DNA from: a virus | DNA length: 64,000 nt | Strand: one strand, 5' to 3' | IMG/VR virus record: IMGVR_UViG_3300032116_000125 | Coordinates: 10,257 to 74,256 of that record | In this document: positions 1 to 64,000 of the stretch, piece by piece | Position numbering within the stretch: position 1 is the first letter of the stretch | How the letters are laid out: each line of letters starts with the position of its first letter | The notes under the pieces: generated by a model | What the model saw: the letters and a program-made list of their open reading frames with translations, nothing else | What the model was told of the DNA's origin: nothing | Databases searched by the model: none | Position numbers and translations under genes: made by a program

Positions 1-1
1 A

Positions 2-874
2 GCCACCGCCAAGGACACCGAGGGCTATAAGACGGCGGTAATCCTTCCCGATATGCAGATCGGCTATTATCGGGGGCCCAACGGACTGGAGCCCACTCAT
101 GACGAAGAAGCGCTTGCCATTGCTCTGGCAATTACCCGAAAACTCAACCCCGATAGAGTCGTCATGGTCGGAGATAATCTGGATTTCCCCGAGTTTGGAA
201 AGTACCGGTTATCTAGTGCCTACGCTCTCACAACCCAAGCCTCCATTGACCGAGCCACAACGCTCTGCGCGGAAATCCGGGCGGCGGCGCCGAACGCAGA
301 AATAGATTGGATTTCTGGTAACCATGAAGAACGCCTCAGTAATTTCCTTATTGACAACGCAAAAGCCTCGTTCGGCATTCGGAAAGGTAACACTCCAGAT
401 TCTTGGCCTGTTCTTAGCGTTCCTTATCTATGTCGTTTTGATGATTACGGGATTAACTATGTGGCTGGTTATCCGGCTGGACAAGTCTGGATTAATCAAA
501 GGCTTAAAGTCATTCATGGCAACAAAGTCCGGTCTAATGGTTCAACCGCTCACGCCTACCTCAACGACAGCAAGGTCAGCGTCGTCTACGGGCACATTCA
601 CCGTAGGGAATGGTGCGAAAAGACCCGTCAGGATTGGGACGGTGCAAAGACCGTCATGGCGGCGTCACCGGGCACGTTAGCCCGCTGTGATGGGGCTGTG
701 CCCAGCACCAAGGGCGGAATTGACTTGGACGGGCGCCCTTTGACCATTGTTGAGGACTGGCAACAGGGCCTCGCGGTGGTGACGTATGAGGAAGGCGAAG
801 GGCAGTTCTGGTATGAGCAGGTTCCGATTCACAATACGAGTGCCTTTTTCCGTGGTAAGGTTTACCAGCCGTAA
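2..874 (+). CDS. Calcineurin-like metallophosphoesterase (5' end outside window)
   Basis: Frame is open from the window start (..KTAVILPDMQIG). Motifs GDNLD, GNHE, HG and GHIH are present. Confidence 0.85.
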   Translation, partial: ATAKDTEGYKTAVILPDMQIGYYRGPNGLEPTHDEEALAIALAITRKLNPDRVVMVGDNLDFPEFGKYRLSSAYALTTQASIDRATTLCAEIRAAAPNAEIDWISGNHEERLSNFLIDNAKASFGIRKGNTPDSWPVLSVPYLCRFDDYGINYVAGYPAGQVWINQRLKVIHGNKVRSNGSTAHAYLNDSKVSVVYGHIHRREWCEKTRQDWDGAKTVMAASPGTLARCDGAVPSTKGGIDLDGRPLTIVEDWQQGLAVVTYEEGEGQFWYEQVPIHNTSAFFRGKVYQP

Positions 875-887
875 CAAAGGGATTACC

Positions 888-1169
888 ATGTCAAAAAAGC
901 ACAAAATCAAGGCTGTCATGGTGGTTTGGGACGATGCGTTTGACGGGCCCGGGGGGTGGGTGTACCCCGACAAATACCGACCCTTCATTGTTGACCCCCT
1001 TACTATTGGCTGGATGCTGAGCAACGATGACGATAAGTACCTCACCCTGTACTCCTCGTATTATTACGATGAGGAGGGGGATTTAATATGCTCAAATCCT
1101 ATGCATATTCCTCGTGGTATGATTAAGTCCATTACTCCCATTAAAACGAAGAAGATCGGGGGCCGGTAA
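888..1169 (+). CDS. Small hypothetical phage protein (WxDA...GW...IPxG pattern)
   Basis: ATG at 888 follows AAGGG; the stop overlaps the next start. Confidence 0.65.
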   Translation: MSKKHKIKAVMVVWDDAFDGPGGWVYPDKYRPFIVDPLTIGWMLSNDDDKYLTLYSSYYYDEEGDLICSNPMHIPRGMIKSITPIKTKKIGGR

Positions 1170-1795
1170 TGGCGCGACGCAAGGCACGGGGTAGTCGGGC
1201 AGGTCTCCGACGAGGGGAACTTTCTCAGGCTGAAATTGAAAAGAGCGGCCCCCAGCAACCCGGGGAAGGTTTTTCTATCCGTACCTCCGGTCGTGGCGCC
1301 GGTGGCCCCGCACGCAATGTGTTCTCTGTGGGGTACGCCCCGGAGGCTGGGCGTGGTGCTGAAGTCGCTGTAGACCCCCGCGAACCCGCGGCCGACCAGT
1401 TGCTGGCATTTAACCGTGCTAATGCTGACGTACTCGGTACCCCCGGTGCCAACATGATTCAGGGTGGCTGGCATGATCCTGATTCTGGTGTCGTTCAGCA
1501 AGACACCTCGGTGGCTTTGCCCCTGACTGCCTCCGGACTCGGAGCCGCTATGGCTATTGGTGCACAGAGCCGTCAGGAAGCCATTGGCATGCTCGGACCA
1601 TCGGCTAAAGCCCCGTACATCAGGGATGTCAACATCCCGAAGCACTTGCATCCAGACCAGTTCGTCTGGGAAGAGGGCACTTCTCCCCGCGTGGAAAAGG
1701 CGGGGGGAGTCGTGCGTATTACGCCAACCCGTGGTGAGATGATCGGCGTAGAAGCCGACATTCTTGCTGAGCAAATGGGTCTACCTAAGGACTAA
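1169..1795 (+). CDS. Hypothetical protein, possibly virion-associated
   Basis: 208-aa ORF coupled to its neighbours, directly upstream of the portal gene. Confidence 0.65.
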   Translation: MARRKARGSRAGLRRGELSQAEIEKSGPQQPGEGFSIRTSGRGAGGPARNVFSVGYAPEAGRGAEVAVDPREPAADQLLAFNRANADVLGTPGANMIQGGWHDPDSGVVQQDTSVALPLTASGLGAAMAIGAQSRQEAIGMLGPSAKAPYIRDVNIPKHLHPDQFVWEEGTSPRVEKAGGVVRITPTRGEMIGVEADILAEQMGLPKD

Positions 1796-1801
1796 TACTT
1801 A

Positions 1802-3472
1802 ATGCCTGTTGATTTTTGGTCGCCATCCTATAGAGCCTCGTCCAGTGACCTGACGGTCGCCATCTCGCCCCTTGGGCTGGTGGAGTTGGCTGACGAAGAG
1901 TTTGAGGTCCATGGCCCCCGCCTGAATCGCTACTCGTCCTGCTGGGCGTGGTATTTGGGACACCACTGGTCGTACCGCCGTGAGATGGGCGAGCAGAACA
2001 TCACCATGAACTACGTCCGTACCATGTCGGACTACATCACGAACTTCTGTTTTGGTAAGGGCATCCAGTTCAAAGTGCCTGAGCAGAACGGCGCCATCAT
2101 TCCCCATCTCCTCCATGAGGTCTGGGAAAACCATAACTCTAAGCATTATGTGCTTTGGGAGATGGGTCAGTTGGCCGGTGTTACTGGCGATTGCTTTGTC
2201 AAGGTCGCTTACGAGGAGCCGTACGTTGACCCCGCTGGTATTGGTCATGCAGGCCGAGTTCGTATTATCCCCCTTAACCCCGCGCACTGCTTCCCTGAGT
2301 ACCACCCCCATGACCGCGACCGTATCCTGCGTTTTAAACTGAAGTACCGCTTCTGGGGAACCAGCCCCGAGGGTACCCGGCAGGTCTATACCTTCACGGA
2401 AATCCTCACTGACGAGTCGGTAGAGCAATATATCAACGACGAGTTGATTGACCAGTACCCGAACGCCATTGGTCTTATCCCTATTGTCCACATTCCTAAC
2501 ATGACGATCTCGTCGTCGCCATGGGGTCAGTCGGACATCTGGGACATCATCTCTCTGAACCGTGAGTTGAACGAAAAGATGACCGAGGTCTCGGACATCA
2601 TCAACTACCACGCCGCCCCGGTGACCATCATTACCGGCGCTAAGGCCAGCCAGTTGGAGCGTGGCCCTAAGAAGGTCTGGGCCGGTCTACCCAAGGACGC
2701 CTCGGTGTACAACTTGGAGTCCCGTGGCGAGATGGCTGGCGCTCTGGAGTACATCCAGTTCATTAAGCGGGCTATGCACGAGATCACTGGTGTGCCTGAG
2801 ACTGCATTGGGACAATTCCAACCCGTGTCTAACACCTCTGGCGTTGCCTTGGCCATCCAATACCAGCCCATGATGAATCGCTATAACCAGAAGAAGATTC
2901 ACTTTACGAAGGGTCTGGAGAAGGTTAATGAGATCATCATCCGTACATGCGCGGTATTTGAGCCTCAAATGCTCCAGTTTAATCCCGGGGTGGCGGCACC
3001 TCCCGAGCCCGATCAAGCGTTGGTTCTTGACCCCGCCGACCCCGTGGTTTACCAGACGCAAATCCACTGGCCGGAACCGCTTCCGGTGGATGTCCTTATC
3101 AAACTTAATGAAGTTCAGGCCAAGTTGTCGCTTGGCTTGGAGTCCAAGCGCGGTGCTCTCAAGATTCTTGGGGAAGAGTTCCCGAACGAGAAAATGCTTG
3201 AAATCTTTGAGGAATTGCGTGATGATGCTCTTGATCAGGGTGCGCTAGATATGTTGCGTGCTCAGATTCAGCAAGCCGTAATGCTAACTACAGGTATTAT
3301 TCCCGGACAAGAGGGAGAAAGTAGTGTAGTATCTGCGGGAGGTGAAGCAGGTGGTGGTCCTCTCCCGGGAGTACCAGCCATCGGTGACGCCGAAGGACAG
3401 ATGATTAACAACATAATCCAAAGGGCATACGGAGCAAGGTTCGCCCAGCGCCGTTTGCCAGACGAAGAATAA
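1802..3472 (+). CDS. Portal protein (SPP1 gp6-like)
   Basis: 556 aa; motifs NxxGxIPIVHIPN, WGQSDI and SNTSGVAL; position before scaffold and capsid genes. Confidence 0.9.
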   Translation: MPVDFWSPSYRASSSDLTVAISPLGLVELADEEFEVHGPRLNRYSSCWAWYLGHHWSYRREMGEQNITMNYVRTMSDYITNFCFGKGIQFKVPEQNGAIIPHLLHEVWENHNSKHYVLWEMGQLAGVTGDCFVKVAYEEPYVDPAGIGHAGRVRIIPLNPAHCFPEYHPHDRDRILRFKLKYRFWGTSPEGTRQVYTFTEILTDESVEQYINDELIDQYPNAIGLIPIVHIPNMTISSSPWGQSDIWDIISLNRELNEKMTEVSDIINYHAAPVTIITGAKASQLERGPKKVWAGLPKDASVYNLESRGEMAGALEYIQFIKRAMHEITGVPETALGQFQPVSNTSGVALAIQYQPMMNRYNQKKIHFTKGLEKVNEIIIRTCAVFEPQMLQFNPGVAAPPEPDQALVLDPADPVVYQTQIHWPEPLPVDVLIKLNEVQAKLSLGLESKRGALKILGEEFPNEKMLEIFEELRDDALDQGALDMLRAQIQQAVMLTTGIIPGQEGESSVVSAGGEAGGGPLPGVPAIGDAEGQMINNIIQRAYGARFAQRRLPDEE

Positions 3473-3525
3473 AACCGTTATCCCAAATCAGTCAGTAAAA
3501 GCCCAACAAGCAAGAGGTAAAAGAA

Positions 3526-4305
3526 ATGAATATTCAGGACGGTGACGGGATCGTGATCCCGGTATCCAACGACACTCAGGAAACACCCACGGCTCGCCCG
3601 GAAGGTCGTGTTTTCACCGAATCCGAGGTTGAAGCAATTCGCCGTCAGGAGAAGGACAAACTGTATAAGCGTGTTGAAGACGCTGACGGTCGTGTCCGTA
3701 CCCTTGAGGAGCAGTTGTCTGTCATCTCTCAGGAGCGCGAAGCGGCCCGCCAAGAGGCCGCAGAACGAGCCCGCGCCGAGGCGGAGATTCTCCGTCAGCG
3801 TGAAGCCGAGGAATTGAGCGCCAAGGAACTTCTCTCCAAGCGTGAGGACGAGTTCAACCAGCGCATCAATCAGGTGGAGCAGGAATGGCGGAGCAAGTTT
3901 GAAGAAATTGAGCGCCAGCGTCAGGCGCAGGAGGCCCTCCTTGAGAAGGAGCGGCGCATCCAGCAGATTGAGTCTTACCGCCAGCGTCGTATGGCGGAGG
4001 AGCAAGAGACTATTATCCCCGAACTTCGTGACCTTATTTCGGGAAATAGTGAAGAAGATATTGATAATAGTATTGCTGTACTCCGTGAGCGCAGTAATGC
4101 TATAATTGAATCAATCCAACAGGCGACTTCCCAAAGCCGTCTGCGGGGACCGCAGGTAACTGCGCCCCCGACTGGGCCAATGGAAAACCAATCGGAATAC
4201 CAGACGCTGTCGGCGGATGACATCCGCCAAATGCCGATGGATCAGTACATGAAAATGCGTGAACGGCTCATGCAAGCGGCTCGGTCCCCCCGAGGGCGCT
4301 TCTAA
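3526..4305 (+). CDS. Capsid scaffolding protein
   Basis: E/Q/R-rich coiled coil (RRQEKDKLY) between portal and major capsid genes. Confidence 0.8.
   Translation: MNIQDGDGIVIPVSNDTQETPTARPEGRVFTESEVEAIRRQEKDKLYKRVEDADGRVRTLEEQLSVISQEREAARQEAAERARAEAEILRQREAEELSAKELLSKREDEFNQRINQVEQEWRSKFEEIERQRQAQEALLEKERRIQQIESYRQRRMAEEQETIIPELRDLISGNSEEDIDNSIAVLRERSNAIIESIQQATSQSRLRGPQVTAPPTGPMENQSEYQTLSADDIRQMPMDQYMKMRERLMQAARSPRGRF
4098..4106 (+). promoter_or_regulatory. Candidate extended -10 promoter (TGcTATAAT) inside the scaffold gene, upstream of the major capsid gene
   Basis: Exact TGnTATAAT in a locally AT-rich patch of a GC-rich gene. Confidence 0.35.
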
Positions 4306-4343
4306 CCAAAACCCAACAACAACCTATCCCGGAGGATATTCAA

Positions 4344-5453
4344 ATGGCCCTTCCCGCCCCTGTAGGGGGTGCGATCACCGGAGCAGGTCTTGGTTCCATC
4401 ACCACGACCGGCTACTCCAGCGACGCGACCCTCTCGCCCGCAATCCAGCAAATCTGGTCCAAGGAGATTCTGTTTCAGGCGATGCCCGTGCTTCGCTTTG
4501 AGCAGTTCGCCGTGAAGAAGACCGAACTCGGCGTCATGCCCGGTCTGACCATCAACTTCATGCGCTACAACAACCTCAGCGTCAACGAGGACTCGGGTGC
4601 GACCCTTACCGAAGGTGTTCGCATGGAGCCCACCTCGCTGTCGGCTAGCCAGATTCAGATCACCGTGTCTGAGCATGGTCAGGCTGTTGCCGTGACTGAA
4701 CTCCTGCTCAATGCGTCGTTTGACGACGTCATGGCCTCGTCGTCGCGCCTCCTCGGCCGTCACATGGCTCAGAGCATGGACATTCAGGCTCGTAACACCC
4801 TGTACAAGGCTGGCGTGCCGTTCGGCGGCGGGTCGGCTGTGGCTCCGAGCGTCGTGTTCGGTCGCACCGCGGCCTCGGCTCGTGGCGCCATCAGCCCCTA
4901 CGATGCCGGTACCCTCGGCACCGCCTCGGCCCCCGGCTACCTCAGCCCGGCTTCCATCAAGGACGCCGTGGAGGTGCTCGCTGGTCAGAACATCCCGCGT
5001 CTGGGCGACACCTATGTGTGCTTCGTTCACCCGTCGCAGAGCCGCTCGCTCCGTGACTGGCCGGAGTTCATTGAAGTCACGAAGTACGCCGCCCCCGGCA
5101 ACTTCATGCTCGGTGAAATCGGCCGTCTGTACGATGTGGTGTTCATTGAGACCACGCAGGTCAAGAAGGGCTTGGACGCCACCGCGGCTTCCTCGTCTCT
5201 GTACGACCTCGGCGCGACCCTTGACTCGGCTTCGGCCGCTGGCTTCCAAGAGAACGCTGACGCCTACAACGCCATCATGATCGGTGACAACGCCTTCGGT
5301 CACGCCATCGCCCTCCCGGTTGAACTCCGCGACGGTGGTGTCATTGACTTCGGTCGTGAGCACGGTCTGGCGTGGTACGCGATCTGGGGCTTCGGAGTCA
5401 TCACTCACGAGAGCCGCGTGATCCTCAACACCCTCGGTGGTGCGATTTCCTGA
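4344..5453 (+). CDS. Major capsid protein (N4-gp56-like, HK97 fold)
   Basis: Motifs LTEGV, EHG, YVCFVHPSQ, GEIGRLYDVVFIET and DFGR; strong codon bias; GGAGG RBS. Confidence 0.9.
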   Translation: MALPAPVGGAITGAGLGSITTTGYSSDATLSPAIQQIWSKEILFQAMPVLRFEQFAVKKTELGVMPGLTINFMRYNNLSVNEDSGATLTEGVRMEPTSLSASQIQITVSEHGQAVAVTELLLNASFDDVMASSSRLLGRHMAQSMDIQARNTLYKAGVPFGGGSAVAPSVVFGRTAASARGAISPYDAGTLGTASAPGYLSPASIKDAVEVLAGQNIPRLGDTYVCFVHPSQSRSLRDWPEFIEVTKYAAPGNFMLGEIGRLYDVVFIETTQVKKGLDATAASSSLYDLGATLDSASAAGFQENADAYNAIMIGDNAFGHAIALPVELRDGGVIDFGREHGLAWYAIWGFGVITHESRVILNTLGGAIS

Positions 5454-5473
5454 ACTTAGGTTCAGATGAGATG

Positions 5474-5506
5474 TCGGCGGTGGGGGCCTATGGCCCTCAC
5501 CGCTGA
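5474..5506 (+). terminator. Stem-loop after the major capsid gene
   Basis: TCGGCGGTGGGGGCC-TAT-GGCCCTCACCGCTGA, with G:U pairs; weak U tract. Confidence 0.55.
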
Positions 5507-5539
5507 TAATCTAAATACCAAACAACAAGGAGAAGAAGA

Positions 5540-5803
5540 ATGGCAACCAGTAAAAACAACCCGGCTTTTGCCGAACTTGACGACACCGCCGATGTGGTGG
5601 AAGTCATTGAAGAGACCCCCGTGGTCTCTGCCCCCAAGTCTGCCCCGGCGCAGGACAACCTCGTCACGGCCCGTGTTAAGGGAACGTGGAAGATGTTCTG
5701 GGGCCGTGCAACTTACGATTTTGAAGATGGTAAGCGTTACCGCATCCCCCGCGATCTGTACGACTACCTCGTGCGACATTCAAACATTTACGACACCGTC
5801 TGA
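5540..5803 (+). CDS. Small head-associated hypothetical protein
   Basis: AAGGAG RBS; follows the capsid gene. Confidence 0.7.
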   Translation: MATSKNNPAFAELDDTADVVEVIEETPVVSAPKSAPAQDNLVTARVKGTWKMFWGRATYDFEDGKRYRIPRDLYDYLVRHSNIYDTV

Positions 5804-5811
5804 GGTAACTA

Positions 5812-7140
5812 ATGGCTTTTATCGTCCCCAATGCGACTGCGACGGGAGCAAGCAAGAAGTTCATCAGCATCAACCAAGCCGAACCCGACTCGGTTGATCT
5901 GGAGTCTCTTGGCAACACCCGTAACTTTATTCGCAGTGGTGGGGCGGTAACTGTCTCTGGAACTAACAGCGTCGCCGTTTCCGCTGGTGTGGCGGTAATT
6001 CAAGGAGTTCCTTACTCCTTCAACTCCTTTACGACGACCGCGACCCTCCCGGCGTCTAACTCCCGGTTTGACCTTTTGGTTGTGCGCCTGACGGGGTCTA
6101 CCGCCGCCGTAACCAACATCACAGGTACTGCCGATCCGATAAACCCGACCCTGCCTCCCAGTTCCTCGGTGCTGGAGACCGGTTCTACGGTGACGGAATA
6201 CTACAACCCCAACACTGACGCCGTTCTTGCGTCCGTCTACCTCGTGGCGTCTACGAACCTAGACACCTCTTCAAACTACGCAAATCTTGTAGATAAGCGT
6301 ATTTTGAGCGCCGAGCCCCTGACGTACACTTCGGCTAGCGCCCCGACACACAGTGCGAAGGATGTAGTGGGTGACACTGTCGTCTATAACGGCGCTACCT
6401 ATATCAAGACCGCCGCGAGCACATGGGCCCAGATCGCTACCACCGTGGACACAGCGGCTGTAGCACTGCCGGTGGGCTCCATATTTGCGTTTGCTGGTAC
6501 TCATAACACCTCTGCCTCGCCCAACTCGTCTTATTACATGGAGTGCGACGGCCGGTCACTGTCCACTACTACCTACGCTGGTCTGCATTCTGTAATTGGC
6601 TACTCGTTCGGTGGTTCTGGTGGAGCCTTCAATATCCCTAATTTGACCGGCGACACCGCCGTAGTGGGAGCGTCTCCGGCTGAGATGACCTCTACCAAGG
6701 TTGCAAGCACCTCTAATACCGCAACGCTTGCAGTTGCAAATATGCCCGCGCACAACCACGGAAATGTCACTGTTGACTTTGGTACGAAGTCTGGTACTGG
6801 TACTTACGATAACCACAGCCATTACATATTTGATGGAGGCAATAACCCCAACCTTAGTTTTGTACGGCGCAAGGGTGGCGGATACCCCGGTACGGGCCCA
6901 ATCTATGTAATCCCCTATGACAGCAATGGAGATGGTATTGCTGACGGCCTCTCCGCTGTAAACGGCGGAATGGTTGTTGATGAAGTGGTCAGCACCTCTG
7001 GTATTGCTACCTACCGTGGCGTTACCGTAAGCGTACCAGTCGGGTCGGCTTCCGGGGCCGTACCGTCTCAAGGAAGCGGGACTTCCTTCAGCATTCTGCC
7101 GAAAAGCCTGCGTGTTCGTTGGTTTATCCGTTACGCATGA
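5812..7140 (+). CDS. Fibre-like virion protein with phage tail-collar domain
   Basis: Collar motif PVGSIFAFAG...CDGRSL...Y..L..VIG..FG...FNIPNL; NMPAHNH; T/S/G-rich. Confidence 0.8.
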   Translation: MAFIVPNATATGASKKFISINQAEPDSVDLESLGNTRNFIRSGGAVTVSGTNSVAVSAGVAVIQGVPYSFNSFTTTATLPASNSRFDLLVVRLTGSTAAVTNITGTADPINPTLPPSSSVLETGSTVTEYYNPNTDAVLASVYLVASTNLDTSSNYANLVDKRILSAEPLTYTSASAPTHSAKDVVGDTVVYNGATYIKTAASTWAQIATTVDTAAVALPVGSIFAFAGTHNTSASPNSSYYMECDGRSLSTTTYAGLHSVIGYSFGGSGGAFNIPNLTGDTAVVGASPAEMTSTKVASTSNTATLAVANMPAHNHGNVTVDFGTKSGTGTYDNHSHYIFDGGNNPNLSFVRRKGGGYPGTGPIYVIPYDSNGDGIADGLSAVNGGMVVDEVVSTSGIATYRGVTVSVPVGSASGAVPSQGSGTSFSILPKSLRVRWFIRYA

Positions 7141-7292
7141 GCGACACCCCGATTGAACCCATTGAGGACGGGACCTCAGAGCAGATCATCTTGAAGCGCG
7201 GTTTTATGGTGCACCGCCTTCGGGAAACTCAGCCTGCTGTAAATCAGCCCGCTCAGGACTCTATTCCCGGAGCAGGCTCGGGCGATCAGTAG
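7137..7292 (+). CDS. 51-aa hypothetical protein (MSDTPIEPIEDG...), not in ORF track
   Basis: ATGA overlap with the upstream stop; fills the gap exactly. Confidence 0.55.
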   Translation: MSDTPIEPIEDGTSEQIILKRGFMVHRLRETQPAVNQPAQDSIPGAGSGDQ

Positions 7293-7306
7293 TAATATAG
7301 AGATTC

Positions 7307-8110
7307 ATGGCGACAATCTCCGATATTTCTAAAATCGCAAGAAACTACTTACGAGACTTCCCCAAGTTCTTTCAAGTATCTTTTCCTGTTGTTGGACGTA
7401 CCTACGAACTAGGCCACATCAACATTGACCCAAGTACCGTGTGGGTGGCCGTAGTCGGTGGCCCCGGAACGGCGGCGTCCACTTTGACGACTGCGGATTA
7501 CGCATTGGACTCGCGCAACGGCATCCTACGCTTGGCTACAACGGCCTCGTCATCGCTGACGATACTGGTTGAGGGTTACTACTACGAGTGGGTTACCCCC
7601 GATGACCTTGACTTTTACACGCAGAAGGCAGTTGCTAAGCACCTCGTAAACATGAATCTGGCAATTGAGGAACTAGCCGATGTGGTGGTAAACGCCATTG
7701 GTATTGCGGCGATCACAGAGTGCCTCTGGGCGCTTATGACAGAGTTCAGCCGAGACATTGATGTGATGACCTCGGAGTCCATCCATATCCCTGCCAGCCA
7801 GCGCTTTCGTATGGTGCAGTCCCTGCTGGCGCAATGGGAAGAGGAGTACAAGAAGCACGCCACGGCCCTCAACATCGGCTTGGACCGCATGGAAGTCTTT
7901 ACCCTGCGCCGTACCTCTCGTACTACCAACTACCTCATCCCACTGTACCGGCCCCGAGAACTTGGCGACTACAGCCCGCCCGAGCGCCTGTGGCCCACTA
8001 TTGACCCGGGTGTCATTGAGAAGGAAACCAAGGAAGAAGACCTGCGTACGGATGTTCTCATAGACGGCGCTATCCCCACCGGCTCGTTCTCCAACATCGC
8101 GTACTACTGA
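7307..8110 (+). CDS. Putative head-to-tail adaptor
   Basis: Position in the neck module; helical C-terminal half. Confidence 0.55.
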   Translation: MATISDISKIARNYLRDFPKFFQVSFPVVGRTYELGHINIDPSTVWVAVVGGPGTAASTLTTADYALDSRNGILRLATTASSSLTILVEGYYYEWVTPDDLDFYTQKAVAKHLVNMNLAIEELADVVVNAIGIAAITECLWALMTEFSRDIDVMTSESIHIPASQRFRMVQSLLAQWEEEYKKHATALNIGLDRMEVFTLRRTSRTTNYLIPLYRPRELGDYSPPERLWPTIDPGVIEKETKEEDLRTDVLIDGAIPTGSFSNIAYY

Positions 8111-8115
8111 TAGCC

Positions 8116-8655
8116 ATGGATGTCCGGCGCGAACTGTCCATGATTAGGAAGCATTACGCTTCCTACCAGAAGCAATCTGGCGAAGCCATTACTTGGTTTG
8201 AGTTCATCCCCTTGGGCGCCAGCGCCTCCGCCACCAGCCTGTATGACGATATCTACGATGAGGGTACCCCCAGCACTGGTGGGCGTCGGTACAAGGCTGG
8301 CGTGACTGTTCCGGTGCTCATGATCACCGAATCCGAGGACCAGAAGCGTGCCATCCCCGAGGGTCGCCAGCCCGTCCAGTTGGTCAACTTTGTCGCCTCC
8401 CTTGACGACTTCCGGGCGGCTGGAGTAACGGCCCCGTGGGAGTACCAGCCCCGCCTGAACGACATGTTCCTGTATGACGGTCGGTACTTCAGCGTGGTGT
8501 CCTACCGTGTCCGAGGCCGCGCCCGGGACGATGTCATGCTTGTCGTTGAGGGTATTGAGACGTACATTTCTCAGGAAATGGTTAATGATGTGGGGCCTGC
8601 TACATACACCACAAATAATTACCCTTGGCCTACAACACTCGCAAATTTGGGCTAA
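8116..8655 (+). CDS. Putative head closure / stopper protein
   Basis: Synteny; beta-rich pattern (DMFLYDGRYFSV). Confidence 0.5.
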   Translation: MDVRRELSMIRKHYASYQKQSGEAITWFEFIPLGASASATSLYDDIYDEGTPSTGGRRYKAGVTVPVLMITESEDQKRAIPEGRQPVQLVNFVASLDDFRAAGVTAPWEYQPRLNDMFLYDGRYFSVVSYRVRGRARDDVMLVVEGIETYISQEMVNDVGPATYTTNNYPWPTTLANLG

Positions 8656-8711
8656 AATAACACTGCTAGGGATGTGCGTCCCCGGCACTATTTGCCTAGT
8701 TCCGCGAGGAG

Positions 8712-9122
8712 GTGTTGATGCCTGACTTTTCGTACCCATTAACCTCGCCGGAACGGGACGCGCTAGAAACCTCCCTGATGTTCCCCGTGCTTGATTTGGT
8801 GGGGCAAATACTTGACGAGGAAAGTGGTTTTTGGAGCCAACTTGACTCAAACATTGCCGCATTTGAAAAGCAGGTACAGCAGTACGTATCCTCCCTGCCG
8901 GGGTGGGAGTCAATAGGGCCCAACCTTCGGGTGGCCTTTGACGCCGACGATTACGTGCTCGTCTACTTTGTTGACGCTGACGAGCCCACGATTAACAAGT
9001 TTAGAGAACTTGAGTACGGGGACGGCATTAGTTCTCCGCAGTACGTCATTCGGAGACTGTCCCTAAACCCCGATTACCTAAACCAGATATATGAACAAAC
9101 AGCGCTGGAGGTATCCCTGTGA
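8712..9122 (+). CDS. Neck-region hypothetical protein
   Basis: GGAGG RBS; LEYG motif typical of tail-completion proteins. Confidence 0.5.
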   Translation: MLMPDFSYPLTSPERDALETSLMFPVLDLVGQILDEESGFWSQLDSNIAAFEKQVQQYVSSLPGWESIGPNLRVAFDADDYVLVYFVDADEPTINKFRELEYGDGISSPQYVIRRLSLNPDYLNQIYEQTALEVSL

Positions 9123-9802
9123 ACACGGGATTCCTGCTGGCAGAGGACGCGGCTGTTAAGGCACGGTTTTCAGGTATGACGGTGTCAGACGACAAAAATG
9201 GGGCACGCCCGGTGCAGGTGTTTTTCCGTTACCCCGAGGGCGAGACCGAGAGAATTTATCCATTTATTACTATTGAGGCTATAGACATTGTGCACGCCCT
9301 TGAGCGCCAGCATTCTGAGGTCACGATTTATGCCTCCACTAGCACCGCGGCATCCGCCCAGATCACGGGCCCCGCGGCCATGACGTACTGGCCGAGTGAG
9401 CATTATGACTTTACGCAGTATGTCTCCGACAGCCAACTGGTCGCCAGTAACGAGTTTTTGCCCGTGGACATCCTGTACCAAGTGTCTACGTACACCCGCT
9501 CCGCTATGCACGACCGCCAGTTGACCTCCCAGATGCTTCACAGCCGAGCCCGCATGCGGTGGGGCTTCATTGACGTACCGGCAGATAACACTGTCCGTAG
9601 GTTTGATCTTCTTGATTGGGTTACAGCCGACCTCCTTGACCCGGAGGCAGGCTACCGAAAAAGAATATTTAGAAAAGTATATACTCTCAAAATGTCAGCA
9701 GAAATGACCACACATGATTTGGTTGTGTCCAAGCGTGCGACTCAAATTCATAGTAGTATTTCTGATACGAACTCCAACCTGTCCGAAACTGTCCAAAACT
9801 AA
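9119..9802 (+). CDS. Putative tail terminator / completion protein
   Basis: Immediately before the sheath gene; YPFITI and YQVSTYTR pattern. Confidence 0.55.
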   Translation: MNTGFLLAEDAAVKARFSGMTVSDDKNGARPVQVFFRYPEGETERIYPFITIEAIDIVHALERQHSEVTIYASTSTAASAQITGPAAMTYWPSEHYDFTQYVSDSQLVASNEFLPVDILYQVSTYTRSAMHDRQLTSQMLHSRARMRWGFIDVPADNTVRRFDLLDWVTADLLDPEAGYRKRIFRKVYTLKMSAEMTTHDLVVSKRATQIHSSISDTNSNLSETVQN

Positions 9803-9820
9803 TCCATTGGAGGATTAACT

Positions 9821-11353
9821 ATGCCTTACACTCGTCCCGGAGTCTACGTTACTGAGTCTCCTCTTAAGAGCACCGTCCGTCGTAGCGCTGGTACTTCTAC
9901 CGCCGCGTTTGTCGGTAAGTTGTCCCGTGGTTCCATGAACCCTACTTTGATTGATTCGTGGTCTGGTTTTACCTCTAAGTACGGTGAACTCTCGCAGACC
10001 AACGATGTGGCCTACGCCGTGTACCAGTTCTTCGCAAACGGTGGGCGTAATTGCTACGTTTCCCGCGTTGCGTATGCAAATGCCGCCGCCGCAACCGCTG
10101 GATCGGTTATGTACTTTACGCCCAGCACGGGTAGCGCCTCGGCTCGCCTGTTTGGGGCTACGGCCATTGACCCGGGTGTGTTTGGTAACCGTCTGGGCAT
10201 CGTGAACAGTGCTGGTGTTGTCAGCGCAACGTCCTCGGTGTTGCCGACCTTCAACCTGTCTGTCCGAGTTGACGGAGTTGAGGTGGAGTTCTGGACTGAG
10301 TTGAGCCCGGACCCCGATAACAACCGCTATGCGCCGACGATTGTCAACACCTACTCCGCCTATGTCAACCTGAATAACTTTGCCTCTGTCAATGCCCATG
10401 CTCAGTTTGTGTACTCAAACACGGGAGCCAGTGTCTCTCTTGCTGGGGGTAGCGATGGAACTGCCGCCGTCTCGGCGCCTGCTGATTGGGATGCCCCGTT
10501 CCAGACTGCGTTCACGAAGTTGCTGGATGTCCCGGAGCCGTTGCTCATCAATGCTGTCGGTCAGTCCCGCACTGAGATTGTGCATGGAGCCCTTCAGTTG
10601 GCGGCTGACCGTGGGGATTCGTTTGTGATCATTGACCCTTCGCCGTCGCCCACGACCGCTGGTGGTGTCACGACAGTGACTAACGCCTACACCACCAACA
10701 CCAATTACGGTGCGGTGTACTACCCGATGCTGAAGATGACGGACCCGGCTAAGACGGGTATTGGCGCGATTCGCAATACCTACCCCGGGGGCGCTGTCGC
10801 AGGACTGTACGCCCGCATGGAGTACGAGCGCACTGTCGCAAAGGCCCCGGCTGGCTATGGTTTTGAAATCCGTAACGCCCTTGGGTTGGTCAATACCTTT
10901 ACCGAGACCGAGGTAGGTACCCTGTACACCGCGGGTGTGAACACTTTTAAGGCAGTTCCCGGAGCAGGAGTTATTGTTCAGGGTGCCCGCACCCTGAAAC
11001 TGGACCGCCCTGACAAGTACGTTACTGTGCGCCGTTCCTTGAACTACGTCAAGTTTGGTGTCTCGGAAATCGCCAAGACGGCACTGTTTGAGCCCAATGA
11101 CAATCGTCTGTGGAACTCTCTTACGATGCGTATCAACAAGTACTTGTCTGACTTTTGGGGAGCGGGTGGTCTCAAGGGCCGTACCCCGGACGAGGCGTTT
11201 TTCGTGGTTTGTGACAGCACCAATAACACGAACACCACGATTGACGATGGGGTCGTCAACATCAGCGTTGGTGTCTCCTTGCTGTACCCCGCAGAGTTCA
11301 TCGTTATCAATATCAGCCAGTGGCTCGGCGGGGACGCCGCCAATAGCATCTAA
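9821..11353 (+). CDS. Contractile tail sheath protein
   Basis: Motifs RPGVYVTE, FFANGG, YYP, KAPAG, GARTL, YVTVRR, FEPND and PAEFI. Confidence 0.95.
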   Translation: MPYTRPGVYVTESPLKSTVRRSAGTSTAAFVGKLSRGSMNPTLIDSWSGFTSKYGELSQTNDVAYAVYQFFANGGRNCYVSRVAYANAAAATAGSVMYFTPSTGSASARLFGATAIDPGVFGNRLGIVNSAGVVSATSSVLPTFNLSVRVDGVEVEFWTELSPDPDNNRYAPTIVNTYSAYVNLNNFASVNAHAQFVYSNTGASVSLAGGSDGTAAVSAPADWDAPFQTAFTKLLDVPEPLLINAVGQSRTEIVHGALQLAADRGDSFVIIDPSPSPTTAGGVTTVTNAYTTNTNYGAVYYPMLKMTDPAKTGIGAIRNTYPGGAVAGLYARMEYERTVAKAPAGYGFEIRNALGLVNTFTETEVGTLYTAGVNTFKAVPGAGVIVQGARTLKLDRPDKYVTVRRSLNYVKFGVSEIAKTALFEPNDNRLWNSLTMRINKYLSDFWGAGGLKGRTPDEAFFVVCDSTNNTNTTIDDGVVNISVGVSLLYPAEFIVINISQWLGGDAANSI

Positions 11354-11361
11354 GGAGAAAT

Positions 11362-11961
11362 ATGGCTCAGTTAATCCGTACCGACCCTCTGCGTGACTTT
11401 AAGTTCACAGTGGAGATTGCACCCTTTTCTACCAAGTTGGGGGCTATTACAAGGGACATCGGAAAACTTGGTTTTGCCGTTGTCTCCGGCCTCAGCGTGA
11501 GTAATGAGATGATCCCGTACCGTGAGGGCGGGATGAATACCCACCCGCATAAGATGGTCGGCCAGTCTGACTTTGGTCCGATCACCTTTAGCCGTGGTGT
11601 GTTTGAGAAGCAAGACCAGTTGTGGCGGTGGCAACAGTTCCTGCATTCGTGGACGCAGGCTACCCCGAACGATAACGGTAGTACCGGCGTGGACGATTAC
11701 CGCTGTGACATTACTGTTAGCGTTTATGACCACCCGCACTCTGCCGCTGTGGCAACTGAGACCAACGCTGGGTATTCCACTGACCCCGGCACGTTGAACC
11801 GTAATGTTGTCCCCGGCAACAAGAAGTTGTCTTTTACCATTTACAACGCTTGGCCTGCGGGCTATGCTTTGGGTGACCTCAACGCTGGTAATAGTTCTAT
11901 TATGATTCAGCAGATGACTGTCAACCACGAAGGATTCACCATTAACTGGAATCCGACCTGA
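11362..11961 (+). CDS. Tail tube protein (T4 gp19-like)
   Basis: Motifs DPLRDFKFTVEI, GF..VSGL, YREGG, ITFSRG and NAWP. Confidence 0.93.
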   Translation: MAQLIRTDPLRDFKFTVEIAPFSTKLGAITRDIGKLGFAVVSGLSVSNEMIPYREGGMNTHPHKMVGQSDFGPITFSRGVFEKQDQLWRWQQFLHSWTQATPNDNGSTGVDDYRCDITVSVYDHPHSAAVATETNAGYSTDPGTLNRNVVPGNKKLSFTIYNAWPAGYALGDLNAGNSSIMIQQMTVNHEGFTINWNPT

Positions 11962-11985
11962 TCCGTACCCCATAAGGAGCATTAA

Positions 11986-12756
11986 ATGTCAGAAGTTAAG
12001 AGTCTTGAGTCGTTGGCCGCAACACCTGCGCCAACGATGCCACAACCCCCGGACACCGTGGTAACACTTATCCGAGGTATCAGCCTCGGTGATACGTGGT
12101 TGGACACGGCTGTAGTTCGTGAAATGACTGGCGCAGATGAAGAGTTTCTCGCCAACATGGAAACTAAAACGAACGCCAATTATGCCGATTACGTGCTGGC
12201 ACTACTGAAGCGCACTACGGTGTCTATTGGGAGCCTCAACATCAAGGAAAACCCAGACATCCTTAACGAGTTGATTATTGGTGACCGTGACCTTCTGTTC
12301 TTGAACGTCATCAAAGCAACGTACGGTAATGACCGCGAGTTCAAGGTGATTTGCCCTCATTGTCAAAAGTCAAACGACCTGCTGGTTGACTTGAGTGCTG
12401 ACTTCCCGATTGAGGGTGACACCGAGTCGGCCCGTAAGCCCCTCTCGGTTACTCTCCGTAATGGGGTAGAACTGCTGATTAACCACCCCACCGCTATTGA
12501 CAGCGCCCATATCGGAAAGTCAAACAAGAATACCGCGCAACAAAACACGATGATGATCGCCAAGTGCGCGGTCATTAATGTCCCCAACAAGGAGGAGTGG
12601 GCGCGTACCCTGAACGTCGCAGACCGCTCAACCATCATTAACACCATTTTTGATGCCAAGATTGGCCCGTCCCCTCGGGAGGTGAATGCCCCGTGCGGCC
12701 ATTGCGGTGAAACCATCACCCTAATGTTTGACTGGGTCTCACTTCTATTCGGTTAA
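11986..12756 (+). CDS. Tail assembly chaperone / T4 gp26-like baseplate hub assembly protein
   Basis: VREMTGADEE and GDRDLL motifs; two CxxC (CPHC, CGHC); lies between tube and tape measure genes. Confidence 0.75.
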   Translation: MSEVKSLESLAATPAPTMPQPPDTVVTLIRGISLGDTWLDTAVVREMTGADEEFLANMETKTNANYADYVLALLKRTTVSIGSLNIKENPDILNELIIGDRDLLFLNVIKATYGNDREFKVICPHCQKSNDLLVDLSADFPIEGDTESARKPLSVTLRNGVELLINHPTAIDSAHIGKSNKNTAQQNTMMIAKCAVINVPNKEEWARTLNVADRSTIINTIFDAKIGPSPREVNAPCGHCGETITLMFDWVSLLFG

Positions 12757-12886
12757 TCTGGATAGTATATACTGGGAATACAACACGATAGCCACTGCTT
12801 ACAAAGGGTTTTCCTTAACTGAAATGAAGAACATGCCCGTCAGGGAAAGGGAGTTCTGGGGCAAACTTGCCCAATGGCAATCTTAA
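12728..12886 (+). CDS. Short chaperone-extension ORF (..NLDSIYWEYNTIATAYKGFSLTEMKNMPVREREFWGKLAQWQS), gp51/GpE'-like; not in ORF track
   Basis: +1 frame overlapping the chaperone stop; fills the gap to the tape measure gene. Confidence 0.65.
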   Translation: MTGSHFYSVNLDSIYWEYNTIATAYKGFSLTEMKNMPVREREFWGKLAQWQS

Positions 12887-12901
12887 TAAACGGAGGAAAC
12901 A

Positions 12902-15742
12902 GTGGCTGAACCGAACATCACAGGATCGGGTAACGATCCGTTTTCCGACCCGTTTGCTGATCCGTTTGGTCCCGGAGCAACCGCCCCCGTTCAGCGCCCC
13001 CGTACCTTCCGTGACCGCGCCCGTGGTGGTATGGAGGGATTTGCTACATTTGCAAAGGGCGCTGGCGAGTTTGCACGAGCCGCTAGAGAGATACGCCGTG
13101 AGGCTAAGGCCGCGGCACGAGACCTTGACGCACTGGACAAGGCCGCTGGTCGGGCCGGTAGGGGTCTTGGGCGACGCAGAGGAGGGGGAGGGGCTAAGAG
13201 CCCAGTTTCCGCTGGTAGCCACGGTCATCCCACTTTAAATAACAGTTCCCCCGATGACGATACATCAAGCCGTACAAATTATAGTATGGACCCTTCACGG
13301 AGTGGTGGGGGCTTCGGTGGCGGTGGGATTGGTATGTACGGGGGACAAGCAATCCCCGGCAGAGGCCAGCCCGGTAGTGGGTTTGCTATGGGGGCGATGG
13401 CAGTTGGTCAATTCCTTGGGGGACTGACTGGCTCAATGGACGCACGCATTGAGCGTGGCTATGTCTATTCATCTTCAGCCGACAAGATGAGTGTCCTGTA
13501 CCAGCAGATTACTGGAATGAGTAATGCTCAAGTTCGTAATACCTACCGTCAACCATTGACTAACTATCGTTTGGGTGAGACTGGTATAAACACGTTGCTC
13601 GGTCTTCAAGCATCCACGGGTATTTTGGCTCGCAATCAAGCGTCGTTTGCCGAGGGTATGCGAACTCTGTCCGGATACAGCCTCAGTACCGAAGACGTTG
13701 CAAGCATGCTGGGCAACTTGGGTAGCGCCCAAGTAGCCAACCGCATGTTTATGACAACCGGAATGAGTTTGTACAAGCCGGGTGGTGGTCAGCGCTCCGG
13801 TACAGAACTCCTACAGCACCTCGCTCGCGCCTCCGGACTTACTGGGCTTCGTAACCCTGAGTCAGCGCTCCAGCAGGGTAGTAACACCCGAATGCGGCTA
13901 GCCGATATGGGTATTGACCAAAAGACACAAGACTTGGTTATTCAGTACGCCATGGCAAACAAGCAATACCAAGCCAAGCAACCGGGTGCTGGTATGTATG
14001 ACCCGTCCAACCAGCGCCAGCGTGAACTCATGGGTATTGAGCAGAACTTCGCTACGCAGATGGAAGAGACCACCCGCGTTAAAGTGAACCGCGAAGAAGA
14101 CTTTTATGGAAGACAGCAAGACAACTTTGCCAAACTAGAGCAAAGAACCCAAAGCCTTGAGAAGATGTTTGGTCGTCTAGAAGACCGCTTGTCAGGCATA
14201 GTCGGTAAGGGTATTGAAACAAAAAGTGCACGAAATGTACTCGGAAGCGTCCTTAAGGGTGTTGGCCCTCTAATGTCAATGGCGGGAGCGGCCCTGAGCC
14301 TCACTGGCGCCGGGGCGGCTTTTGGAGCACCCCTAATGGTTGCTGGAGCGGTCGCTACTGCCGCTGGAACTGCCATGGGTCCCGCAGGTGACGGAGCGGC
14401 AGGCAGTGGGTCACGGACAGGCACCCCGTCAACTAACGCTACGGGTACCACAACACTTCAAAAAGTTACTTCACAACAGTCGTTCTCCAGACTTCACCCA
14501 ACAATGAAAGAGCGGGTTCTTAAACTCATACAGGCATCTGGTGGTCGGGTTGGGTTTGACAACGGATACCGAGATTCCGCACAACAAGAGTCCATGTTCC
14601 GGTCACGGTACGCAGAAAGCGCTGAACCTACTGACATTTTCTGGGACGGTAAGTACTGGAAGAAAGTGCGTGGGGCAGACGCCGCCCCTCCGGGACGCTC
14701 AATGCATGAAATTGGGTTGGCCGCTGACCTCACTGGTGACATGGAGTGGATTAAGGCTAACGCTGAGCGGTTTGGTCTTAAGCATTTCGCCAACGTAAAC
14801 GACGAGCCTTGGCACGTTCAACCGTCTGAATTGCCGAATTCTCGCAGGCAGTACGAAGCCGCTGGAGCGCCGTGGGGTATCCCTGTGGGGGCACGCGCTT
14901 TTACCCCCGGTGGTAGCGGTAAAAACGCTGAGCACTCCAGTAGCGGTGGTTCCGGAACAGACGCTTCCCTGTTTGCGCTTAAGGGCATGACTATGTCCGA
15001 AGCAATACGTTCATTCCGCATGATGGGCGCATCAGGCATGTCCAGTTCCTCTGGCGGAGGTAGGGTTGTTGCTAAACGACGGAACATCACTCAATCTCGG
15101 TTTGACGTACCCGCTGATTTCCGCAATGGCGGTATGGCGAAGAGCAATGTGGATATTGCTCAATGGTCAGCAGACTTTTTGCGCCGAGTGGGAGCCCCCG
15201 TAACAACAGCCAACCTTGAATTGATGTCTGCGTGGATCAAGGCTGAGGGGACTCGTGCATCCTTTAACCCCCTTGCCGTGGTGTCCAAACCACGCGACGG
15301 GGCGGAGTCCCTAGGCCAGTGGAGTGACTTCAACAGTACTGGGGTCAAGAACTTCGCAAACTATGAGCAAGGTATGCGGATGAACGTGTACCACATGCAG
15401 AACCACGCCAAGGGCGTGCTTAATGCACTCAGAGGGGGCAAAAACCCGTACCAAGTGGCTGAGGCCATAGAAAGAATGTACGCAAATTGGGGAGGGACAA
15501 CCGCCACTCGGTCGGTGCTCAAGTCCCGAGGAATCAGCGAGACAGGCGACGGTATGGCACCGTCAGCGCCCAGCATGGGCACCAGTACTACATCTTTCAC
15601 GGGCGGTACGACATTTAATATTTCTCCTGTAATCAATCTTATGGGTAGCGGCAACACTCAAGTTGACGCACAGATTATTGCTAGAGAAGTAACCCGCATT
15701 ATTGAAAATGAAATGCGGTTGCGAGAGTTGAGGAGCGCATAA
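12902..15742 (+). CDS. Tape measure protein with M15 (VanY-like) peptidase and C-terminal lysozyme-like domains
   Basis: 946 aa. M15 motifs GYR..AQQ, APPGRSMHEIGLAADL and EPWH; later AEG..A.FNPL..GVKNF. Confidence 0.85.
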   Translation: MAEPNITGSGNDPFSDPFADPFGPGATAPVQRPRTFRDRARGGMEGFATFAKGAGEFARAAREIRREAKAAARDLDALDKAAGRAGRGLGRRRGGGGAKSPVSAGSHGHPTLNNSSPDDDTSSRTNYSMDPSRSGGGFGGGGIGMYGGQAIPGRGQPGSGFAMGAMAVGQFLGGLTGSMDARIERGYVYSSSADKMSVLYQQITGMSNAQVRNTYRQPLTNYRLGETGINTLLGLQASTGILARNQASFAEGMRTLSGYSLSTEDVASMLGNLGSAQVANRMFMTTGMSLYKPGGGQRSGTELLQHLARASGLTGLRNPESALQQGSNTRMRLADMGIDQKTQDLVIQYAMANKQYQAKQPGAGMYDPSNQRQRELMGIEQNFATQMEETTRVKVNREEDFYGRQQDNFAKLEQRTQSLEKMFGRLEDRLSGIVGKGIETKSARNVLGSVLKGVGPLMSMAGAALSLTGAGAAFGAPLMVAGAVATAAGTAMGPAGDGAAGSGSRTGTPSTNATGTTTLQKVTSQQSFSRLHPTMKERVLKLIQASGGRVGFDNGYRDSAQQESMFRSRYAESAEPTDIFWDGKYWKKVRGADAAPPGRSMHEIGLAADLTGDMEWIKANAERFGLKHFANVNDEPWHVQPSELPNSRRQYEAAGAPWGIPVGARAFTPGGSGKNAEHSSSGGSGTDASLFALKGMTMSEAIRSFRMMGASGMSSSSGGGRVVAKRRNITQSRFDVPADFRNGGMAKSNVDIAQWSADFLRRVGAPVTTANLELMSAWIKAEGTRASFNPLAVVSKPRDGAESLGQWSDFNSTGVKNFANYEQGMRMNVYHMQNHAKGVLNALRGGKNPYQVAEAIERMYANWGGTTATRSVLKSRGISETGDGMAPSAPSMGTSTTSFTGGTTFNISPVINLMGSGNTQVDAQIIAREVTRIIENEMRLRELRSA

Positions 15743-17457
15743 TGGGTAATTCGTATTCTACAAACCAGTGGTATGGGTTGCCCGGAGGTGTAACCGGTGC
15801 GCCAACGGGTGGTCTAGCCCGGACGAGCGTAGATAATCCTGAATTCTTGTACCCCAAAAAGGTTCGTAAAAACCTTGGGGGTGGGCCCGACAAGGTAATT
15901 CAACGGGGGTTCATTCGGTCGCTGTTGACTGAAGTGCCCGGACTTACTGGTGTTTTACCAAACCGTAGGTTCTTTTTTCAATTTAATCCGGAACGCATCA
16001 TGCGAAGCGTGTCAGTGTCCAGTGGGATGATGATGCCCTTGCTTCAGGACGCACAGCAGTTTTCTGTAGCCACGCCGGGAAACTCAACATTTTCATTTGA
16101 TATTTTCTTAAATCGTGAGGCGGAAGTAAACCAAAACACAACAGTGTCATCACCTGCTAACGCAGAAAATGTATCACTTGATTTCATTACATCCAATCCT
16201 CAGCAGTTTGGTGTTTTGTCAGATTTATCGGTTCTTGACACAGTTATCGGTCAAGGTGTATCTCAAGACACCGTGGAAGCGTTGGCTAAAATTCAAGCAA
16301 TTAGTTCCACATGGGAAGCGTCAGACACTACTGGCGGTTCAGTATCTGCGCCTTTAACTGAGGCTGACGCCGCGGAGGCACTAGGTAAAGTTTTTGGTAA
16401 CAGCGCATTTTTAATTAGCACGCCAATACGTATTGTTTTCTCGTCACTATTTATGGTTGATGGTTTTATTACGGGTTCGGCCGTACAGTTTTCAAAGTTC
16501 AGTGAAAACTTAGTTCCAACTATGTGCGCGATTAACTTGACTGTTGAGGCTAAATACATTGGCTTTGCACGACAGCGCACGTATTTAACTGACGCGCTTA
16601 GTAGTATGGTGCCAAACCCCTCTGCTGGTGGTGCGTTACCGCCAACTAGCGTGGTAGGGGACACTGAGGAATATAGATACTTGGTTGATATAGTCAAAAA
16701 GTTACCTCAATATCAAATATCATTACATGGTACTGATGCAGATGATCACAGTAGTCGTTGGGATACATACGATAAAAAGTATGTTGACATAATGCACTAC
16801 AACACTTTTTTATTTCGTTGTGGTTTTGTCGGTGATCCTGAACAAGCACAAATATACAGGGAGTTCAATAACGGTAGATACTCAATATCAATTAGCCATA
16901 AGCCCTACGTCAAAGTTTGGCGTGCGTATGCTAATGAAGCAGAAAAAGCCGCCGCTTTTTCTAGTAACATCACACGTTCGTATCAACCACTTGGTATTTC
17001 AGGTGGAGTGCCCGACGCAAACGGCATTCAAAAAGATGTAAAACTACTGAATGTAGTGGGCGTTAATGCAACTATCACCGACGCGGCGTCGTGGAGGCGA
17101 TTAGCGAGATATGGTGGTGGTGATGATACTCCGGGCCTTAACCCCACAGAAGATAGCGCCTACGACAACGTCAATAACATAGTGTGGGAAAACGCAAAAG
17201 CCAATCGGGAAACAATCGCTGAAAAAGAGGCTGACAATCTGTATTTAAGTCTTCCATCGTACTCATCAATAACAGATGCGGCTAAAAATACTAAACTTTT
17301 TGTTGAGTATGGTCTTTATTTGGAAGTAAAACTGTTCTCATCTAAAACAAGCAGTCGCCCAAGTGTTTTATATATAGAGCAGTCCGGAATAAAAACTGTA
17401 TTTGCTAAAGATAAATCAGGATTTGTATTTAAAATAGACCCGAGTCAGGCGAAATAA
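15742..17457 (+). CDS. Tube-initiator-like baseplate protein with AT-rich variable C-terminal half
   Basis: FQFNPE motif; synteny after the tape measure gene. Confidence 0.6.
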   Translation: MGNSYSTNQWYGLPGGVTGAPTGGLARTSVDNPEFLYPKKVRKNLGGGPDKVIQRGFIRSLLTEVPGLTGVLPNRRFFFQFNPERIMRSVSVSSGMMMPLLQDAQQFSVATPGNSTFSFDIFLNREAEVNQNTTVSSPANAENVSLDFITSNPQQFGVLSDLSVLDTVIGQGVSQDTVEALAKIQAISSTWEASDTTGGSVSAPLTEADAAEALGKVFGNSAFLISTPIRIVFSSLFMVDGFITGSAVQFSKFSENLVPTMCAINLTVEAKYIGFARQRTYLTDALSSMVPNPSAGGALPPTSVVGDTEEYRYLVDIVKKLPQYQISLHGTDADDHSSRWDTYDKKYVDIMHYNTFLFRCGFVGDPEQAQIYREFNNGRYSISISHKPYVKVWRAYANEAEKAAAFSSNITRSYQPLGISGGVPDANGIQKDVKLLNVVGVNATITDAASWRRLARYGGGDDTPGLNPTEDSAYDNVNNIVWENAKANRETIAEKEADNLYLSLPSYSSITDAAKNTKLFVEYGLYLEVKLFSSKTSSRPSVLYIEQSGIKTVFAKDKSGFVFKIDPSQAK

Positions 17458-17711
17458 TGGCTTACGTTCAAACAACATCACGATACATAAAAACAGTCTC
17501 TCAAGACGGTACTTACGAAGCAAGAAGGAAATACTTTAACAATAAAAAATACTATACGTACACAACAAAAGACGGGGACAGTTTTGATTTAATCGCGCAC
17601 CGAGTCTTTCAAGACCCAGAAAGGTTCTGGGAGATCGCTGACCTCAATCCCCATGTGCCATTCCCAGATGAGATTCCTGTTGGAACTACGCTAAGAATCC
17701 CCGCAAAATGA
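17457..17711 (+). CDS. LysM / tail X-like baseplate protein
   Basis: YTTKDGDSFDLIA...WEIADLNP...GTTLRIP. Confidence 0.85.
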   Translation: MAYVQTTSRYIKTVSQDGTYEARRKYFNNKKYYTYTTKDGDSFDLIAHRVFQDPERFWEIADLNPHVPFPDEIPVGTTLRIPAK

Positions 17712-18871
17712 TCTTTAAGTCTTCAAGCCCCATTTCACCCATAACTGACATTGTGGTGCACAACGTCCCTTCACGGAACACATCCATTGTGCAGGTAGAA
17801 CTGGCGCTTGAAGAGAATAGGCATGACATGCTGAAGATAGTCATTGCCGGAGTGCCCCCGAGTGTAATCACTGAATACATTGGTAAACCTGTGTATGGGT
17901 TCCTTGACTTTGGTGTTAACAACCATGAGTTTTGTGGGTACGTCGCCTCAGTAGACCCCGTCTTCCGAAACAAGGATGGCATTGTAAACGGAAGTCTATT
18001 TCAAGAAGTAACCCTTATCTGCATGGGCGCTTCCTATGCTATGCGAGCAAAAAAGAATCGCGTCTGGCAGGGTCAAACTCTTGACCAAATCGTAAGTACT
18101 ATTGCAGACGAGCACCGGGTCAGTTTTTCGTGCGAGCAAGACCCTTTTGTGTACGACCGTATTGTGCAAACTGAGGAGTCGGACTGGCAATTTTTGAATA
18201 AGTTGGCGCAACTGTACGGTATGTCCTTTTCACTGCACGGTACACATCTACATTTTTGGAACCCGATGCGGGCCCTTGGTCGTGGCATCTCGTATCACAA
18301 ACTGCGTAACGTCCGTGGGTTAAACATGGAGACACAAACCACGCCCGCAACAATTTTGTCTTTACACGGTTCCTTTGGCGATACGGTCAACCCCCGAACG
18401 TCCCACACTTTGACGGCGGTGAGTGTAGACAATCAGGGGTTAGTACACTCCGGTCTGCCATTTGACGAGCACACGGGTTTTGGAAAAGAAGTAACACTGG
18501 ACGTAACAGACCAAATCAGCGTGAACGGCACATCGGCTCTAATGATTGACCATACGATTAAAGCCCGTAGCCGTGGTGTCAACACGCTACTTGCTTCTGT
18601 GGAGTTAACTGGTACAGCCGGTGCCCTGCCCGGTGGTGTTGTCTCCGTGTCTGAGTTTGATTCAACATTTGATGGCTTCTGGTACGTTAAGTCGGTAACT
18701 CACACAGTTACTAGGGATGAGTTCTTTACAAAGATGTCTATCGCCAGTAATGACACGAATGAAGAAGAGCCATATATGTCAATTAAATCGCAAATACCAG
18801 TTATTCCGCGACCAGCGTTTCTTAACGGCTCTTGGTGTTCTACAACTCAACTTAAGGACATTTATGTATAA
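17708..18871 (+). CDS. Baseplate hub (GpD / late control D-like)
   Basis: Motifs QTEESDWQFLNKLA and FDGFWYVKSVTH. Confidence 0.85.
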   Translation: MIFKSSSPISPITDIVVHNVPSRNTSIVQVELALEENRHDMLKIVIAGVPPSVITEYIGKPVYGFLDFGVNNHEFCGYVASVDPVFRNKDGIVNGSLFQEVTLICMGASYAMRAKKNRVWQGQTLDQIVSTIADEHRVSFSCEQDPFVYDRIVQTEESDWQFLNKLAQLYGMSFSLHGTHLHFWNPMRALGRGISYHKLRNVRGLNMETQTTPATILSLHGSFGDTVNPRTSHTLTAVSVDNQGLVHSGLPFDEHTGFGKEVTLDVTDQISVNGTSALMIDHTIKARSRGVNTLLASVELTGTAGALPGGVVSVSEFDSTFDGFWYVKSVTHTVTRDEFFTKMSIASNDTNEEEPYMSIKSQIPVIPRPAFLNGSWCSTTQLKDIYV

Positions 18872-18974
18872 AAAAGTTATTAAAATTACTTTAATAGCAT
18901 TTGTTTTGTTGTCTTCATTCTTTTCGTTTAGCATGTATCAAACATACAGAGAAATAGATAAGGATGAGTTATGA
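18864..18974 (+). CDS. 36-aa AT-rich single-pass membrane protein
   Basis: AAGGA RBS; MYKKVIKITLIAFVLLSSFFSFSMYQ; overlaps both neighbours. Confidence 0.5.
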   Translation: MYKKVIKITLIAFVLLSSFFSFSMYQTYREIDKDEL

Positions 18975-19372
18975 GATCAATCTATTTGCCATTTCAATTT
19001 AATAATGGAAAAGTTGCAACTACTTCTGATTTTGATGAAATTATTAAACAAAAAATCATTGATGTGCTTGCGGTAACCAAAACTGAGCGGCCAATGCGCC
19101 CTCGGTACGGTCTTGGTACTTATACCTTTTTGTATGAGCCTGTTGACCCCCTGATCTGGGAGGACTTTAAACAAGACGCCCTAGTAGAACTCCGTGAGGC
19201 CGTGTCGGGTGTACGTATTAACGACATCGTGATTGCCGAGGGGGATGGGTCTCGTGGAGAAGAAGAGGGCTCCACGATTTACGTAACTGTTTATTATTCT
19301 ATAAATCCGTCGCAGAAATCCAGTGTTACACTTACTGTTAGCGACATTTTGAACGAGGAAACCTATGGCTAA
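18971..19372 (+). CDS. Baseplate wedge gp25/GpW-like
   Basis: IKQKIIDVL...ERPMRPRYG motif. Confidence 0.9.
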   Translation: MRSIYLPFQFNNGKVATTSDFDEIIKQKIIDVLAVTKTERPMRPRYGLGTYTFLYEPVDPLIWEDFKQDALVELREAVSGVRINDIVIAEGDGSRGEEEGSTIYVTVYYSINPSQKSSVTLTVSDILNEETYG

Positions 19373-20858
19373 TTTTGATTACACGGCAAGAGACTACAGT
19401 AGCGTTCGTGAAGCGCTGTCGGCCCGCGCCTCCCGCTCTATTCCTGAATGGGTGGGGGACGACCCTTCGGACTTTATGTCCACATTGATTGACCTGTGGG
19501 CGTACACCGCTGACACACTTCATTACTACATTGACCGCGCATCCACAGAAGCCTTTTTGGGCACCGCGACCCAGCGCGAGAGCGTCTTGGCTCTGGCTAA
19601 CCTTTATGGCTACACGCCTAATTACCAGCGTTCTGCAACTGCCACGTTAAGCCTGACCAATACGGGGGCATCTTCCGTTACTGTCCCGGCCAACACCAAG
19701 TTCATATCTACAACGGGGCAGTACTTTTACAATGAGGAAGCGCTATCTATCTCCGGTAATAGCACTGGGTCATTGAGTGTGCGCCAAGGCACACTAGTCA
19801 GTAGCGAAAGCCTGACTTCCTCCACCGACTCCACCCGTACCAGTAGCGACGGTACCTTTGGGCAACGGTTCAACATTTATCGTACGAGCGTTGACCCCAC
19901 CACGGTACGAGTGTTTGTCGCTGAGGGCGCTGGGGGCGCAACAAAAGAATGGTCGCGGGTAAACACCCTTGTAAGTTACGGACCAGACGACTCAGTATTC
20001 TCAGTTTATATAGATTCTAACCAAATAGCGCAAGTAGTATTTGGTAATGGATTGAATGGGCGCATTCCACCGATTAACGCGCAAATAACCGCGACGTATG
20101 GGTATTCAGATGGTTCACTGGGGAATGTGGGTAGCAATACGATCACCCGTCTTGCTACGTCGTCACTTCCCACAATAACAACCATTACTAACGTCTCGCC
20201 CGCGGCCGGTGGCTTGGACTTTGAAAGTATTGACAGTATCAAGCGGGCCATTCCGGGTGCACTGCGTACTAGGAGTGGCGCCACCACCCTGTCGGACTTC
20301 AGGGACTTGGCTCTTGCTACGCAGGGTGTATCTAAGGCCACTGTCTCCTACACGGGGTCCTCGTCCAGCGGAGCGTCTATCACCGCCACGGTAGTCCCAG
20401 ATCAGACAGCCTACCTAACTGATGGAGCGGCGTCAGTCAGCATTAGCACCGACTTGCGTGACCGAGTTGCTCGGGAACTTCTAGATAACGCCCTTCTTGG
20501 GGTTACCCTGATTAGCGTTCCCTCTTCCGTAACCTTCACTAAGATTTATGTGTACTTTGATCTGTACGTAAAGTCAAATTACGTACAGTCTGTCGTTGTT
20601 GCGGATGTTAAAAACGCGGTAGAAAACCTTTTTGCGTTTACTTCTGTCTCTTTTGGTCAAGTTGTAAATATCGGAGAGGTTTATCGTACCGCCATGGCTG
20701 TTGCTGGCGTGGATTACTTGATAGTCAAGGGCTTCACAACCACCAGCGGGGGTACGACCACCATTGATAACAGTGGCAAGATTACGGTTGGGGCAACGTC
20801 TTTGCCAAAACTTGGTGTTGTAACCATCACCGCCTCAGGGGGAGTCTCAGCAGTCTAA
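19365..20858 (+). CDS. Baseplate wedge J / T4 gp6-like
   Basis: Motifs DYTARDY, EAFLGTATQRESV, FGNG.NG.IPP, GG.D.ES and TLSDF. Confidence 0.9.
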   Translation: MANFDYTARDYSSVREALSARASRSIPEWVGDDPSDFMSTLIDLWAYTADTLHYYIDRASTEAFLGTATQRESVLALANLYGYTPNYQRSATATLSLTNTGASSVTVPANTKFISTTGQYFYNEEALSISGNSTGSLSVRQGTLVSSESLTSSTDSTRTSSDGTFGQRFNIYRTSVDPTTVRVFVAEGAGGATKEWSRVNTLVSYGPDDSVFSVYIDSNQIAQVVFGNGLNGRIPPINAQITATYGYSDGSLGNVGSNTITRLATSSLPTITTITNVSPAAGGLDFESIDSIKRAIPGALRTRSGATTLSDFRDLALATQGVSKATVSYTGSSSSGASITATVVPDQTAYLTDGAASVSISTDLRDRVARELLDNALLGVTLISVPSSVTFTKIYVYFDLYVKSNYVQSVVVADVKNAVENLFAFTSVSFGQVVNIGEVYRTAMAVAGVDYLIVKGFTTTSGGTTTIDNSGKITVGATSLPKLGVVTITASGGVSAV

Positions 20859-23155
20859 TGGCAAAGAAAGCATTTGTCTTTAAAAGTAATCTAGGTACCA
20901 CCGCCAGTACCTCTGGCTCATTCCTACAGCCGGGGACCGCCAATATCGGCACGGACGATTCATCAGCATTTAAGGCTGATGGGTACACCCTTCCCCCGGT
21001 AACCATCGGTTCAGCATCATTCCTGTCGGCTACCCCGACTAATTACGGAGAAGTGTTAGTGGAGTGGGGCATCACCAGTGCCTTGTCAAGTGTCGTCAGT
21101 GCCACACCTAGCGCCACAGAATTGATTCTTGTTTATTCCGCGTATGGCCCACCCCAAACCTATTTGGATGGGCAGGTGCTTGTCACGATTACAAACGCAA
21201 ACACAGTTTCTTCATTTACCCATGATGGGCTCGCTGGTGGTACATGGGCGTACTACTCGCTGTTTGTTAAGTACCAAGCAACCGGCACGCGCTCATGGTA
21301 CGAGCGCTTAGCCTCAACAGAGACGTTGGTAGTTAAAAATTACAATTCATTAGCGTCCCTGTATCGCCGTGTTCCACTGCATTACCGCCTGTTGGATGAC
21401 CAACTTGGTCTTACCAATATCAACAGTGAGCACATCTCGGTCCTCCCTACCGACCTCGTTGTGTCAGGACCACTGCGGCGCATGCTGGATGTGTTTGGTT
21501 GGGATATTGACGTTTTAAAGACAACTATTGACTACGTAATTAGGCAGAAAGACCCGTACGTTGCGAACAGTGAAATGTTGGAGCAACTGGCTAAGGAAGT
21601 CGGTCTGCCGATTGAAACTGTGGACCTTGGCCCAGCCCGCCTTCGGGATTTGATTTCCAACTTTAGGTATTTGACAGAAAACGAGGGGCTGATCACAGGT
21701 ATTGAGGAATATATAACGGCTTTGGCAGGTAGTGACACAGAAATAAAATTTAGTAACCCGGATTTGTTTACTGCTACGCAACACGCTATCTCCAGCCTTG
21801 CTACAACGACTTCCCCAACTCAGGTACCCACGACGGATCAGTGGCTCATGGAAGTGCAAGACCTTGGTGGCGGGGCATCGTCTCAAGCAGTTGCCGCCTC
21901 TTCTACCTATTACGGTAAAGCACTATGCGAGAATAACACGGCTGTACGCATTACGTCTGGCGCCGCATCGGTCAACACCGGCGTGTACGTAGGATGTTTG
22001 AAAACAAAGATAACGAATGTTAGCCAAGCCAGCCGTTTGTACATGGAGTACGGGGCTGTTTACGGAGCAACACCCAGTAACGGCGCAAGTGTTATTGGCG
22101 CGGCTGTACTGAGTAGCGTGACCGCGGCTTCGGCAGTGTCATACAGCCTCACCACGGGGGCAAGCACATCATTGGAGGGGTTCGTGTCCTCAGTAACGGA
22201 CGGGCAAGCAAATGCGTGGTCAGTGCCTGTTGACTTTGGGGTTGTGGGTAACGGCTCAACAACGACCTCAGATATGTACTTACATATTTGGGTTGCGTCT
22301 AGATACAACAACAACCCTTTGCATTTTGTTCCAATTGTGTTGAAGACACAAAATAGGTACCCCTACTACATTGACGTTTATTCCCAGCGTCTTAACCTTG
22401 TGCGCGACCCGCAGTTTGTTAACGGGATAAGCACTTTGTCAGAGAGCAGTAACACCACTTCTTACTGGAGAGTCGCGGGGTCCTCTATTACAGGGACATC
22501 CGTAGCCGACAAGGTTGCAACGATAAGCACCAGCGCGTCGTCTACGCTAACTCTGAGTACAGACGTAACGCACACCACTAACGGTAAGAGGTATACGCCA
22601 CTAAAGCGGGGCGTGGAGTACTACTTTTCTATAGATGATATAAACGACAATATTTCGGCTGTTCAAGTGCGTCTTGACAACGCAGAAATAACGCTCGTTA
22701 CGCAGTCCACCGTGTACAGGAGTGAAAACCTGTCTAGCGGAGGTAAACGAAAGTACTGGCAGATTGTAATCCCGAGCACGGCTAACACCTATCCGGAATC
22801 GGCCAACGTGTACCACATTGCCTTGACCGCCAATGTCTCTGCATCCAACCTGTCCCTGAAGGTGTCACGCCCTCTTCTTGAGCCGTATGCCCCGGGGGCG
22901 TACTTTGATGGCGACACGGAGCAGGGTGGTTGGCTCGGCGTAGGTAGTGGTGGCGGTGGCGCCAACGCCGACCACCGCTGGGGTGACAGTTCACAGCACT
23001 CTAATTTCTCTTATTACACCTCTGACTACCGCCGAACGGTTGAGACTGTGAAGAGGCTCATGGAATATATCGTTCCGGTAACAGAGCAAACTACTGCCCT
23101 AACCAATTTGAGGTTTGACCGCATACCCGGGTATTCGGGTACGCTGTCTCTATGA
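20858..23155 (+). CDS. Baseplate / tail protein (GpI-like segment plus S/T-rich carbohydrate-binding-like regions)
   Basis: Follows baseplate J; LEQLAKEVG helical segment; RLNLVRDPQF and YFDGD motifs. Confidence 0.65.
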   Translation: MAKKAFVFKSNLGTTASTSGSFLQPGTANIGTDDSSAFKADGYTLPPVTIGSASFLSATPTNYGEVLVEWGITSALSSVVSATPSATELILVYSAYGPPQTYLDGQVLVTITNANTVSSFTHDGLAGGTWAYYSLFVKYQATGTRSWYERLASTETLVVKNYNSLASLYRRVPLHYRLLDDQLGLTNINSEHISVLPTDLVVSGPLRRMLDVFGWDIDVLKTTIDYVIRQKDPYVANSEMLEQLAKEVGLPIETVDLGPARLRDLISNFRYLTENEGLITGIEEYITALAGSDTEIKFSNPDLFTATQHAISSLATTTSPTQVPTTDQWLMEVQDLGGGASSQAVAASSTYYGKALCENNTAVRITSGAASVNTGVYVGCLKTKITNVSQASRLYMEYGAVYGATPSNGASVIGAAVLSSVTAASAVSYSLTTGASTSLEGFVSSVTDGQANAWSVPVDFGVVGNGSTTTSDMYLHIWVASRYNNNPLHFVPIVLKTQNRYPYYIDVYSQRLNLVRDPQFVNGISTLSESSNTTSYWRVAGSSITGTSVADKVATISTSASSTLTLSTDVTHTTNGKRYTPLKRGVEYYFSIDDINDNISAVQVRLDNAEITLVTQSTVYRSENLSSGGKRKYWQIVIPSTANTYPESANVYHIALTANVSASNLSLKVSRPLLEPYAPGAYFDGDTEQGGWLGVGSGGGGANADHRWGDSSQHSNFSYYTSDYRRTVETVKRLMEYIVPVTEQTTALTNLRFDRIPGYSGTLSL

Positions 23156-23403
23156 TCATTATTGGTGGCCTAGCGGTTTACAAAGCCATACATGTTTTAA
23201 CCACGCTCATTCCAAAGGAGTTGAGTGCGTGGGTTACCGTCCTCGTCGGCGTCGTTCTTGGCATTGGTGCGTCGTGGTGGCTATCCGAAAACAATGTATT
23301 GCTTTCAGGATTGGCGATGGCTACAATCGCCGGTGCCACCCAGTCGGTGTTGCGACTGGTCACCCTTACTGGTGATCTGTCCCTGCGCCGGTCGCTCAAA
23401 TAG
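23152..23403 (+). CDS. Small membrane protein (holin-like candidate)
   Basis: Two to three hydrophobic segments in 83 aa. Confidence 0.5.
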   Translation: MIIIGGLAVYKAIHVLTTLIPKELSAWVTVLVGVVLGIGASWWLSENNVLLSGLAMATIAGATQSVLRLVTLTGDLSLRRSLK

Positions 23404-23412
23404 GAGAACAAA

Positions 23413-24207
23413 ATGCCCAAAGCCAGCCGAGGTGTTATTGGCGTTATCGGCAACGGTCGCGCCACCGCCAACATCATTGAAGACAGCCTGAACGAGTTCG
23501 TTGACAACAACGACTTCGTTCTCCCGTGGTACGGCGGGAAGCCCAGCGACAGCATGGACCGTGTGTACACCGCCATCATTGACTTTGACCACCCGTACCA
23601 CATCGTCGGGAACGGCGCCCCCAAGTCGCTGGTCAAAACAGCGCTGGAGCACCATCAGTCAGAAGACCCGATGGACGCCACCGTACGGGCAACCCATGAC
23701 CTTGGTGGCGACACCATCCTCGTGTTGTGGGATGACGAGGTAGCCACGGAGAGCGCCATCCTGCAAGCGCACGCATACGGTATGCGCCTGCTTGATCTGA
23801 CCAACGCCCTCGCCCCGATTGATGTGGTTGACCCTGAGACCCCGGCGCCTGCTCCGGAAGCACCCGAAGAGGATGCCCCGGAGGATAAGGAGATTGACAA
23901 GTTCTCCGAGGATGAGTTGCGTACGCAACCGATTGCGGCTCTTCGCCGTCAGGTCAAACTCTTGGGCTTGGACTACGAGAGGTCAGCCACGAAGGAAGAG
24001 TTGATCAGCGCACTCTTGGGGGGCCTGCAAGACGTTGGTCTTAAGCAGGAAGCCCCCCAAGAGGTTGCTAAGGCGTTCCCCATTCCGAAGAGCGGGTGCC
24101 TCGCTTTGTCATGGGATGACAAAGTGGAAACCATCACGATCAGCGCCGAGACGGTTGGGGCAGTTCAGGAAATGTTCAACGGTCTGAAGAAACTTCTTCA
24201 GGGTTAA
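23413..24207 (+). CDS. Hypothetical protein: N-terminal alpha/beta domain plus Rho-N/HEH-like motif
   Basis: VIGVIGNG at the N-terminus; LRRQVKLLGL..ATKEELISAL near the C-terminus. Confidence 0.6.
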   Translation: MPKASRGVIGVIGNGRATANIIEDSLNEFVDNNDFVLPWYGGKPSDSMDRVYTAIIDFDHPYHIVGNGAPKSLVKTALEHHQSEDPMDATVRATHDLGGDTILVLWDDEVATESAILQAHAYGMRLLDLTNALAPIDVVDPETPAPAPEAPEEDAPEDKEIDKFSEDELRTQPIAALRRQVKLLGLDYERSATKEELISALLGGLQDVGLKQEAPQEVAKAFPIPKSGCLALSWDDKVETITISAETVGAVQEMFNGLKKLLQG

Positions 24208-24215
24208 GAACTACT

Positions 24216-24344
24216 TCACTTCTTCTTCTTGGGAGCGGCCTTCTTGGCCGCGGCCTTCTTGGCCGCGGCCTTCTTCTTAGCCGGTCCCTTGCCGTAGCCG
24301 GGGTCCTTCTTATTGCTGATTCCACATCCGCATTCCTTGCACAT
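24216..24344 (-). CDS. 42-aa histone H1-like Lys/Ala peptide (MCKECGCG...AKKKAAAKKAAAKKAAPKKKK); not in ORF track
   Basis: Translated by hand; coupled to the upstream gene. Confidence 0.7.
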   Translation of the reverse strand: MCKECGCGISNKKDPGYGKGPAKKKAAAKKAAAKKAAPKKKK

Positions 24345-24346
24345 TG

Positions 24347-24592
24347 TCATTCCCCCTTTCGGTGCTTCGCAGTTTTCTTGGCGATGCTTTTTGGTTGCTT
24401 GACAAATTGCTTGCCCTCGGCGTTGCCCTTGGCCTTGGCACGATTCGTAGACGCCTTTTCAGAAGGGGTCAACTCATCCCACGCCTTGTCCGGTAGGTAA
24501 CGCTTCTTGCCCTTGGACGGCTTTCCATCAGAGGTGCGCCACTTCTGGTCCGTCCATTCATCAAGGGACTTCTGCGACTCTTTCTTAGCCAT
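24347..24592 (-). CDS. DUF5872-like protein, C-terminal half
   Basis: QKSL.EWT.QKW, RYLPDKAW and GKQFV motifs. Confidence 0.7.
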   Translation of the reverse strand: MAKKESQKSLDEWTDQKWRTSDGKPSKGKKRYLPDKAWDELTPSEKASTNRAKAKGNAEGKQFVKQPKSIAKKTAKHRKGE

Positions 24593-24786
24593 CAGTCCTT
24601 GTAACCCCCGCCCTTCTTCTTGTACTCAGACGCAAGAAGTTGGGCTTTACGGGCAGACCACTCGCCGGGATCGCCACCCTTTGAACCGGCCTTGATCTTC
24701 TTAAACAGTTCCTCACGCATACCCGGCTTGGTGTAATTACCGGCTTCGTTGACCTTAGATTCGGTCTTCTTTTTCTTAGCGGCCAT
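24592..24786 (-). CDS. DUF5872-like protein, N-terminal half
   Basis: YTKP..RE, KGG.PGEWSARKAQLLA.EYKKKGGGY. Confidence 0.75.
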   Translation of the reverse strand: MAAKKKKTESKVNEAGNYTKPGMREELFKKIKAGSKGGDPGEWSARKAQLLASEYKKKGGGYKD

Positions 24787-24788
24787 GG

Positions 24789-25052
24789 TTACTTTTTTCC
24801 TCTATTCCGTGCACGATTCTTAGATGGTTCCTCTGCCACGATTCCACCATCTTTGGTATGGGACATATCCTTACCACCCTTGCCCATAACCCCACGCTTA
24901 CGGCGCTCTTCAGCAAGTTCACGACGCTTCTCCTTCTCTTCGGGCTTAGCGTTGTACTCCTTGTTGTAGGCGTCCTTCTTCTTACGGGCCTCCGGGTTAT
25001 CCCGGTAATACTGCGCGGTTTCTTTGGGACTACTGGTCTTGCGAGGAGCCAT
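24789..25052 (-). CDS. Basic protein with degenerate HNH-like C-terminus
   Basis: GKDMSH...SKNRARN; K/R-rich. Confidence 0.6.
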   Translation of the reverse strand: MAPRKTSSPKETAQYYRDNPEARKKKDAYNKEYNAKPEEKEKRRELAEERRKRGVMGKGGKDMSHTKDGGIVAEEPSKNRARNRGKK

Positions 25053-25345
25053 TACCACTTCACCTTGTCAGCCCAGTAAGCGGCTGACATCTTGCCTTTG
25101 GCAATGTTCTTGGCATGGCGGGACTTAAAGGAAGCACGCTTGTCCTTCATGCGCTCGGACTCCCCCGCCTTGGGCTTACCAGCGGTCTCAGCACCCTGCT
25201 CGCCAAAGCGAATCGTCTTGACCTGATCGCCCACCTTGGCGACAACAATGTGCGACTTGGTCGGGTGGTCCGGCGTTGCCTTCGGCTTGTTGTAACCCGA
25301 GACACCGGCTCGCGCCAATCGGGGGTCTTTCTTACTCTCAGCCAT
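25052..25345 (-). CDS. Basic conserved phage protein (GYNKPK..IRFG..SFKSRH..SAAYWA)
   Basis: GAGG RBS; recognisable phage small-protein pattern. Confidence 0.7.
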   Translation of the reverse strand: MAESKKDPRLARAGVSGYNKPKATPDHPTKSHIVVAKVGDQVKTIRFGEQGAETAGKPKAGESERMKDKRASFKSRHAKNIAKGKMSAAYWADKVKW

Positions 25346-25352
25346 GATTACC

Positions 25353-25796
25353 TCACTTCGTTGATGCGCGGAGTTGCCACGACCACTTCATGTGCATGTC
25401 AATCCGCTCTGAAATAAAATTAAGAATACCCTGCTGATTTTCTTTCTCAGCATCCTTAAATGTAACATACAACTGCTTGATAAGTGCCTCATTGGCCGTC
25501 AGCAGTGCCCCGGCCATAGCCTTGGGGGTGGGGGAGACATCTTTAAAAGCGATGGTACGCATCTCAATAAACTTTTGTAGATTGAAGGGGGCGTACTCAT
25601 CCAATTTGCGGAGGTTTTCAGCAATCGGGTCAATAGAGCCGTAGGCGTCCTCGTAGATGTCTGCAAAGAGGCCGTGGTACTGGCTGAAGTCCTGACCCTC
25701 TACGTTCCAGTGAAACCCATGGGCCATGAAGTAGAAGGTGACAACGTCTGAGAGAAGGGCTTTGAGGGACTTCGTAAGTCCGGTGCTGGATGCCAT
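25353..25796 (-). CDS. dps: Dps DNA-binding ferritin-like protein
   Basis: Ferroxidase motifs HGFHWNVEG.DF..YH, D.IAE and HMKW.WQL; AAGGAG RBS before ATG 25796. Confidence 0.93.
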   Translation of the reverse strand: MASSTGLTKSLKALLSDVVTFYFMAHGFHWNVEGQDFSQYHGLFADIYEDAYGSIDPIAENLRKLDEYAPFNLQKFIEMRTIAFKDVSPTPKAMAGALLTANEALIKQLYVTFKDAEKENQQGILNFISERIDMHMKWSWQLRASTK

Positions 25797-25996
25797 GTGG
25801 TCTCCTTGAAAACAGGGCTGGGGCGCTTCAGTAACTCTACACCAAAGCGCCCCAGCCTGTTTAACCACCACCGGTAAACCGGGCACCGAGGAGAACCACC
25901 AACTCGGTCTCCGAAGATTAGCCTCAACAAACCGTGTATGCAACACTTGGCGACGGGTTTGTGTGTATAGTCTCCGGCACACCAAGGAGACCACCG

Positions 25997-27214
25997 TTGA
26001 GCAACAAGATTCAGGGGCCTTTTGCTCCGATGCCCATATGGGCATTTGACCTGATCAGCAGGCGTGGGACGCCAACCCATACCCACATCTTGATGACCAT
26101 CTTGCGGTTGACCCCACTCACGGGGCCCAAGCCCCTGACCGTCTCGGACATCGCCCAGTCCTCGGGCATGTCTCCGGAGACCGTCAAGCGCTCCCTTCGG
26201 TGGCTGGAATCAGCCGGGATCACCACCTCCACACGGCTCTCTGGTAACCGTGGGAAGCACATCGTGGTGCGGTTCCGTGCCCCCAAGAGGGGGGTCACCA
26301 GTGACCCCACCCTACCCCAAGGGGGGGTCACCCATGACCCATCAGGGGGGTCACCCATGACCCCACCCCGAGCCCCTGAGCAGGGCGAATTCCATAGTAG
26401 AGATAGTATTAGAGACGTAGTACAAAGGGAAATGTCTAAAGACATTTCCCTTTGTGGGCTTCGCCCGTTTTACGAAGGAGATGAATCCATGCCTATTTTT
26501 GGCGCCGATCCCGATGACACTAGAGAATGGGACGAGACCCCCGCTTTGGAGAAGTTGTCGCACGACACGACCGATGTGCTCCAACACTTCAACTTCGTGG
26601 CGCGTCAGGTTGGGGCCACCCCCGTGGCTGTAAAGGACCGCCCCGCCTTCAGGATTCAGATCAAGCGCCTCCTGAAAAACGGAGTGACCCCCGCCGACCT
26701 CCAGCGCATGGTTGACAAGTTCTTCACTTTCTCCCGGAACGTAGAGTCCAGCACTCCGTGGAAGTACTTCTGCACCAACAGCGTCCAAGCGTCCCTCTTG
26801 GCAAGCACCACGGAGATCGTCGCCGTCAGCCCGATTCTCGGATGGGTTGCCGATGAGTTTGAGTACACCGATGTGCTTCCATGGGATGAGGAGATCAACT
26901 CCCGGATTCGGAAACTCATTTGGCGCCGAGCCATGGACTTGGCGTACACCTACCCCGAACTTCTCGCTGACATCGTGGTCATCCCCGCCTACGACGCCTC
27001 GGCGCAACCCGATGGCACAGAGCACCTTTCCATGCTCCTGTTGTGCGCGAGCACCTTGCTGAGTGAGCCCGGAGACGACTCAGCGGTGGAGTACTTGACC
27101 GCCCACGGCGTGAATGCCCCCACGGACCTTGCGGAGCGTGGTACTCTCCGCAAACCCACCGCCTCGCTACGCCAAGCCGTAGCGCACTACCAGCAACTCA
27201 GGAGAACCCAGTGA
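25997..27214 (+). CDS. Replication initiator-like protein with N-terminal winged HTH
   Basis: TTG start after AAGGAG; TVSDIAQSSGMSPETVKRSLRWLESAG; internal iterons; upstream of the DnaC-like gene. Confidence 0.7.
   Translation: MSNKIQGPFAPMPIWAFDLISRRGTPTHTHILMTILRLTPLTGPKPLTVSDIAQSSGMSPETVKRSLRWLESAGITTSTRLSGNRGKHIVVRFRAPKRGVTSDPTLPQGGVTHDPSGGSPMTPPRAPEQGEFHSRDSIRDVVQREMSKDISLCGLRPFYEGDESMPIFGADPDDTREWDETPALEKLSHDTTDVLQHFNFVARQVGATPVAVKDRPAFRIQIKRLLKNGVTPADLQRMVDKFFTFSRNVESSTPWKYFCTNSVQASLLASTTEIVAVSPILGWVADEFEYTDVLPWDEEINSRIRKLIWRRAMDLAYTYPELLADIVVIPAYDASAQPDGTEHLSMLLLCASTLLSEPGDDSAVEYLTAHGVNAPTDLAERGTLRKPTASLRQAVAHYQQLRRTQ
26291..26455 (+). repeat. Putative replication origin: three GGGGTCA-N4-TGACCC(C) iterons plus a perfect 16-bp inverted repeat
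   Basis: Iterons at 26291, 26324 and 26347; ACAAAGGGAAATGTCT-AA-AGACATTTCCCTTTGT at 26422-26455. Confidence 0.7.
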
Positions 27215-27807
27215 CCGTAGGAGCACCGCCCACCGAATGGAAGTCAGCGCGTTGGTGGCAGAACCGCTCCGTAGAAGAACGCTTGACATGGGCGCACCTG
27301 CCACCGCGATGGGCGAGCGCCGAATACGACACCGATCAAATTTCCAACGCGACAGCGAACAGCATTGACTCTTTCCTCACCGGCAAGAGCAACGGTCTGT
27401 TTCTCCATGGGCCGAGTGGTTCAGGCAAGACTCCCATCGCTGTCGGCCTTCTCAACAAGATCATCTGCGCCGACAAAGTGTCAGGGCGGTTCATCACTGC
27501 CGAGCGTTACGTTGAGATGCTCAAAGACCAGTTTGACAACGACAACGAGTTGCCCGAGATGTACTCCATGCCTCACATCGTCAAGTACCTCAAAGGGGTG
27601 TTTGACATCGTGGTGCTGGACGCCGTGGGTCAGGAGCGTGCTACCGAGTTCTCGTACCACGAGGTCGGAAGCCTGTTGCGCCGTCGCAACGAAGATTGCC
27701 GTATCACCATTGTCACCACACACCTTTCTCCCACTGAGTTCATTCGCCGGTATGGAGACCGCGTGGCGTCTGTTCTTGAAGACATGATCATCACCCGGGT
27801 GGCGTGA
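27211..27807 (+). CDS. DnaC/IstB-like AAA+ helicase loader
   Basis: GLFLHGPSGSGKT; VVLDAVGQE; TIVTTHL; YGDRVAS. Confidence 0.85.
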   Translation: MTVGAPPTEWKSARWWQNRSVEERLTWAHLPPRWASAEYDTDQISNATANSIDSFLTGKSNGLFLHGPSGSGKTPIAVGLLNKIICADKVSGRFITAERYVEMLKDQFDNDNELPEMYSMPHIVKYLKGVFDIVVLDAVGQERATEFSYHEVGSLLRRRNEDCRITIVTTHLSPTEFIRRYGDRVASVLEDMIITRVA

Positions 27808-28241
27808 TGGAAGGCAACGATCTCGCTGAATTCGCACCGCTACAGCAAGGCGTCATTTTTGAAGGCGTGCTTGCCAACCCGCCTGAGGGTTTGAAGTCGT
27901 GGCGCACACGCATCGCACAACGCACGGGTGATTGGAAGACTGTCATCAACGCTATGACTCCAAGCGAGTTGCCTTTGAAGTCTCTCGCTGATTCGGTCAA
28001 TCGCCGCGGTATTGGCACCATCGTGTACACGTTCATGCCTCCCGATGCCATTGATGCAATTGAACGCTGGCTGATTCGCAAAGGCATCTCCACGCCGGTT
28101 GAGTCATACACCGACATTGAGGCGCTTGCCGATGATCTGCGCTACAACAGAAGCGTTCGTGTTATCTATGTCCCGACGCAAGAAGAGCAGGCGGTACTTG
28201 GCATTCGTGCTACAGTGCTCGGCTCTGAAAGGGCATGGTAA
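27804..28241 (+). CDS. Hypothetical protein (possibly degenerate HAD-like)
   Basis: Coupled within the replication operon. Confidence 0.6.
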   Translation: MMEGNDLAEFAPLQQGVIFEGVLANPPEGLKSWRTRIAQRTGDWKTVINAMTPSELPLKSLADSVNRRGIGTIVYTFMPPDAIDAIERWLIRKGISTPVESYTDIEALADDLRYNRSVRVIYVPTQEEQAVLGIRATVLGSERAW

Positions 28242-28243
28242 TC

Positions 28244-29497
28244 ATGGCGTCACCGGAACATCTGCTTGTCTCCAAAGTCATCCAGACTTCGGACATCGCT
28301 ACGCCCATCAAGTCGGGCATCAAGCCTGAACACCTCACTGGCACATGGGCCGAGGTGTGGTCATGGATGTCCGAGTTTTACCGTGAGCACGGGGCCGTAC
28401 CGACGCCTCGGGTGTTCAAGACGCAGTACGCCGATGTTCAGTTGTACGACGCTGAGGCAGAGACTTTTTCTCGTCTGATTGAGGAAATCTTTCAGGCCCA
28501 CACACAGCACCGCCTCGTTGAAGTCATCTCGGAAGTCATGCCTCTCATCAACGAGGGCAAGACCAAAGATGCACTAGAGCACCTGTCGTCGGGCGTGCAG
28601 ACCGCCTCGGTTGAGGTGTCCCGCATGCGGGACATTGACATCATCCAAAACTGGGAGAACCGTGTTGCTCGCTACGAAGAGATGCGGAACACCCCCAATG
28701 CTCTTCGTGGTATCCCCACGGGATTCTACGGCCTTGACCGCATCACATCCGGGTTGCGCCCCCAGCAGTACATCGTGTTTGTGGGTGAGCCCAAGCGTGG
28801 TAAATCGTTGTTCGCTCTCATCATCGCTAACTCCTGCCACATCCACGGCAAAGTGCCGATGTTCGTCTCGTTTGAGATGAGCATTGAAGAGCAGGAGGCA
28901 CGTTACGACGCCATCATCTCCAAGACCCCGTACAACAAGATTCTCCGGGGTGACTTGAACAAGAACGAGATGGACCGCATCGCCAAGGCGCTTCGGGCCC
29001 GGAAGAACATGCAACCCTTCATCTTCAGTGAGGACACCTCGTCGCTCACAACTATCTCAGCACTCATGGGCAAGGCCAAGGAATACCAACCCGATCTTCT
29101 CGTCGTTGACGGCGTGTATTTGATGGACGATGAGGAAGGTGAGCCCAAGGGTTCCCCGCAAGCGCTGACAAACATCACCCGTGGCCTTAAACGAATGGCC
29201 CAGAAGTTAGACATCCCCGTGGTGTCCACGACGCAGGCGCTGTCGTGGAAGTTAAACAACAAGAAGACTCGCGCCATCACTGCTGACGCCATTGGTTACT
29301 CATCGTCTTTCGTGCAGGACGCAGACCTAGTGCTCGGCGTTGAGCGCAACCCTGACTTGGACGACCAAGCAATTATTCGTGTCGTAGCGGCCCGCACAGC
29401 CCCAACTGGCGAAGTACACATCAAGTGGGACTGGGACCACATGGACTTCTCGGAGGTGACTGCTGATGGCTACGGTGTCGGAGACGCATTTGACTGA
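28244..29497 (+). CDS. dnaB: DnaB-like replicative helicase
   Basis: GIPTGF..LD, GEPKRGKS, SFEMS, VVDGVYLM and QDADLV motifs. Confidence 0.93.
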   Translation: MASPEHLLVSKVIQTSDIATPIKSGIKPEHLTGTWAEVWSWMSEFYREHGAVPTPRVFKTQYADVQLYDAEAETFSRLIEEIFQAHTQHRLVEVISEVMPLINEGKTKDALEHLSSGVQTASVEVSRMRDIDIIQNWENRVARYEEMRNTPNALRGIPTGFYGLDRITSGLRPQQYIVFVGEPKRGKSLFALIIANSCHIHGKVPMFVSFEMSIEEQEARYDAIISKTPYNKILRGDLNKNEMDRIAKALRARKNMQPFIFSEDTSSLTTISALMGKAKEYQPDLLVVDGVYLMDDEEGEPKGSPQALTNITRGLKRMAQKLDIPVVSTTQALSWKLNNKKTRAITADAIGYSSSFVQDADLVLGVERNPDLDDQAIIRVVAARTAPTGEVHIKWDWDHMDFSEVTADGYGVGDAFD

Positions 29498-30389
29498 CCT
29501 CGCCTCGGTGCTCAAGAGCATCGGCGTAGATGTTCGCCGTGCAGATGGTCGTGAGATTTCCGGTAGGTGTCCGGTGCACCGCCGTGTCACGGGGCGTGAG
29601 GACGGCTCACCGTCATGGAGCATGAACGCCCAAACCGGTTTGTGGATTTGCTTCTCGTGCGGGGCCCGAGGCACCCTAAGCATGCTGGTGTCGGAACTAA
29701 CTGGTGAACCCGACGCCATCATGGCGGTCCATCACTTCTTGATTGACCGCAACTTGGAGCGCCTTACCACCGGCGTAGAGGTCACCGAGAAGAAGCCAGA
29801 GATCGACTGGGTGTCTTTCTCCAAGTTTGTGCTCCCTCCTGAGTCTGCCTTATCTAAGCGGGGGCTTGATCCTGATCAAGTACTGATGCACGGTGTCCGT
29901 TGGGACAACATGAACAAGGCGTGGGTGATCCCCATTGTTAATCACTTTGGCGACCTACAGGGCTGGCAGACCAAGGCGCCCGGGTGGGTACGCAACTTCC
30001 CAGTGGGTGTCAAAAAGTCGGACAGCCTGTTTGGGATTGAGCGCTTCATGGGTGGTACCGCAGTACTCGTGGAGTCCCCGTTGGATGTCGTGCGCTTCGC
30101 CAGCGTATTTGAGAAGCCTCAGGCGTTGGCCACCTTTGGTGCCGCCGTCTCGGACAAGCAACTTGCCCTGCTCTCTACAGTGGCTGACCGTGTCGTCATC
30201 GCCATGGATAACGACGAAGCAGGCATCCGCTCCAGCAAATCACTCTTCAACAGGTTGCCCCATTTTCGCCGTGGAACGCTATGGTGGAACTACTCCGGTA
30301 CCTCTGCCAAAGACATCGGTGACATGACCACCTCAGAGATGGCCCATGGGCTAGCCTCGGCGTCTCGTGTACTTCCGTGGACCATCTAA
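29466..30389 (+). CDS. DNA primase (Zn finger + TOPRIM)
   Basis: CPVH..CFSC; VESPLD; MDNDEAG; KDIGD. Confidence 0.88.
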   Translation: MATVSETHLTDLASVLKSIGVDVRRADGREISGRCPVHRRVTGREDGSPSWSMNAQTGLWICFSCGARGTLSMLVSELTGEPDAIMAVHHFLIDRNLERLTTGVEVTEKKPEIDWVSFSKFVLPPESALSKRGLDPDQVLMHGVRWDNMNKAWVIPIVNHFGDLQGWQTKAPGWVRNFPVGVKKSDSLFGIERFMGGTAVLVESPLDVVRFASVFEKPQALATFGAAVSDKQLALLSTVADRVVIAMDNDEAGIRSSKSLFNRLPHFRRGTLWWNYSGTSAKDIGDMTTSEMAHGLASASRVLPWTI

Positions 30390-30407
30390 CTACCAAAGGA
30401 GAAACCA

Positions 30408-30842
30408 ATGCCCAAGATCATCAGGCAAAGCCCCGAGCCCACAGACAGTGCGTATCTGTCTCGTCTCGTAGATGAATACATCAAGGCCAAGGAGTTCAGT
30501 GATGCCGCCGTTAAGCGCACTGAAGAGATGAAGAAAGAACTGTCCAACATTGTGGACATTGACGGGTACACCGACCACGTTGGCCACAAGTGGATTGAGG
30601 TTGGCTCCGGTGTGCAACTCAAGCGTGAGCGCCGGGTCTCCGTCAATTTGGACCAGTCCGAGGCCCAAGACTGGGCGATTAAGAATGACTTGTGGGATGA
30701 AATTTCAATTCCGATCCGTGTGCTTGACGAAGATGCCCTTGCCACTGTGGCGGTTGAGCGCCCCGAGTTGCAGGGTGAGATTCAAAGTTTGTACAAAGAG
30801 AAGGAAACTTGGGCTTTTAAAGTCGTAGAGCCCAAAAAATAA
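30408..30842 (+). CDS. Hypothetical phage protein
   Basis: AAGGAG RBS; 144 aa. Confidence 0.7.
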   Translation: MPKIIRQSPEPTDSAYLSRLVDEYIKAKEFSDAAVKRTEEMKKELSNIVDIDGYTDHVGHKWIEVGSGVQLKRERRVSVNLDQSEAQDWAIKNDLWDEISIPIRVLDEDALATVAVERPELQGEIQSLYKEKETWAFKVVEPKK

Positions 30843-30881
30843 TAACTGCTATCCTTATGGGGAATAAGGAGGTAGTAAGCC

Positions 30882-31061
30882 ATGACTAAGAACGAAGACC
30901 GCACACCTCCGGGGAGATGGGAATGTCCGAAATGTGGAACTCTAGTGGAGACGATGGTTCCGACGATTGGTCCTCCGACCTGTTCCCGCCACACTGGTGG
31001 CGCAGTTCGGATGGGCATAACAACCAAGCCTTTTCCGAAGGCAAAGGAGTCCCTGAGTTAG
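30882..31061 (+). CDS. 59-aa zinc-finger-like protein (WECPKCG..PTCSRH); not in ORF track
   Basis: AAGGAGG RBS; CxxC...CxxH. Confidence 0.6.
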   Translation: MTKNEDRTPPGRWECPKCGTLVETMVPTIGPPTCSRHTGGAVRMGITTKPFPKAKESLS

Positions 31062-31228
31062 TCCTCACAATTGACACTATTGTCAATTTGTTGCGCGTGG
31101 TCAGCGTCTGTCCACCGCGTAACCTTGCTTCGGCATTGCTTTCAGGGGATAACGCCGTTACTCTGGAGGAAAGAGCCCGGCTTACCACTTGGTGCGAGAA
31201 TCTTTGCGATTATCTTTCAAATAACTAA
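30917..31228 (+). CDS. Hypothetical protein overlapping the previous ORF in another frame
   Basis: Fills the gap 31061-31228; start uncertain. Confidence 0.4.
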   Translation: MGMSEMWNSSGDDGSDDWSSDLFPPHWWRSSDGHNNQAFSEGKGVPELVLTIDTIVNLLRVVSVCPPRNLASALLSGDNAVTLEERARLTTWCENLCDYLSNN

Positions 31229-31238
31229 AGTAACTACG

Positions 31239-31667
31239 ATGGCCCCTGACCCTCTTGATCTACTAGGTGACCTACCTGATTGGCCCGGCTCTCGCCCGCC
31301 CAAGAATCGCTCCAAGAGCCCCTCCGTAGCCCTTGACACAACCAACGGTGCTCGGTCTAAGATGTACCGAATCAACGGTGCAGACATTGAGATGTTCACC
31401 ATCGGTGAAGCCGCCCGAGCACTCGGACGGACTGCCAGCACATTACGAATGTGGGAGAACCAAGGGTGGATACCCCGAGCAACATACAGATCGCCAGCGC
31501 CACGGAAGAGTCAACTTCCGGGGAAAGTCCCCAAGGGGAGGCGCCTCTACAGCAGGGCACAGGTAGACTTTCTGAAAGACTGTATCGTGCGCTTCAACTT
31601 GGACGACAAAAACTCCAAGCACTGGGAACAGTTCAAGACCTACGCCATAACCCATTGGCCAAAATAG
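31239..31667 (+). CDS. MerR-like HTH DNA-binding protein
   Basis: FTIGEAARALGRTASTLRMWENQG...RRLYS. Confidence 0.85.
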   Translation: MAPDPLDLLGDLPDWPGSRPPKNRSKSPSVALDTTNGARSKMYRINGADIEMFTIGEAARALGRTASTLRMWENQGWIPRATYRSPAPRKSQLPGKVPKGRRLYSRAQVDFLKDCIVRFNLDDKNSKHWEQFKTYAITHWPK

Positions 31668-31737
31668 ACTCCGAGCACCCCGGTGCTCACGAGTAACACA
31701 CAAACACAAACACAACACACACGAGAAAGACAGAAAC

Positions 31738-32469
31738 ATGCCCAGATACGACGATGACGACGACTTTGAGAAAGACGAGCAGGAGTATGAAGCCCCTCGC
31801 CGTCTGCGGGTCATTGAAGATGATGAAGATGACGCCCCCGTCCGTAAGGCCAGCGCACCCAGCAAGGCCGAGCCTGCCCCCCGCCGAGTGATTCGTGGCG
31901 GTTGGGAAGGCGTGAAGCAGTTGAAGTCCGATGTCTCGGACTCCTCCTATGCTCAGCGTCTCAAGGTTTCGGAAGAGCCGATCATCGTGAAGTTCCTTGA
32001 AGCGGCCCCGTATGCGGCCTACCGCCAGCACTGGGTGGAGCGCACCGGTCAGAAGTCGTTCACCTGCATCGGCAACATTGACCCCAACGGTTGCCCGTTG
32101 TGCGACTCGGGTAACCGCCCCAGCAACAAGTTTGCGTTTAACGTGGTCTTGTTGGCCCCGGGCGAGGAGCCGGTGCTCCGCTCGTACGAGGTTGGTTCCC
32201 GCGCCATTGACCAGTTGAAGAACTTCAATGACGACCCCCGTCAGGGACCGCTCCCGAAGCACTACTGGGCGATCAGTCGCTCGGGCAAGGGTGCCACGAC
32301 CGCAACCAACCATCAGTTGGTCAAGGCCCGTGACCTTGAGGAGGAGTGGGGAGTCACGGAACTCTCGGAGAGTGACCTCAACCACTTCCTGAAGTCGGCT
32401 TACACCGATGAGATTGTCCCGATTCCCACTCGGTCGTCGCTCCTTGCCATCTGCGCTGAAGACGAGTGA
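31738..32469 (+). CDS. Single-stranded DNA-binding protein (gp32-like, Zn-binding)
   Basis: QHW..FTC..CPLC; YWAISRSGKG; acidic termini; upstream of the polymerase gene. Confidence 0.75.
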   Translation: MPRYDDDDDFEKDEQEYEAPRRLRVIEDDEDDAPVRKASAPSKAEPAPRRVIRGGWEGVKQLKSDVSDSSYAQRLKVSEEPIIVKFLEAAPYAAYRQHWVERTGQKSFTCIGNIDPNGCPLCDSGNRPSNKFAFNVVLLAPGEEPVLRSYEVGSRAIDQLKNFNDDPRQGPLPKHYWAISRSGKGATTATNHQLVKARDLEEEWGVTELSESDLNHFLKSAYTDEIVPIPTRSSLLAICAEDE

Positions 32470-32502
32470 CCGTGTCGGGGTCAACACCCGAACAAGACCC
32501 GA

Positions 32503-32530
32503 GAGGGAGGGGCTTTATGGCCCCTCCCTC
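32503..32530 (+). promoter_or_regulatory. Hairpin sequestering the polymerase RBS, with ATG in the loop
   Basis: GAGGGAGGGGC-TTTATG-GCCCCTCCCTC, a perfect 11-bp stem. Confidence 0.6.
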
Positions 32531-34580
32531 AGTGGTTTCTACGGTAGAAGAACTGCACCAAATCGTTAAAGTCATCCAAGAAATCGGGGCATTTGCCTTT
32601 GATGTGGAGACACGGGGAGTCGTTGAGCGCCATAACGACGCCATGGAGGCATTCAACACGGAGTTGAAGTCTCACCTGTCCAACATGGTCTCTAAGTCGC
32701 CGTCCGTGCGGGAGGCCACTCGTGAGCGCCTGATGCAGAAGTGGCGGGAGACTCTCGCTCTTGACCCCCTGCGTAACGAGGTCTTTTGGATTGGCATCGC
32801 CACAGACGGACATTCTTGGGCTATTCCCATGGGCCATTCCCATGGCGAGATGCTCACGCCCGAGGAGGTGGGGGACGGCTCCACCACGCCACCGCCCGGG
32901 TATCGCAAACTTCTTAAAGACGGAACTGAGTCGGAGGCCAAGGCGCGTTATCGCATACCCGCAACCTTCCTGCCACCCCCTCCGCAGTTACAAAGGTCTG
33001 AGGTATTCACAACCTTAGAGTGCCTTTTCTGTGATCCGAACATCGTCAAGGTGGGTCACAACGTCAAGTTTGACTCCCGTTCTATCCGTAAGTACTTAGC
33101 GCAGGACCTCCCAATGGAGGGCTTCATGGACACGATGGTCATGCAACATATCGTGAACGAGAACCTCCGTGGGTACGGTTTGACTGACCTAATCGCCCAT
33201 AACTACGCCGGTCACAATGCCTACTACCGTGACGGCAAACTCGGCAAGATTATTGACCATGTGCCTTTCTCCAAGGCCGCTCGGTATGTACACCTTGACG
33301 TTCGTTGGACATGGTCGCTGTACCGCCGTCTGTGGGTGAAGATCAAAAACCGCCAAGGGTTACGCAACGCTCTAGAGCAAGACATGCTGGTTCTCCGGGT
33401 CCTGATGGACATGGAAGACGAAGGCATCCCGGTTACCAAGAGCGCCATGGTGGTACTCGGGCGTGAGTTGGACAACAAGATGCGGGACCTGCTCCTCCAG
33501 ATGAGCAAGTACACCCCTCCGGGGTTTAACCCCGACAGCAATAAGAGTAAGCAAGAGTTTCTCTTTAAGAAAAAGTCTGCGGGCGGGCTTGGGTTGAAGT
33601 CCCACAAAAAGACCAACAAGGGCGCTGATTCAGTTGATGAGGAGGCCCTGCGCTACTTGGAAAATGCCCACCCGCTGATTCCCATGCTCTTGGAGTGGCA
33701 GGAGTTAAAGAAGGTCAAGTCAACGTACGTTGATGGGCTTCTTTTGAAACTGGTGAATAACAGTCTCCACCCGTCATTCCATTTGCACAGGACCGCCACG
33801 GGGCGCTTGTCCTCCAGTAGCCCCAACCTTCAGAACATCCCCCGTGACTCCACCATCCGGAGCCTTTTTGTCGCGCCCCCCAAGCACACACTCTTGGTGG
33901 CTGACTATGATCAGATTGAACTCCGTGTCATGTGCATGTTCTCCAAAGATAAGAACATGAGTAAGTTCTTCCTTCAGGAGCAGGACATTCACGCTGGAGC
34001 GGCGGCGCTGGTGCTCGGTAAGAAGCCTGACGAAGTAACCGCTGAGGAACGCCAGTTAGGCAAGGGTGTTAACTTCTTGACCGCCTATGGTGGTGGTGCT
34101 CAGAAACTTGCAAGAACAACTGGTATTACTGAGCAACGTGCCAGAGAAGTCATTAATAACTACTACAAACAATTTAGCGGTATTTCTGCGTGGAAAGCCA
34201 CCGAGATAATAAAGGCACGACAGCGTGGGTATGTGACCACGCTATCCGGTAGGCGACGCCGACTCCCTGAGTTGAGCAGTACAGACGAGTCACTGCGGGC
34301 GCGAGCCGAGCGCCAAGCGATTAACGCTATTGTCCAAGGTTCAGCGGCTGACATCTGTAAGATTGCTATGATTGATGTTCATGAAGCGCTAAAACCTTTT
34401 AACGCTAAAATCCTAGTTCAGGTCCACGACGAGTTAGTAGTCGCGGTTCCTGATCACTGCGTGGATGAAGCACAACAAGTAATGGTGGACGCCATGGGTC
34501 ACGGGCGGGTCATTGAAGGAATACCACTCAAAGTGTCCTGCCACTCAGCAAACTCATGGTCGGAGGCCAAAGGCAAATGA
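32517..34580 (+). CDS. polA: Family A DNA polymerase with 3'-5' exonuclease, no 5'-3' exonuclease
   Basis: DVET, HNVKFD, TGRLSS..PNLQNIP, ADYDQIELR, KGVNF..YG and QVHDE motifs. Confidence 0.95.
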   Translation: MAPPSVVSTVEELHQIVKVIQEIGAFAFDVETRGVVERHNDAMEAFNTELKSHLSNMVSKSPSVREATRERLMQKWRETLALDPLRNEVFWIGIATDGHSWAIPMGHSHGEMLTPEEVGDGSTTPPPGYRKLLKDGTESEAKARYRIPATFLPPPPQLQRSEVFTTLECLFCDPNIVKVGHNVKFDSRSIRKYLAQDLPMEGFMDTMVMQHIVNENLRGYGLTDLIAHNYAGHNAYYRDGKLGKIIDHVPFSKAARYVHLDVRWTWSLYRRLWVKIKNRQGLRNALEQDMLVLRVLMDMEDEGIPVTKSAMVVLGRELDNKMRDLLLQMSKYTPPGFNPDSNKSKQEFLFKKKSAGGLGLKSHKKTNKGADSVDEEALRYLENAHPLIPMLLEWQELKKVKSTYVDGLLLKLVNNSLHPSFHLHRTATGRLSSSSPNLQNIPRDSTIRSLFVAPPKHTLLVADYDQIELRVMCMFSKDKNMSKFFLQEQDIHAGAAALVLGKKPDEVTAEERQLGKGVNFLTAYGGGAQKLARTTGITEQRAREVINNYYKQFSGISAWKATEIIKARQRGYVTTLSGRRRRLPELSSTDESLRARAERQAINAIVQGSAADICKIAMIDVHEALKPFNAKILVQVHDELVVAVPDHCVDEAQQVMVDAMGHGRVIEGIPLKVSCHSANSWSEAKGK

Positions 34581-35083
34581 ATGACGACGACGATCTCTCC
34601 CCGCTCAACCAGCGCACATTCCTACTTACCCTATCCCCGGCTGACGGTCAGAGCATCGCAGAACTTGCAGGCTTCTCACCCCCCTCAGAAGAGGTCATGG
34701 AGCAGGAAACTGGCGATGTCCTCGGTAAGTGGATTCGCCTCCAACGCACCGGTATTCTAGAGGACATAGAGGAGTCTGCTAGGTGGTTGTCATCAATCAT
34801 AAAGTCGCAGAATAAACTTGAAGATGACGAAACTGACGTTTCGGTCGCCCTCTTTACGTCGTTTGGCGTCTCCCTTCTCGCCATGCTTATAGACAGCGAC
34901 AAGATAGAAGTAAACAAGGACATAGAGTTTGAGGAAGAACTGCCGCTGTTCATTCAGCAGGGACCTTTGTCCCGGCTCATCCACATCATCAACCTTCTTT
35001 CAGTCCCCGGCGCCATGGCAGAGTGGGATATAGAGTTCATGGAAGACGACGATGATGACTGGGAGGATTACGACGATGAATGA
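34577..35083 (+). CDS. Acidic hypothetical protein
   Basis: ATGA overlap with the polA stop. Confidence 0.65.
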   Translation: MNDDDDLSPLNQRTFLLTLSPADGQSIAELAGFSPPSEEVMEQETGDVLGKWIRLQRTGILEDIEESARWLSSIIKSQNKLEDDETDVSVALFTSFGVSLLAMLIDSDKIEVNKDIEFEEELPLFIQQGPLSRLIHIINLLSVPGAMAEWDIEFMEDDDDDWEDYDDE

Positions 35084-35447
35084 CTGGTGGTCAAGGAAAC
35101 TGAGCAATCAGCCTTCCCCTCCACGGACACCGCCGTCCACAATGCCGTCCCGCCCCGGGGCAATCCAGTTTCCTGCCGTAGCCCAGCCTGTTCATCAGGT
35201 AACCCCACAGGAGGCCCCGCACATAACCCCGGACGGTGAAATCCGTATGGGAGATGCCATCCGTTCATGGAAAGGTGGGGAGGCGGCTCGCAAAGAGACG
35301 CAGAGTTGCCCGGAGTGCGGAGGCAATTTCGTGTTCAGTCGCGCTAAAGGCACCACGGTAAACGGTTACCCACCCGCACCTCGTTGCTATTCGTGCGGTT
35401 GGAACGGTAAATACATGCAAGCAGACCAAGCCTCTTGGGCTGTCTGA
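35076..35447 (+). CDS. Zn-ribbon hypothetical protein
   Basis: CPECG...RCYSCG; GGAGG RBS. Confidence 0.65.
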   Translation: MNDWWSRKLSNQPSPPRTPPSTMPSRPGAIQFPAVAQPVHQVTPQEAPHITPDGEIRMGDAIRSWKGGEAARKETQSCPECGGNFVFSRAKGTTVNGYPPAPRCYSCGWNGKYMQADQASWAV

Positions 35448-35467
35448 CACACAATAAGGAGCACAAC

Positions 35468-36475
35468 ATGAGCGAGAGCATCGAGACTATCTTTGCCCAA
35501 TTGAACAAGAAGTTTGGTGAGGGCACGGTTATCCGTGGCTCGGAGATGCACCAAGAACTTCCCCGCATTACGACTGGGGTGCTGGCGTTTGACCTAATGC
35601 TCGGCGGTGGTTGGCCGGTTAACCAGTGGTCTGAGATCATCGGAGACGAGTCCTCGGGTAAAACTGCCATTGCTTTTAAGACAATCGCCGCCAACCAAGC
35701 CTTAGACCCAGACTGGGTGGTGCTCTGGATCGCCGCCGAGGAGTTTGTTCCGGAATACGCCCAAGCCATTGGCGTGGACTTGGACCGTATTTGGATTGTT
35801 GAAACCAACGTGATGGAGCATGCATACGACCTGATCGTCAAGTCACTGGAGAACCGAGCGGTTGACTGCATCGTTGTGGACTCCCTCCCAGCCCTTGTCC
35901 CGGGTGACGAGGCAGAGAAACTGATGGAGGAGTTCACGGTGGGCCTCGGCGCCCGACTCACCGGCAAGTTCTTCCGCAAGTCAGGTAAGGCGCAGAAGCG
36001 GTCGCTCATCGGGGATGACCGTGGCTGTACCGGCCTCATCATCAACCAGTGGCGGGAAAAGATTGGAGTCATGTACGGGGATAACCGCACCACCCCCGGT
36101 GGTAAGGCTAAGAACTTCCATTACTTCACCCGTGTTGAGGTGAAGCGTGACGAGTGGATCAAGGTTAAGGACGAGGCGATTGGTCAGACCATCCGTGGGC
36201 GCACCATGAAGAACAAGACCTACCGCCCCCAGCAGACCGCACAGGTTGACTTCTACTTTGCTGACGGTAACGGCTTCACCCTTGGGGACTTTGACACCAT
36301 TAAGGACATCGTCAACATTGGTATCTCCATCAATGCGATCACCCGTGCGGGTGCCTTCTACACGTTTGACGGCCAGAAGTGGCAGGGCAAGGAGGCACTC
36401 CTGCTTGGCGTCCGTGAGGACGTTGACTTGCAGAAGAAACTCGCTGACATCGCCCGAAAGCACTTTGGTTCATGA
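35468..36475 (+). CDS. recA: RecA/UvsX-like recombinase
   Basis: GDESSGKT, VVDSLPAL, INQWREKIG and TTPGG motifs. Confidence 0.95.
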   Translation: MSESIETIFAQLNKKFGEGTVIRGSEMHQELPRITTGVLAFDLMLGGGWPVNQWSEIIGDESSGKTAIAFKTIAANQALDPDWVVLWIAAEEFVPEYAQAIGVDLDRIWIVETNVMEHAYDLIVKSLENRAVDCIVVDSLPALVPGDEAEKLMEEFTVGLGARLTGKFFRKSGKAQKRSLIGDDRGCTGLIINQWREKIGVMYGDNRTTPGGKAKNFHYFTRVEVKRDEWIKVKDEAIGQTIRGRTMKNKTYRPQQTAQVDFYFADGNGFTLGDFDTIKDIVNIGISINAITRAGAFYTFDGQKWQGKEALLLGVREDVDLQKKLADIARKHFGS

Positions 36476-36810
36476 TCATCGGCTCCGATGGGGAGAACAC
36501 ACGCCGGGCTATCAATAAGAAGTCACGGAAGCAGGAGGAACGCACCGCCAAGGCATACCGCGGTAGCCGTAACGCCGGAAGTGGTTCTGGCTGGCTACGC
36601 AAAAATGACGTTCGTTCTGAGCACTTTCTTATTGAAAATAAGTTCACGGATAACACTAAGTCGTACTCCATCAAGTTCACAGACCTGCGGGATTTGGAGG
36701 CGGTGGCGATTCGTGAGGACCGCATTCCGGTATTGCAGTTTGACTTGGGCGGTAAACGCTACGTCATCTTGACTGAGGACGACTTCTTGGAGATGACCCA
36801 TGGGGAATAA
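36472..36810 (+). CDS. PD-(D/E)XK nuclease (resolvase-like)
   Basis: QE..A..GSG...KNDV...IENK. Confidence 0.7.
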   Translation: MIIGSDGENTRRAINKKSRKQEERTAKAYRGSRNAGSGSGWLRKNDVRSEHFLIENKFTDNTKSYSIKFTDLRDLEAVAIREDRIPVLQFDLGGKRYVILTEDDFLEMTHGE

Positions 36811-37804
36811 CAAGTGGATACTTGAGCAACTTAAAGAGAACGCCAAGTCAACCGGTGTTATCCTGCCTATCGTCCGGGTTCAAGCGGCCTTAGATAACGC
36901 TAACTCACAAGCAGAGCGTGACTCATCAGGACTGCACCCCAGCGAAATCTGCAAAAAGAACTGGTGCCCCCGCTCTTCGTGGTACACCCTCATGGGTTTC
37001 CCCCGCCCGACGACCAGTCCCGGTTTTAACCTGCTGAACATCTTTGCGGAGGGTAACGCCATCCATAACAAGTGGCAAACTTGGTTGTGGCACGCCGGTG
37101 TATTGCGGGGCAACTGGCAATGTCGCTTATGTGACCACCGCTGGCAGGGAGCGGGTGGCACATCCTGCCCATCCTGCGGGGCAGAGGCTGTCCGTTACCG
37201 TGAGGTGCCCATCCGTAACGAGGAATACAACATCACGGGGCACGCTGACGGGATTGTCGCTCACGCCGATGGCGAAACGCTCATTGAGATCAAGAGCGTA
37301 GGCGTGGGCACACTTCGCTTTGAAGCGCCCGACCTGTTTATCCCGTATTCCAAGGGTGAGATCACCATTGATGAAATGTGGAACCGTATTCGCAAGCCGT
37401 TTCCGTCCCACCTTCGTCAGGCCAACCTGTACATGTTCTGCACAGGGATACACACCTTGTCGTTCATCTATGAGTGGAAGCCCACACAAGATGTCAAAGA
37501 GTTTACCGTTCGGTTCCAGCCTGAGATCATTGACGACATCTTGACTGGGTGCGCCGATATCATGGCGCACATAGAGGGCAAGCGCCCACCAATGCGACCG
37601 ATGTGGGTGGATAGCATCACTCACGCAACATGCAAGTCATGTCCATACAAGAACAAATGTTGGGGAGAAGATGACACGGATAGTACGGACCATGCCAGCG
37701 ACCGATCCGGTGGAGAGGTTCAAGGACAAGTTCAGCCTCCCAGCACGACCGGGGTCGGCACCCCCGGAGATACCCCGGGACCTAGACGGGTTATCAGACG
37801 CTGA
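36800..37804 (+). CDS. Cas4-like PD-(D/E)XK exonuclease with Cys cluster
   Basis: HPS..C, GH.DG, EIKS, Q...YM and C-terminal CxxCPYxxxC motifs. Confidence 0.8.
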   Translation: MGNNKWILEQLKENAKSTGVILPIVRVQAALDNANSQAERDSSGLHPSEICKKNWCPRSSWYTLMGFPRPTTSPGFNLLNIFAEGNAIHNKWQTWLWHAGVLRGNWQCRLCDHRWQGAGGTSCPSCGAEAVRYREVPIRNEEYNITGHADGIVAHADGETLIEIKSVGVGTLRFEAPDLFIPYSKGEITIDEMWNRIRKPFPSHLRQANLYMFCTGIHTLSFIYEWKPTQDVKEFTVRFQPEIIDDILTGCADIMAHIEGKRPPMRPMWVDSITHATCKSCPYKNKCWGEDDTDSTDHASDRSGGEVQGQVQPPSTTGVGTPGDTPGPRRVIRR

Positions 37805-38168
37805 CCTAATGAACCTGTACCGTGAGTTCATGGCATGGGTTTCGTACTCGCAGTCTGAACTGGTCATGGCCGAGATTGACGAAGAGAAGCAGTCTCACAA
37901 ATGTCGTCTGTCTGAATCCACCGTTCTGATCGGGCAGTGGAACTCCGCTGACAAGGCAGACCGTGTGACGCTGGCTAAGGCACGGCGGGATGTGGACCCC
38001 ATCGTGGTGGCCCAGCAAGAGGCATACCAAACAGCCCGGGCCTACCGGAAACTTGTGGAGACTATGTTTGCCTCTTGTGAGCGTGGGGCGCAGTTGTTGT
38101 CCCGTGAACTGTCTCGGCGTATTGGTCTTGGTAGTAAAGACAACCGCATAACGAGGTACACGGCATGA
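37671..38168 (+). CDS. Helical hypothetical protein
   Basis: LSRELSRR C-terminus; overlaps the tail of the exonuclease gene. Confidence 0.65.
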   Translation: MTRIVRTMPATDPVERFKDKFSLPARPGSAPPEIPRDLDGLSDADLMNLYREFMAWVSYSQSELVMAEIDEEKQSHKCRLSESTVLIGQWNSADKADRVTLAKARRDVDPIVVAQQEAYQTARAYRKLVETMFASCERGAQLLSRELSRRIGLGSKDNRITRYTA

Positions 38169-38728
38169 CCGATCTAGCGTCATTCACAAAAGACTTCACT
38201 CCTAGAACAGACAAATATGACTTAGGTTATATTGACGGGTTCTACAACGACTTACTTACCCCACTGAAGTCTAAGGCAATAAATCTTCTGGAAATTGGTA
38301 TTCAGTTTGGCCACAGCATCATGCTATGGCACTCTTACTTTCCAAAAGCCAAGATTTATTGCGCTGACATCACCGAATGCCCTGACATCTCCCACCTTAC
38401 TAGAGTCACTCAATACACCGAAGACGCTTATAGCCCGTCGTTACTAGAGAAACTCAGCGGTAAGACCTTTGACATCATCATAGATGACGGTCCCCACACC
38501 CTAGAGAGCATGGAGTACTTTTTAACGTACTACCCGCATTTGCTTAAAAAGACCGGGGTACTTGTTTTAGAGGACATCATTAACACCTCGTGGACCGCAG
38601 AACTTGTCAAACGTGTACCACAGGGGTACACAGCGATGGTGCACCATATGGGTGGGAGCCAAAAGACCCAGCATTTGTATGACTTATGGTGCAACGGCCT
38701 TGACGTCATAACAGTGATAAAAGACTGA
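38165..38728 (+). CDS. Class I SAM-dependent methyltransferase (small-molecule/sugar type)
   Basis: LLEIGI..G.S, W..YFP and FDIIIDDGPH motifs; lower GC than neighbours. Confidence 0.85.
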   Translation: MTDLASFTKDFTPRTDKYDLGYIDGFYNDLLTPLKSKAINLLEIGIQFGHSIMLWHSYFPKAKIYCADITECPDISHLTRVTQYTEDAYSPSLLEKLSGKTFDIIIDDGPHTLESMEYFLTYYPHLLKKTGVLVLEDIINTSWTAELVKRVPQGYTAMVHHMGGSQKTQHLYDLWCNGLDVITVIKD

Positions 38729-38729
38729 T

Positions 38730-38963
38730 ATGGAGCCTGACATTTATGAATGGCTGAGAGAACGCCAAACCATCACCAGCCCCTCGGGCGTTACTTACGA
38801 TGTACGGCGCTTCAAAGAAGCCGCTGACGAGATTGAGCGACTACGAGCCGAACTAGCCGACTGCAACAACGACTTTGACTGTTTAAAGCAGATACACGAC
38901 AAAGTACGAAGCGAACGTGACCAACTGTTAGAAGGGGTTTTGAATAATGTCCATTTATCGTAA
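38730..38963 (+). CDS. Hypothetical coiled-coil protein (EAADEIERLR)
   Basis: Common phage motif. Confidence 0.6.
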   Translation: MEPDIYEWLRERQTITSPSGVTYDVRRFKEAADEIERLRAELADCNNDFDCLKQIHDKVRSERDQLLEGVLNNVHLS

Positions 38964-39135
38964 TGACGCCGCCGAAGCGAACGCCCGCCTTGACCGCCAG
39001 CGTGACTTGTACCGTTACGGAGGTGGTCGGCACATGGATGACATCCGTGGTGAGATCACCGAAATCCGTAAGTCTGTGCAGGAAACCACCGCTTTGCTCA
39101 ACCGCCTAATTGAACTTATTCAGAATAATGGCTAA
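38947..39135 (+). CDS. Hypothetical protein
   Basis: Overlaps both neighbours. Confidence 0.55.
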   Translation: MSIYRNDAAEANARLDRQRDLYRYGGGRHMDDIRGEITEIRKSVQETTALLNRLIELIQNNG

Positions 39136-39493
39136 TAAATCAAAGCAAAAAGGAACATCGTTTGAAACGATGGTCAAGCAGTACCTCAATGACAACGGGT
39201 TTCCCGATGCTGAGCGCACTCCGCTGAAGGCTGGAGATGACACCGGTGACATCAACGGCATCAAGAACCGTAACACCGGGCGTAATGCCATCATCCAGTG
39301 TAAGAATCAGAAGTCATTCCAGTTAAGCCAATGGCTGGACGACACGGTCAAGCAGGCTCAGAACAAGGGTGACGCTGTTCCTGCTCTAGTTGTTAAACGC
39401 CCAAATAAAGGCGTTAATTCACTAGGTGATACTTACGCTGTTTTACGTCTTTGCGACCTCGTAGACCTATTGAAAGAGGCCGGTTACTTCTAA
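39128..39493 (+). CDS. Holliday junction resolvase (Hjc-type)
   Basis: SKQKGTSFE...GDI...IQCKN. Confidence 0.8.
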   Translation: MANKSKQKGTSFETMVKQYLNDNGFPDAERTPLKAGDDTGDINGIKNRNTGRNAIIQCKNQKSFQLSQWLDDTVKQAQNKGDAVPALVVKRPNKGVNSLGDTYAVLRLCDLVDLLKEAGYF

Positions 39494-39534
39494 TATCTAT
39501 GGGGTACACAACCCCTTAGATACTGGAGTACAGA

Positions 39535-39825
39535 ATGTCGCAAGAATTGAACGCCTCCGTTGATGACATCATCAAGGTGTCCGGAAGTAGTAACCCGCAG
39601 AGCGTGGGTTCCATCATGGCCCGAGCCGTTATCGCCGGGCAGGCACCCCGCATGCGTGCTATCGGTGCATCAGCCGTAAACCAAGCCGCCAAAGCCTGCG
39701 CTATTGCCCGTGGCTTTGTCGCCCCCCGGGGTATTGACCTCACCTTTGTGATAGGCTTTGATGATATTGAAGGTGAAAAAGGGACTACAATAAGTGCTAT
39801 GTCCTTTAAACCCGTTGTGAGGTAA
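39535..39825 (+). CDS. spoVS: Stage V sporulation protein S (Alba-like)
   Basis: KVS.SSNP.SV..I..AIGASAVNQA.KA.AIARGFVAP.G.DL. Confidence 0.9.
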   Translation: MSQELNASVDDIIKVSGSSNPQSVGSIMARAVIAGQAPRMRAIGASAVNQAAKACAIARGFVAPRGIDLTFVIGFDDIEGEKGTTISAMSFKPVVR

Positions 39826-39827
39826 TT

Positions 39828-40964
39828 ATGCCCCGTAAGAAGCCCGGTGAAGCGCCTAAGAAGCGTGGTCGTCCTCGCAAAGATCAGGCTCCTACTCGTG
39901 GGCGCCCTCGCAAAGCGGATGACACCACGATTGTTGGTACCCCGATAACAACTTCTTCGGCCCCGGCCACTGGGTCTCGTGCGTATCAGGTTGCCATGAG
40001 CAAGATCGGCCGTGCTGAGAGTTTTTGGGGCGTTGGTACGGGGCGCCCTGACCGCACTATGTGGGCAGACGCTACTGGACCCGCTGAGACGGACCAAGAG
40101 TTCCGTGAGCGCCTTGCGGGTGGGCGTTCAAACCCTGAGCCCACGACTGTGACCACAGAGAGGGCGCTTGGCGAAGTGGGCAAGCGTGGTGAAGAGCGTA
40201 TTGACCCTGTCCGAGATCGCCCCCTGCCTTCGCTGGTCGGCCCCGGTGTCCCCTCACTGCGAGGCACTCACCGAGCGGTGCCCCTCGGTGATCGTGATGT
40301 AAGCATCTCAACCGATACCTCAGTTGATGACAGTGGCAGGGTTGCTCCTCCTACCCTTGTTACTTTTCCCGGCCCCGTCAGCGTTTCAGGCGTTATCCCT
40401 GCTCACATGGGTGGTAGCCAATTCCGTCCACTGGCTAGCCAAGCAACTGGCCCACGCCAAACACAGGGGCCCCGACTCTTCCGTAGTAGCCGAGTACAGC
40501 CTGATCAGGCCCGTGAGGAAGACGCTGATGTGTACGAGCGCTTGGTGCACCTCCACGAATCCATTAGGGGCATGATGGAGGACTCCGGTGCCCCGGCGTA
40601 CAGGGCACCCTCTGGCCCATCGGGGCGTGCGGTTACCCCAGACATGAAACAGCGTGCAGAATCTCACGCCTCCGATATCCGTGCCCGTACGGGGGACGAC
40701 ACGATGAAGACTTGGATTGACGAAGACATCAAGAAGAAGTGGGAAGAAGACAACGCTAAGCCTGAGGTTACAACTAGCGCCTCACCAACGGTGACCCCGG
40801 TTGGCGGTGATCGTATTACTTCCGAAAACGAAAAAACTAACATGAAGACCGCTCCCGATGCAGAGGCACAGGCCCGTGGAGCAGAGCGCCGAGCCGCCCG
40901 GCAAGCCGCCGAAGCCGACATGGCGGCGATGGACAGAGAAAACAGGAACAAAAAGAAGAAGTAA
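39828..40964 (+). CDS. Disordered protein with N-terminal AT-hook-like motifs
   Basis: KKRGRPRK and RGRPRK; P/R/T-rich. Confidence 0.7.
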   Translation: MPRKKPGEAPKKRGRPRKDQAPTRGRPRKADDTTIVGTPITTSSAPATGSRAYQVAMSKIGRAESFWGVGTGRPDRTMWADATGPAETDQEFRERLAGGRSNPEPTTVTTERALGEVGKRGEERIDPVRDRPLPSLVGPGVPSLRGTHRAVPLGDRDVSISTDTSVDDSGRVAPPTLVTFPGPVSVSGVIPAHMGGSQFRPLASQATGPRQTQGPRLFRSSRVQPDQAREEDADVYERLVHLHESIRGMMEDSGAPAYRAPSGPSGRAVTPDMKQRAESHASDIRARTGDDTMKTWIDEDIKKKWEEDNAKPEVTTSASPTVTPVGGDRITSENEKTNMKTAPDAEAQARGAERRAARQAAEADMAAMDRENRNKKKK

Positions 40965-40966
40965 AG

Positions 40967-41125
40967 ATGTACGGACCGCTAGACCCCCTGTCATGGGACG
41001 AGATGCTTGACGATCTCGGTTACTCTGATGACGACAACGATGACGATTACTACGGCAGTAAAAAGGGTAGTAAGGGTAAGAAGAAAACCAAATTTCGAGA
41101 TTACGAATGGGACGAGTACGACTGA
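40967..41125 (+). CDS. 52-aa acidic/basic hypothetical protein; not in ORF track
   Basis: MYGPLDPLSWDEML...; TGATG coupling to the next ORF. Confidence 0.5.
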   Translation: MYGPLDPLSWDEMLDDLGYSDDDNDDDYYGSKKGSKGKKKTKFRDYEWDEYD

Positions 41126-41265
41126 TGGCGAAATACGCATACCGACCTGACCCCCGAAATGAGTTCTTGAAGCGTGGCGTCCGTAAGCCCCGCCCCATCG
41201 CACCGCTTGGTGGGGGCTCTCAGGGAGGAATGCTCTCCGGTACTGGTACCGGCATGGATCGGTAA
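41125..41265 (+). CDS. 46-aa basic hypothetical protein; not in ORF track
   Basis: MAKYAYRPDPRNEF...; coupled on both sides. Confidence 0.55.
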   Translation: MAKYAYRPDPRNEFLKRGVRKPRPIAPLGGGSQGGMLSGTGTGMDR

Positions 41266-41756
41266 TGACTAACGCATTCACCACCGGCCCTAGTCCTGAC
41301 GGTAACCGTAACTCAGGAAGCACTCTTCCTTTACTTGGTCCTACCCCGGTATTCCGCAACGCCAAGGATCAGCGGCTCTCCGCCTTCGGCTCCACACCGG
41401 ACACCCAGTACCCCGATGGTTACCTTGGGACAATGTCCAGTAACCGCCGTCAGGATAAGTTGACGAACGCTGTCGCCCGGGCTAACCAAAGGTCTTATTC
41501 TAGAGGTGTTCATAAGGGCGAGCGGATTAATGCAGGCGATTACATTTGGCCTAAAGAATTCAACCTCTTAACCGGACTGGTATTGGAATCCAAGGGTCAA
41601 AAGTTCGCCCCAACAGGCGCTGAACCTGCCATGTTGACCAACGATGGAAAGGTTGGACCCCGTGGTATTCCTCGGGGATTGGAGCGCCCTAACCCTGAAG
41701 TTATAGATATGCAACGCCGAAGCATGCTAAAATCCTTAGCACCAGCATGGCGTTAA
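41265..41756 (+). CDS. Hypothetical protein (YPDGYLGT..SYSRGVHKGERI)
   Basis: TAATG coupling; 163 aa. Confidence 0.7.
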   Translation: MTNAFTTGPSPDGNRNSGSTLPLLGPTPVFRNAKDQRLSAFGSTPDTQYPDGYLGTMSSNRRQDKLTNAVARANQRSYSRGVHKGERINAGDYIWPKEFNLLTGLVLESKGQKFAPTGAEPAMLTNDGKVGPRGIPRGLERPNPEVIDMQRRSMLKSLAPAWR

Positions 41757-41770
41757 TATAAGGAGAAATC

Positions 41771-42067
41771 ATGGCAAAGATTATGCCCGCTATCCATTCT
41801 CGTGGATCTCATGGCGGTTCCGGTCAGTACGAGACCGGTGCTAACCCGGCCCCGACCCGCTCCCGAGCGACTCGTGACGCCGACCAGTACCGTCGCATGC
41901 GTGAGGTCCCGAACGCCGAGAGGCACCGTGATGAGTTGAACGAGGCCGGAGTTACCGGCGATAAGACCATGAAGCGGATGCAGAAGTGCGGTTCGTGTGG
42001 CACGATCAACGATGCCAGCAGTGAGTCGTGCAAGGCTTGTGCGAGCGACCCCCGGGCCGGTTACTGA
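41771..42067 (+). CDS. Hypothetical protein with C-terminal Zn ribbon
   Basis: AAGGAG RBS; CGSCG..CKAC. Confidence 0.65.
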   Translation: MAKIMPAIHSRGSHGGSGQYETGANPAPTRSRATRDADQYRRMREVPNAERHRDELNEAGVTGDKTMKRMQKCGSCGTINDASSESCKACASDPRAGY

Positions 42068-42076
42068 GAACTAATC

Positions 42077-42244
42077 ATGCCGTGGTCTCCGAAAGACGCA
42101 CCGAAGAAGACCAAGAAGGCTGACACTCCCAAAGAGAAAGAGGAGTGGGCCAAGGTAGCCAACTCAGTCTTGAAGAAGACGGGGAGCGACGCCACCGCGG
42201 TGCGTATCGCTAACTCTACGATTGCCAAGAGAGGTAAGAAGTAA
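42077..42244 (+). CDS. 55-aa basic protein, ChaB-like pattern (MPW...W..VAN.VL...A.RIAN); not in ORF track
   Basis: Translated by hand; TAATG coupling. Confidence 0.55.
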   Translation: MPWSPKDAPKKTKKADTPKEKEEWAKVANSVLKKTGSDATAVRIANSTIAKRGKK

Positions 42245-42603
42245 TGGAAGTAATTAAAGACCCCAAACCCCTCGCTGGTGGCGGTGGCGCCGGTCAGCCC
42301 CCGAAGCGCCCCCGCACGGTTAATGACGCAGACCTCCCCAATGACCCCATGGACTATGTCACCCGCATCGGGCGAAACGACCACTTTGCGGCTGGAATGG
42401 ACCACGGCCGTGGTGGTGGCCCCGGCCCTTATTACGACTTTGACTACGGCGCCCCTCAGAAAGGCACCAAGGCTTTGCAGGCCCAGTTCGGTCAGGCTTT
42501 TGACCCTAAGCGTGCTTTCAAGCCGATGCCACAAGTTCCAGATTACTCGGGTCACGACTATAAGGAAGGGCCTCGTAAGCCCCCTACTAAGAAGAAGGTC
42601 TGA
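42244..42603 (+). CDS. Disordered hypothetical protein
   Basis: G/P/K-rich; coupled. Confidence 0.6.
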   Translation: MEVIKDPKPLAGGGGAGQPPKRPRTVNDADLPNDPMDYVTRIGRNDHFAAGMDHGRGGGPGPYYDFDYGAPQKGTKALQAQFGQAFDPKRAFKPMPQVPDYSGHDYKEGPRKPPTKKKV

Positions 42604-42604
42604 C

Positions 42605-42910
42605 ATGGACAGTCAAGCAAAACACCCCGGACGCAAAACAGGACGAGACGACCACACCGGTCGCATCGCTGGATACCAGTCATACTCCACTGGCGACGCT
42701 GGCTCAGCGTACGACAGCACCTTTGATGTTATGAATCCTCCGAATGCCCCTGAACGTGGTCCCGCTGGCCCCCTCGGCCGTGTGGTCAACAAGGGCTTGA
42801 ACGCTCTCGGCGTGCCCGAATCGGAAGGCCGTGTTGGTAAGGTTTCTCGTGCAGACAAGAAAACTTACAAGCAGAATCTAAAGACGTACAAGAAAAATCA
42901 AGGGAAGTAA
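42605..42910 (+). CDS. Hypothetical protein with MDSQAKHPGRKT N-terminus
   Basis: Start reassigned to ATG 42605; shares its N-terminus with the next gene. Confidence 0.65.
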   Translation: MDSQAKHPGRKTGRDDHTGRIAGYQSYSTGDAGSAYDSTFDVMNPPNAPERGPAGPLGRVVNKGLNALGVPESEGRVGKVSRADKKTYKQNLKTYKKNQGK

Positions 42911-42915
42911 TCACC

Positions 42916-43191
42916 ATGGACAGCCAAGCAAGACATCCCGAACGTAAGACAGATCGTGCATCCCACACCGGGCGGGTAACTAAACTCACTGGCAAGGTGG
43001 TTGGCCATACCCCGGGCCACGTTTGGATGAGCGCTGAGTCTACTGGCGGTGGGCAGACTGACAGCCACATGATTCCCCACTCGGAAGGTGGGCGTTTCCC
43101 AGTTGGTCAGACTGTGCGTGCTACTAACACGAAAAATGTTAATGGCACCGATAACTGGGCCCTTCAGTTGGGCGAAGGTTACGACGAGTAA
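42916..43191 (+). CDS. Hypothetical protein with MDSQARHPERKT N-terminus
   Basis: Shares its N-terminus with the previous gene. Confidence 0.65.
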   Translation: MDSQARHPERKTDRASHTGRVTKLTGKVVGHTPGHVWMSAESTGGGQTDSHMIPHSEGGRFPVGQTVRATNTKNVNGTDNWALQLGEGYDE

Positions 43192-43194
43192 AAC

Positions 43195-43488
43195 GTGGGC
43201 AAACCGTGGCAGACTCACGAGGAGTACCTCACCGATCAGGCCCTAGAGGCCGCTCTGAGTCTTACCCCGGATGAGATTCGGGAACTGCGCCCCCAGCACC
43301 CGCTGGAGTTGCTCCCTCAAAACCGTGGCTTTGTTAAACAGACCATCACCGTAATGGATGTACTCACGGTCAACCGCTACGCCGCCACTAACCGCTCGTG
43401 GTTGTCTGGTATGCCCGTTCGCCGTACCCAACTGGCAGACGGCGACTGGACCGGCACGGGCCGCTACTCAATGGACGCACTCGGATGA
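43195..43488 (+). CDS. Hypothetical protein
   Basis: Operon packing. Confidence 0.6.
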   Translation: MGKPWQTHEEYLTDQALEAALSLTPDEIRELRPQHPLELLPQNRGFVKQTITVMDVLTVNRYAATNRSWLSGMPVRRTQLADGDWTGTGRYSMDALG

Positions 43489-44249
43489 GCAAAGAGTTTG
43501 AACGCCAACTAAAACAGGCCATGAAGAGTATGGGCAGTGGGTCTATTCCGACCACGGACTACTCCATGGGGGAGACCTTCTCAACGTCTGAAATAAAGTA
43601 CCCAAAGGCTCGTGAGTATCCCGGATTCACCCCGCCAGATTCTGGCATCACTCGTGACTTCTCAGGGCGTAAGTACGAGCCTTTTGCGATGACTGCTTCT
43701 AAGTCATGGTCAGACATTCGCCTCCAACGCACCCGTATGGGTGGCGATGCGGAAGATGCGGAAGATGGGGGAGATGGGGAAGACGAGAACCAAAATCCTG
43801 CCCCTGCCCCCTCCTCGCCCCTCCCGACAAGTGGGAGTGGGAGCCAAACCACTGGTGGTGGGCGTGGGCGCAGGAAAAGCACCCGACCCACCTATGTAGC
43901 CACTGGTCGTGGGCGCAAAACACCCGCCCAGTCAGGACCACCTACTTATGTCGCCACCGGTCGTGGGAAACTGAAGCCGGTAAAAACCCCCAAAGAGGGG
44001 TCTCTCTCTCGTGATCCTGACTCCGGTGAAGTCATGTGGGACCCGAATAAGGACTTCACTGCTGGAGACGCCCGTGTCCTTATTTCTGAGGGTGCCCGTG
44101 AGGGCGTCCGGGCCGTTGGGCGAGGACTCCGCAGTGGGGCCTCAAAGGTTGCGAGAAGCGTAAAAGGACGAGTTGGCAAAGGGGCCGGGCAGTCATCCCA
44201 AATGGACGACGTCACCGGATTCACCGACCCGTTTGACCCTTTCGCATGA
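43485..44249 (+). CDS. Disordered protein with duplicated PTYVATGRG
   Basis: ATGA overlap start. Confidence 0.6.
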   Translation: MSKEFERQLKQAMKSMGSGSIPTTDYSMGETFSTSEIKYPKAREYPGFTPPDSGITRDFSGRKYEPFAMTASKSWSDIRLQRTRMGGDAEDAEDGGDGEDENQNPAPAPSSPLPTSGSGSQTTGGGRGRRKSTRPTYVATGRGRKTPAQSGPPTYVATGRGKLKPVKTPKEGSLSRDPDSGEVMWDPNKDFTAGDARVLISEGAREGVRAVGRGLRSGASKVARSVKGRVGKGAGQSSQMDDVTGFTDPFDPFA

Positions 44250-44293
44250 CCACAGCCGTGTTTGTGGTAACCTCTAACTGATAAGGAGTAACT

Positions 44294-44491
44294 ATGGCAA
44301 CTAACAATTCTCGCTCCATGAACCTTGACCTGCAAAAGGGTCTCAATGACGGTGTCTTCAAGAGCCTTGCACCCGACCGTGGTGGGGAGGTGGAGATGCA
44401 GGCCATCCATGAACGGGCCTCGCTTCTCCAGCCCCAGTACGACATGAACGACCTCAAGATGGGTGTCGTTCAGTCTTCGCCTTACAACTGA
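44294..44491 (+). CDS. Hypothetical protein
   Basis: AAGGAG RBS. Confidence 0.65.
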   Translation: MATNNSRSMNLDLQKGLNDGVFKSLAPDRGGEVEMQAIHERASLLQPQYDMNDLKMGVVQSSPYN

Positions 44492-44524
44492 TTTAACTAA
44501 CCCGTAATCCATAAGGAGCACAAA

Positions 44525-44983
44525 ATGCCTCGTCTATTGACCTGCCAGTCGTGTGGCACCATGTACCGCATGCGGGACTATGACGGCCCCGCCGAGTACG
44601 ACATGGAGTTGATTGAGATCATCAACCGCCATCTCGGGCAGGCTGTTAACCCCGACCCGGATGCCCACAAGTCCGTGATCTTCCGTTGTGACGATGCGAC
44701 ATGGGAAAAACTCGGTGACGAGACGGCGGTCAAGAAAGAGTTGATGAAGAACGAGATTGAGGTGCGTGAAGTCCGTGACGACCTCAAGGTGGAGGCGCTC
44801 AAGTGCTTCCAGCGCCATAACCGCCCCGCCGACATGTGCATTGATTACGAGGACGACAGTAAGACCATTGGTCGCAAGATCGGCGTTCCTAAGGCTAACC
44901 GCCAGTACCTGTGCCACTACTGCCCCTGCACTTCGTATGTCGTGCATCAAAACCGTAAGGCTAAGGGGATGTATGACTCGTGA
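44525..44983 (+). CDS. Cys/His-rich metal-binding hypothetical protein
   Basis: CQSC, CF..HNRP..C and LCHYCP motifs; AAGGAG RBS. Confidence 0.7.
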   Translation: MPRLLTCQSCGTMYRMRDYDGPAEYDMELIEIINRHLGQAVNPDPDAHKSVIFRCDDATWEKLGDETAVKKELMKNEIEVREVRDDLKVEALKCFQRHNRPADMCIDYEDDSKTIGRKIGVPKANRQYLCHYCPCTSYVVHQNRKAKGMYDS

Positions 44984-45462
44984 TTGTATTCAACTTTGAT
45001 GCCATAGCCCTCCCCTCTGACACCCTCGGTACCCGACAGCCGAGCACCGAGGGTCGTCGCCTGTGGGACACCTTGTTTCAGAAGTACATGGGGCGCACCC
45101 TCGTGGTGGTGGATTCCCAGTACAAATTGGAACTCGTTAAAGAGTGGCTGAAGCGTGAGAACTTCAAGGTTTCTGCTATTCATCAGACTCCGGCTATGGT
45201 CCGTGACGGGAACACCCCGGCATCGGAGGCGGTGTGGCACATCGCTTCGGCGGTCTCCCGCCCCCACTTCTACATTGATGTGGACCCCGAGACCTGTCGC
45301 ATAGTCAATGGTCAGGGCATCCCGACGCTCCTACTGACCGTCCCGAAGTACCTGCGCCCCGAGTGGAACCAGCCTCAGGCGAAGCGGTCGTGGGACGTTG
45401 TTGTAGACGAGATTGAGGCCCGGGCGATGCAGAAGTCCGAAGCCACATGGGGTGATCTATGA
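44980..45462 (+). CDS. Degenerate HAD-like protein
   Basis: N-terminal FNFD; WLKRE; FYIDVDP. Confidence 0.5.
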   Translation: MIVFNFDAIALPSDTLGTRQPSTEGRRLWDTLFQKYMGRTLVVVDSQYKLELVKEWLKRENFKVSAIHQTPAMVRDGNTPASEAVWHIASAVSRPHFYIDVDPETCRIVNGQGIPTLLLTVPKYLRPEWNQPQAKRSWDVVVDEIEARAMQKSEATWGDL

Positions 45463-46877
45463 GGGTCTTCTTCGGCGGGGCTGAGAAAGGCACCCAGCGG
45501 CGCATCCTAGAGAGGGCCGGGGTAACCCGCTTTGGGGTAAACCTGACCCACTTTCCTATCCCTAAGACCAAAGAGTTAGTCCTGTCTGAGGTCGTCACCG
45601 GCGAGGTCATCCTGTACACCAGCGAGGGCGACGAGGACAACCATCGCTTTGACGAGTTCGTTCGTCAGCACGAGCACAGCATCACCGCCATCATTGGTCG
45701 CCCCGAATACGATGGGGCGTGGCTGGGGGAGAAGTACATCCCGGTGTGGTCCGATGGGGAGGACCTTGAGCGTCTAGCCATCATTTGTCAGCGTCACGGA
45801 CGAGTTGCTATTTCGGACAAGGCGGTCAACGGCAAGACGATTCCCCGCATCCGCTCGCTGGCCCAGCGGTGGAACGCTGACCTGTACGGTCTTACCAGTA
45901 AGCCTGATGTCATTGAGGCCCTGCCATGGCACACCGTGATCGTTGGATCGTGGACCAGCGCTCTCCGCTACGGGGAGACGCAAGTGTGGGACGGGCACGG
46001 GCTCCGGAGATACCCCGCCCAGCAGAAAGAGTCGTCCCGTAAGAAGCATCGGGCTGACATCATGCGCCTCGGACTGAACCCCGATCTCGTTCTCGCAGAC
46101 GACACTACCGAGGTGGGGATGCTCGCTATCCGGTCGTGGCAGGCGTGGGAATCTCGGGTCTATGACCCCCCGAAGAGCAGTGCCAAGGAGGCCCCAATGA
46201 CTAACTCTGAAGGCGAAATAATTACTATGACCCCCGCACCCTATGGTGGAGAAGTTGGGGTTCCGGGGGTATCAAGTATTGCTATGACCCCCCCTGAGAA
46301 GCGGCACGAGAATGAGCGTTTATTGCTACCAGTTATTGGGGTGGAAAGCATCACCGCCGTGGGTACACGAACTGGGTCTGAGCAGGACGAACAGTACGAA
46401 ATTGACCCCGAAGAGATACCCGTAATTCGCCATACAAACGCACTTCTACGTCAGTGTGATAATTGCTATTTGGCTTCTAAATGTCCCGCATACAAAGAAC
46501 GCTCAGAATGCGGGTTCAATCTGCCGGTGGAAATCCGCACCAAGGACCAACTTCAGGCCACACTCCGGGCGCTGTTGGAGATGCAAGTGAGCCGAGTCTT
46601 GTTCGCACGCTTTGCAGAAGAGATGGAGGGTCAGGGGCTGGATTCCACTCTTAGTACTGAGATTGACCGTATGTTTAATCTCGTTAACAAGTTTAAAGAC
46701 ATCTCTGATACCCGAGACGTAATCCGCATGGAGGTGGAGGCTCGCGGATCGGCGGGTGTGCTGTCTCGGCTATTCGGACAGAAAGCGGGGGAGACCGCTC
46801 GGGAATTGTCGTCGCCCCTACCCCCTCAGGTCATGGACAACATGGCCATGGACATCATCAATTACGAAGAGGATTGA
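45459..46877 (+). CDS. Conserved hypothetical protein: alpha/beta N-domain plus Cys cluster and helical C-domain
   Basis: 472 aa; RQCDNCYLASKCP..C. Confidence 0.7.
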   Translation: MRVFFGGAEKGTQRRILERAGVTRFGVNLTHFPIPKTKELVLSEVVTGEVILYTSEGDEDNHRFDEFVRQHEHSITAIIGRPEYDGAWLGEKYIPVWSDGEDLERLAIICQRHGRVAISDKAVNGKTIPRIRSLAQRWNADLYGLTSKPDVIEALPWHTVIVGSWTSALRYGETQVWDGHGLRRYPAQQKESSRKKHRADIMRLGLNPDLVLADDTTEVGMLAIRSWQAWESRVYDPPKSSAKEAPMTNSEGEIITMTPAPYGGEVGVPGVSSIAMTPPEKRHENERLLLPVIGVESITAVGTRTGSEQDEQYEIDPEEIPVIRHTNALLRQCDNCYLASKCPAYKERSECGFNLPVEIRTKDQLQATLRALLEMQVSRVLFARFAEEMEGQGLDSTLSTEIDRMFNLVNKFKDISDTRDVIRMEVEARGSAGVLSRLFGQKAGETARELSSPLPPQVMDNMAMDIINYEED

Positions 46878-46910
46878 CCCGCCAAGCAATTGTTGGTAAG
46901 GTCGCACGCC

Positions 46911-47129
46911 ATGATGACACTAGACGCCTACAGAAAAGCCTTTGATTACCCCTCTGCCTTTGAGGACTGGTGGGGTGACGTTGCCCACCACATCGCTGAT
47001 GTGGTCGGTGACGAACAGACCCGCTGGATGTACAGCGTCCTGAAGCACCACTGGCAGGAGTCCCCCACGGCGTGGGACATCGTGGACGACCGCTGGAACG
47101 ACGAACGCCGTATGGCGGGTGAGCGCTGA
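46911..47129 (+). CDS. Hypothetical protein
   Basis: Abuts whiB. Confidence 0.5.
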   Translation: MMTLDAYRKAFDYPSAFEDWWGDVAHHIADVVGDEQTRWMYSVLKHHWQESPTAWDIVDDRWNDERRMAGER

Positions 47130-47534
47130 ATGGACCTAGCGGAGTGGACCGAGGACGCACTGTGTCGTGGCCTAGCGCCTGACCCTTGGTACCCTCCGCT
47201 GGAGTCGCCCACTCCGAACGACTATTACGCCGTCGCCCGGGCTGTGTGTAACCGTTGCCCAGCATGGCGCTCGTGCTTAGACTATAGTTATCGTAACAAA
47301 GATGACGAAAAATACGGCATGTGGGGTGGGCTGACTCCACAAGAAAGGAATGGGAAAAAGACGGCTCTGCGACCGCATGGCACGATCACCCGCTATCGTC
47401 AAGGGTGCGCCTGCGCTAAGTGCTCGGGAGCCAACAGCGCCAAACATTCAAATCTTGATCTCTCGGTCTACCCAAGGACTGGTCAGCCCGTCAACATTGA
47501 CGAACTGAAGTACCAAATCCTTCCCAACAGGTAG
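47130..47534 (+). CDS. whiB: WhiB-family transcription factor with extra HGT..RY..GC.C..C finger
   Basis: C..C.xx.C..C; YGMWGGLT..ER. Confidence 0.9.
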   Translation: MDLAEWTEDALCRGLAPDPWYPPLESPTPNDYYAVARAVCNRCPAWRSCLDYSYRNKDDEKYGMWGGLTPQERNGKKTALRPHGTITRYRQGCACAKCSGANSAKHSNLDLSVYPRTGQPVNIDELKYQILPNR

Positions 47535-47621
47535 CCGAGGAAGGGCGGGGAACCACCCCGCTTCCGTGAGAGCACACGACTATCCCTTCCGGTGTGCTCC
47601 CCAACTAAGGAGGGTAAAACC

Positions 47622-48152
47622 TTGAAATTAACCACCTTGTCAATCATTGCCCTGACAGCCTTAACCACCGGCTGTGGGGCTTCAGAGGCTCCGAGCCTCC
47701 CCCCGGCGACCACTCGCCCCGGCCCCGTAACGGTGGTGATCACGCCACCCCCAACCACTACAGTCCCCCCGACTACGACCACAACGCTCTCCCCCGAAGA
47801 GATTGCGTACCTTGAGACCGCCGCCGCATGGCAAGCACAGGTGGATGTGATGGCCTTGGAGCACCCCCGATGCGCTGAGTGGCTCCCGCTCCTCTTGGAG
47901 GTCGGCGGGAAGATTGAGGACTGGCCCATTTGGAGTCGTGTTCTGTGGACAGAGTCCCGTTGCATTGACGGGCTGGAGGGCAATGGGTCACTCGGCCTCG
48001 CCCAAATCCAGTGGTCAGTGCACAAGGAATGGGCCATGTCCATGGGCATCACCCGAGAGATGGTTCTCACCGCCCGGCCCAACCTGACGTTCGCTGTACG
48101 GCTACAGGAAGCGTCGGGCTGGTCCCCGTGGCGGTACCTCAACCTGCCCTAA
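47622..48152 (+). CDS. Lipoprotein with lytic transglycosylase-like (SLT/Rpf-fold) domain
   Basis: TTG after AAGGAGG; lipobox-like LTTGC; P/T linker; ESRC..GLAQI..N..A..GWSPW. Confidence 0.7.
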   Translation: MKLTTLSIIALTALTTGCGASEAPSLPPATTRPGPVTVVITPPPTTTVPPTTTTTLSPEEIAYLETAAAWQAQVDVMALEHPRCAEWLPLLLEVGGKIEDWPIWSRVLWTESRCIDGLEGNGSLGLAQIQWSVHKEWAMSMGITREMVLTARPNLTFAVRLQEASGWSPWRYLNLP

Positions 48153-48161
48153 TTTACGACT

Positions 48162-48192
48162 ACAGTGGTGTCCCATAATGGGACACCACTGT
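48162..48192. repeat. TGTCCCA-N3-TGGGACA palindrome, copy 1
   Basis: ACAGTGGTGTCCCA-TAA-TGGGACACCACTGT. Confidence 0.9.
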
Positions 48193-48203
48193 GAGGAGTA
48201 GGT

Positions 48204-49289
48204 ATGAAGGTAGGCGTAGCATCCGGTGACTGGGTTCACCCTGATCGTGTTGAGGACGGCAAAGAGAAATGGGGCGGGTCCGGATGGGCTCGCCTTGCCC
48301 AGTATCTGCCTCTCCTGACTGACATCCAGTTCATCACGGGCACTCTGATCTTTGACCCCAAGCATGGGTCATTTCAAATCCGTGCTGGCGATGAGGCAGT
48401 CCATGACATTGACATGGTGTGGATGCAACGACTCATGCACGCCGGGGCCTCCACCAACATGAAGATCGCCCGTTCAGCGGGGCAAATCATCATCAACGAC
48501 CTTGACGACTGGTACTGGGGTTTGTCGGCTAGCAACAACGCTTTTCGCAACACGCACCCCAAACACAGCCCCGACATCAACATCAACCATTACCGTGCGA
48601 TTCTCGCTCAGTCTGACTTGGTTACTGTAAGCACCCCATACCTTGCTGACCGCATTAAGTCATGGGTTACCCGTTGCCCGATCACAGTTGTGCCGAACTA
48701 TGTGGACATCAAAAGATTTCCGAGATACGAGCACACAGAAACGGACGTTCCGCTCGTTGGGTGGGCCGGTAGTACCGGACACCGTAGTAACGACCTTGAA
48801 ACCGTTGCTGGGGTTATCAAACCAATGGTTAATGCTGGGAACATCCGCTTCCACCACACGGGCGCACATCCGGCGATGAAGAGCGTTGCGTCGCTCGTCG
48901 GACTCCGAGACGATCAGGTCGCCACCCTTCCGCTGTCCGATCACGAGACGTACCCTTCCAACCTTAAGTTTGACGTTGGTGTTGTTCCGCTGAACAACAT
49001 TCCGTTCAACCGAGCCAAGTCTGACATCAAGGGTTTGGAGTACAGCGCCTGTGGTATTCCGTTTGTGGCACAGAACTTAGATGCGTACATCAACCTCCGC
49101 AACTCACTCGGTATCGGTCGTATTGCGAAGCGCCCCACGGATTGGATTCGCCACTTGAATGCACTACGCTCTCCGAGTGTTCGTCGTGAGGAAGGGGAAG
49201 CCTGTTATGAGGCAGTGCAACACCGAGACATCCACCATGGCGTGCAGACGTATCAGCAAATCTTTGACCATTTCAGGAGACCACAGTGA
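48204..49289 (+). CDS. GT-B glycosyltransferase (GT4-like)
   Basis: DLDD, VTVST, VPN, GWAGS..H and FN.AKS.IK.LEYSA.G.P motifs. Confidence 0.88.
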   Translation: MKVGVASGDWVHPDRVEDGKEKWGGSGWARLAQYLPLLTDIQFITGTLIFDPKHGSFQIRAGDEAVHDIDMVWMQRLMHAGASTNMKIARSAGQIIINDLDDWYWGLSASNNAFRNTHPKHSPDININHYRAILAQSDLVTVSTPYLADRIKSWVTRCPITVVPNYVDIKRFPRYEHTETDVPLVGWAGSTGHRSNDLETVAGVIKPMVNAGNIRFHHTGAHPAMKSVASLVGLRDDQVATLPLSDHETYPSNLKFDVGVVPLNNIPFNRAKSDIKGLEYSACGIPFVAQNLDAYINLRNSLGIGRIAKRPTDWIRHLNALRSPSVRREEGEACYEAVQHRDIHHGVQTYQQIFDHFRRPQ

Positions 49290-49687
49290 GCATTGAGCAA
49301 GTTGATCTACCTTCCCTCGCACACCCCGAGAAAGACCCCTCATGGAGGAAGTCTGCGTTGTGCCTCGGTGTCGGCCCCGGGCCGTTCTTCCGAGAGCGGG
49401 GGAGTATGGGTTACTCCGCTGAGCGCATTATGTGCGCCCAATGCTCAGTGCGAGAGAACTGCTTGGACTTCGCTCTTGAGAATCACATCCAACACGGTTT
49501 CTTCGGCGGGTTCTCAAAGGAGGACCGCCAGCGCATCAATGCTGGCGACATGGGCCGAGAGATCACGATGACTCAGATCGTCAAGGACCTCGCCAAGTTG
49601 AAGAAAGACAACCCCATCCGGGAAGCCTCACGCCTGTTCTTCAAGGATGAAGCCGAGATACACGAGATGCTTTCAGCCGGTAAGTGA
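49286..49687 (+). CDS. whiB: WhiB-family transcription factor
   Basis: W...A.C, C..C.V...C and HGFFGG motifs. Confidence 0.85.
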   Translation: MSIEQVDLPSLAHPEKDPSWRKSALCLGVGPGPFFRERGSMGYSAERIMCAQCSVRENCLDFALENHIQHGFFGGFSKEDRQRINAGDMGREITMTQIVKDLAKLKKDNPIREASRLFFKDEAEIHEMLSAGK

Positions 49688-49690
49688 AAC

Positions 49691-49745
49691 AAAAAAAGAC
49701 CCCCCTCCCGCAACCACAAGGGTTACGAGAGGGGGGTCTTTGTAT
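49691..49745. terminator. Bidirectional intrinsic terminator between the convergent arms
   Basis: A7-GACCCCCCTC...GAGGGGGGTC-TTTGTAT. Confidence 0.8.
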
Positions 49746-49748
49746 TTC

Positions 49749-49931
49749 TCAGAGCGACTCGCACGCCGTCAGCACGGCGAGCAGGTGTTGGCGGTCATCT
49801 TCGGAGAGGGTGTCAGTGTTGACCAAGTCGTAGGCGAGGACGACGAGAGCGTTGAGGTCCTCCTCAGCCCGAGTAAGACCAAGGGTAAGGGCTTCAAGGT
49901 ACGCCTGTCTCATGGCCTCAGTGTCAGTCAT
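49749..49931 (-). CDS. Hypothetical protein
   Basis: GGAG RBS before ATG 49931. Confidence 0.55.
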   Translation of the reverse strand: MTDTEAMRQAYLEALTLGLTRAEEDLNALVVLAYDLVNTDTLSEDDRQHLLAVLTACESL

Positions 49932-50202
49932 TGAAGTGCTCCTCCTCGTGCATCTCCAGCAGTACCTGTGAGAGCAACTCTTTTCCGCACCACACGCAGG
50001 TGTGCTCCACACCAGCGTCGTCGTTGGGGGTCACCATTTCAAAAGGCAAGCCTGCTTCAACGATTACCCGACGAGCACGCTTCTGTTTAAGGGCCTCTTT
50101 CTTCTTCCACTCCCCCACAGTTTGGACGGGAGTGGCCGTGTACTGCTTCTGTTGTTTCTCGTCTTTGCTGAACTTCTCGTACCCACCCTGCATGGAAGTC
50201 AT
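49924..50202 (-). CDS. C2H2 zinc-finger-like protein
   Basis: CVWCG...H...H. Confidence 0.6.
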   Translation of the reverse strand: MTSMQGGYEKFSKDEKQQKQYTATPVQTVGEWKKKEALKQKRARRVIVEAGLPFEMVTPNDDAGVEHTCVWCGKELLSQVLLEMHEEEHFND

Positions 50203-50615
50203 GCTACCCACTTGTACGGGAGGTCGGGGGATACCTCGGGCCACAGGGGGCCATAGTGGGTGGGCAGTTTCCGCACGAGGTTGGAGCGGTGCGAGAGGAT
50301 GACCTCGCTGTCGTACAAGAAAGCAGGGACGCTGTCAGACATCGTCCGGAGCCCGAGAGCCCGAACCTTGTCAGCCACGGTGTCCTTGTACCCAAGGCTG
50401 GTCCAGTGCTCGCACATGGCGAGCGTGTACTGGGCCAACACATCGGCGTACCCGACCCACATCTTGACGGCGGGATGGCTACGCCAGCCGGTGCTACGAC
50501 CGGTCAGGGTGTTGAGAATCTGAAGACCCTCCACACGTTGTTTGCCGAGGCGCTGGCGGTCCAGCACCACGGCGTTGGCACGGAAGTCTGCTCCGCAGGG
50601 AATAAATGTTTGCAT
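50199..50615 (-). CDS. Pyrimidine-dimer DNA glycosylase / DenV-like (MSMEG_6728-like)
   Basis: MQTF, LD..RLGKQRVE..QIL, HPAVKMW.GY and SHRSNL.RK motifs. Confidence 0.85.
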   Translation of the reverse strand: MQTFIPCGADFRANAVVLDRQRLGKQRVEGLQILNTLTGRSTGWRSHPAVKMWVGYADVLAQYTLAMCEHWTSLGYKDTVADKVRALGLRTMSDSVPAFLYDSEVILSHRSNLVRKLPTHYGPLWPEVSPDLPYKWVA

Positions 50616-50630
50616 GGTTCTCCTTGATGG

Positions 50631-50939
50631 TTAAATGTAGTACTCATTGTCGTCTTCGTCGCCGTCTTCGTTGTCCCACGGGTCATCAAAGTCGTCGTCC
50701 CAATCTTCGTCGCTTTCCTTCTCGTAGAACGCAACGGCCTCGTCCCACTCGTAGAAGAAGTTGGGGTCTCCAATCGTGGAGTTGTACGCCTCAATGACCT
50801 CGTAGCACGCCCCCTCCACGCCGTCCCTGAGGAGGGAGACGTAGTCGTTGGGGTCGGTCGGGTTGATGATGCGGAGGTTCACTTGGTCAGACCCCGGGAC
50901 AGGGCGAATCAAGTAGTTGGGGATGAACTTGGTGCTCAT
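50631..50939 (-). CDS. Acidic hypothetical protein
   Basis: ATGA-type coupling. Confidence 0.6.
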   Translation of the reverse strand: MSTKFIPNYLIRPVPGSDQVNLRIINPTDPNDYVSLLRDGVEGACYEVIEAYNSTIGDPNFFYEWDEAVAFYEKESDEDWDDDFDDPWDNEDGDEDDNEYYI

Positions 50940-51343
50940 GGGTTGATGCGGTACTCCTGATCGGGGCACAAGTAAGTCAGTGCCGAGGTAACAATGTTTA
51001 GTTCAAGGCGAATCTCTTCGGCGGTCTCGGCCCCCTCGTTGATGGAGTCCGTGATGGTGAAGGCTGTCATGCCGCCACGGGCGGCGATGCAGTACTGATT
51101 GCCCTGCAACAGGGCCTCAATCTGACTGTAGTAACCATCAAAGTTACCGAAGGACTGGGTGAGGCTGAAGAGGAACGCCATGTTCGGATCGGGAAACATG
51201 GTCGTGGTCGTGGTTGTTGTGGAAGTGGTTGTCGTCACCAATGGGTCCAGCACGGTGGTGTTGCTCGGCTGTGACACCGAGCAACCCACCACCACCATGG
51301 CGACTGGAAGAGCCATCAGGGCCCTCTTCATTGCATCATCCAC
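50936..51343 (-). CDS. DUF732-like lipoprotein
   Basis: Lipobox-like VVGC; poly-T linker; G..YC...G..LCP. Confidence 0.65.
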   Translation of the reverse strand: MDDAMKRALMALPVAMVVVGCSVSQPSNTTVLDPLVTTTTSTTTTTTTMFPDPNMAFLFSLTQSFGNFDGYYSQIEALLQGNQYCIAARGGMTAFTITDSINEGAETAEEIRLELNIVTSALTYLCPDQEYRINP

Positions 51344-51735
51344 AAGTACTCGGGGCAGAGGTTGTACACCGCCGAGGCCGTGACCGACACAAACAACGAC
51401 AGAATGCGGTCGTCACCGCCTGCCTGAGTGACAGCGATGACGGCGACCTCCTCCATGCTCGCCCCAGCGTCCAACGCTGAGCAGATGCCGTAGCCCGTCT
51501 CAATGAGGGTCTCGTCATCCACATACACCGACTGACCGGCAGTGGCGTGCACGCCCAGCACATACAGTTCCTCGTCCGAGAAAGACGGAGCCGGTGTGGC
51601 GATGGGTGCGTCCGTGGTCCTGACCACTTTGGTGGTCGTGTCGGGAGCGTCAGTGCGCTCAACGTACACGGTCTTGGTACCGCCACAGGCGGTGAGTGCG
51701 AGGGCCCCGAGGCCGATGATCAGTTTGGTCTTCAT
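51328..51735 (-). CDS. DUF732-like lipoprotein
   Basis: Lipobox LTAC; LIETGYGICSALDAG..LCPE. Confidence 0.75.
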   Translation of the reverse strand: MKTKLIIGLGALALTACGGTKTVYVERTDAPDTTTKVVRTTDAPIATPAPSFSDEELYVLGVHATAGQSVYVDDETLIETGYGICSALDAGASMEEVAVIAVTQAGGDDRILSLFVSVTASAVYNLCPEYLWMMQ

Positions 51736-52097
51736 GACTTCTTCACCACAACTTTCAGGTAGGAGGAATGCTTCACTTCGGTCGCCGGGGCGAGGGTCTC
51801 GGCATCAATGTGGCCCAGTTCAATGGCGCTGTCCACTGCGGATGCCTTCACGTTGACCTCGGTCACCTTCTTGAAGATGGAGGGTGACACCAAGTCCTTG
51901 AGGACGATGGCGTTGAACGAGCGCCGGTCTTGGGCGATGTGCTTGAGAGCCACGCCGTTGATGACGATCTCGGTGCCCTCAGCGACCTCGTTCTTCAGGA
52001 CCTCTTCCAGCGCCTTGATGGCTTCGGAGAGGACCTTGGCTTGAGACACAAGGTCTATGTATTTCTCGGCGGTCTTCTTCAATACGGTGGTGTTCAT
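51732..52097 (-). CDS. Hypothetical phage protein
   Basis: Strong codon bias; coupled. Confidence 0.7.
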   Translation of the reverse strand: MNTTVLKKTAEKYIDLVSQAKVLSEAIKALEEVLKNEVAEGTEIVINGVALKHIAQDRRSFNAIVLKDLVSPSIFKKVTEVNVKASAVDSAIELGHIDAETLAPATEVKHSSYLKVVVKKS

Positions 52098-52336
52098 GGG
52101 TTTCTTTCTGTGTTGTGGGTTTCTTGGGACTTTGTGCAGATACTACCGACTAACTCTATGCCAACCCCGGTCAGGGTGTGGGATAAGAATCGGGTTAGAT
52201 TCCGCATTATTTCGGATGTGTCGTCGTGGTTGAACTGGTCAGCGTCACACGGGACGACGCTCCTGACGGGGAAGTACACCCCGTCAGGAACGTCCAACTC
52301 CAGTACGACTCGGAGGGTGTGGGAATCACCAGCCAT
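52094..52336 (-). CDS. Hypothetical protein
   Basis: Fills the gap; overlaps neighbours. Confidence 0.45.
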   Translation of the reverse strand: MAGDSHTLRVVLELDVPDGVYFPVRSVVPCDADQFNHDDTSEIMRNLTRFLSHTLTGVGIELVGSICTKSQETHNTERNP

Positions 52337-52733
52337 TGGAGTCGTCCATGAGGGAGTAGAACAAGGCTTCCTCTTCACGCTTCTTCTTGATTTGCGCTTG
52401 GATGAAGTTCAGAAAGTCGTCACGGACGGCCTTGTCTTCCTCGCTGAGTTCGTGGTCGGGGACTTCTTGCCAGTCGTCATCGTCGTCCACCCCAAGGGAC
52501 AGGTCCATACCGGCGTAGCACGCCTCTTGGATTTCCTCAACGGGGTAAGCGGGGAAGTCACGGGCGAGGGTAATCCACACGGTGCTCAGCGGGATGATCT
52601 CGTTGTGTCGGGTCATGTGGGCGATGCACTGCAACTTGAGGTCGTCCCAGTACTCGTACAAGGCAATCTGCTTCTGAGGGTCGGTTAGGTCGTCGTCGGG
52701 GTGAAGCCCATAGTTGGAGGCTTTGATGGTCAT
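52326..52733 (-). CDS. Hypothetical protein
   Basis: Coupled ORF. Confidence 0.6.
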   Translation of the reverse strand: MTIKASNYGLHPDDDLTDPQKQIALYEYWDDLKLQCIAHMTRHNEIIPLSTVWITLARDFPAYPVEEIQEACYAGMDLSLGVDDDDDWQEVPDHELSEEDKAVRDDFLNFIQAQIKKKREEEALFYSLMDDSNGW

Positions 52734-53026
52734 TCGGGTTCCTGTTCTACTGGTGGTCGGGCGGGGGTGTAAGCCCCGTGTTCTTCCATGGGGTGGATTA
52801 GATCAAGGTAATCACCCATCCATGTCTCGTAAACGGACATGGTCAGGCATCTTTGGCAGAATGCCTCGCCCCGAGCGTATGGGGCGCATTCTGCACAATC
52901 AGTGTCGTCACAGACGGAATCGCAAGTACATGGGGAGTTCATGAGGCCGGTGTACAGCACACCACACAGGTGTCGCATTCGGACAGCCTCGTCAAAGAGG
53001 GCGTTAGATGAGATGAGTTCAGGCAT
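52730..53026 (-). CDS. Cys-rich hypothetical protein
   Basis: CTC..C..C..C..CQRC; ATG follows the palindrome leader. Confidence 0.6.
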   Translation of the reverse strand: MPELISSNALFDEAVRMRHLCGVLYTGLMNSPCTCDSVCDDTDCAECAPYARGEAFCQRCLTMSVYETWMGDYLDLIHPMEEHGAYTPARPPVEQEPE

Positions 53027-53046
53027 GGTTCTCTTTCGGCGGTGGT

Positions 53047-53073
53047 GGGGGTGTCCCACGGTGGGACACCCCC
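53047..53073. repeat. TGTCCCA-N3-TGGGACA palindrome, copy 2
   Basis: GGGGGTGTCCCACGGTGGGACACCCCC. Confidence 0.95.
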
Positions 53074-53084
53074 TGATGTTGGTC

Positions 53085-53900
53085 TTACCACCGATGGGGG
53101 ATGTCGGGCATACCCTTGTTGACATCGTGCGTGCGGAGACGCTGTATGGGGGTGCCCACCGCAAAGTTCCGGTACACCGACAGGTAGGTACCGAGATGCT
53201 CAGCACGCCCCACACCACGGTCAATCCGGGGATGACGAACCAGCCAGTTGCGGAGGGCAAGACGAGGGTCGCCCACGTTCAGGTTCGCTCCCTCGCTGAC
53301 CGAGTTGAGGAACTCACGGATGCGAGAACCCCCATCCTTGTGTGTGAGGGCGCACAGGATGTACAGGGCACCCCACGCACTGAATGAACCCGCCAGTTGG
53401 CGATGGACCACACGGCAGTCCTTGAGGGCTTGCGTGATGAGTTCACGGTGCGCCTCGCAGAAGTTGATGATGTCCGTACGGCTGATGAGCGACATCAACT
53501 CCGTGTTGTTCGGGTTGATTCCAGCCTGCACTCCGATGACCAACTTGGCGATGGCTCCGACTTCCTTGGGGTCACCGAATCCGAGGCTACCCAGCGCGTC
53601 ACCGTTGGTACGGCTGAGTCCCGAATCCAAGACCTTGAAGACCTCGGGGTCAAGCCCATCCACCACGAAGAACTCCGCAGGGATACCGGCCTTGATGACG
53701 GCGAGCAGGCGGTGCTGTCCGTCCAACAGGGTGCCATCATTGGCGACCTTGATCGCCTCGCCGGTCACTCGCCATTGACCATCTTTGATCTGCTTGGCGT
53801 ACTGGTCCACACGGCGGGAGCGCACCGATCGGTTGATCGTGTTGCGCCCCAGCAGTTTCTCAGCATCCTTGGGCGTGATTACTTTGAGTGTTGCTTTCAT
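53085..53900 (-). CDS. ParB/Srx-like protein (DGQHR motif)
   Basis: ITP..A..LL..N..NR...G.W...GE.I...G.LLDGQHRL.A; GAGG RBS. Confidence 0.8.
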   Translation of the reverse strand: MKATLKVITPKDAEKLLGRNTINRSVRSRRVDQYAKQIKDGQWRVTGEAIKVANDGTLLDGQHRLLAVIKAGIPAEFFVVDGLDPEVFKVLDSGLSRTNGDALGSLGFGDPKEVGAIAKLVIGVQAGINPNNTELMSLISRTDIINFCEAHRELITQALKDCRVVHRQLAGSFSAWGALYILCALTHKDGGSRIREFLNSVSEGANLNVGDPRLALRNWLVRHPRIDRGVGRAEHLGTYLSVYRNFAVGTPIQRLRTHDVNKGMPDIPHRW

Positions 53901-53908
53901 GTTGTTCC

Positions 53909-54403
53909 TCACTTTGCTTGCTTGGACTTTGTGCCACGGGGGCGAACGGTGACACCGGCTTTGTGGAGCGTGTCGTACACAACCTTGGGGGTAACTCCCA
54001 AGTGCTTTGCGATAGTGACTCCGGATTCGCCCACGGTGTACCGCAGGACGATCATCTCGTTGCGCTGGCTGGTGACCGGCCTACGGCGCTCAACGCCGAG
54101 CGAGCGCAGGCTGGCGTAGACGGTCTCCACCGTCACTCCGAGCGCCTGAGCGATGCTGGGCCCTGACTCACCGCCCTTGTACCGGCGTGCGATTTCCTCA
54201 CGCCGTGCGACGGTCTTCGGGTCACTGGGGCGACCAGCCGACCGGCGCTCCACATGGATGCCAGCCTCACGGGCGTGCTTCAGGATGTGGACGATTTGGT
54301 TGTCACTGATTCCGAGCAACTGCTTGATCTCCGCTCGGGGCTTGCCTTCGTTGTGGAGGGCGACCACCTTGTGGGCCACTTCCACTCTCTTGAAGATGTT
54401 CAT
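53909..54403 (-). CDS. DNA-binding protein with three tandem HTH repeats
   Basis: G...AEI...LGIS, Y..GES..SIA..LGVT..TVY and Y..GES..TIA..LGVT..VVY. Confidence 0.8.
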   Translation of the reverse strand: MNIFKRVEVAHKVVALHNEGKPRAEIKQLLGISDNQIVHILKHAREAGIHVERRSAGRPSDPKTVARREEIARRYKGGESGPSIAQALGVTVETVYASLRSLGVERRRPVTSQRNEMIVLRYTVGESGVTIAKHLGVTPKVVYDTLHKAGVTVRPRGTKSKQAK

Positions 54404-54437
54404 CTTCTTCTCCTTGGTTGGTTTGGGGATGGGGGGT

Positions 54438-54476
54438 GCCTCCCCACCGGCATAGGGGGGAATCCGGTGGGGAGGC
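54438..54476. repeat. Hairpin CCTCCCCACC...GGTGGGGAGG (second family), copy A
   Basis: 13-bp arms, just after the AAA gene stop. Confidence 0.7.
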
Positions 54477-54482
54477 GGGTAC

Positions 54483-55751
54483 TCAGACCGTGCTATCCGG
54501 TGACACGGTCTGAGGAACGGAACCTTCCTTCTCTTCAGTGAGGAAGGTCTTGATGGACTTGTCCAAGATGATGGCTTCCACCTTGGTGCGCTCACGGTCG
54601 TCAAAGAACCCGCCGAAGACGCTGAGGGCGACATCCACACCGAGGGTGTCAATGTCCCGCTTCAGGTCCACCAGCAACTTCGTGCCGACCGGCGTGGTGA
54701 GCGAGCCAAGACGGCGAGCCTCACGGAGCGACTCACCCAACAGGACGAGCGCCGGTGAACCCAGCAACTTGGTCTCCACATCACGGTCGTATCCCCACGG
54801 GATGCGCTTCGTGAAGCGGTTCGCAAACGCCTCGTTCAGGGGCGAGGTGCCACGGTAACCCGGGGGGTTCATCGTGCCAATCACCCAGCAGTCCTTGTGC
54901 ATCTTGGTCTGCGCCATGAGGTACTCGCCCTCGGCATCCACCGCACGCTGACGGTTGACGAACGAGCGTCGGTCGTCGCACACGGGGTGGAGGGTTGAAG
55001 TAACCCGCTCGGGCATCATGTTGATCTCGTCCAAGTACAGGATGCACGCCACCTTGCTGGCGAGTTCCACGATGCCATTGAGGAACACGAGGCGCTCCAC
55101 GCCATCGGGGCCGATGTGTGCGACCGACTGACCAAAGAGGTCAAGGTCGGACACGCCAGCCGAACCGCTGAGGGTGAACACCGGCAGGGGCTTCGGGTAC
55201 CCGAGTTCCTTGGCGACGAGGACGGCGAGGACCTGAACGAGCAGGGTCTTGCCAGCCTGCGTGTCACCGACGAGGAGCACGTTGCTGGAGTAACCGTCAG
55301 AGTTACGGTCACGCCAGTAGTGCAACAGGAGGTCGGTGTCCTTGATGGAGCCGAACAACTTGCGGGACACATACTGCTTGACCAACTCGGGGTTGGGGCG
55401 GTAGGGGTCCAACCGGACATCCATTGCATCCACGATGGGCTTGACCTCAACCGGAGCGCTCGGGAAAGCCTGAGCAACCGGAACGGGTGCCACGACGCTC
55501 GGGGTCACGATGGTGCCGTCCGAGAGCAACTTGGGCAGGAGGTACACGACCTCACCGCCAATGCGCTGGACCTTGATGCACCGAGCGAACTGGGTGCCGT
55601 CCAACTCAATCGTGGTGGTCACAGCGGTCACTCGCTCACCGACTGGGATGCTGATGGGGGTGCCGTCAAGGAGTCGGGCGCTTACGGCCTTGGCTCGCTT
55701 GGCGAACACTTCGTACTCGCCTCCGATGCGGAGGTCACTGGTCTTTGCCAT
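54483..55751 (-). CDS. MoxR/CbbQ/CobS-like AAA+ ATPase
   Basis: GDTQAGKT, LYLDEIN, GTMN and LNEAF.NRF motifs. Confidence 0.88.
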   Translation of the reverse strand: MAKTSDLRIGGEYEVFAKRAKAVSARLLDGTPISIPVGERVTAVTTTIELDGTQFARCIKVQRIGGEVVYLLPKLLSDGTIVTPSVVAPVPVAQAFPSAPVEVKPIVDAMDVRLDPYRPNPELVKQYVSRKLFGSIKDTDLLLHYWRDRNSDGYSSNVLLVGDTQAGKTLLVQVLAVLVAKELGYPKPLPVFTLSGSAGVSDLDLFGQSVAHIGPDGVERLVFLNGIVELASKVACILYLDEINMMPERVTSTLHPVCDDRRSFVNRQRAVDAEGEYLMAQTKMHKDCWVIGTMNPPGYRGTSPLNEAFANRFTKRIPWGYDRDVETKLLGSPALVLLGESLREARRLGSLTTPVGTKLLVDLKRDIDTLGVDVALSVFGGFFDDRERTKVEAIILDKSIKTFLTEEKEGSVPQTVSPDSTV

Positions 55752-55803
55752 GGTGGTTCTGCTTTCTGTGGTTTGGTGGTTGGTGGTTTGGTTGGTGGAT
55801 GAG

Positions 55804-55820
55804 TGTCCCACGGTGGGACA
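55804..55820. repeat. TGTCCCA-N3-TGGGACA palindrome, copy 3 (core only)
   Basis: TGTCCCACGGTGGGACA. Confidence 0.9.
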
Positions 55821-55827
55821 GTTGCGA

Positions 55828-55862
55828 CCTCCCCACCCTCAGGGGTACTGAAGGTGGGGAGG
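55828..55862. repeat. Hairpin CCTCCCCACC...GGTGGGGAGG (second family), copy B
   Basis: 10-bp arms identical to copy A. Confidence 0.7.
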
Positions 55863-55897
55863 AGATAGTAGCGCCCCCCTTTGAGAGGCACAACTCG

Positions 55898-58099
55898 TTA
55901 CCCGAGAAAGTTGAGGAGGAATCCTCGGACGATCTCAGGCAGGTCGTCAAGGTTGGTGATGCTGGCAGTGGCGTGGAACCCCATCTCGGTGAGGTACTCG
56001 CCTCCCAACGAGACTCCCAAGAAGACTCGCCCCTCTCGGTATTGCTGTTCCACTTGGGAGACGACACTGTGGTGCCAGTGACCATCGGTCAGCACTACCA
56101 CGAGGTGGTACTTCTCGCCTTCTCGTTGGGTGTCCAGCACCCGCAGAGCCTCGGTGGGGTTCGTACCACCACCGGCATTGAGTGCCAGTGGCGTGACGAA
56201 CTTGTCCTCTCGGCGGTACAACTCACGAGAGTTAGCATTGAACGTGACCACGGTGCAGGCGATGTCAACTTGGTCGCACGCCGTCTTCACGGCGTACGCC
56301 ACCTGACTCAACTTGGACTCGTGTTCGTGCATTGAACCCGAGATGTCCAGCAGGAGGCTCACGGCGATGTCCAACCCGGTGTTGCCCTCGGATGAGAGCG
56401 TGCGCCGGTAGTTGTGATCGCCTGCGGTGCGGGTGCGATAACGAAACGCATTGACCACACCGGTGCGGTGACCCTCCTCCCACACGGGCTGTGCCGAACT
56501 GACCGCCGAGTCAAAGGACCGTGAGAGTCGTGAAGCGACCTCTTCAGCCTGAGTCAGCGCCTCGCCGGTCACCACGCCACCCTTACCTTGCTCGGGTTCA
56601 AGAAGCGTAGTGCCGTCCTTGTTGAGGTCCACATTGATTGACCTGATGGTTTCTTCAATGTCAGAGTCTTGCGACAACTCGCTGGCGACTTCGTCCAGCG
56701 CCTCCTGAATCGCCTCGTCCACCGAAGTGTCCTTGGTCTGATCACTGGCTCCGTCACCAGCGCCATTGGAGGAGTCATCCTCATCCTCTTCGTCGCCGTT
56801 GGCCTCGTCGTCCGAGGGGGCAGACTCGGCGGAGGAAGCACCACTGCCGGTGTCCTCGTCCTCCTCCTCGTCCTCGTCATCAGAGTTACCGTCAGAGTTA
56901 CCGTCAGACGCTGAGGTGTCCTCGTTCTCGTCCTTGGTCTCTTCCGGCTCGTCCGACTTCTTGGACTTCTTTCCCTCGTCCTTGCCCTCGTCCTTGGAGT
57001 CCTTCTCCGACACGCCGATGGTCACTTGGTCCTGCTCCTGCTCCTGCGTGGAGTCAGCAGACCGTGACGGGTCGTACTTCGGCTTGCCCCAGTTCGGGTG
57101 GGTGTCCATCGTGGGGGCTGTCACGCCGAGGCGGTTTAGCAACCAGTAGAACTTCAGCGTCGCCAGCAGGAGACCCGCCTCGGTGGTTGCCGAGCAGTAC
57201 TCTCGGACGATTCCCTCGGCCTCAGCGACCACGGGTTCCGTGAGTTCAGCGACGGCGAGGCTCCGAATCTTGGAGCGCACCGTGAGGGGCAGGTAGCGAC
57301 GATTGATGACGAGGAAGTACTGGAGTGCTTCTTTCCGTTCATCATGTTGCTGGGTCGGGCCTGTGAACCAATCGGCCTTGATCATGAAGCGCAACACCAG
57401 TTTGGTGAGGTACCGAGCGATGTACGGGGACTCGTGGACGAGCGCCGTCTCCATGCGCTGGTCTTCCAAGATGTTCCACGCACGTTGGATTGCGAAGACC
57501 TCATGGCGTGCGGATGCATGATCCGGGAACCCAGCCTCAGGATGCTCAGCCCACCACTCGTTGGTCGCCTCATCCAGCAGAGTACGGACTGGGGTCGTGA
57601 AGAGGATGTGCCCCAACTCGTGGTACTGGAGCGCCTTGATGTCCGAGATGAGTTCCACCAAGTGGTGGGTGTCGGTGGTGAACACCGGCGTTGCCTCGTC
57701 ATTAAGGTTGCGCCACAGCGGGTACGACACGTTGATCTGCGTCATGTCAGTGCGCCCACTGACACCGACCGCCGTGTACTGAGCGGATGCCCACTGCTGG
57801 GGAGTCCATGCGGGGTCACGGCGACCGACTTCCTTGGGCTCAAGAAAGACGGGGACGGCGATTCCGAACGACGCATTCACCGCACGACAAACGGCGAGCA
57901 GGTTGCGGAGCAAAGCGACCTGCGCCGTGTGCTCCAGCGCCTGCCTGTGAGTGGCTTCCGAGCGACGCACAGCCGAGATTGCGCTGTCAAACTCACGCTC
58001 AGCCTGCTTGCCTGCTTCACGGGACATACGACGACGCTCATTCTGAAGTCGGCGCTTTGCTTCGGGGGAAAGGTTGATCTTGTTCACTTGTACCTCCAA
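55898..58099 (-). CDS. VWA-domain protein with N-terminal HExxH metallopeptidase-like domain (CobT-like)
   Basis: HELGH, NILED.R.E, acidic linker, and MIDAS elements DISGS, GGT and LTDG. Confidence 0.88.
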   Translation of the reverse strand: MEVQVNKINLSPEAKRRLQNERRRMSREAGKQAEREFDSAISAVRRSEATHRQALEHTAQVALLRNLLAVCRAVNASFGIAVPVFLEPKEVGRRDPAWTPQQWASAQYTAVGVSGRTDMTQINVSYPLWRNLNDEATPVFTTDTHHLVELISDIKALQYHELGHILFTTPVRTLLDEATNEWWAEHPEAGFPDHASARHEVFAIQRAWNILEDQRMETALVHESPYIARYLTKLVLRFMIKADWFTGPTQQHDERKEALQYFLVINRRYLPLTVRSKIRSLAVAELTEPVVAEAEGIVREYCSATTEAGLLLATLKFYWLLNRLGVTAPTMDTHPNWGKPKYDPSRSADSTQEQEQDQVTIGVSEKDSKDEGKDEGKKSKKSDEPEETKDENEDTSASDGNSDGNSDDEDEEEDEDTGSGASSAESAPSDDEANGDEEDEDDSSNGAGDGASDQTKDTSVDEAIQEALDEVASELSQDSDIEETIRSINVDLNKDGTTLLEPEQGKGGVVTGEALTQAEEVASRLSRSFDSAVSSAQPVWEEGHRTGVVNAFRYRTRTAGDHNYRRTLSSEGNTGLDIAVSLLLDISGSMHEHESKLSQVAYAVKTACDQVDIACTVVTFNANSRELYRREDKFVTPLALNAGGGTNPTEALRVLDTQREGEKYHLVVVLTDGHWHHSVVSQVEQQYREGRVFLGVSLGGEYLTEMGFHATASITNLDDLPEIVRGFLLNFLG

Positions 58100-58305
58100 G
58101 TTTGGTTGTTCTGAACTATGACGGGGTGCCCACCGTACTCAGTGGGTAGTTGACAGTTTCCGTAACCGTCAAAGAAAGGGTCCCAACCCTCAGGGGACCA
58201 TGTCCCATCGGGGTGGAAAGTGATGTCGCACTCGGACTGCTCGTTGGAGCCTGCACAGGTGTACAGACCGAGCAACACGGCGATCAGTATGACGGCGCTC
58301 TTCAT
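58084..58305 (-). CDS. Small secreted or membrane protein
   Basis: Hydrophobic N-terminus MKSAVILIAVLLGL. Confidence 0.55.
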   Translation of the reverse strand: MKSAVILIAVLLGLYTCAGSNEQSECDITFHPDGTWSPEGWDPFFDGYGNCQLPTEYGGHPVIVQNNQTWRYK

Positions 58306-58427
58306 CGGTTGTTTGCCTTCCATTCGCAGTACGCATCGTGGTTGTCTTCGTCGTTGGGGTCCAACCCATTCTCCTGACACCATTCGGCGTAGGTGGGGTT
58401 GGGCTTCATGATCTTGATGCTCGCCAT
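58302..58427 (-). CDS. 41-aa hypothetical protein
   Basis: GAGGAG RBS; coupled. Confidence 0.5.
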   Translation of the reverse strand: MASIKIMKPNPTYAEWCQENGLDPNDEDNHDAYCEWKANNR

Positions 58428-58428
58428 T

Positions 58429-58668
58429 TCAGTACTCCTCTTCGTCGTCGTCGTCGCTGGTGTCGGGGGCACAGCAGGTGAAGCAGATTCGTACGGCATC
58501 CTTGCCGTCAGACATGGACACCCAAATGATGGACTCGTCGTCGTTGGTCGGGGACCCGCACTGGTGGCAGGTCATGTAGCACTTCTCGCACACTCGGGCA
58601 TCACCGAGGTACAGGCCGTCGCCGTTGGGGACTTCTTGGTTGCAGTGGTCGCATTGGTATTCGGACAT
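58429..58668 (-). CDS. Multi-CxxC zinc-finger protein
   Basis: CDHC, CEKC, CHQC and CFTC; AAGGAG RBS. Confidence 0.65.
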   Translation of the reverse strand: MSEYQCDHCNQEVPNGDGLYLGDARVCEKCYMTCHQCGSPTNDDESIIWVSMSDGKDAVRICFTCCAPDTSDDDDEEEY

Positions 58669-58696
58669 GGTTGCTCCTTGGTGATTGTGATGGATT

Positions 58697-58723
58697 GGGG
58701 GTGTCCCACGGTGGGACACCCCC
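58697..58723. repeat. TGTCCCA-N3-TGGGACA palindrome, copy 4
   Basis: GGGGGTGTCCCACGGTGGGACACCCCC. Confidence 0.95.
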
Positions 58724-58729
58724 GGGGTG

Positions 58730-59209
58730 TTACTTGCTGGGTGGGTTTCGTCGGACGTACTCACGAACGAGTGCGTCCTTGAGGGCCGAGTCAAACTCTC
58801 CCCACAGGTGGTCATCGTTGGCGATGGTGCGACTGATCTGCTCCAGCGCCTCGTCGGAGGCTTCTTCGGCCAGCCACTTCCACCAGTCGTACTGCTCCTT
58901 GGGCAGGCCCCAGTCGTCAGCGACGAACGGGTTGTCGCCCTCGTCTTCGGTGTAGTGCGCCCACCCGAGTCGCTCCCGTGCTTCGTAGCGGAGAGCCTCG
59001 GGGGAGAACACGATGGTGTTGTGCACCGACGAGTCAAACGGGAGACCGACGATGATGGGCGTGCCGTTCTCGTCAGCGAAGTCAAGCGCCTGCGGTTCGT
59101 CAAAGTAGTCGTCGGTTGACGAGAAGATTTCGTCGGGGATGTCTACGATGACGCACTCCGAGACGGCGATGATCGTGCCGGTGCCTTGGTGAACGATGTA
59201 CTGGGTCAT
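58730..59209 (-). CDS. Acidic hypothetical protein
   Basis: AAGGAG RBS. Confidence 0.65.
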   Translation of the reverse strand: MTQYIVHQGTGTIIAVSECVIVDIPDEIFSSTDDYFDEPQALDFADENGTPIIVGLPFDSSVHNTIVFSPEALRYEARERLGWAHYTEDEGDNPFVADDWGLPKEQYDWWKWLAEEASDEALEQISRTIANDDHLWGEFDSALKDALVREYVRRNPPSK

Positions 59210-59445
59210 GCTTGCTCCTTGATGATGAGGGTGTCCAACGGGTAAACGCTGTCCACCGATTGATCTGTGATGAGAGCGCCGTGGGCGCTCAGGCTCCGAA
59301 CGTCATGCGGGTCGGCGCTGACCGACACGGCGGGTGCGTAGTCCTCCAGCCACTCAGCGACATCTCGTTCGTTGGTGTCGCTGGGCACGCTGACGTTGAC
59401 CGTGACGACGAGGTCGTAGGTCTTGGTTAGTTGGATTACTTTCAT
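59206..59445 (-). CDS. Hypothetical protein
   Basis: GAGG RBS; coupled. Confidence 0.6.
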   Translation of the reverse strand: MKVIQLTKTYDLVVTVNVSVPSDTNERDVAEWLEDYAPAVSVSADPHDVRSLSAHGALITDQSVDSVYPLDTLIIKEQA

Positions 59446-59457
59446 GTTTGTTCCTCC

Positions 59458-59742
59458 TCAGAAACTCTTGCCCGTGAGGTACAGGGCGAGATTGATGATG
59501 CGGGTGGCTACTGAGCCGGGGGACTCATAATCCAGCAGTTCGTCCACTTGGATGTCGTACGGGAGTTCTTCAACGCTGTTGCCGACCTCGTGAGCCTCGT
59601 CCAGTGCCATGACGATGTCCTCGTCATGCTGTGACCTGTCCCAGTCCACGAGCCACACCTCCAGTGCGACCCGTAGTGCTTGGGGGCTGTACGGCTGTTT
59701 CTCAGCGATGGCTTGCTCGGCGTACTTGTTGATGATGCTCAT
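59458..59742 (-). CDS. Hypothetical protein
   Basis: GAGG RBS before ATG 59742. Confidence 0.6.
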   Translation of the reverse strand: MSIINKYAEQAIAEKQPYSPQALRVALEVWLVDWDRSQHDEDIVMALDEAHEVGNSVEELPYDIQVDELLDYESPGSVATRIINLALYLTGKSF

Positions 59743-59753
59743 GTTGGTTCCTC

Positions 59754-60155
59754 TCACTTGTTCTCGTAGTAGCACTCTTCACAGCGGGGGTCGCTGTAGT
59801 TGGGGTCGCCAAGGATGTCCTGCCTCTCGTATTCGTTGAGGCAGTCCACGCAGATGATGTACCCATCCTCGGTCGGGTTCCACGGGTTGTCGTCCGTGAT
59901 GGTGAACGCCCCCAAGTGGAGGGCATCCACGATCTCGTAGACATCGGCAACCGATGAGCCTCGGAAGGTCACTCCCTCGGGGAGGATCACCTCGGCATCA
60001 GTGTCGCCACCCCTGATCGCCGTGATCGCTTCCACGGCGACGGGCACCATGATCTCGGGGACGGGCGGGTAGCAGTTGCTGGTGAGGTGCCAGCGCACCT
60101 GCTGTTCCAGCGGTAGGTCAGAGTTGGCAATGCCAAGAGCGGTTTGGAATCCCAT
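59754..60155 (-). CDS. Hypothetical protein (WHL..N.YPPVP) with C-terminal CxxC pair
   Basis: AAGGAG RBS after an AACC leader. Confidence 0.7.
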   Translation of the reverse strand: MGFQTALGIANSDLPLEQQVRWHLTSNCYPPVPEIMVPVAVEAITAIRGGDTDAEVILPEGVTFRGSSVADVYEIVDALHLGAFTITDDNPWNPTEDGYIICVDCLNEYERQDILGDPNYSDPRCEECYYENK

Positions 60156-60203
60156 GATTGTTTCTCCTTGTTGGTTGGTTTGGTTGGTTTGATGGTTGTC
60201 CTG

Positions 60204-60224
60204 ACTGTCCCACCGTGGGACAGT
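60204..60224. repeat. TGTCCCA-N3-TGGGACA palindrome, copy 5
   Basis: ACTGTCCCACCGTGGGACAGT. Confidence 0.9.
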
Positions 60225-60267
60225 GGGGGACGAGCACCCACCACAGATGCTCGCCCCCCGCCTTGGG

Positions 60268-61164
60268 TCAGGAGAGATTGCTGGCGCAGTCGGGCCCGAT
60301 GCCGAGCGCCTTGGACTCCTTGTCCTTGAGCGCACGGGAGCACACCCCACAGATTGTGAAGTGCTTGCCGAACGCCTGCGCCATGGCGACGAGGTCTCCG
60401 TTGACGAGCGTTTCCAACAAAGCAATCGCTTTGCGTGGCGACACATTCTCGGTGGCGTTGAAGTGCTGACCGCCCTTCACCTTGGCGATACCGGAGCGGG
60501 ACACTCGGTAGTACGAGTACCCGTCCAGTTCGTCGGCGTTGGGAACAGCGAGACCCACGCTCAGGTTCTCGTTGTTACCCTTGGACAGTGCCACCGCCAC
60601 CTGCTGGATGAGGTTGTCCAACTGGTCGTCGCTGGCATCGCCAGCAGTGCGGTGGGCGCACACCTCGCACAGCGGGAACCACGCACCACGCCGGTTGTAG
60701 GCGATGTACTGGTCACGCTTGCCACACACCGAACACTTGCTCGGGAAGCGTGACGGGATGACCCGCTCCGCATCGGCGGGGACGGCGGGGTACTTGTCAG
60801 CCCAGTCGGGCTTGGTGGTGATGCCGATGAGCGCCACCTCTTTGCGAGCGCTGTCCACGAGCGTCTTGAGGCGGTCAATGACACCGCTGATCTCGCTCTT
60901 GGTGAACTCGGTGAGGTGGGTCTCCAGCGCCTCTACCACCTGCACGGTGTTGAGGACGAACTCGGTCTCACCGACACGCTTGACGACTGCCTTGTCCAGT
61001 TCGGACAGCGTGTGGGACAGCAGAGCGTCAGCCTTGCGGGTCTGCTCGGGCGTGCCCTGCCAGTTGACGGCGGGGTCTTCGGTGTCCACGACGATCTCGT
61101 TCAACTGCTTCCACAGGGCGAGGGCGAAGTTGACTTGCTTGTCGGTTGCGATGTCGCTGTACAT
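60268..61164 (-). CDS. DUF6011-like Zn-finger protein
   Basis: ATDKQ N-terminus; C-terminal CGVCSRAL.D.ES...GIGPDC. Confidence 0.75.
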   Translation of the reverse strand: MYSDIATDKQVNFALALWKQLNEIVVDTEDPAVNWQGTPEQTRKADALLSHTLSELDKAVVKRVGETEFVLNTVQVVEALETHLTEFTKSEISGVIDRLKTLVDSARKEVALIGITTKPDWADKYPAVPADAERVIPSRFPSKCSVCGKRDQYIAYNRRGAWFPLCEVCAHRTAGDASDDQLDNLIQQVAVALSKGNNENLSVGLAVPNADELDGYSYYRVSRSGIAKVKGGQHFNATENVSPRKAIALLETLVNGDLVAMAQAFGKHFTICGVCSRALKDKESKALGIGPDCASNLS

Positions 61165-61215
61165 GGTGGTCTCCTGATTGGTTTGGTGGTTGGTGGTGGT
61201 TGGTTTAACTGGTGT

Positions 61216-61242
61216 GGGGGTGTCCCATCGTGGGACACCCCC
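61216..61242. repeat. TGTCCCA-N3-TGGGACA palindrome, copy 6
   Basis: GGGGGTGTCCCATCGTGGGACACCCCC. Confidence 0.95.
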
Positions 61243-61248
61243 GAGTGG

Positions 61249-62853
61249 TCAGCGGTACGAGTCCAGCAACTCGTTGGCGACCGACCCACTGACGAGCGCA
61301 TCAGAGCCACCGTCCACGGCGGTACCGATGACGGCCTCCTTGCGCTCCAGCATCCCCCACAGGCGTTCGTCCACGGACGAGTCGCCGTCCATGGCACCGA
61401 GGAGGATGTTGTTGCTCGTCTTGCGGGTCTGCGTGAAGCGGTCAATGCGAGCCTCGGCCTGCTTCAGTGCGCTGGGTGTCCACGGCAGTTCCACCGTGAT
61501 CATGTTGGCGCACGAGGTGAGCGTGAGACCCTCGCTGACGGCGACGACGTTGCCGATGAGGACTCGTGCCCGACCGGACTGGAAAGCGTCAACCGCTTCC
61601 TGCTTCTGACGCTGGGTGTCGTCACCCGTGACCGAGACGATCTCGGAGGGCTTGACACCCTCGCTGATGAGCGTCTCACGGATGCGCCAAGCGACCTCCT
61701 TGTGGGCGGTCACGAGGAACACCTGCTCGTCGTTGTCCAGCAGTTCGCTGGTGCAGGACACGGCGGTCTCAACCTTGGCGAGTCCGGCGATCTGCCGGAG
61801 TTGACCGAGGAGGACGAGCGCCTCAGCGTTGGCGTTGATGCTGTACTCGTCGTCGCCACGCTTCTCTTGGAGGAACTCCTCCAAGTCCCGCACCGCACGC
61901 TTGTAGTCGGTGAGGTGCTTGCCCGTGATGGTGACGGGCGTGAGCCACCGGCTGAAGTCGGGCAGTGTGATGACCTCGGAGCGCTTGCGCCGAATCATCA
62001 CCCAGCGACGCAGGAGTTCGTTCAACTCCCGCAGGTTGCTCGCACCCGTGAAGTCCATGCGCCCACGGAAACCGGGGCGAGGGTCGCAGTAGCGGTGCTT
62101 GAACTTCGCACTGCCACCGAAGCGGGGCAGGTGACCGAGGATGTTGAGGATGGGCACCAACTCCACGGGGCGGTTGGTCAGCGGTGTGCCGGTCAGGCAC
62201 AGCACGACCGCCTCGGGGGTCATGGCCTTGGCGATGGCGGTGACACCCTTGGTGCGGAGCGCATCGGGGGTCTTGCTCCGGTGCGCCTCGTCCTGCACGA
62301 GACCACGCCACGGGTGCTGGGCGAGGATGTTCGTGGGCATGGGGCGCTGTTGCCCACGGGGGAGCAGGCGGTTGGTCTTCTCCCACTTCGCCAGCACATC
62401 CTTGGGGGCGAGCGCCCAGTCACCCACGACCGAGTCGGGGATGATCACGATGTCGGCATCGGGCACCGCCGTGGGGGTCTTGCCACCGATGCGAGCGACC
62501 GTGCGGTTGGGGAGCGCCGTCTTGCACGAGCGCTCCCAGTTGATCACGAGCGCCGGTGGGCAGACGATGAGTGCGGGGTAGGCATCGCACTCGTCCAGCG
62601 CCAGCAAGGCGCTGTAGGTCTTGCCAACGCCCATGTCGTCAGCGATCAGCAGACGAGTGTGCCCAGCCTGCACCGCCTCAGCGATGACCAACTGGTGGGG
62701 CATCGGCTCAATGGAGAGCCGGTGGTGCACGATGCCCTCGGGAGCGATGCGCCCCGAGAACTCAGCGATGCCCGTGACGACACGGGACTTCGCCTCAGCG
62801 ATGATCGCCTCGGCGCTGGTGGCTCCCTTGCGAGCCTTGTCGGCTAGTGCCAT
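61249..62853 (-). CDS. SNF2-family helicase (SMARCAL1/HARP-like)
   Basis: ADDMGVGKT, DEAH, LTGTP, EGLTLT and QAEARIDR motifs. Confidence 0.92.
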   Translation of the reverse strand: MALADKARKGATSAEAIIAEAKSRVVTGIAEFSGRIAPEGIVHHRLSIEPMPHQLVIAEAVQAGHTRLLIADDMGVGKTYSALLALDECDAYPALIVCPPALVINWERSCKTALPNRTVARIGGKTPTAVPDADIVIIPDSVVGDWALAPKDVLAKWEKTNRLLPRGQQRPMPTNILAQHPWRGLVQDEAHRSKTPDALRTKGVTAIAKAMTPEAVVLCLTGTPLTNRPVELVPILNILGHLPRFGGSAKFKHRYCDPRPGFRGRMDFTGASNLRELNELLRRWVMIRRKRSEVITLPDFSRWLTPVTITGKHLTDYKRAVRDLEEFLQEKRGDDEYSINANAEALVLLGQLRQIAGLAKVETAVSCTSELLDNDEQVFLVTAHKEVAWRIRETLISEGVKPSEIVSVTGDDTQRQKQEAVDAFQSGRARVLIGNVVAVSEGLTLTSCANMITVELPWTPSALKQAEARIDRFTQTRKTSNNILLGAMDGDSSVDERLWGMLERKEAVIGTAVDGGSDALVSGSVANELLDSYR

Positions 62854-62897
62854 GGTCTCTCCTTGTGTTGGTTGGTGGTGGTGGTGACGGGTCAGTA

Positions 62898-63080
62898 TTA
62901 AGTGTCGGGTTGGCTTTCGGCGCTGAAGACGTTGATCGCATCAATGGCTGAGTCAATCAACTCAATGAGTTCACGCTCCTCTGAGTCCTCGGATGACCAC
63001 CACCTTCGGTAGTCCCCCAATGCGGTGAGGATGATGTCTCCATGATCCTGAATGATCTGTTGGGCGGTGGGCTTGCTCAT
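62898..63080 (-). CDS. Hypothetical protein
   Basis: AAGGAG RBS before ATG 63080. Confidence 0.6.
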   Translation of the reverse strand: MSKPTAQQIIQDHGDIILTALGDYRRWWSSEDSEERELIELIDSAIDAINVFSAESQPDT

Positions 63081-63120
63081 GCTGGTTCTCCTTGGTGGTG
63101 ACGGTGGGGGTGGACTTGGT

Positions 63121-63149
63121 GAGGGGTGTCCCACGGTGGGACACCCCTC
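63121..63149. repeat. TGTCCCA-N3-TGGGACA palindrome, copy 7
   Basis: GAGGGGTGTCCCACGGTGGGACACCCCTC. Confidence 0.95.
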
Positions 63150-63155
63150 GTTGAG

Positions 63156-63428
63156 TCAGGCTACTGCCTGAGCCTCGGGGTTGACGGGATGGCGCTGGTC
63201 GTAGCGCCACACTCGTGCGCTGTCCCGCCCGATACGGGCGAGCACACGGTTGGTGCCCCAGCGGGTGATTCCACGGTGGTAGTGGGTCTGCCCCCACGGC
63301 GTGGGGGGCAGGTTGCTGTCGGCGCAGACGAGGCGGGTGTACAACCGCCCGTAGTACCGGAAGCGCCCGTGCTTGACGATGGTGACCTTGTAGGTCAGCG
63401 CCCAGTCTTTCTCCAGTTTGGTGGACAT
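63156..63428 (-). CDS. Basic hypothetical protein
   Basis: AAGGAG RBS before ATG 63428. Confidence 0.6.
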   Translation of the reverse strand: MSTKLEKDWALTYKVTIVKHGRFRYYGRLYTRLVCADSNLPPTPWGQTHYHRGITRWGTNRVLARIGRDSARVWRYDQRHPVNPEAQAVA

Positions 63429-63482
63429 GGTTGGTTCTCCTTGTGTTGGTTTGATGGTTGGTTGGTTGGTTGGTTGGTCTGA

Positions 63483-63511
63483 CGGGGGTGTCCCACGATG
63501 GGACACCCCCG
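63483..63511. repeat. TGTCCCA-N3-TGGGACA palindrome, copy 8
   Basis: CGGGGGTGTCCCACGATGGGACACCCCCG. Confidence 0.95.
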
Positions 63512-63516
63512 AAACG

Positions 63517-63999
63517 TCACTCGTGGGTGCTGACATCCTGCGAGGGGTCGGTGACATCCACCTCACTGATCTCGTAGTCCACGATGCCCCACGAACTGGG
63601 CAGGTCGTCGCCGTCCGAGATGCTGATCTCGGGGGCGAAGTCGGTGCGCTCCAGCCGGTTGAGGATGTCAGCCACGACCTCGTCACGCTTGATCGGGCTG
63701 AACTCGGCGCTGACCCGCACGTTGAACGTGACGGTCACCTCGTAGTCCAAGTCTTCCTGCACCCTGCGGGGGTCCTCCAGCAACTCGCTGACGAACAGGG
63801 GGGCGAGGTGATCCCACGCCTCGTCCAAGTCCCCGCCGTCCGAGATGGCATTCACGAACTCCTGAACGGCGACGAGAGCCTCCGAGAGGGCGTTGCGTTG
63901 CTCAATGGCGATGTACTCCGAGCCACGGGTGGCACGGAGCGCACGCTCCAGTTGGTCTCGTGACCATGTTGCGAGGTTGTTCTCGTCGTAGGGGACGGG
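63517..63999 (-). CDS. Acidic hypothetical protein (5' end outside window)
   Basis: Frame is open to the window end. Confidence 0.6.
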   Translation of the reverse strand, partial: PVPYDENNLATWSRDQLERALRATRGSEYIAIEQRNALSEALVAVQEFVNAISDGGDLDEAWDHLAPLFVSELLEDPRRVQEDLDYEVTVTFNVRVSAEFSPIKRDEVVADILNRLERTDFAPEISISDGDDLPSSWGIVDYEISEVDVTDPSQDVSTHE

Positions 64000-64000
64000 G

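Follow-up and report, generated by a model that had tools for sequence, protein, structure and literature searches.

The 64,000-nt window analyzed here, which comes from an uncultured freshwater phage with a G+C content of 55%, carries a short palindrome repeated between its genes, and this locus raises the question of what kind of element the palindrome is and which protein reads it. An earlier note on this DNA had likened the repeats to the parS sites of chromosome partitioning, read by neighboring ParB-like and triple-HTH proteins, and had offered RNA hairpins or recombination sites delimiting gene cassettes as alternatives. An exact search for TGTCCCA-N3-TGGGACA returned the eight copies that it had listed, all of them intergenic, and the coordinates given there proved to be the starts of the extended hairpins. 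No copy arose in 100 dinucleotide-preserving shuffles, a search allowing two mismatches detected no degenerate copies beyond the eight exact ones, and no further copies were found elsewhere in the whole 74,256-nt contig.

Copy 1 (48162-48192, plus strand; core 48169-48185, centre TAA, 7-bp complementary flank) lies between plus-strand genes, 9 nt after a stop codon, and adjoins the GAGGAG RBS of a glycosyltransferase gene starting at 48204; an orthologous copy is present in the relatives G002 and G003. The remaining seven copies are on the minus strand. Copy 2 (53047-53073; core 53052-53068, G5/C5 flanks), located 11 nt past the stop codon of the ParB-like gene, is orthologous to the site at 82060 of G003, which there directly follows the HTH gene. 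Copy 3 (55804-55820), upstream of an AAA_5 ATPase gene, is a bare core with no complementary flanks, and an independent G/C hairpin (approximately 55828-55862, minus strand), with an orthologous hairpin in G002 and G003, separates it from the stop codon of a VWA gene. Copy 4 (58697-58723; core 58702-58718, G5/C5 flanks) begins 6 nt after a stop codon. Copy 5 (60204-60224; core 60206-60222) has a flank of only 2 bp and is likewise separated from the stop codon of a DUF6011 gene by an independent G/C hairpin (approximately 60225-60259, minus strand), in which one pair reads G-U as mRNA but A-C on the opposite strand. Copy 6 (61216-61242; core 61221-61237, centre TCG, G5/C5 flanks), 6 nt past the stop codon of an SNF2 helicase gene, is orthologous to sites at 87363 in G002 and 74184 in G003, where the flanks are GGGGAG/CTCCCC. 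Copy 7 (63121-63149; core 63127-63143, flanks GAGGGG/CCCCTC) and copy 8 (63483-63511; core 63489-63505, centre CGA, 6-bp flank) begin 6 and 5 nt after stop codons, respectively.

These positions bear out the statements of the earlier note that six copies lie 5-11 nt past a stop codon and that the flanks are complementary in seven of the eight (7, 5, 0, 5, 2, 5, 6, and 6 bp). As it also stated, every copy precedes the RBS of the next gene: each is followed by a C/A-rich leader, a Shine-Dalgarno-like sequence (weak, GAAAG, in two cases), and a start codon (48204 on the plus strand; 53026, 55751, 58668, 60155, 61164, 63080, and 63428 on the minus strand). For most copies, the palindrome is the tip of a G/C hairpin with a 12-14-bp stem and a stability of -26 to -33 kcal/mol, for which no Rfam match was obtained. 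A G/C stem is present, but a U-tract is lacking after every copy in the sense orientation, and the palindromes are not intrinsic (Rho-independent) terminators, as had been concluded before. A canonical bidirectional intrinsic terminator, with a 20-bp stem and a U-tract, is located at 49695-49741 and closes the leftward operon.

Positions 8 and 10 of the palindrome are usually complementary as well, and the element, judged by its sequence, is really an 8-N1-8 dyad with arms TGTCCC/GGGACA around a variable 5-nt centre; the form in the window is TGTCCCA-(C/T)-S-(G/A)-TGGGACA, and that of the family is TGTCCC-N5-GGGACA. The arms are invariant, with no one-mismatch copy in any genome examined, across phages with 40-60% protein identity and a phage group with a G+C content of 35%. 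Four independent centre types, ACSGT, GASTC, GTWAC, and AASTT, continue the dyad through positions 8 and 10, and the orientation of the middle base varies among orthologous sites and inside populations, as at position 60214 of copy 5, where a C/G polymorphism was observed in four metagenome runs. A dyad extending through positions 8 and 10 together with a flipping middle base argues for a symmetric DNA site and would be unexpected for an RNA loop. The relatives G003 and G007 are 91-97.5% identical along the arm that holds the repeats, and the nine orthologous sites compared between them differ only in the central 5 nt, a concerted switch of centre. The relative L232 has an N6 centre. In a second phage group with the same arms (G005 and others), the site abuts the RBS, and at 23 of the 27 scorable sites the coding strand has G as the centre base.

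The exact 17-mer is also dispersed on bacterial chromosomes, among them those of some Paracoccaceae, with 71 copies in Tabrizicola, 71 in Citreimonas salinaria DSM 26880, 28 in Neotabrizicola, 29 in a Gemmobacter MAG, and 68 in an alphaproteobacterial MAG, whereas a reversed-pattern control gave 0-1 matches in those genomes. Window copies 6 and 8 have minor centres (ATCGT and ACGAT) that occur in bacterial chromosomes as well, and another Paracoccaceae genome (G119) carries eight copies with the GASTC centre of G007. The bacterial copies (28-71 per genome) are evenly spread and have a stop codon 0-17 nt upstream, with convergent genes as the commonest context. At 52 bacterial sites, the (W)ATCAAnnnnTTR consensus for IHF is found at exactly 18-19 nt, followed by TTnAn-N6/7-TTAAC; this exact spacing argues for assembly at the DNA level. 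REP elements are 20-40-nt imperfect palindromes of enterobacteria such as E. coli, and RIP/RIB elements consist of a REP plus an IHF site. The bacterial repeats resemble them as short extragenic palindromes in tens of copies per chromosome, placed just after stop codons and often between convergent genes, coupled to an IHF consensus, and foldable in mRNA; they appear to be a BIME-like element undescribed in Paracoccaceae. In contrast to REP/BIME elements, the repeat has invariant arms and forms a near-perfect dyad of 17 bp, no RAYT (Y1 HUH transposase, PF01797) was found in five motif-carrying genomes, and the 17-mer is shared with phages, in which the site density is raised about 40-fold (seven copies in 10.5 kb within one long leftward operon). 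The IHF and TTAAC parts are confined to the bacterial copies and the G/C stem extensions to the phage copies, so that the function may differ between phage and bacterium.

The outer flanks covary. Stem extension by at least 4 bp was seen for 48% of 33 distinct flank pairs, compared to 10% for mismatched partners, metagenome run X17 shows a joint insertion of G and C at copy 4 (positions 58696 and 58718) that lengthens the stem, and G-U pairs occur in the mRNA sense only. This covariation gives some support to the RNA hairpins suggested in the earlier note, and the sites could then be purely RNA-level elements, that is, intercistronic hairpins acting as 3'-end stabilizers, U-tract-less attenuators or processing signals, for which an RNA-binding protein might be the reader. 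The compensating insertion in a natural population, the confinement of G-U pairs to the sense strand, the start of stable hairpins just after stop codons, the change from a three-base to a four-base loop in L232 and HMO-2011, and the RBS-abutting sites of the second group with their biased centre orientation are all consistent with such a role, and the separate hairpins that accompany the bare cores point to an RNA component. However, the arms, unlike the flanks, never show compensatory change, positions 8 and 10 stay complementary though unable to pair in the hairpin, the loop is CGG or CCG interchangeably, bare cores persist next to independent hairpins, and the bacterial copies keep a fixed distance from an IHF site; together with the lack of an Rfam match, these observations make an explanation at the RNA level alone rather unlikely. 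The other alternative of the earlier note, in which the sites are recombination joints and homologous or site-specific recombination shuffles the promoterless gene cassettes that they bound, likewise receives some support from palindrome-bounded insertions and deletions. At a position occupied by one palindrome in G001 and G003, relative G004 carries a palindrome-gene-palindrome arrangement, cassettes lying between palindromes are replaced among relatives, and several other breakpoints coincide with a palindrome plus its leader. A 78-aa gene (62898-63134) lies in different cassettes in this phage and in G003 and is deleted in run X17, and alternative sequences abut copies 2, 5, and 7 in metagenome data (at copy 7 in run X17, with a neighboring deletion of 62880-63108). 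The centre shared by the sites of a genome would serve as the crossover core, and uniformity within a genome with differences between genomes is the behavior of such cores. Precedents are integron attC sites and the PeSLs of T4-type phages (PMC2839356, PMC4122927), stem-loops that likewise recur between genes, border variable small genes and mark positions at which close relatives differ by insertions and deletions. Unlike the loosely conserved stems of PeSLs, the arms here are invariant, and whereas a PeSL carries an early sigma-70 promoter, no sigma-70-like promoter was found in 47.5-64 kb against 3.4 expected, which places the palindromes outside the PeSL class. They are also not attC or other site-specific recombination sites with a cognate enzyme, as no tyrosine or serine recombinase was found in complete genomes of this phage group and searches for PF00589 and PF00239 in this phage, G002, G003, and G007 were negative. 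Many insertions and deletions in the arm lie off the palindromes, centres are mixed in G007, assemblies break at repeats and thereby inflate the apparent junctions, and the bacterial copies with their IHF partner are left unexplained, so that we regard recombination as an improbable sole account of the sites.

A centromere-like or regulon system of the ParB/parS type would have the neighboring ParB-like protein, or a host ParB-family protein, load on the sites. The half-site TGTCCCAC matches parS at 7 of 8 half-site positions in the comparison made by the earlier note, and a ParB/Srx-like gene with the DGQHR sequence (53085-53912, minus strand; 275 aa, phrog_5931) does abut copy 2, as reported there. 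In seven contigs, which are Bdellovibrionota or deltaproteobacterial, the 17-mer either follows parB at 0-77 nt or falls within that gene, about 200 nt from its 3' end, and adjoins parA and a replication-initiator-like gene, with canonical parS absent nearby; in Bdellovibrionota it is probably a non-canonical 17-bp parS. The parS likeness therefore holds for the look of a protein-binding site and for the position at parB in Bdellovibrionota, but not for a link to a cognate phage gene. The ParB-like gene occurs only in this phage and in G006 and is missing from six motif-bearing relatives, which are genomes or fragments (three of the six at least 98% complete) with 6-12 copies in G001-G004 and G007 and 11 in G005; located between the HTH gene and copy 2, it is an accessory insertion outside the conserved system. 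Its product had no match in Pfam, NCBIfam or the PDB and no homologue in candidate host genomes, and no ParB_N domain (PF02195) was detected in eight phage records at E <= 0.1. The phage site is not parS in the strict sense, being 17 bp long with an extra central base rather than the 16-bp palindrome TGTTNCAC-GTGNAACA; the centres GASTC and GTWAC abolish the CAC/GTG part of the resemblance, and the sites are spread over cistron junctions. Canonical parS lies beside parB in three motif-bearing Paracoccaceae that are candidate hosts, the stretch read for G010 and G119 showed none, and a second ParB is missing from G010, G013, and G119. A ParB/parS system operating on the phage sites is accordingly very improbable. 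Judged by the refuting condition set in the earlier note, a motif distribution independent of the ParB-like and 3xHTH genes, the proposed link to both genes fails. The adjacent 3xHTH gene (53909-54403, minus strand; 164 aa), which was also located correctly in the earlier note, encodes a candidate phage-side reader of the invariant arms. The protein matches HTH_23, HTH_29, and HTH_7 in Pfam, and its structure model consists of three flexibly linked 3-helix HTH bundles, with the CRISPR repeat-binding protein Cbp2 (2lvs) as the best fold match. Next come the paired domains of Mos1, Tc3, and Pax, which are also binders of repeat DNA. Orthologues are kept in the same arm in all relatives covering the region, with a palindrome directly after the gene, and the family is narrow (20 clusters, all at least 54% identical), every member with readable surrounding DNA coming from a palindrome-bearing phage. 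The protein might read the sites as archaeal Cbp1 reads CRISPR repeats (PMC3315313, PMC10883916), coating the repeats and tuning transcription through the long unit by read-through, roadblock or timing, and a beads-on-a-string reader would tolerate the N5-to-N6 change of L232. Tandem HTH units and repeats that punctuate a long transcription unit are shared with the Cbp1/Cbp2 system of Sulfolobales (PMC3315313, PMC3597662, PMC10883916), but the latter is archaeal and binds direct repeats, and the phage protein, a putative binder, scores 36.8 bits against the Cbp1 family (NF040595) cut-off of 140, so that the likeness is one of analogy only; a weak match to the IS630 DNA-binding domain is also far below the curated cut-off. 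The link between this protein and the motif, as drawn in the earlier note, stands for co-occurrence within the lineage, which is not independent evidence, and fails in the second phage group (G005 and others), which has the same arms, and in five motif-bearing bacterial genomes (8-71 copies), from all of which the gene is absent. No residue was fixed for GASTC against ACSGT centres. We consider the 3xHTH protein a doubtful though conceivable reader, and it may act alongside a host reader.

We give roughly an even chance to the explanation that a symmetric protein, encoded in the cellular and not the phage genome, recognizes the palindromes as double-stranded DNA, and that these sites are nested in RNA hairpins and serve also as recombination joints. 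No candidate binding protein common to the two phage groups was found, which points to a cellular reader. The putative cellular protein would bind each cistron junction on DNA, the surrounding stem would fold in mRNA and protect or attenuate the 3' end of each cistron, and the identical sites would double as joints at which gene cassettes are gained, lost or swapped. The phage thus probably borrows a DNA site recognized by its host rather than running a ParB/parS system of its own, and some Paracoccaceae are probable hosts, an assignment made solely from the shared motif and the freshwater habitat. Several points count against a cellular reader: the N6 centre of L232 would be poorly tolerated by a rigid dimer, the G bias of the second-group centre is suggestive of a role tied to one strand, the true reader in this lineage could be the 3xHTH protein, and only 3 of the 121 sampled family genomes are rich in the motif. 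A more speculative extension, to which we attach little probability, is that the 17-mer is a portable, centromere-like "address" with a strain-specific central code, with which phages stud their early operon and which they rewrite at every site when they change host. The reader of such an address would be a cellular DNA-loading protein, either of the ParB family, as suggested by the parAB-adjacent position in Bdellovibrionota, or of another clamp-like or nucleoid-associated kind, and the phage copies of the current host's code would recruit or evade the host system.

A close phage counterpart is found in the Cluster O mycobacteriophages, which carry more than 30 copies, one third of them inside genes, of the 17-bp repeat TGTTCGG-N3-CCGAACA; the function of this repeat is unexplained, and its authors predicted a dimeric DNA-binding protein (PMC4351075). 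Both elements are 7-N3-7 dyads of the form TGT...ACA, repeated within one phage genome, with invariant arms and a free centre without orientation; in both, copy density is higher in the leftward arm, and genes for a ParB-like domain protein and an AAA ATPase are present. The arm sequence is different, however, and the copies described here are fewer and all intergenic (6-12 and mostly intergenic in the relatives). Insertions and deletions in Cluster O phages were not associated with the repeats, and the study reported no counterpart of the repeat on a host chromosome (PMC4351075). Repeated phage dyads of this type have had no explanation for a decade. Here, such an element has the same sequence as a repeat on the chromosomes of likely hosts, and near-identical phages differ from each other only in the dyad centre, one such centre being found in another genome of the family. 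This provides a handle on function, since a cultured bacterium such as C. salinaria DSM 26880 can serve as the source from which to isolate the putative binding protein, and the repeat may offer a sequence-based marker for pairing uncultured phages with their hosts.

An exact search recovered eight copies of the palindrome TGTCCCA-N3-TGGGACA in the window, compared to none in 100 shuffles; allowing up to two mismatches added no copy in the window, and the remainder of the 74,256-nt IMG/VR viral record, of which the window covers bases 10257-74256 and which has an estimated completeness of 79%, contained no further one. The positions recorded in the earlier note (48162, 53047, 55804, 58697, 60204, 61216, 63121 and 63483) are the starts of extended hairpins, in which complementary flanks of 7, 5, 0, 5, 2, 5, 6 and 6 bp enclose copies 1 to 8, respectively. 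As had been described, six of the eight hairpins start 5-11 nt 3' of a stop codon, and a Shine-Dalgarno sequence and a start codon lie downstream of all eight. Read in the mRNA sense, the order is stop codon, G-rich flank, core, C-rich flank, C/A-rich leader, AAGGAG and ATG. The leaders between the palindromes and the ribosome-binding sites (window 53027-63480) span 26-62 nt and are rich in C and A, with little G or U and with ACCAACC repeats; they would form unstructured, Rho-loading-like or RNase-accessible segments. From about 50.2 kb onwards, all the way to the end of the window, genes run leftward, and the products of this arm include an SNF2 helicase, a DUF6011 protein, an AAA_5 ATPase, a VWA protein, a protein with three helix-turn-helix units (3xHTH) and a ParB-like protein. 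No sigma-70-like promoter was found in 47.5-64 kb, where 3.4 were expected, and this leftward stretch ends at a canonical, bidirectional intrinsic terminator with a 20-bp stem (49695-49741). The promoter-free stretch and its terminator indicate that the palindromes punctuate one long operon. The palindromes themselves are not standard terminators, in agreement with the earlier note, the canonical one standing separately.

The phage of the window is a myovirus with sheath and baseplate genes, and it encodes DnaB, primase, PolA, UvsX, a Cas4-like exonuclease, a DpdA-like protein and a glycosyltransferase; no RNA polymerase gene was present among the ORFs scanned, and Rfam and tRNA scans gave no match. 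The TGT/DpdA-like protein (45459-46877, plus strand; phrog_887, queuine tRNA-ribosyltransferase) is a hint that the DNA may be modified with 7-deazaguanine. Metagenome runs containing the phage are mostly from fresh water, and some are labelled as fungus or aquaculture metagenomes. Syntenic relatives with proteins 40-95% identical to those of the window were found in IMG/VR and JGI metagenomes (G001-G004, G006-G009 and L229-L233). Each carries 6-12 motif copies in the same arm, and single-mismatch copies were never seen. The arm had no megablast match among GenBank phages, and no cultured phage with several motif copies was found. In the relative G003, the palindrome array begins at the divergent region heading the arm; upstream of this region, in a stretch missing from the window's contig, are four tandem paralogous genes of 243-303 aa (G003 63307-66474, equivalent to L135:3307-6474, minus strand), with an MTRYSR start in three of the four proteins. 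A second motif, GATAGTGA(A/C)A, occurs at a constant 9-11 nt 3' of the extended-hairpin base at about one third of the sites in G001-G004 and L232 (for example, L135:11509, 12532 and 14216), with a C/A-rich leader and then a ribosome-binding site downstream. This motif, which is absent in the window's arm, may represent a promoter element, either -10-like or factor-specific.

The flanks and the arms of the palindrome are under different constraints. The stem is extended by at least 4 bp in 48% of 33 distinct flank pairs, compared to 10% with mismatched partners, and flank pairs covary (for example, GGGGAG/CTCCCC, GATGGGG/CCCCATC and ACAGTGG/CCACTGT). Population data from one metagenome run (X17) contain a co-insertion of G and C that lengthens the stem of copy 4, some flank pairs are G-U in the mRNA sense only, and bare cores have a separate G/C hairpin alongside. 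Taken together, these four observations indicate that a stable post-stop hairpin is selected, and that this selection probably acts at the RNA level; sense and antisense folding energies showed no overall asymmetry. A requirement for an RNA hairpin does not describe the core, where the arms are invariant and even compensating changes are never seen, positions 8 and 10 are complementary though unable to pair within the hairpin, and the middle base alternates from one orthologous site to another as well as inside populations (four runs have either C or G at position 60214). These features of the core point to recognition as double-stranded DNA, specific for the sequence and with two-fold symmetry.

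The five-base centre, which is mainly ACSGT in the window, switches in concert among the relatives. The motif takes the form TGTCCC-GTWAC-GGGACA in G006, L229 and L230, the centre is GASTC with some GACAC in G007 and L233, and L232 has six bases, GTAAAC. Between G003 and G007 the arm of the genome is 91-97.5% identical and the flanks are identical, whereas the central five bases differ at all nine orthologous sites compared. We searched for a protein tracking the centre (the window phage versus G006, G003 and G007; G007 versus G003), and none follows the centre type: in these comparisons the deviating genes are confined to those for the tail and a few small or accessory ORFs without known function. 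No 3xHTH residue is fixed for GASTC versus ACSGT, and Pfam gave no match for the remaining candidates. The 186-aa gene directly 5' of copy 1 (47592-48152, plus strand) was rejected as such a candidate, being a lipoprotein-like transglycosylase with a lipobox-like signal, a Pro/Thr-rich linker and a transglycosylase-like C-terminus; an unrelated gene takes its place in G002 and G003. Restriction avoidance was likewise rejected, as the centre pentamers show no genome-wide depletion.

The earlier note had proposed that the ParB-like DGQHR protein (53085-53912, minus strand) and the 3xHTH protein (53909-54403, minus strand) load on the sites. The ParB-like gene is present only in the window phage and G006 (63% identity) and is absent in G001-G005 and G007, among them three genomes with 98-100% completeness, and a ParB_N domain was not found in any phage examined. 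The ParB link, for which the note had itself proposed co-occurrence as the test, is thus refuted by the motif-bearing relatives that lack the gene, and the suggested ParB mechanism lacks support. Every relative covering the region has the 3xHTH gene, with a palindrome directly 3' of it. A link between this protein and the sites is possible, not required. The structure model contains three 3-helix HTH units joined by flexible linkers (pLDDT 80, pTM 0.36). Among its fold matches the CRISPR repeat-binding protein Cbp2 ranks first, ahead of the Mos1, Tc3 and Pax paired domains, and family searches match the IS630 DNA-binding domain and Cbp1 weakly. The family comprises just 20 clusters, all at least 54% identical, and the identical protein is also encoded on an 89.7-kb contig. 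A role of the 3xHTH protein as phage-side reader of the invariant arms is plausible. No homologues of either protein were found in the motif-bearing bacterial genomes searched.

A second group of phages carries a related motif, TGTCCCAA-S-TTGGGACA, which occurs in 80 stretches of IMG/VR. These are marine contigs of 35% G+C resembling phage HMO-2011, and G005, complete at 55 kb, has 11 copies without stem extension in the early rightward region, near early promoters and abutting ribosome-binding sites. The two groups have in common only the DNA polymerase, a 404-aa protein and two small basic proteins (24347-24592 and 24592-24786, minus strand; phrog_14910 and phrog_17747), the latter 55-63% identical between groups. 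The small basic proteins were rejected as a shared binder, since cultured phages encoding them lack the motif (HMO-2011, CRP-9, MEP401, HTVC033P and S-CRES1). Proteins 45-79% identical to them occur in marine HMO-2011-type phages, roseophages, pelagiphages and phages of Methylophilales and Synechococcus, and most other window genes have no detectable similarity to the phages sharing them; comparison of the sequences suggests that the pair, beside a Dps-like gene, is a recently exchanged module. The Puniceispirillum phage HMO-2011 (L236) has its own analogue, AGTCCG-N4-CGGACT, in three copies at 60, 1261 and 1926. The two copies read in context follow a conserved early promoter-like sequence and lie just 5' of a ribosome-binding site, which is the layout of the second phage group.

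The motif is also found in bacterial chromosomes. In a scan of 185,579 species genomes, Rhodobacterales dominate among the matches listed. Counted over whole genomes, Tabrizicola and Citreimonas salinaria DSM 26880 have 71 copies each, an alphaproteobacterial MAG 68, a Gemmobacter MAG 29 and Neotabrizicola 28. These copies are distributed evenly, control patterns occur 0-1 times per genome, and the minor centres also occur in window copies 6 and 8. The bacterial sites follow a stop codon at 0-17 nt, usually between convergent genes, and an IHF consensus exactly 18-19 nt away is followed by TTnAn-N6/7-TTAAC, an arrangement that makes the element a BIME/RIP-like composite. This composite (loci L237-L356; Tabrizicola, Citreimonas, Gemmobacter and others) is about 80 bp long, extragenic, present 28-71 times per chromosome and patchy in the family; its TTnAn-N6/7-TTAAC part resembles a CtrA box. 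It is apparently undescribed. No Rfam family was found for it, searches of the literature with the motif strings yielded nothing relevant, and the motif-bearing bacterial genomes searched contained no RAYT transposase. Of 121 Paracoccaceae genomes sampled, only three have many copies. One of the three, the bacterial genome G119, carries the GASTC variant eight times, which is the centre type of phages G007 and L233. Among 400 sampled Alphaproteobacteria none searched had many R-W-S-W-Y centres, a pattern that omits ACSGT by design.

The resemblance to parS raised in the earlier note has a counterpart in other bacteria. In seven Bdellovibrionota/deltaproteobacterial MAG contigs (L239, L279, L284, L287, L304, L311 and L313), the 17-mer is found 0-77 nt downstream of parB or within that gene, about 200 nt from its 3' end, and adjoins parA and a replication-initiator-like gene; these contigs contain no canonical parS, and the 17-mer probably serves them as a non-canonical parS of 17 bp. 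Among the Paracoccaceae, by contrast, three have a canonical parS beside parB, and the bacterial genomes G010, G013 and G119 have a single ParB each. Recombination at the palindromes would account for another set of observations: G004 has palindrome-gene-palindrome where relatives have a single palindrome, gene cassettes are replaced between palindromes among relatives, and the 78-aa gene beside copy 7 is mobile and deleted in one population. No recombinase genes were found in the phage genomes searched. Natural variants in metagenome contigs at 51325-51728, 58306-58461 and 62880-63108 have a whole small gene deleted or replaced.

The palindrome is a real, strongly selected and not ordinary element. 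On the best reading, it is a putative host-type DNA site that a cellular protein would recognise on the phage DNA, nested inside RNA hairpins, and it would double as a recombination joint.
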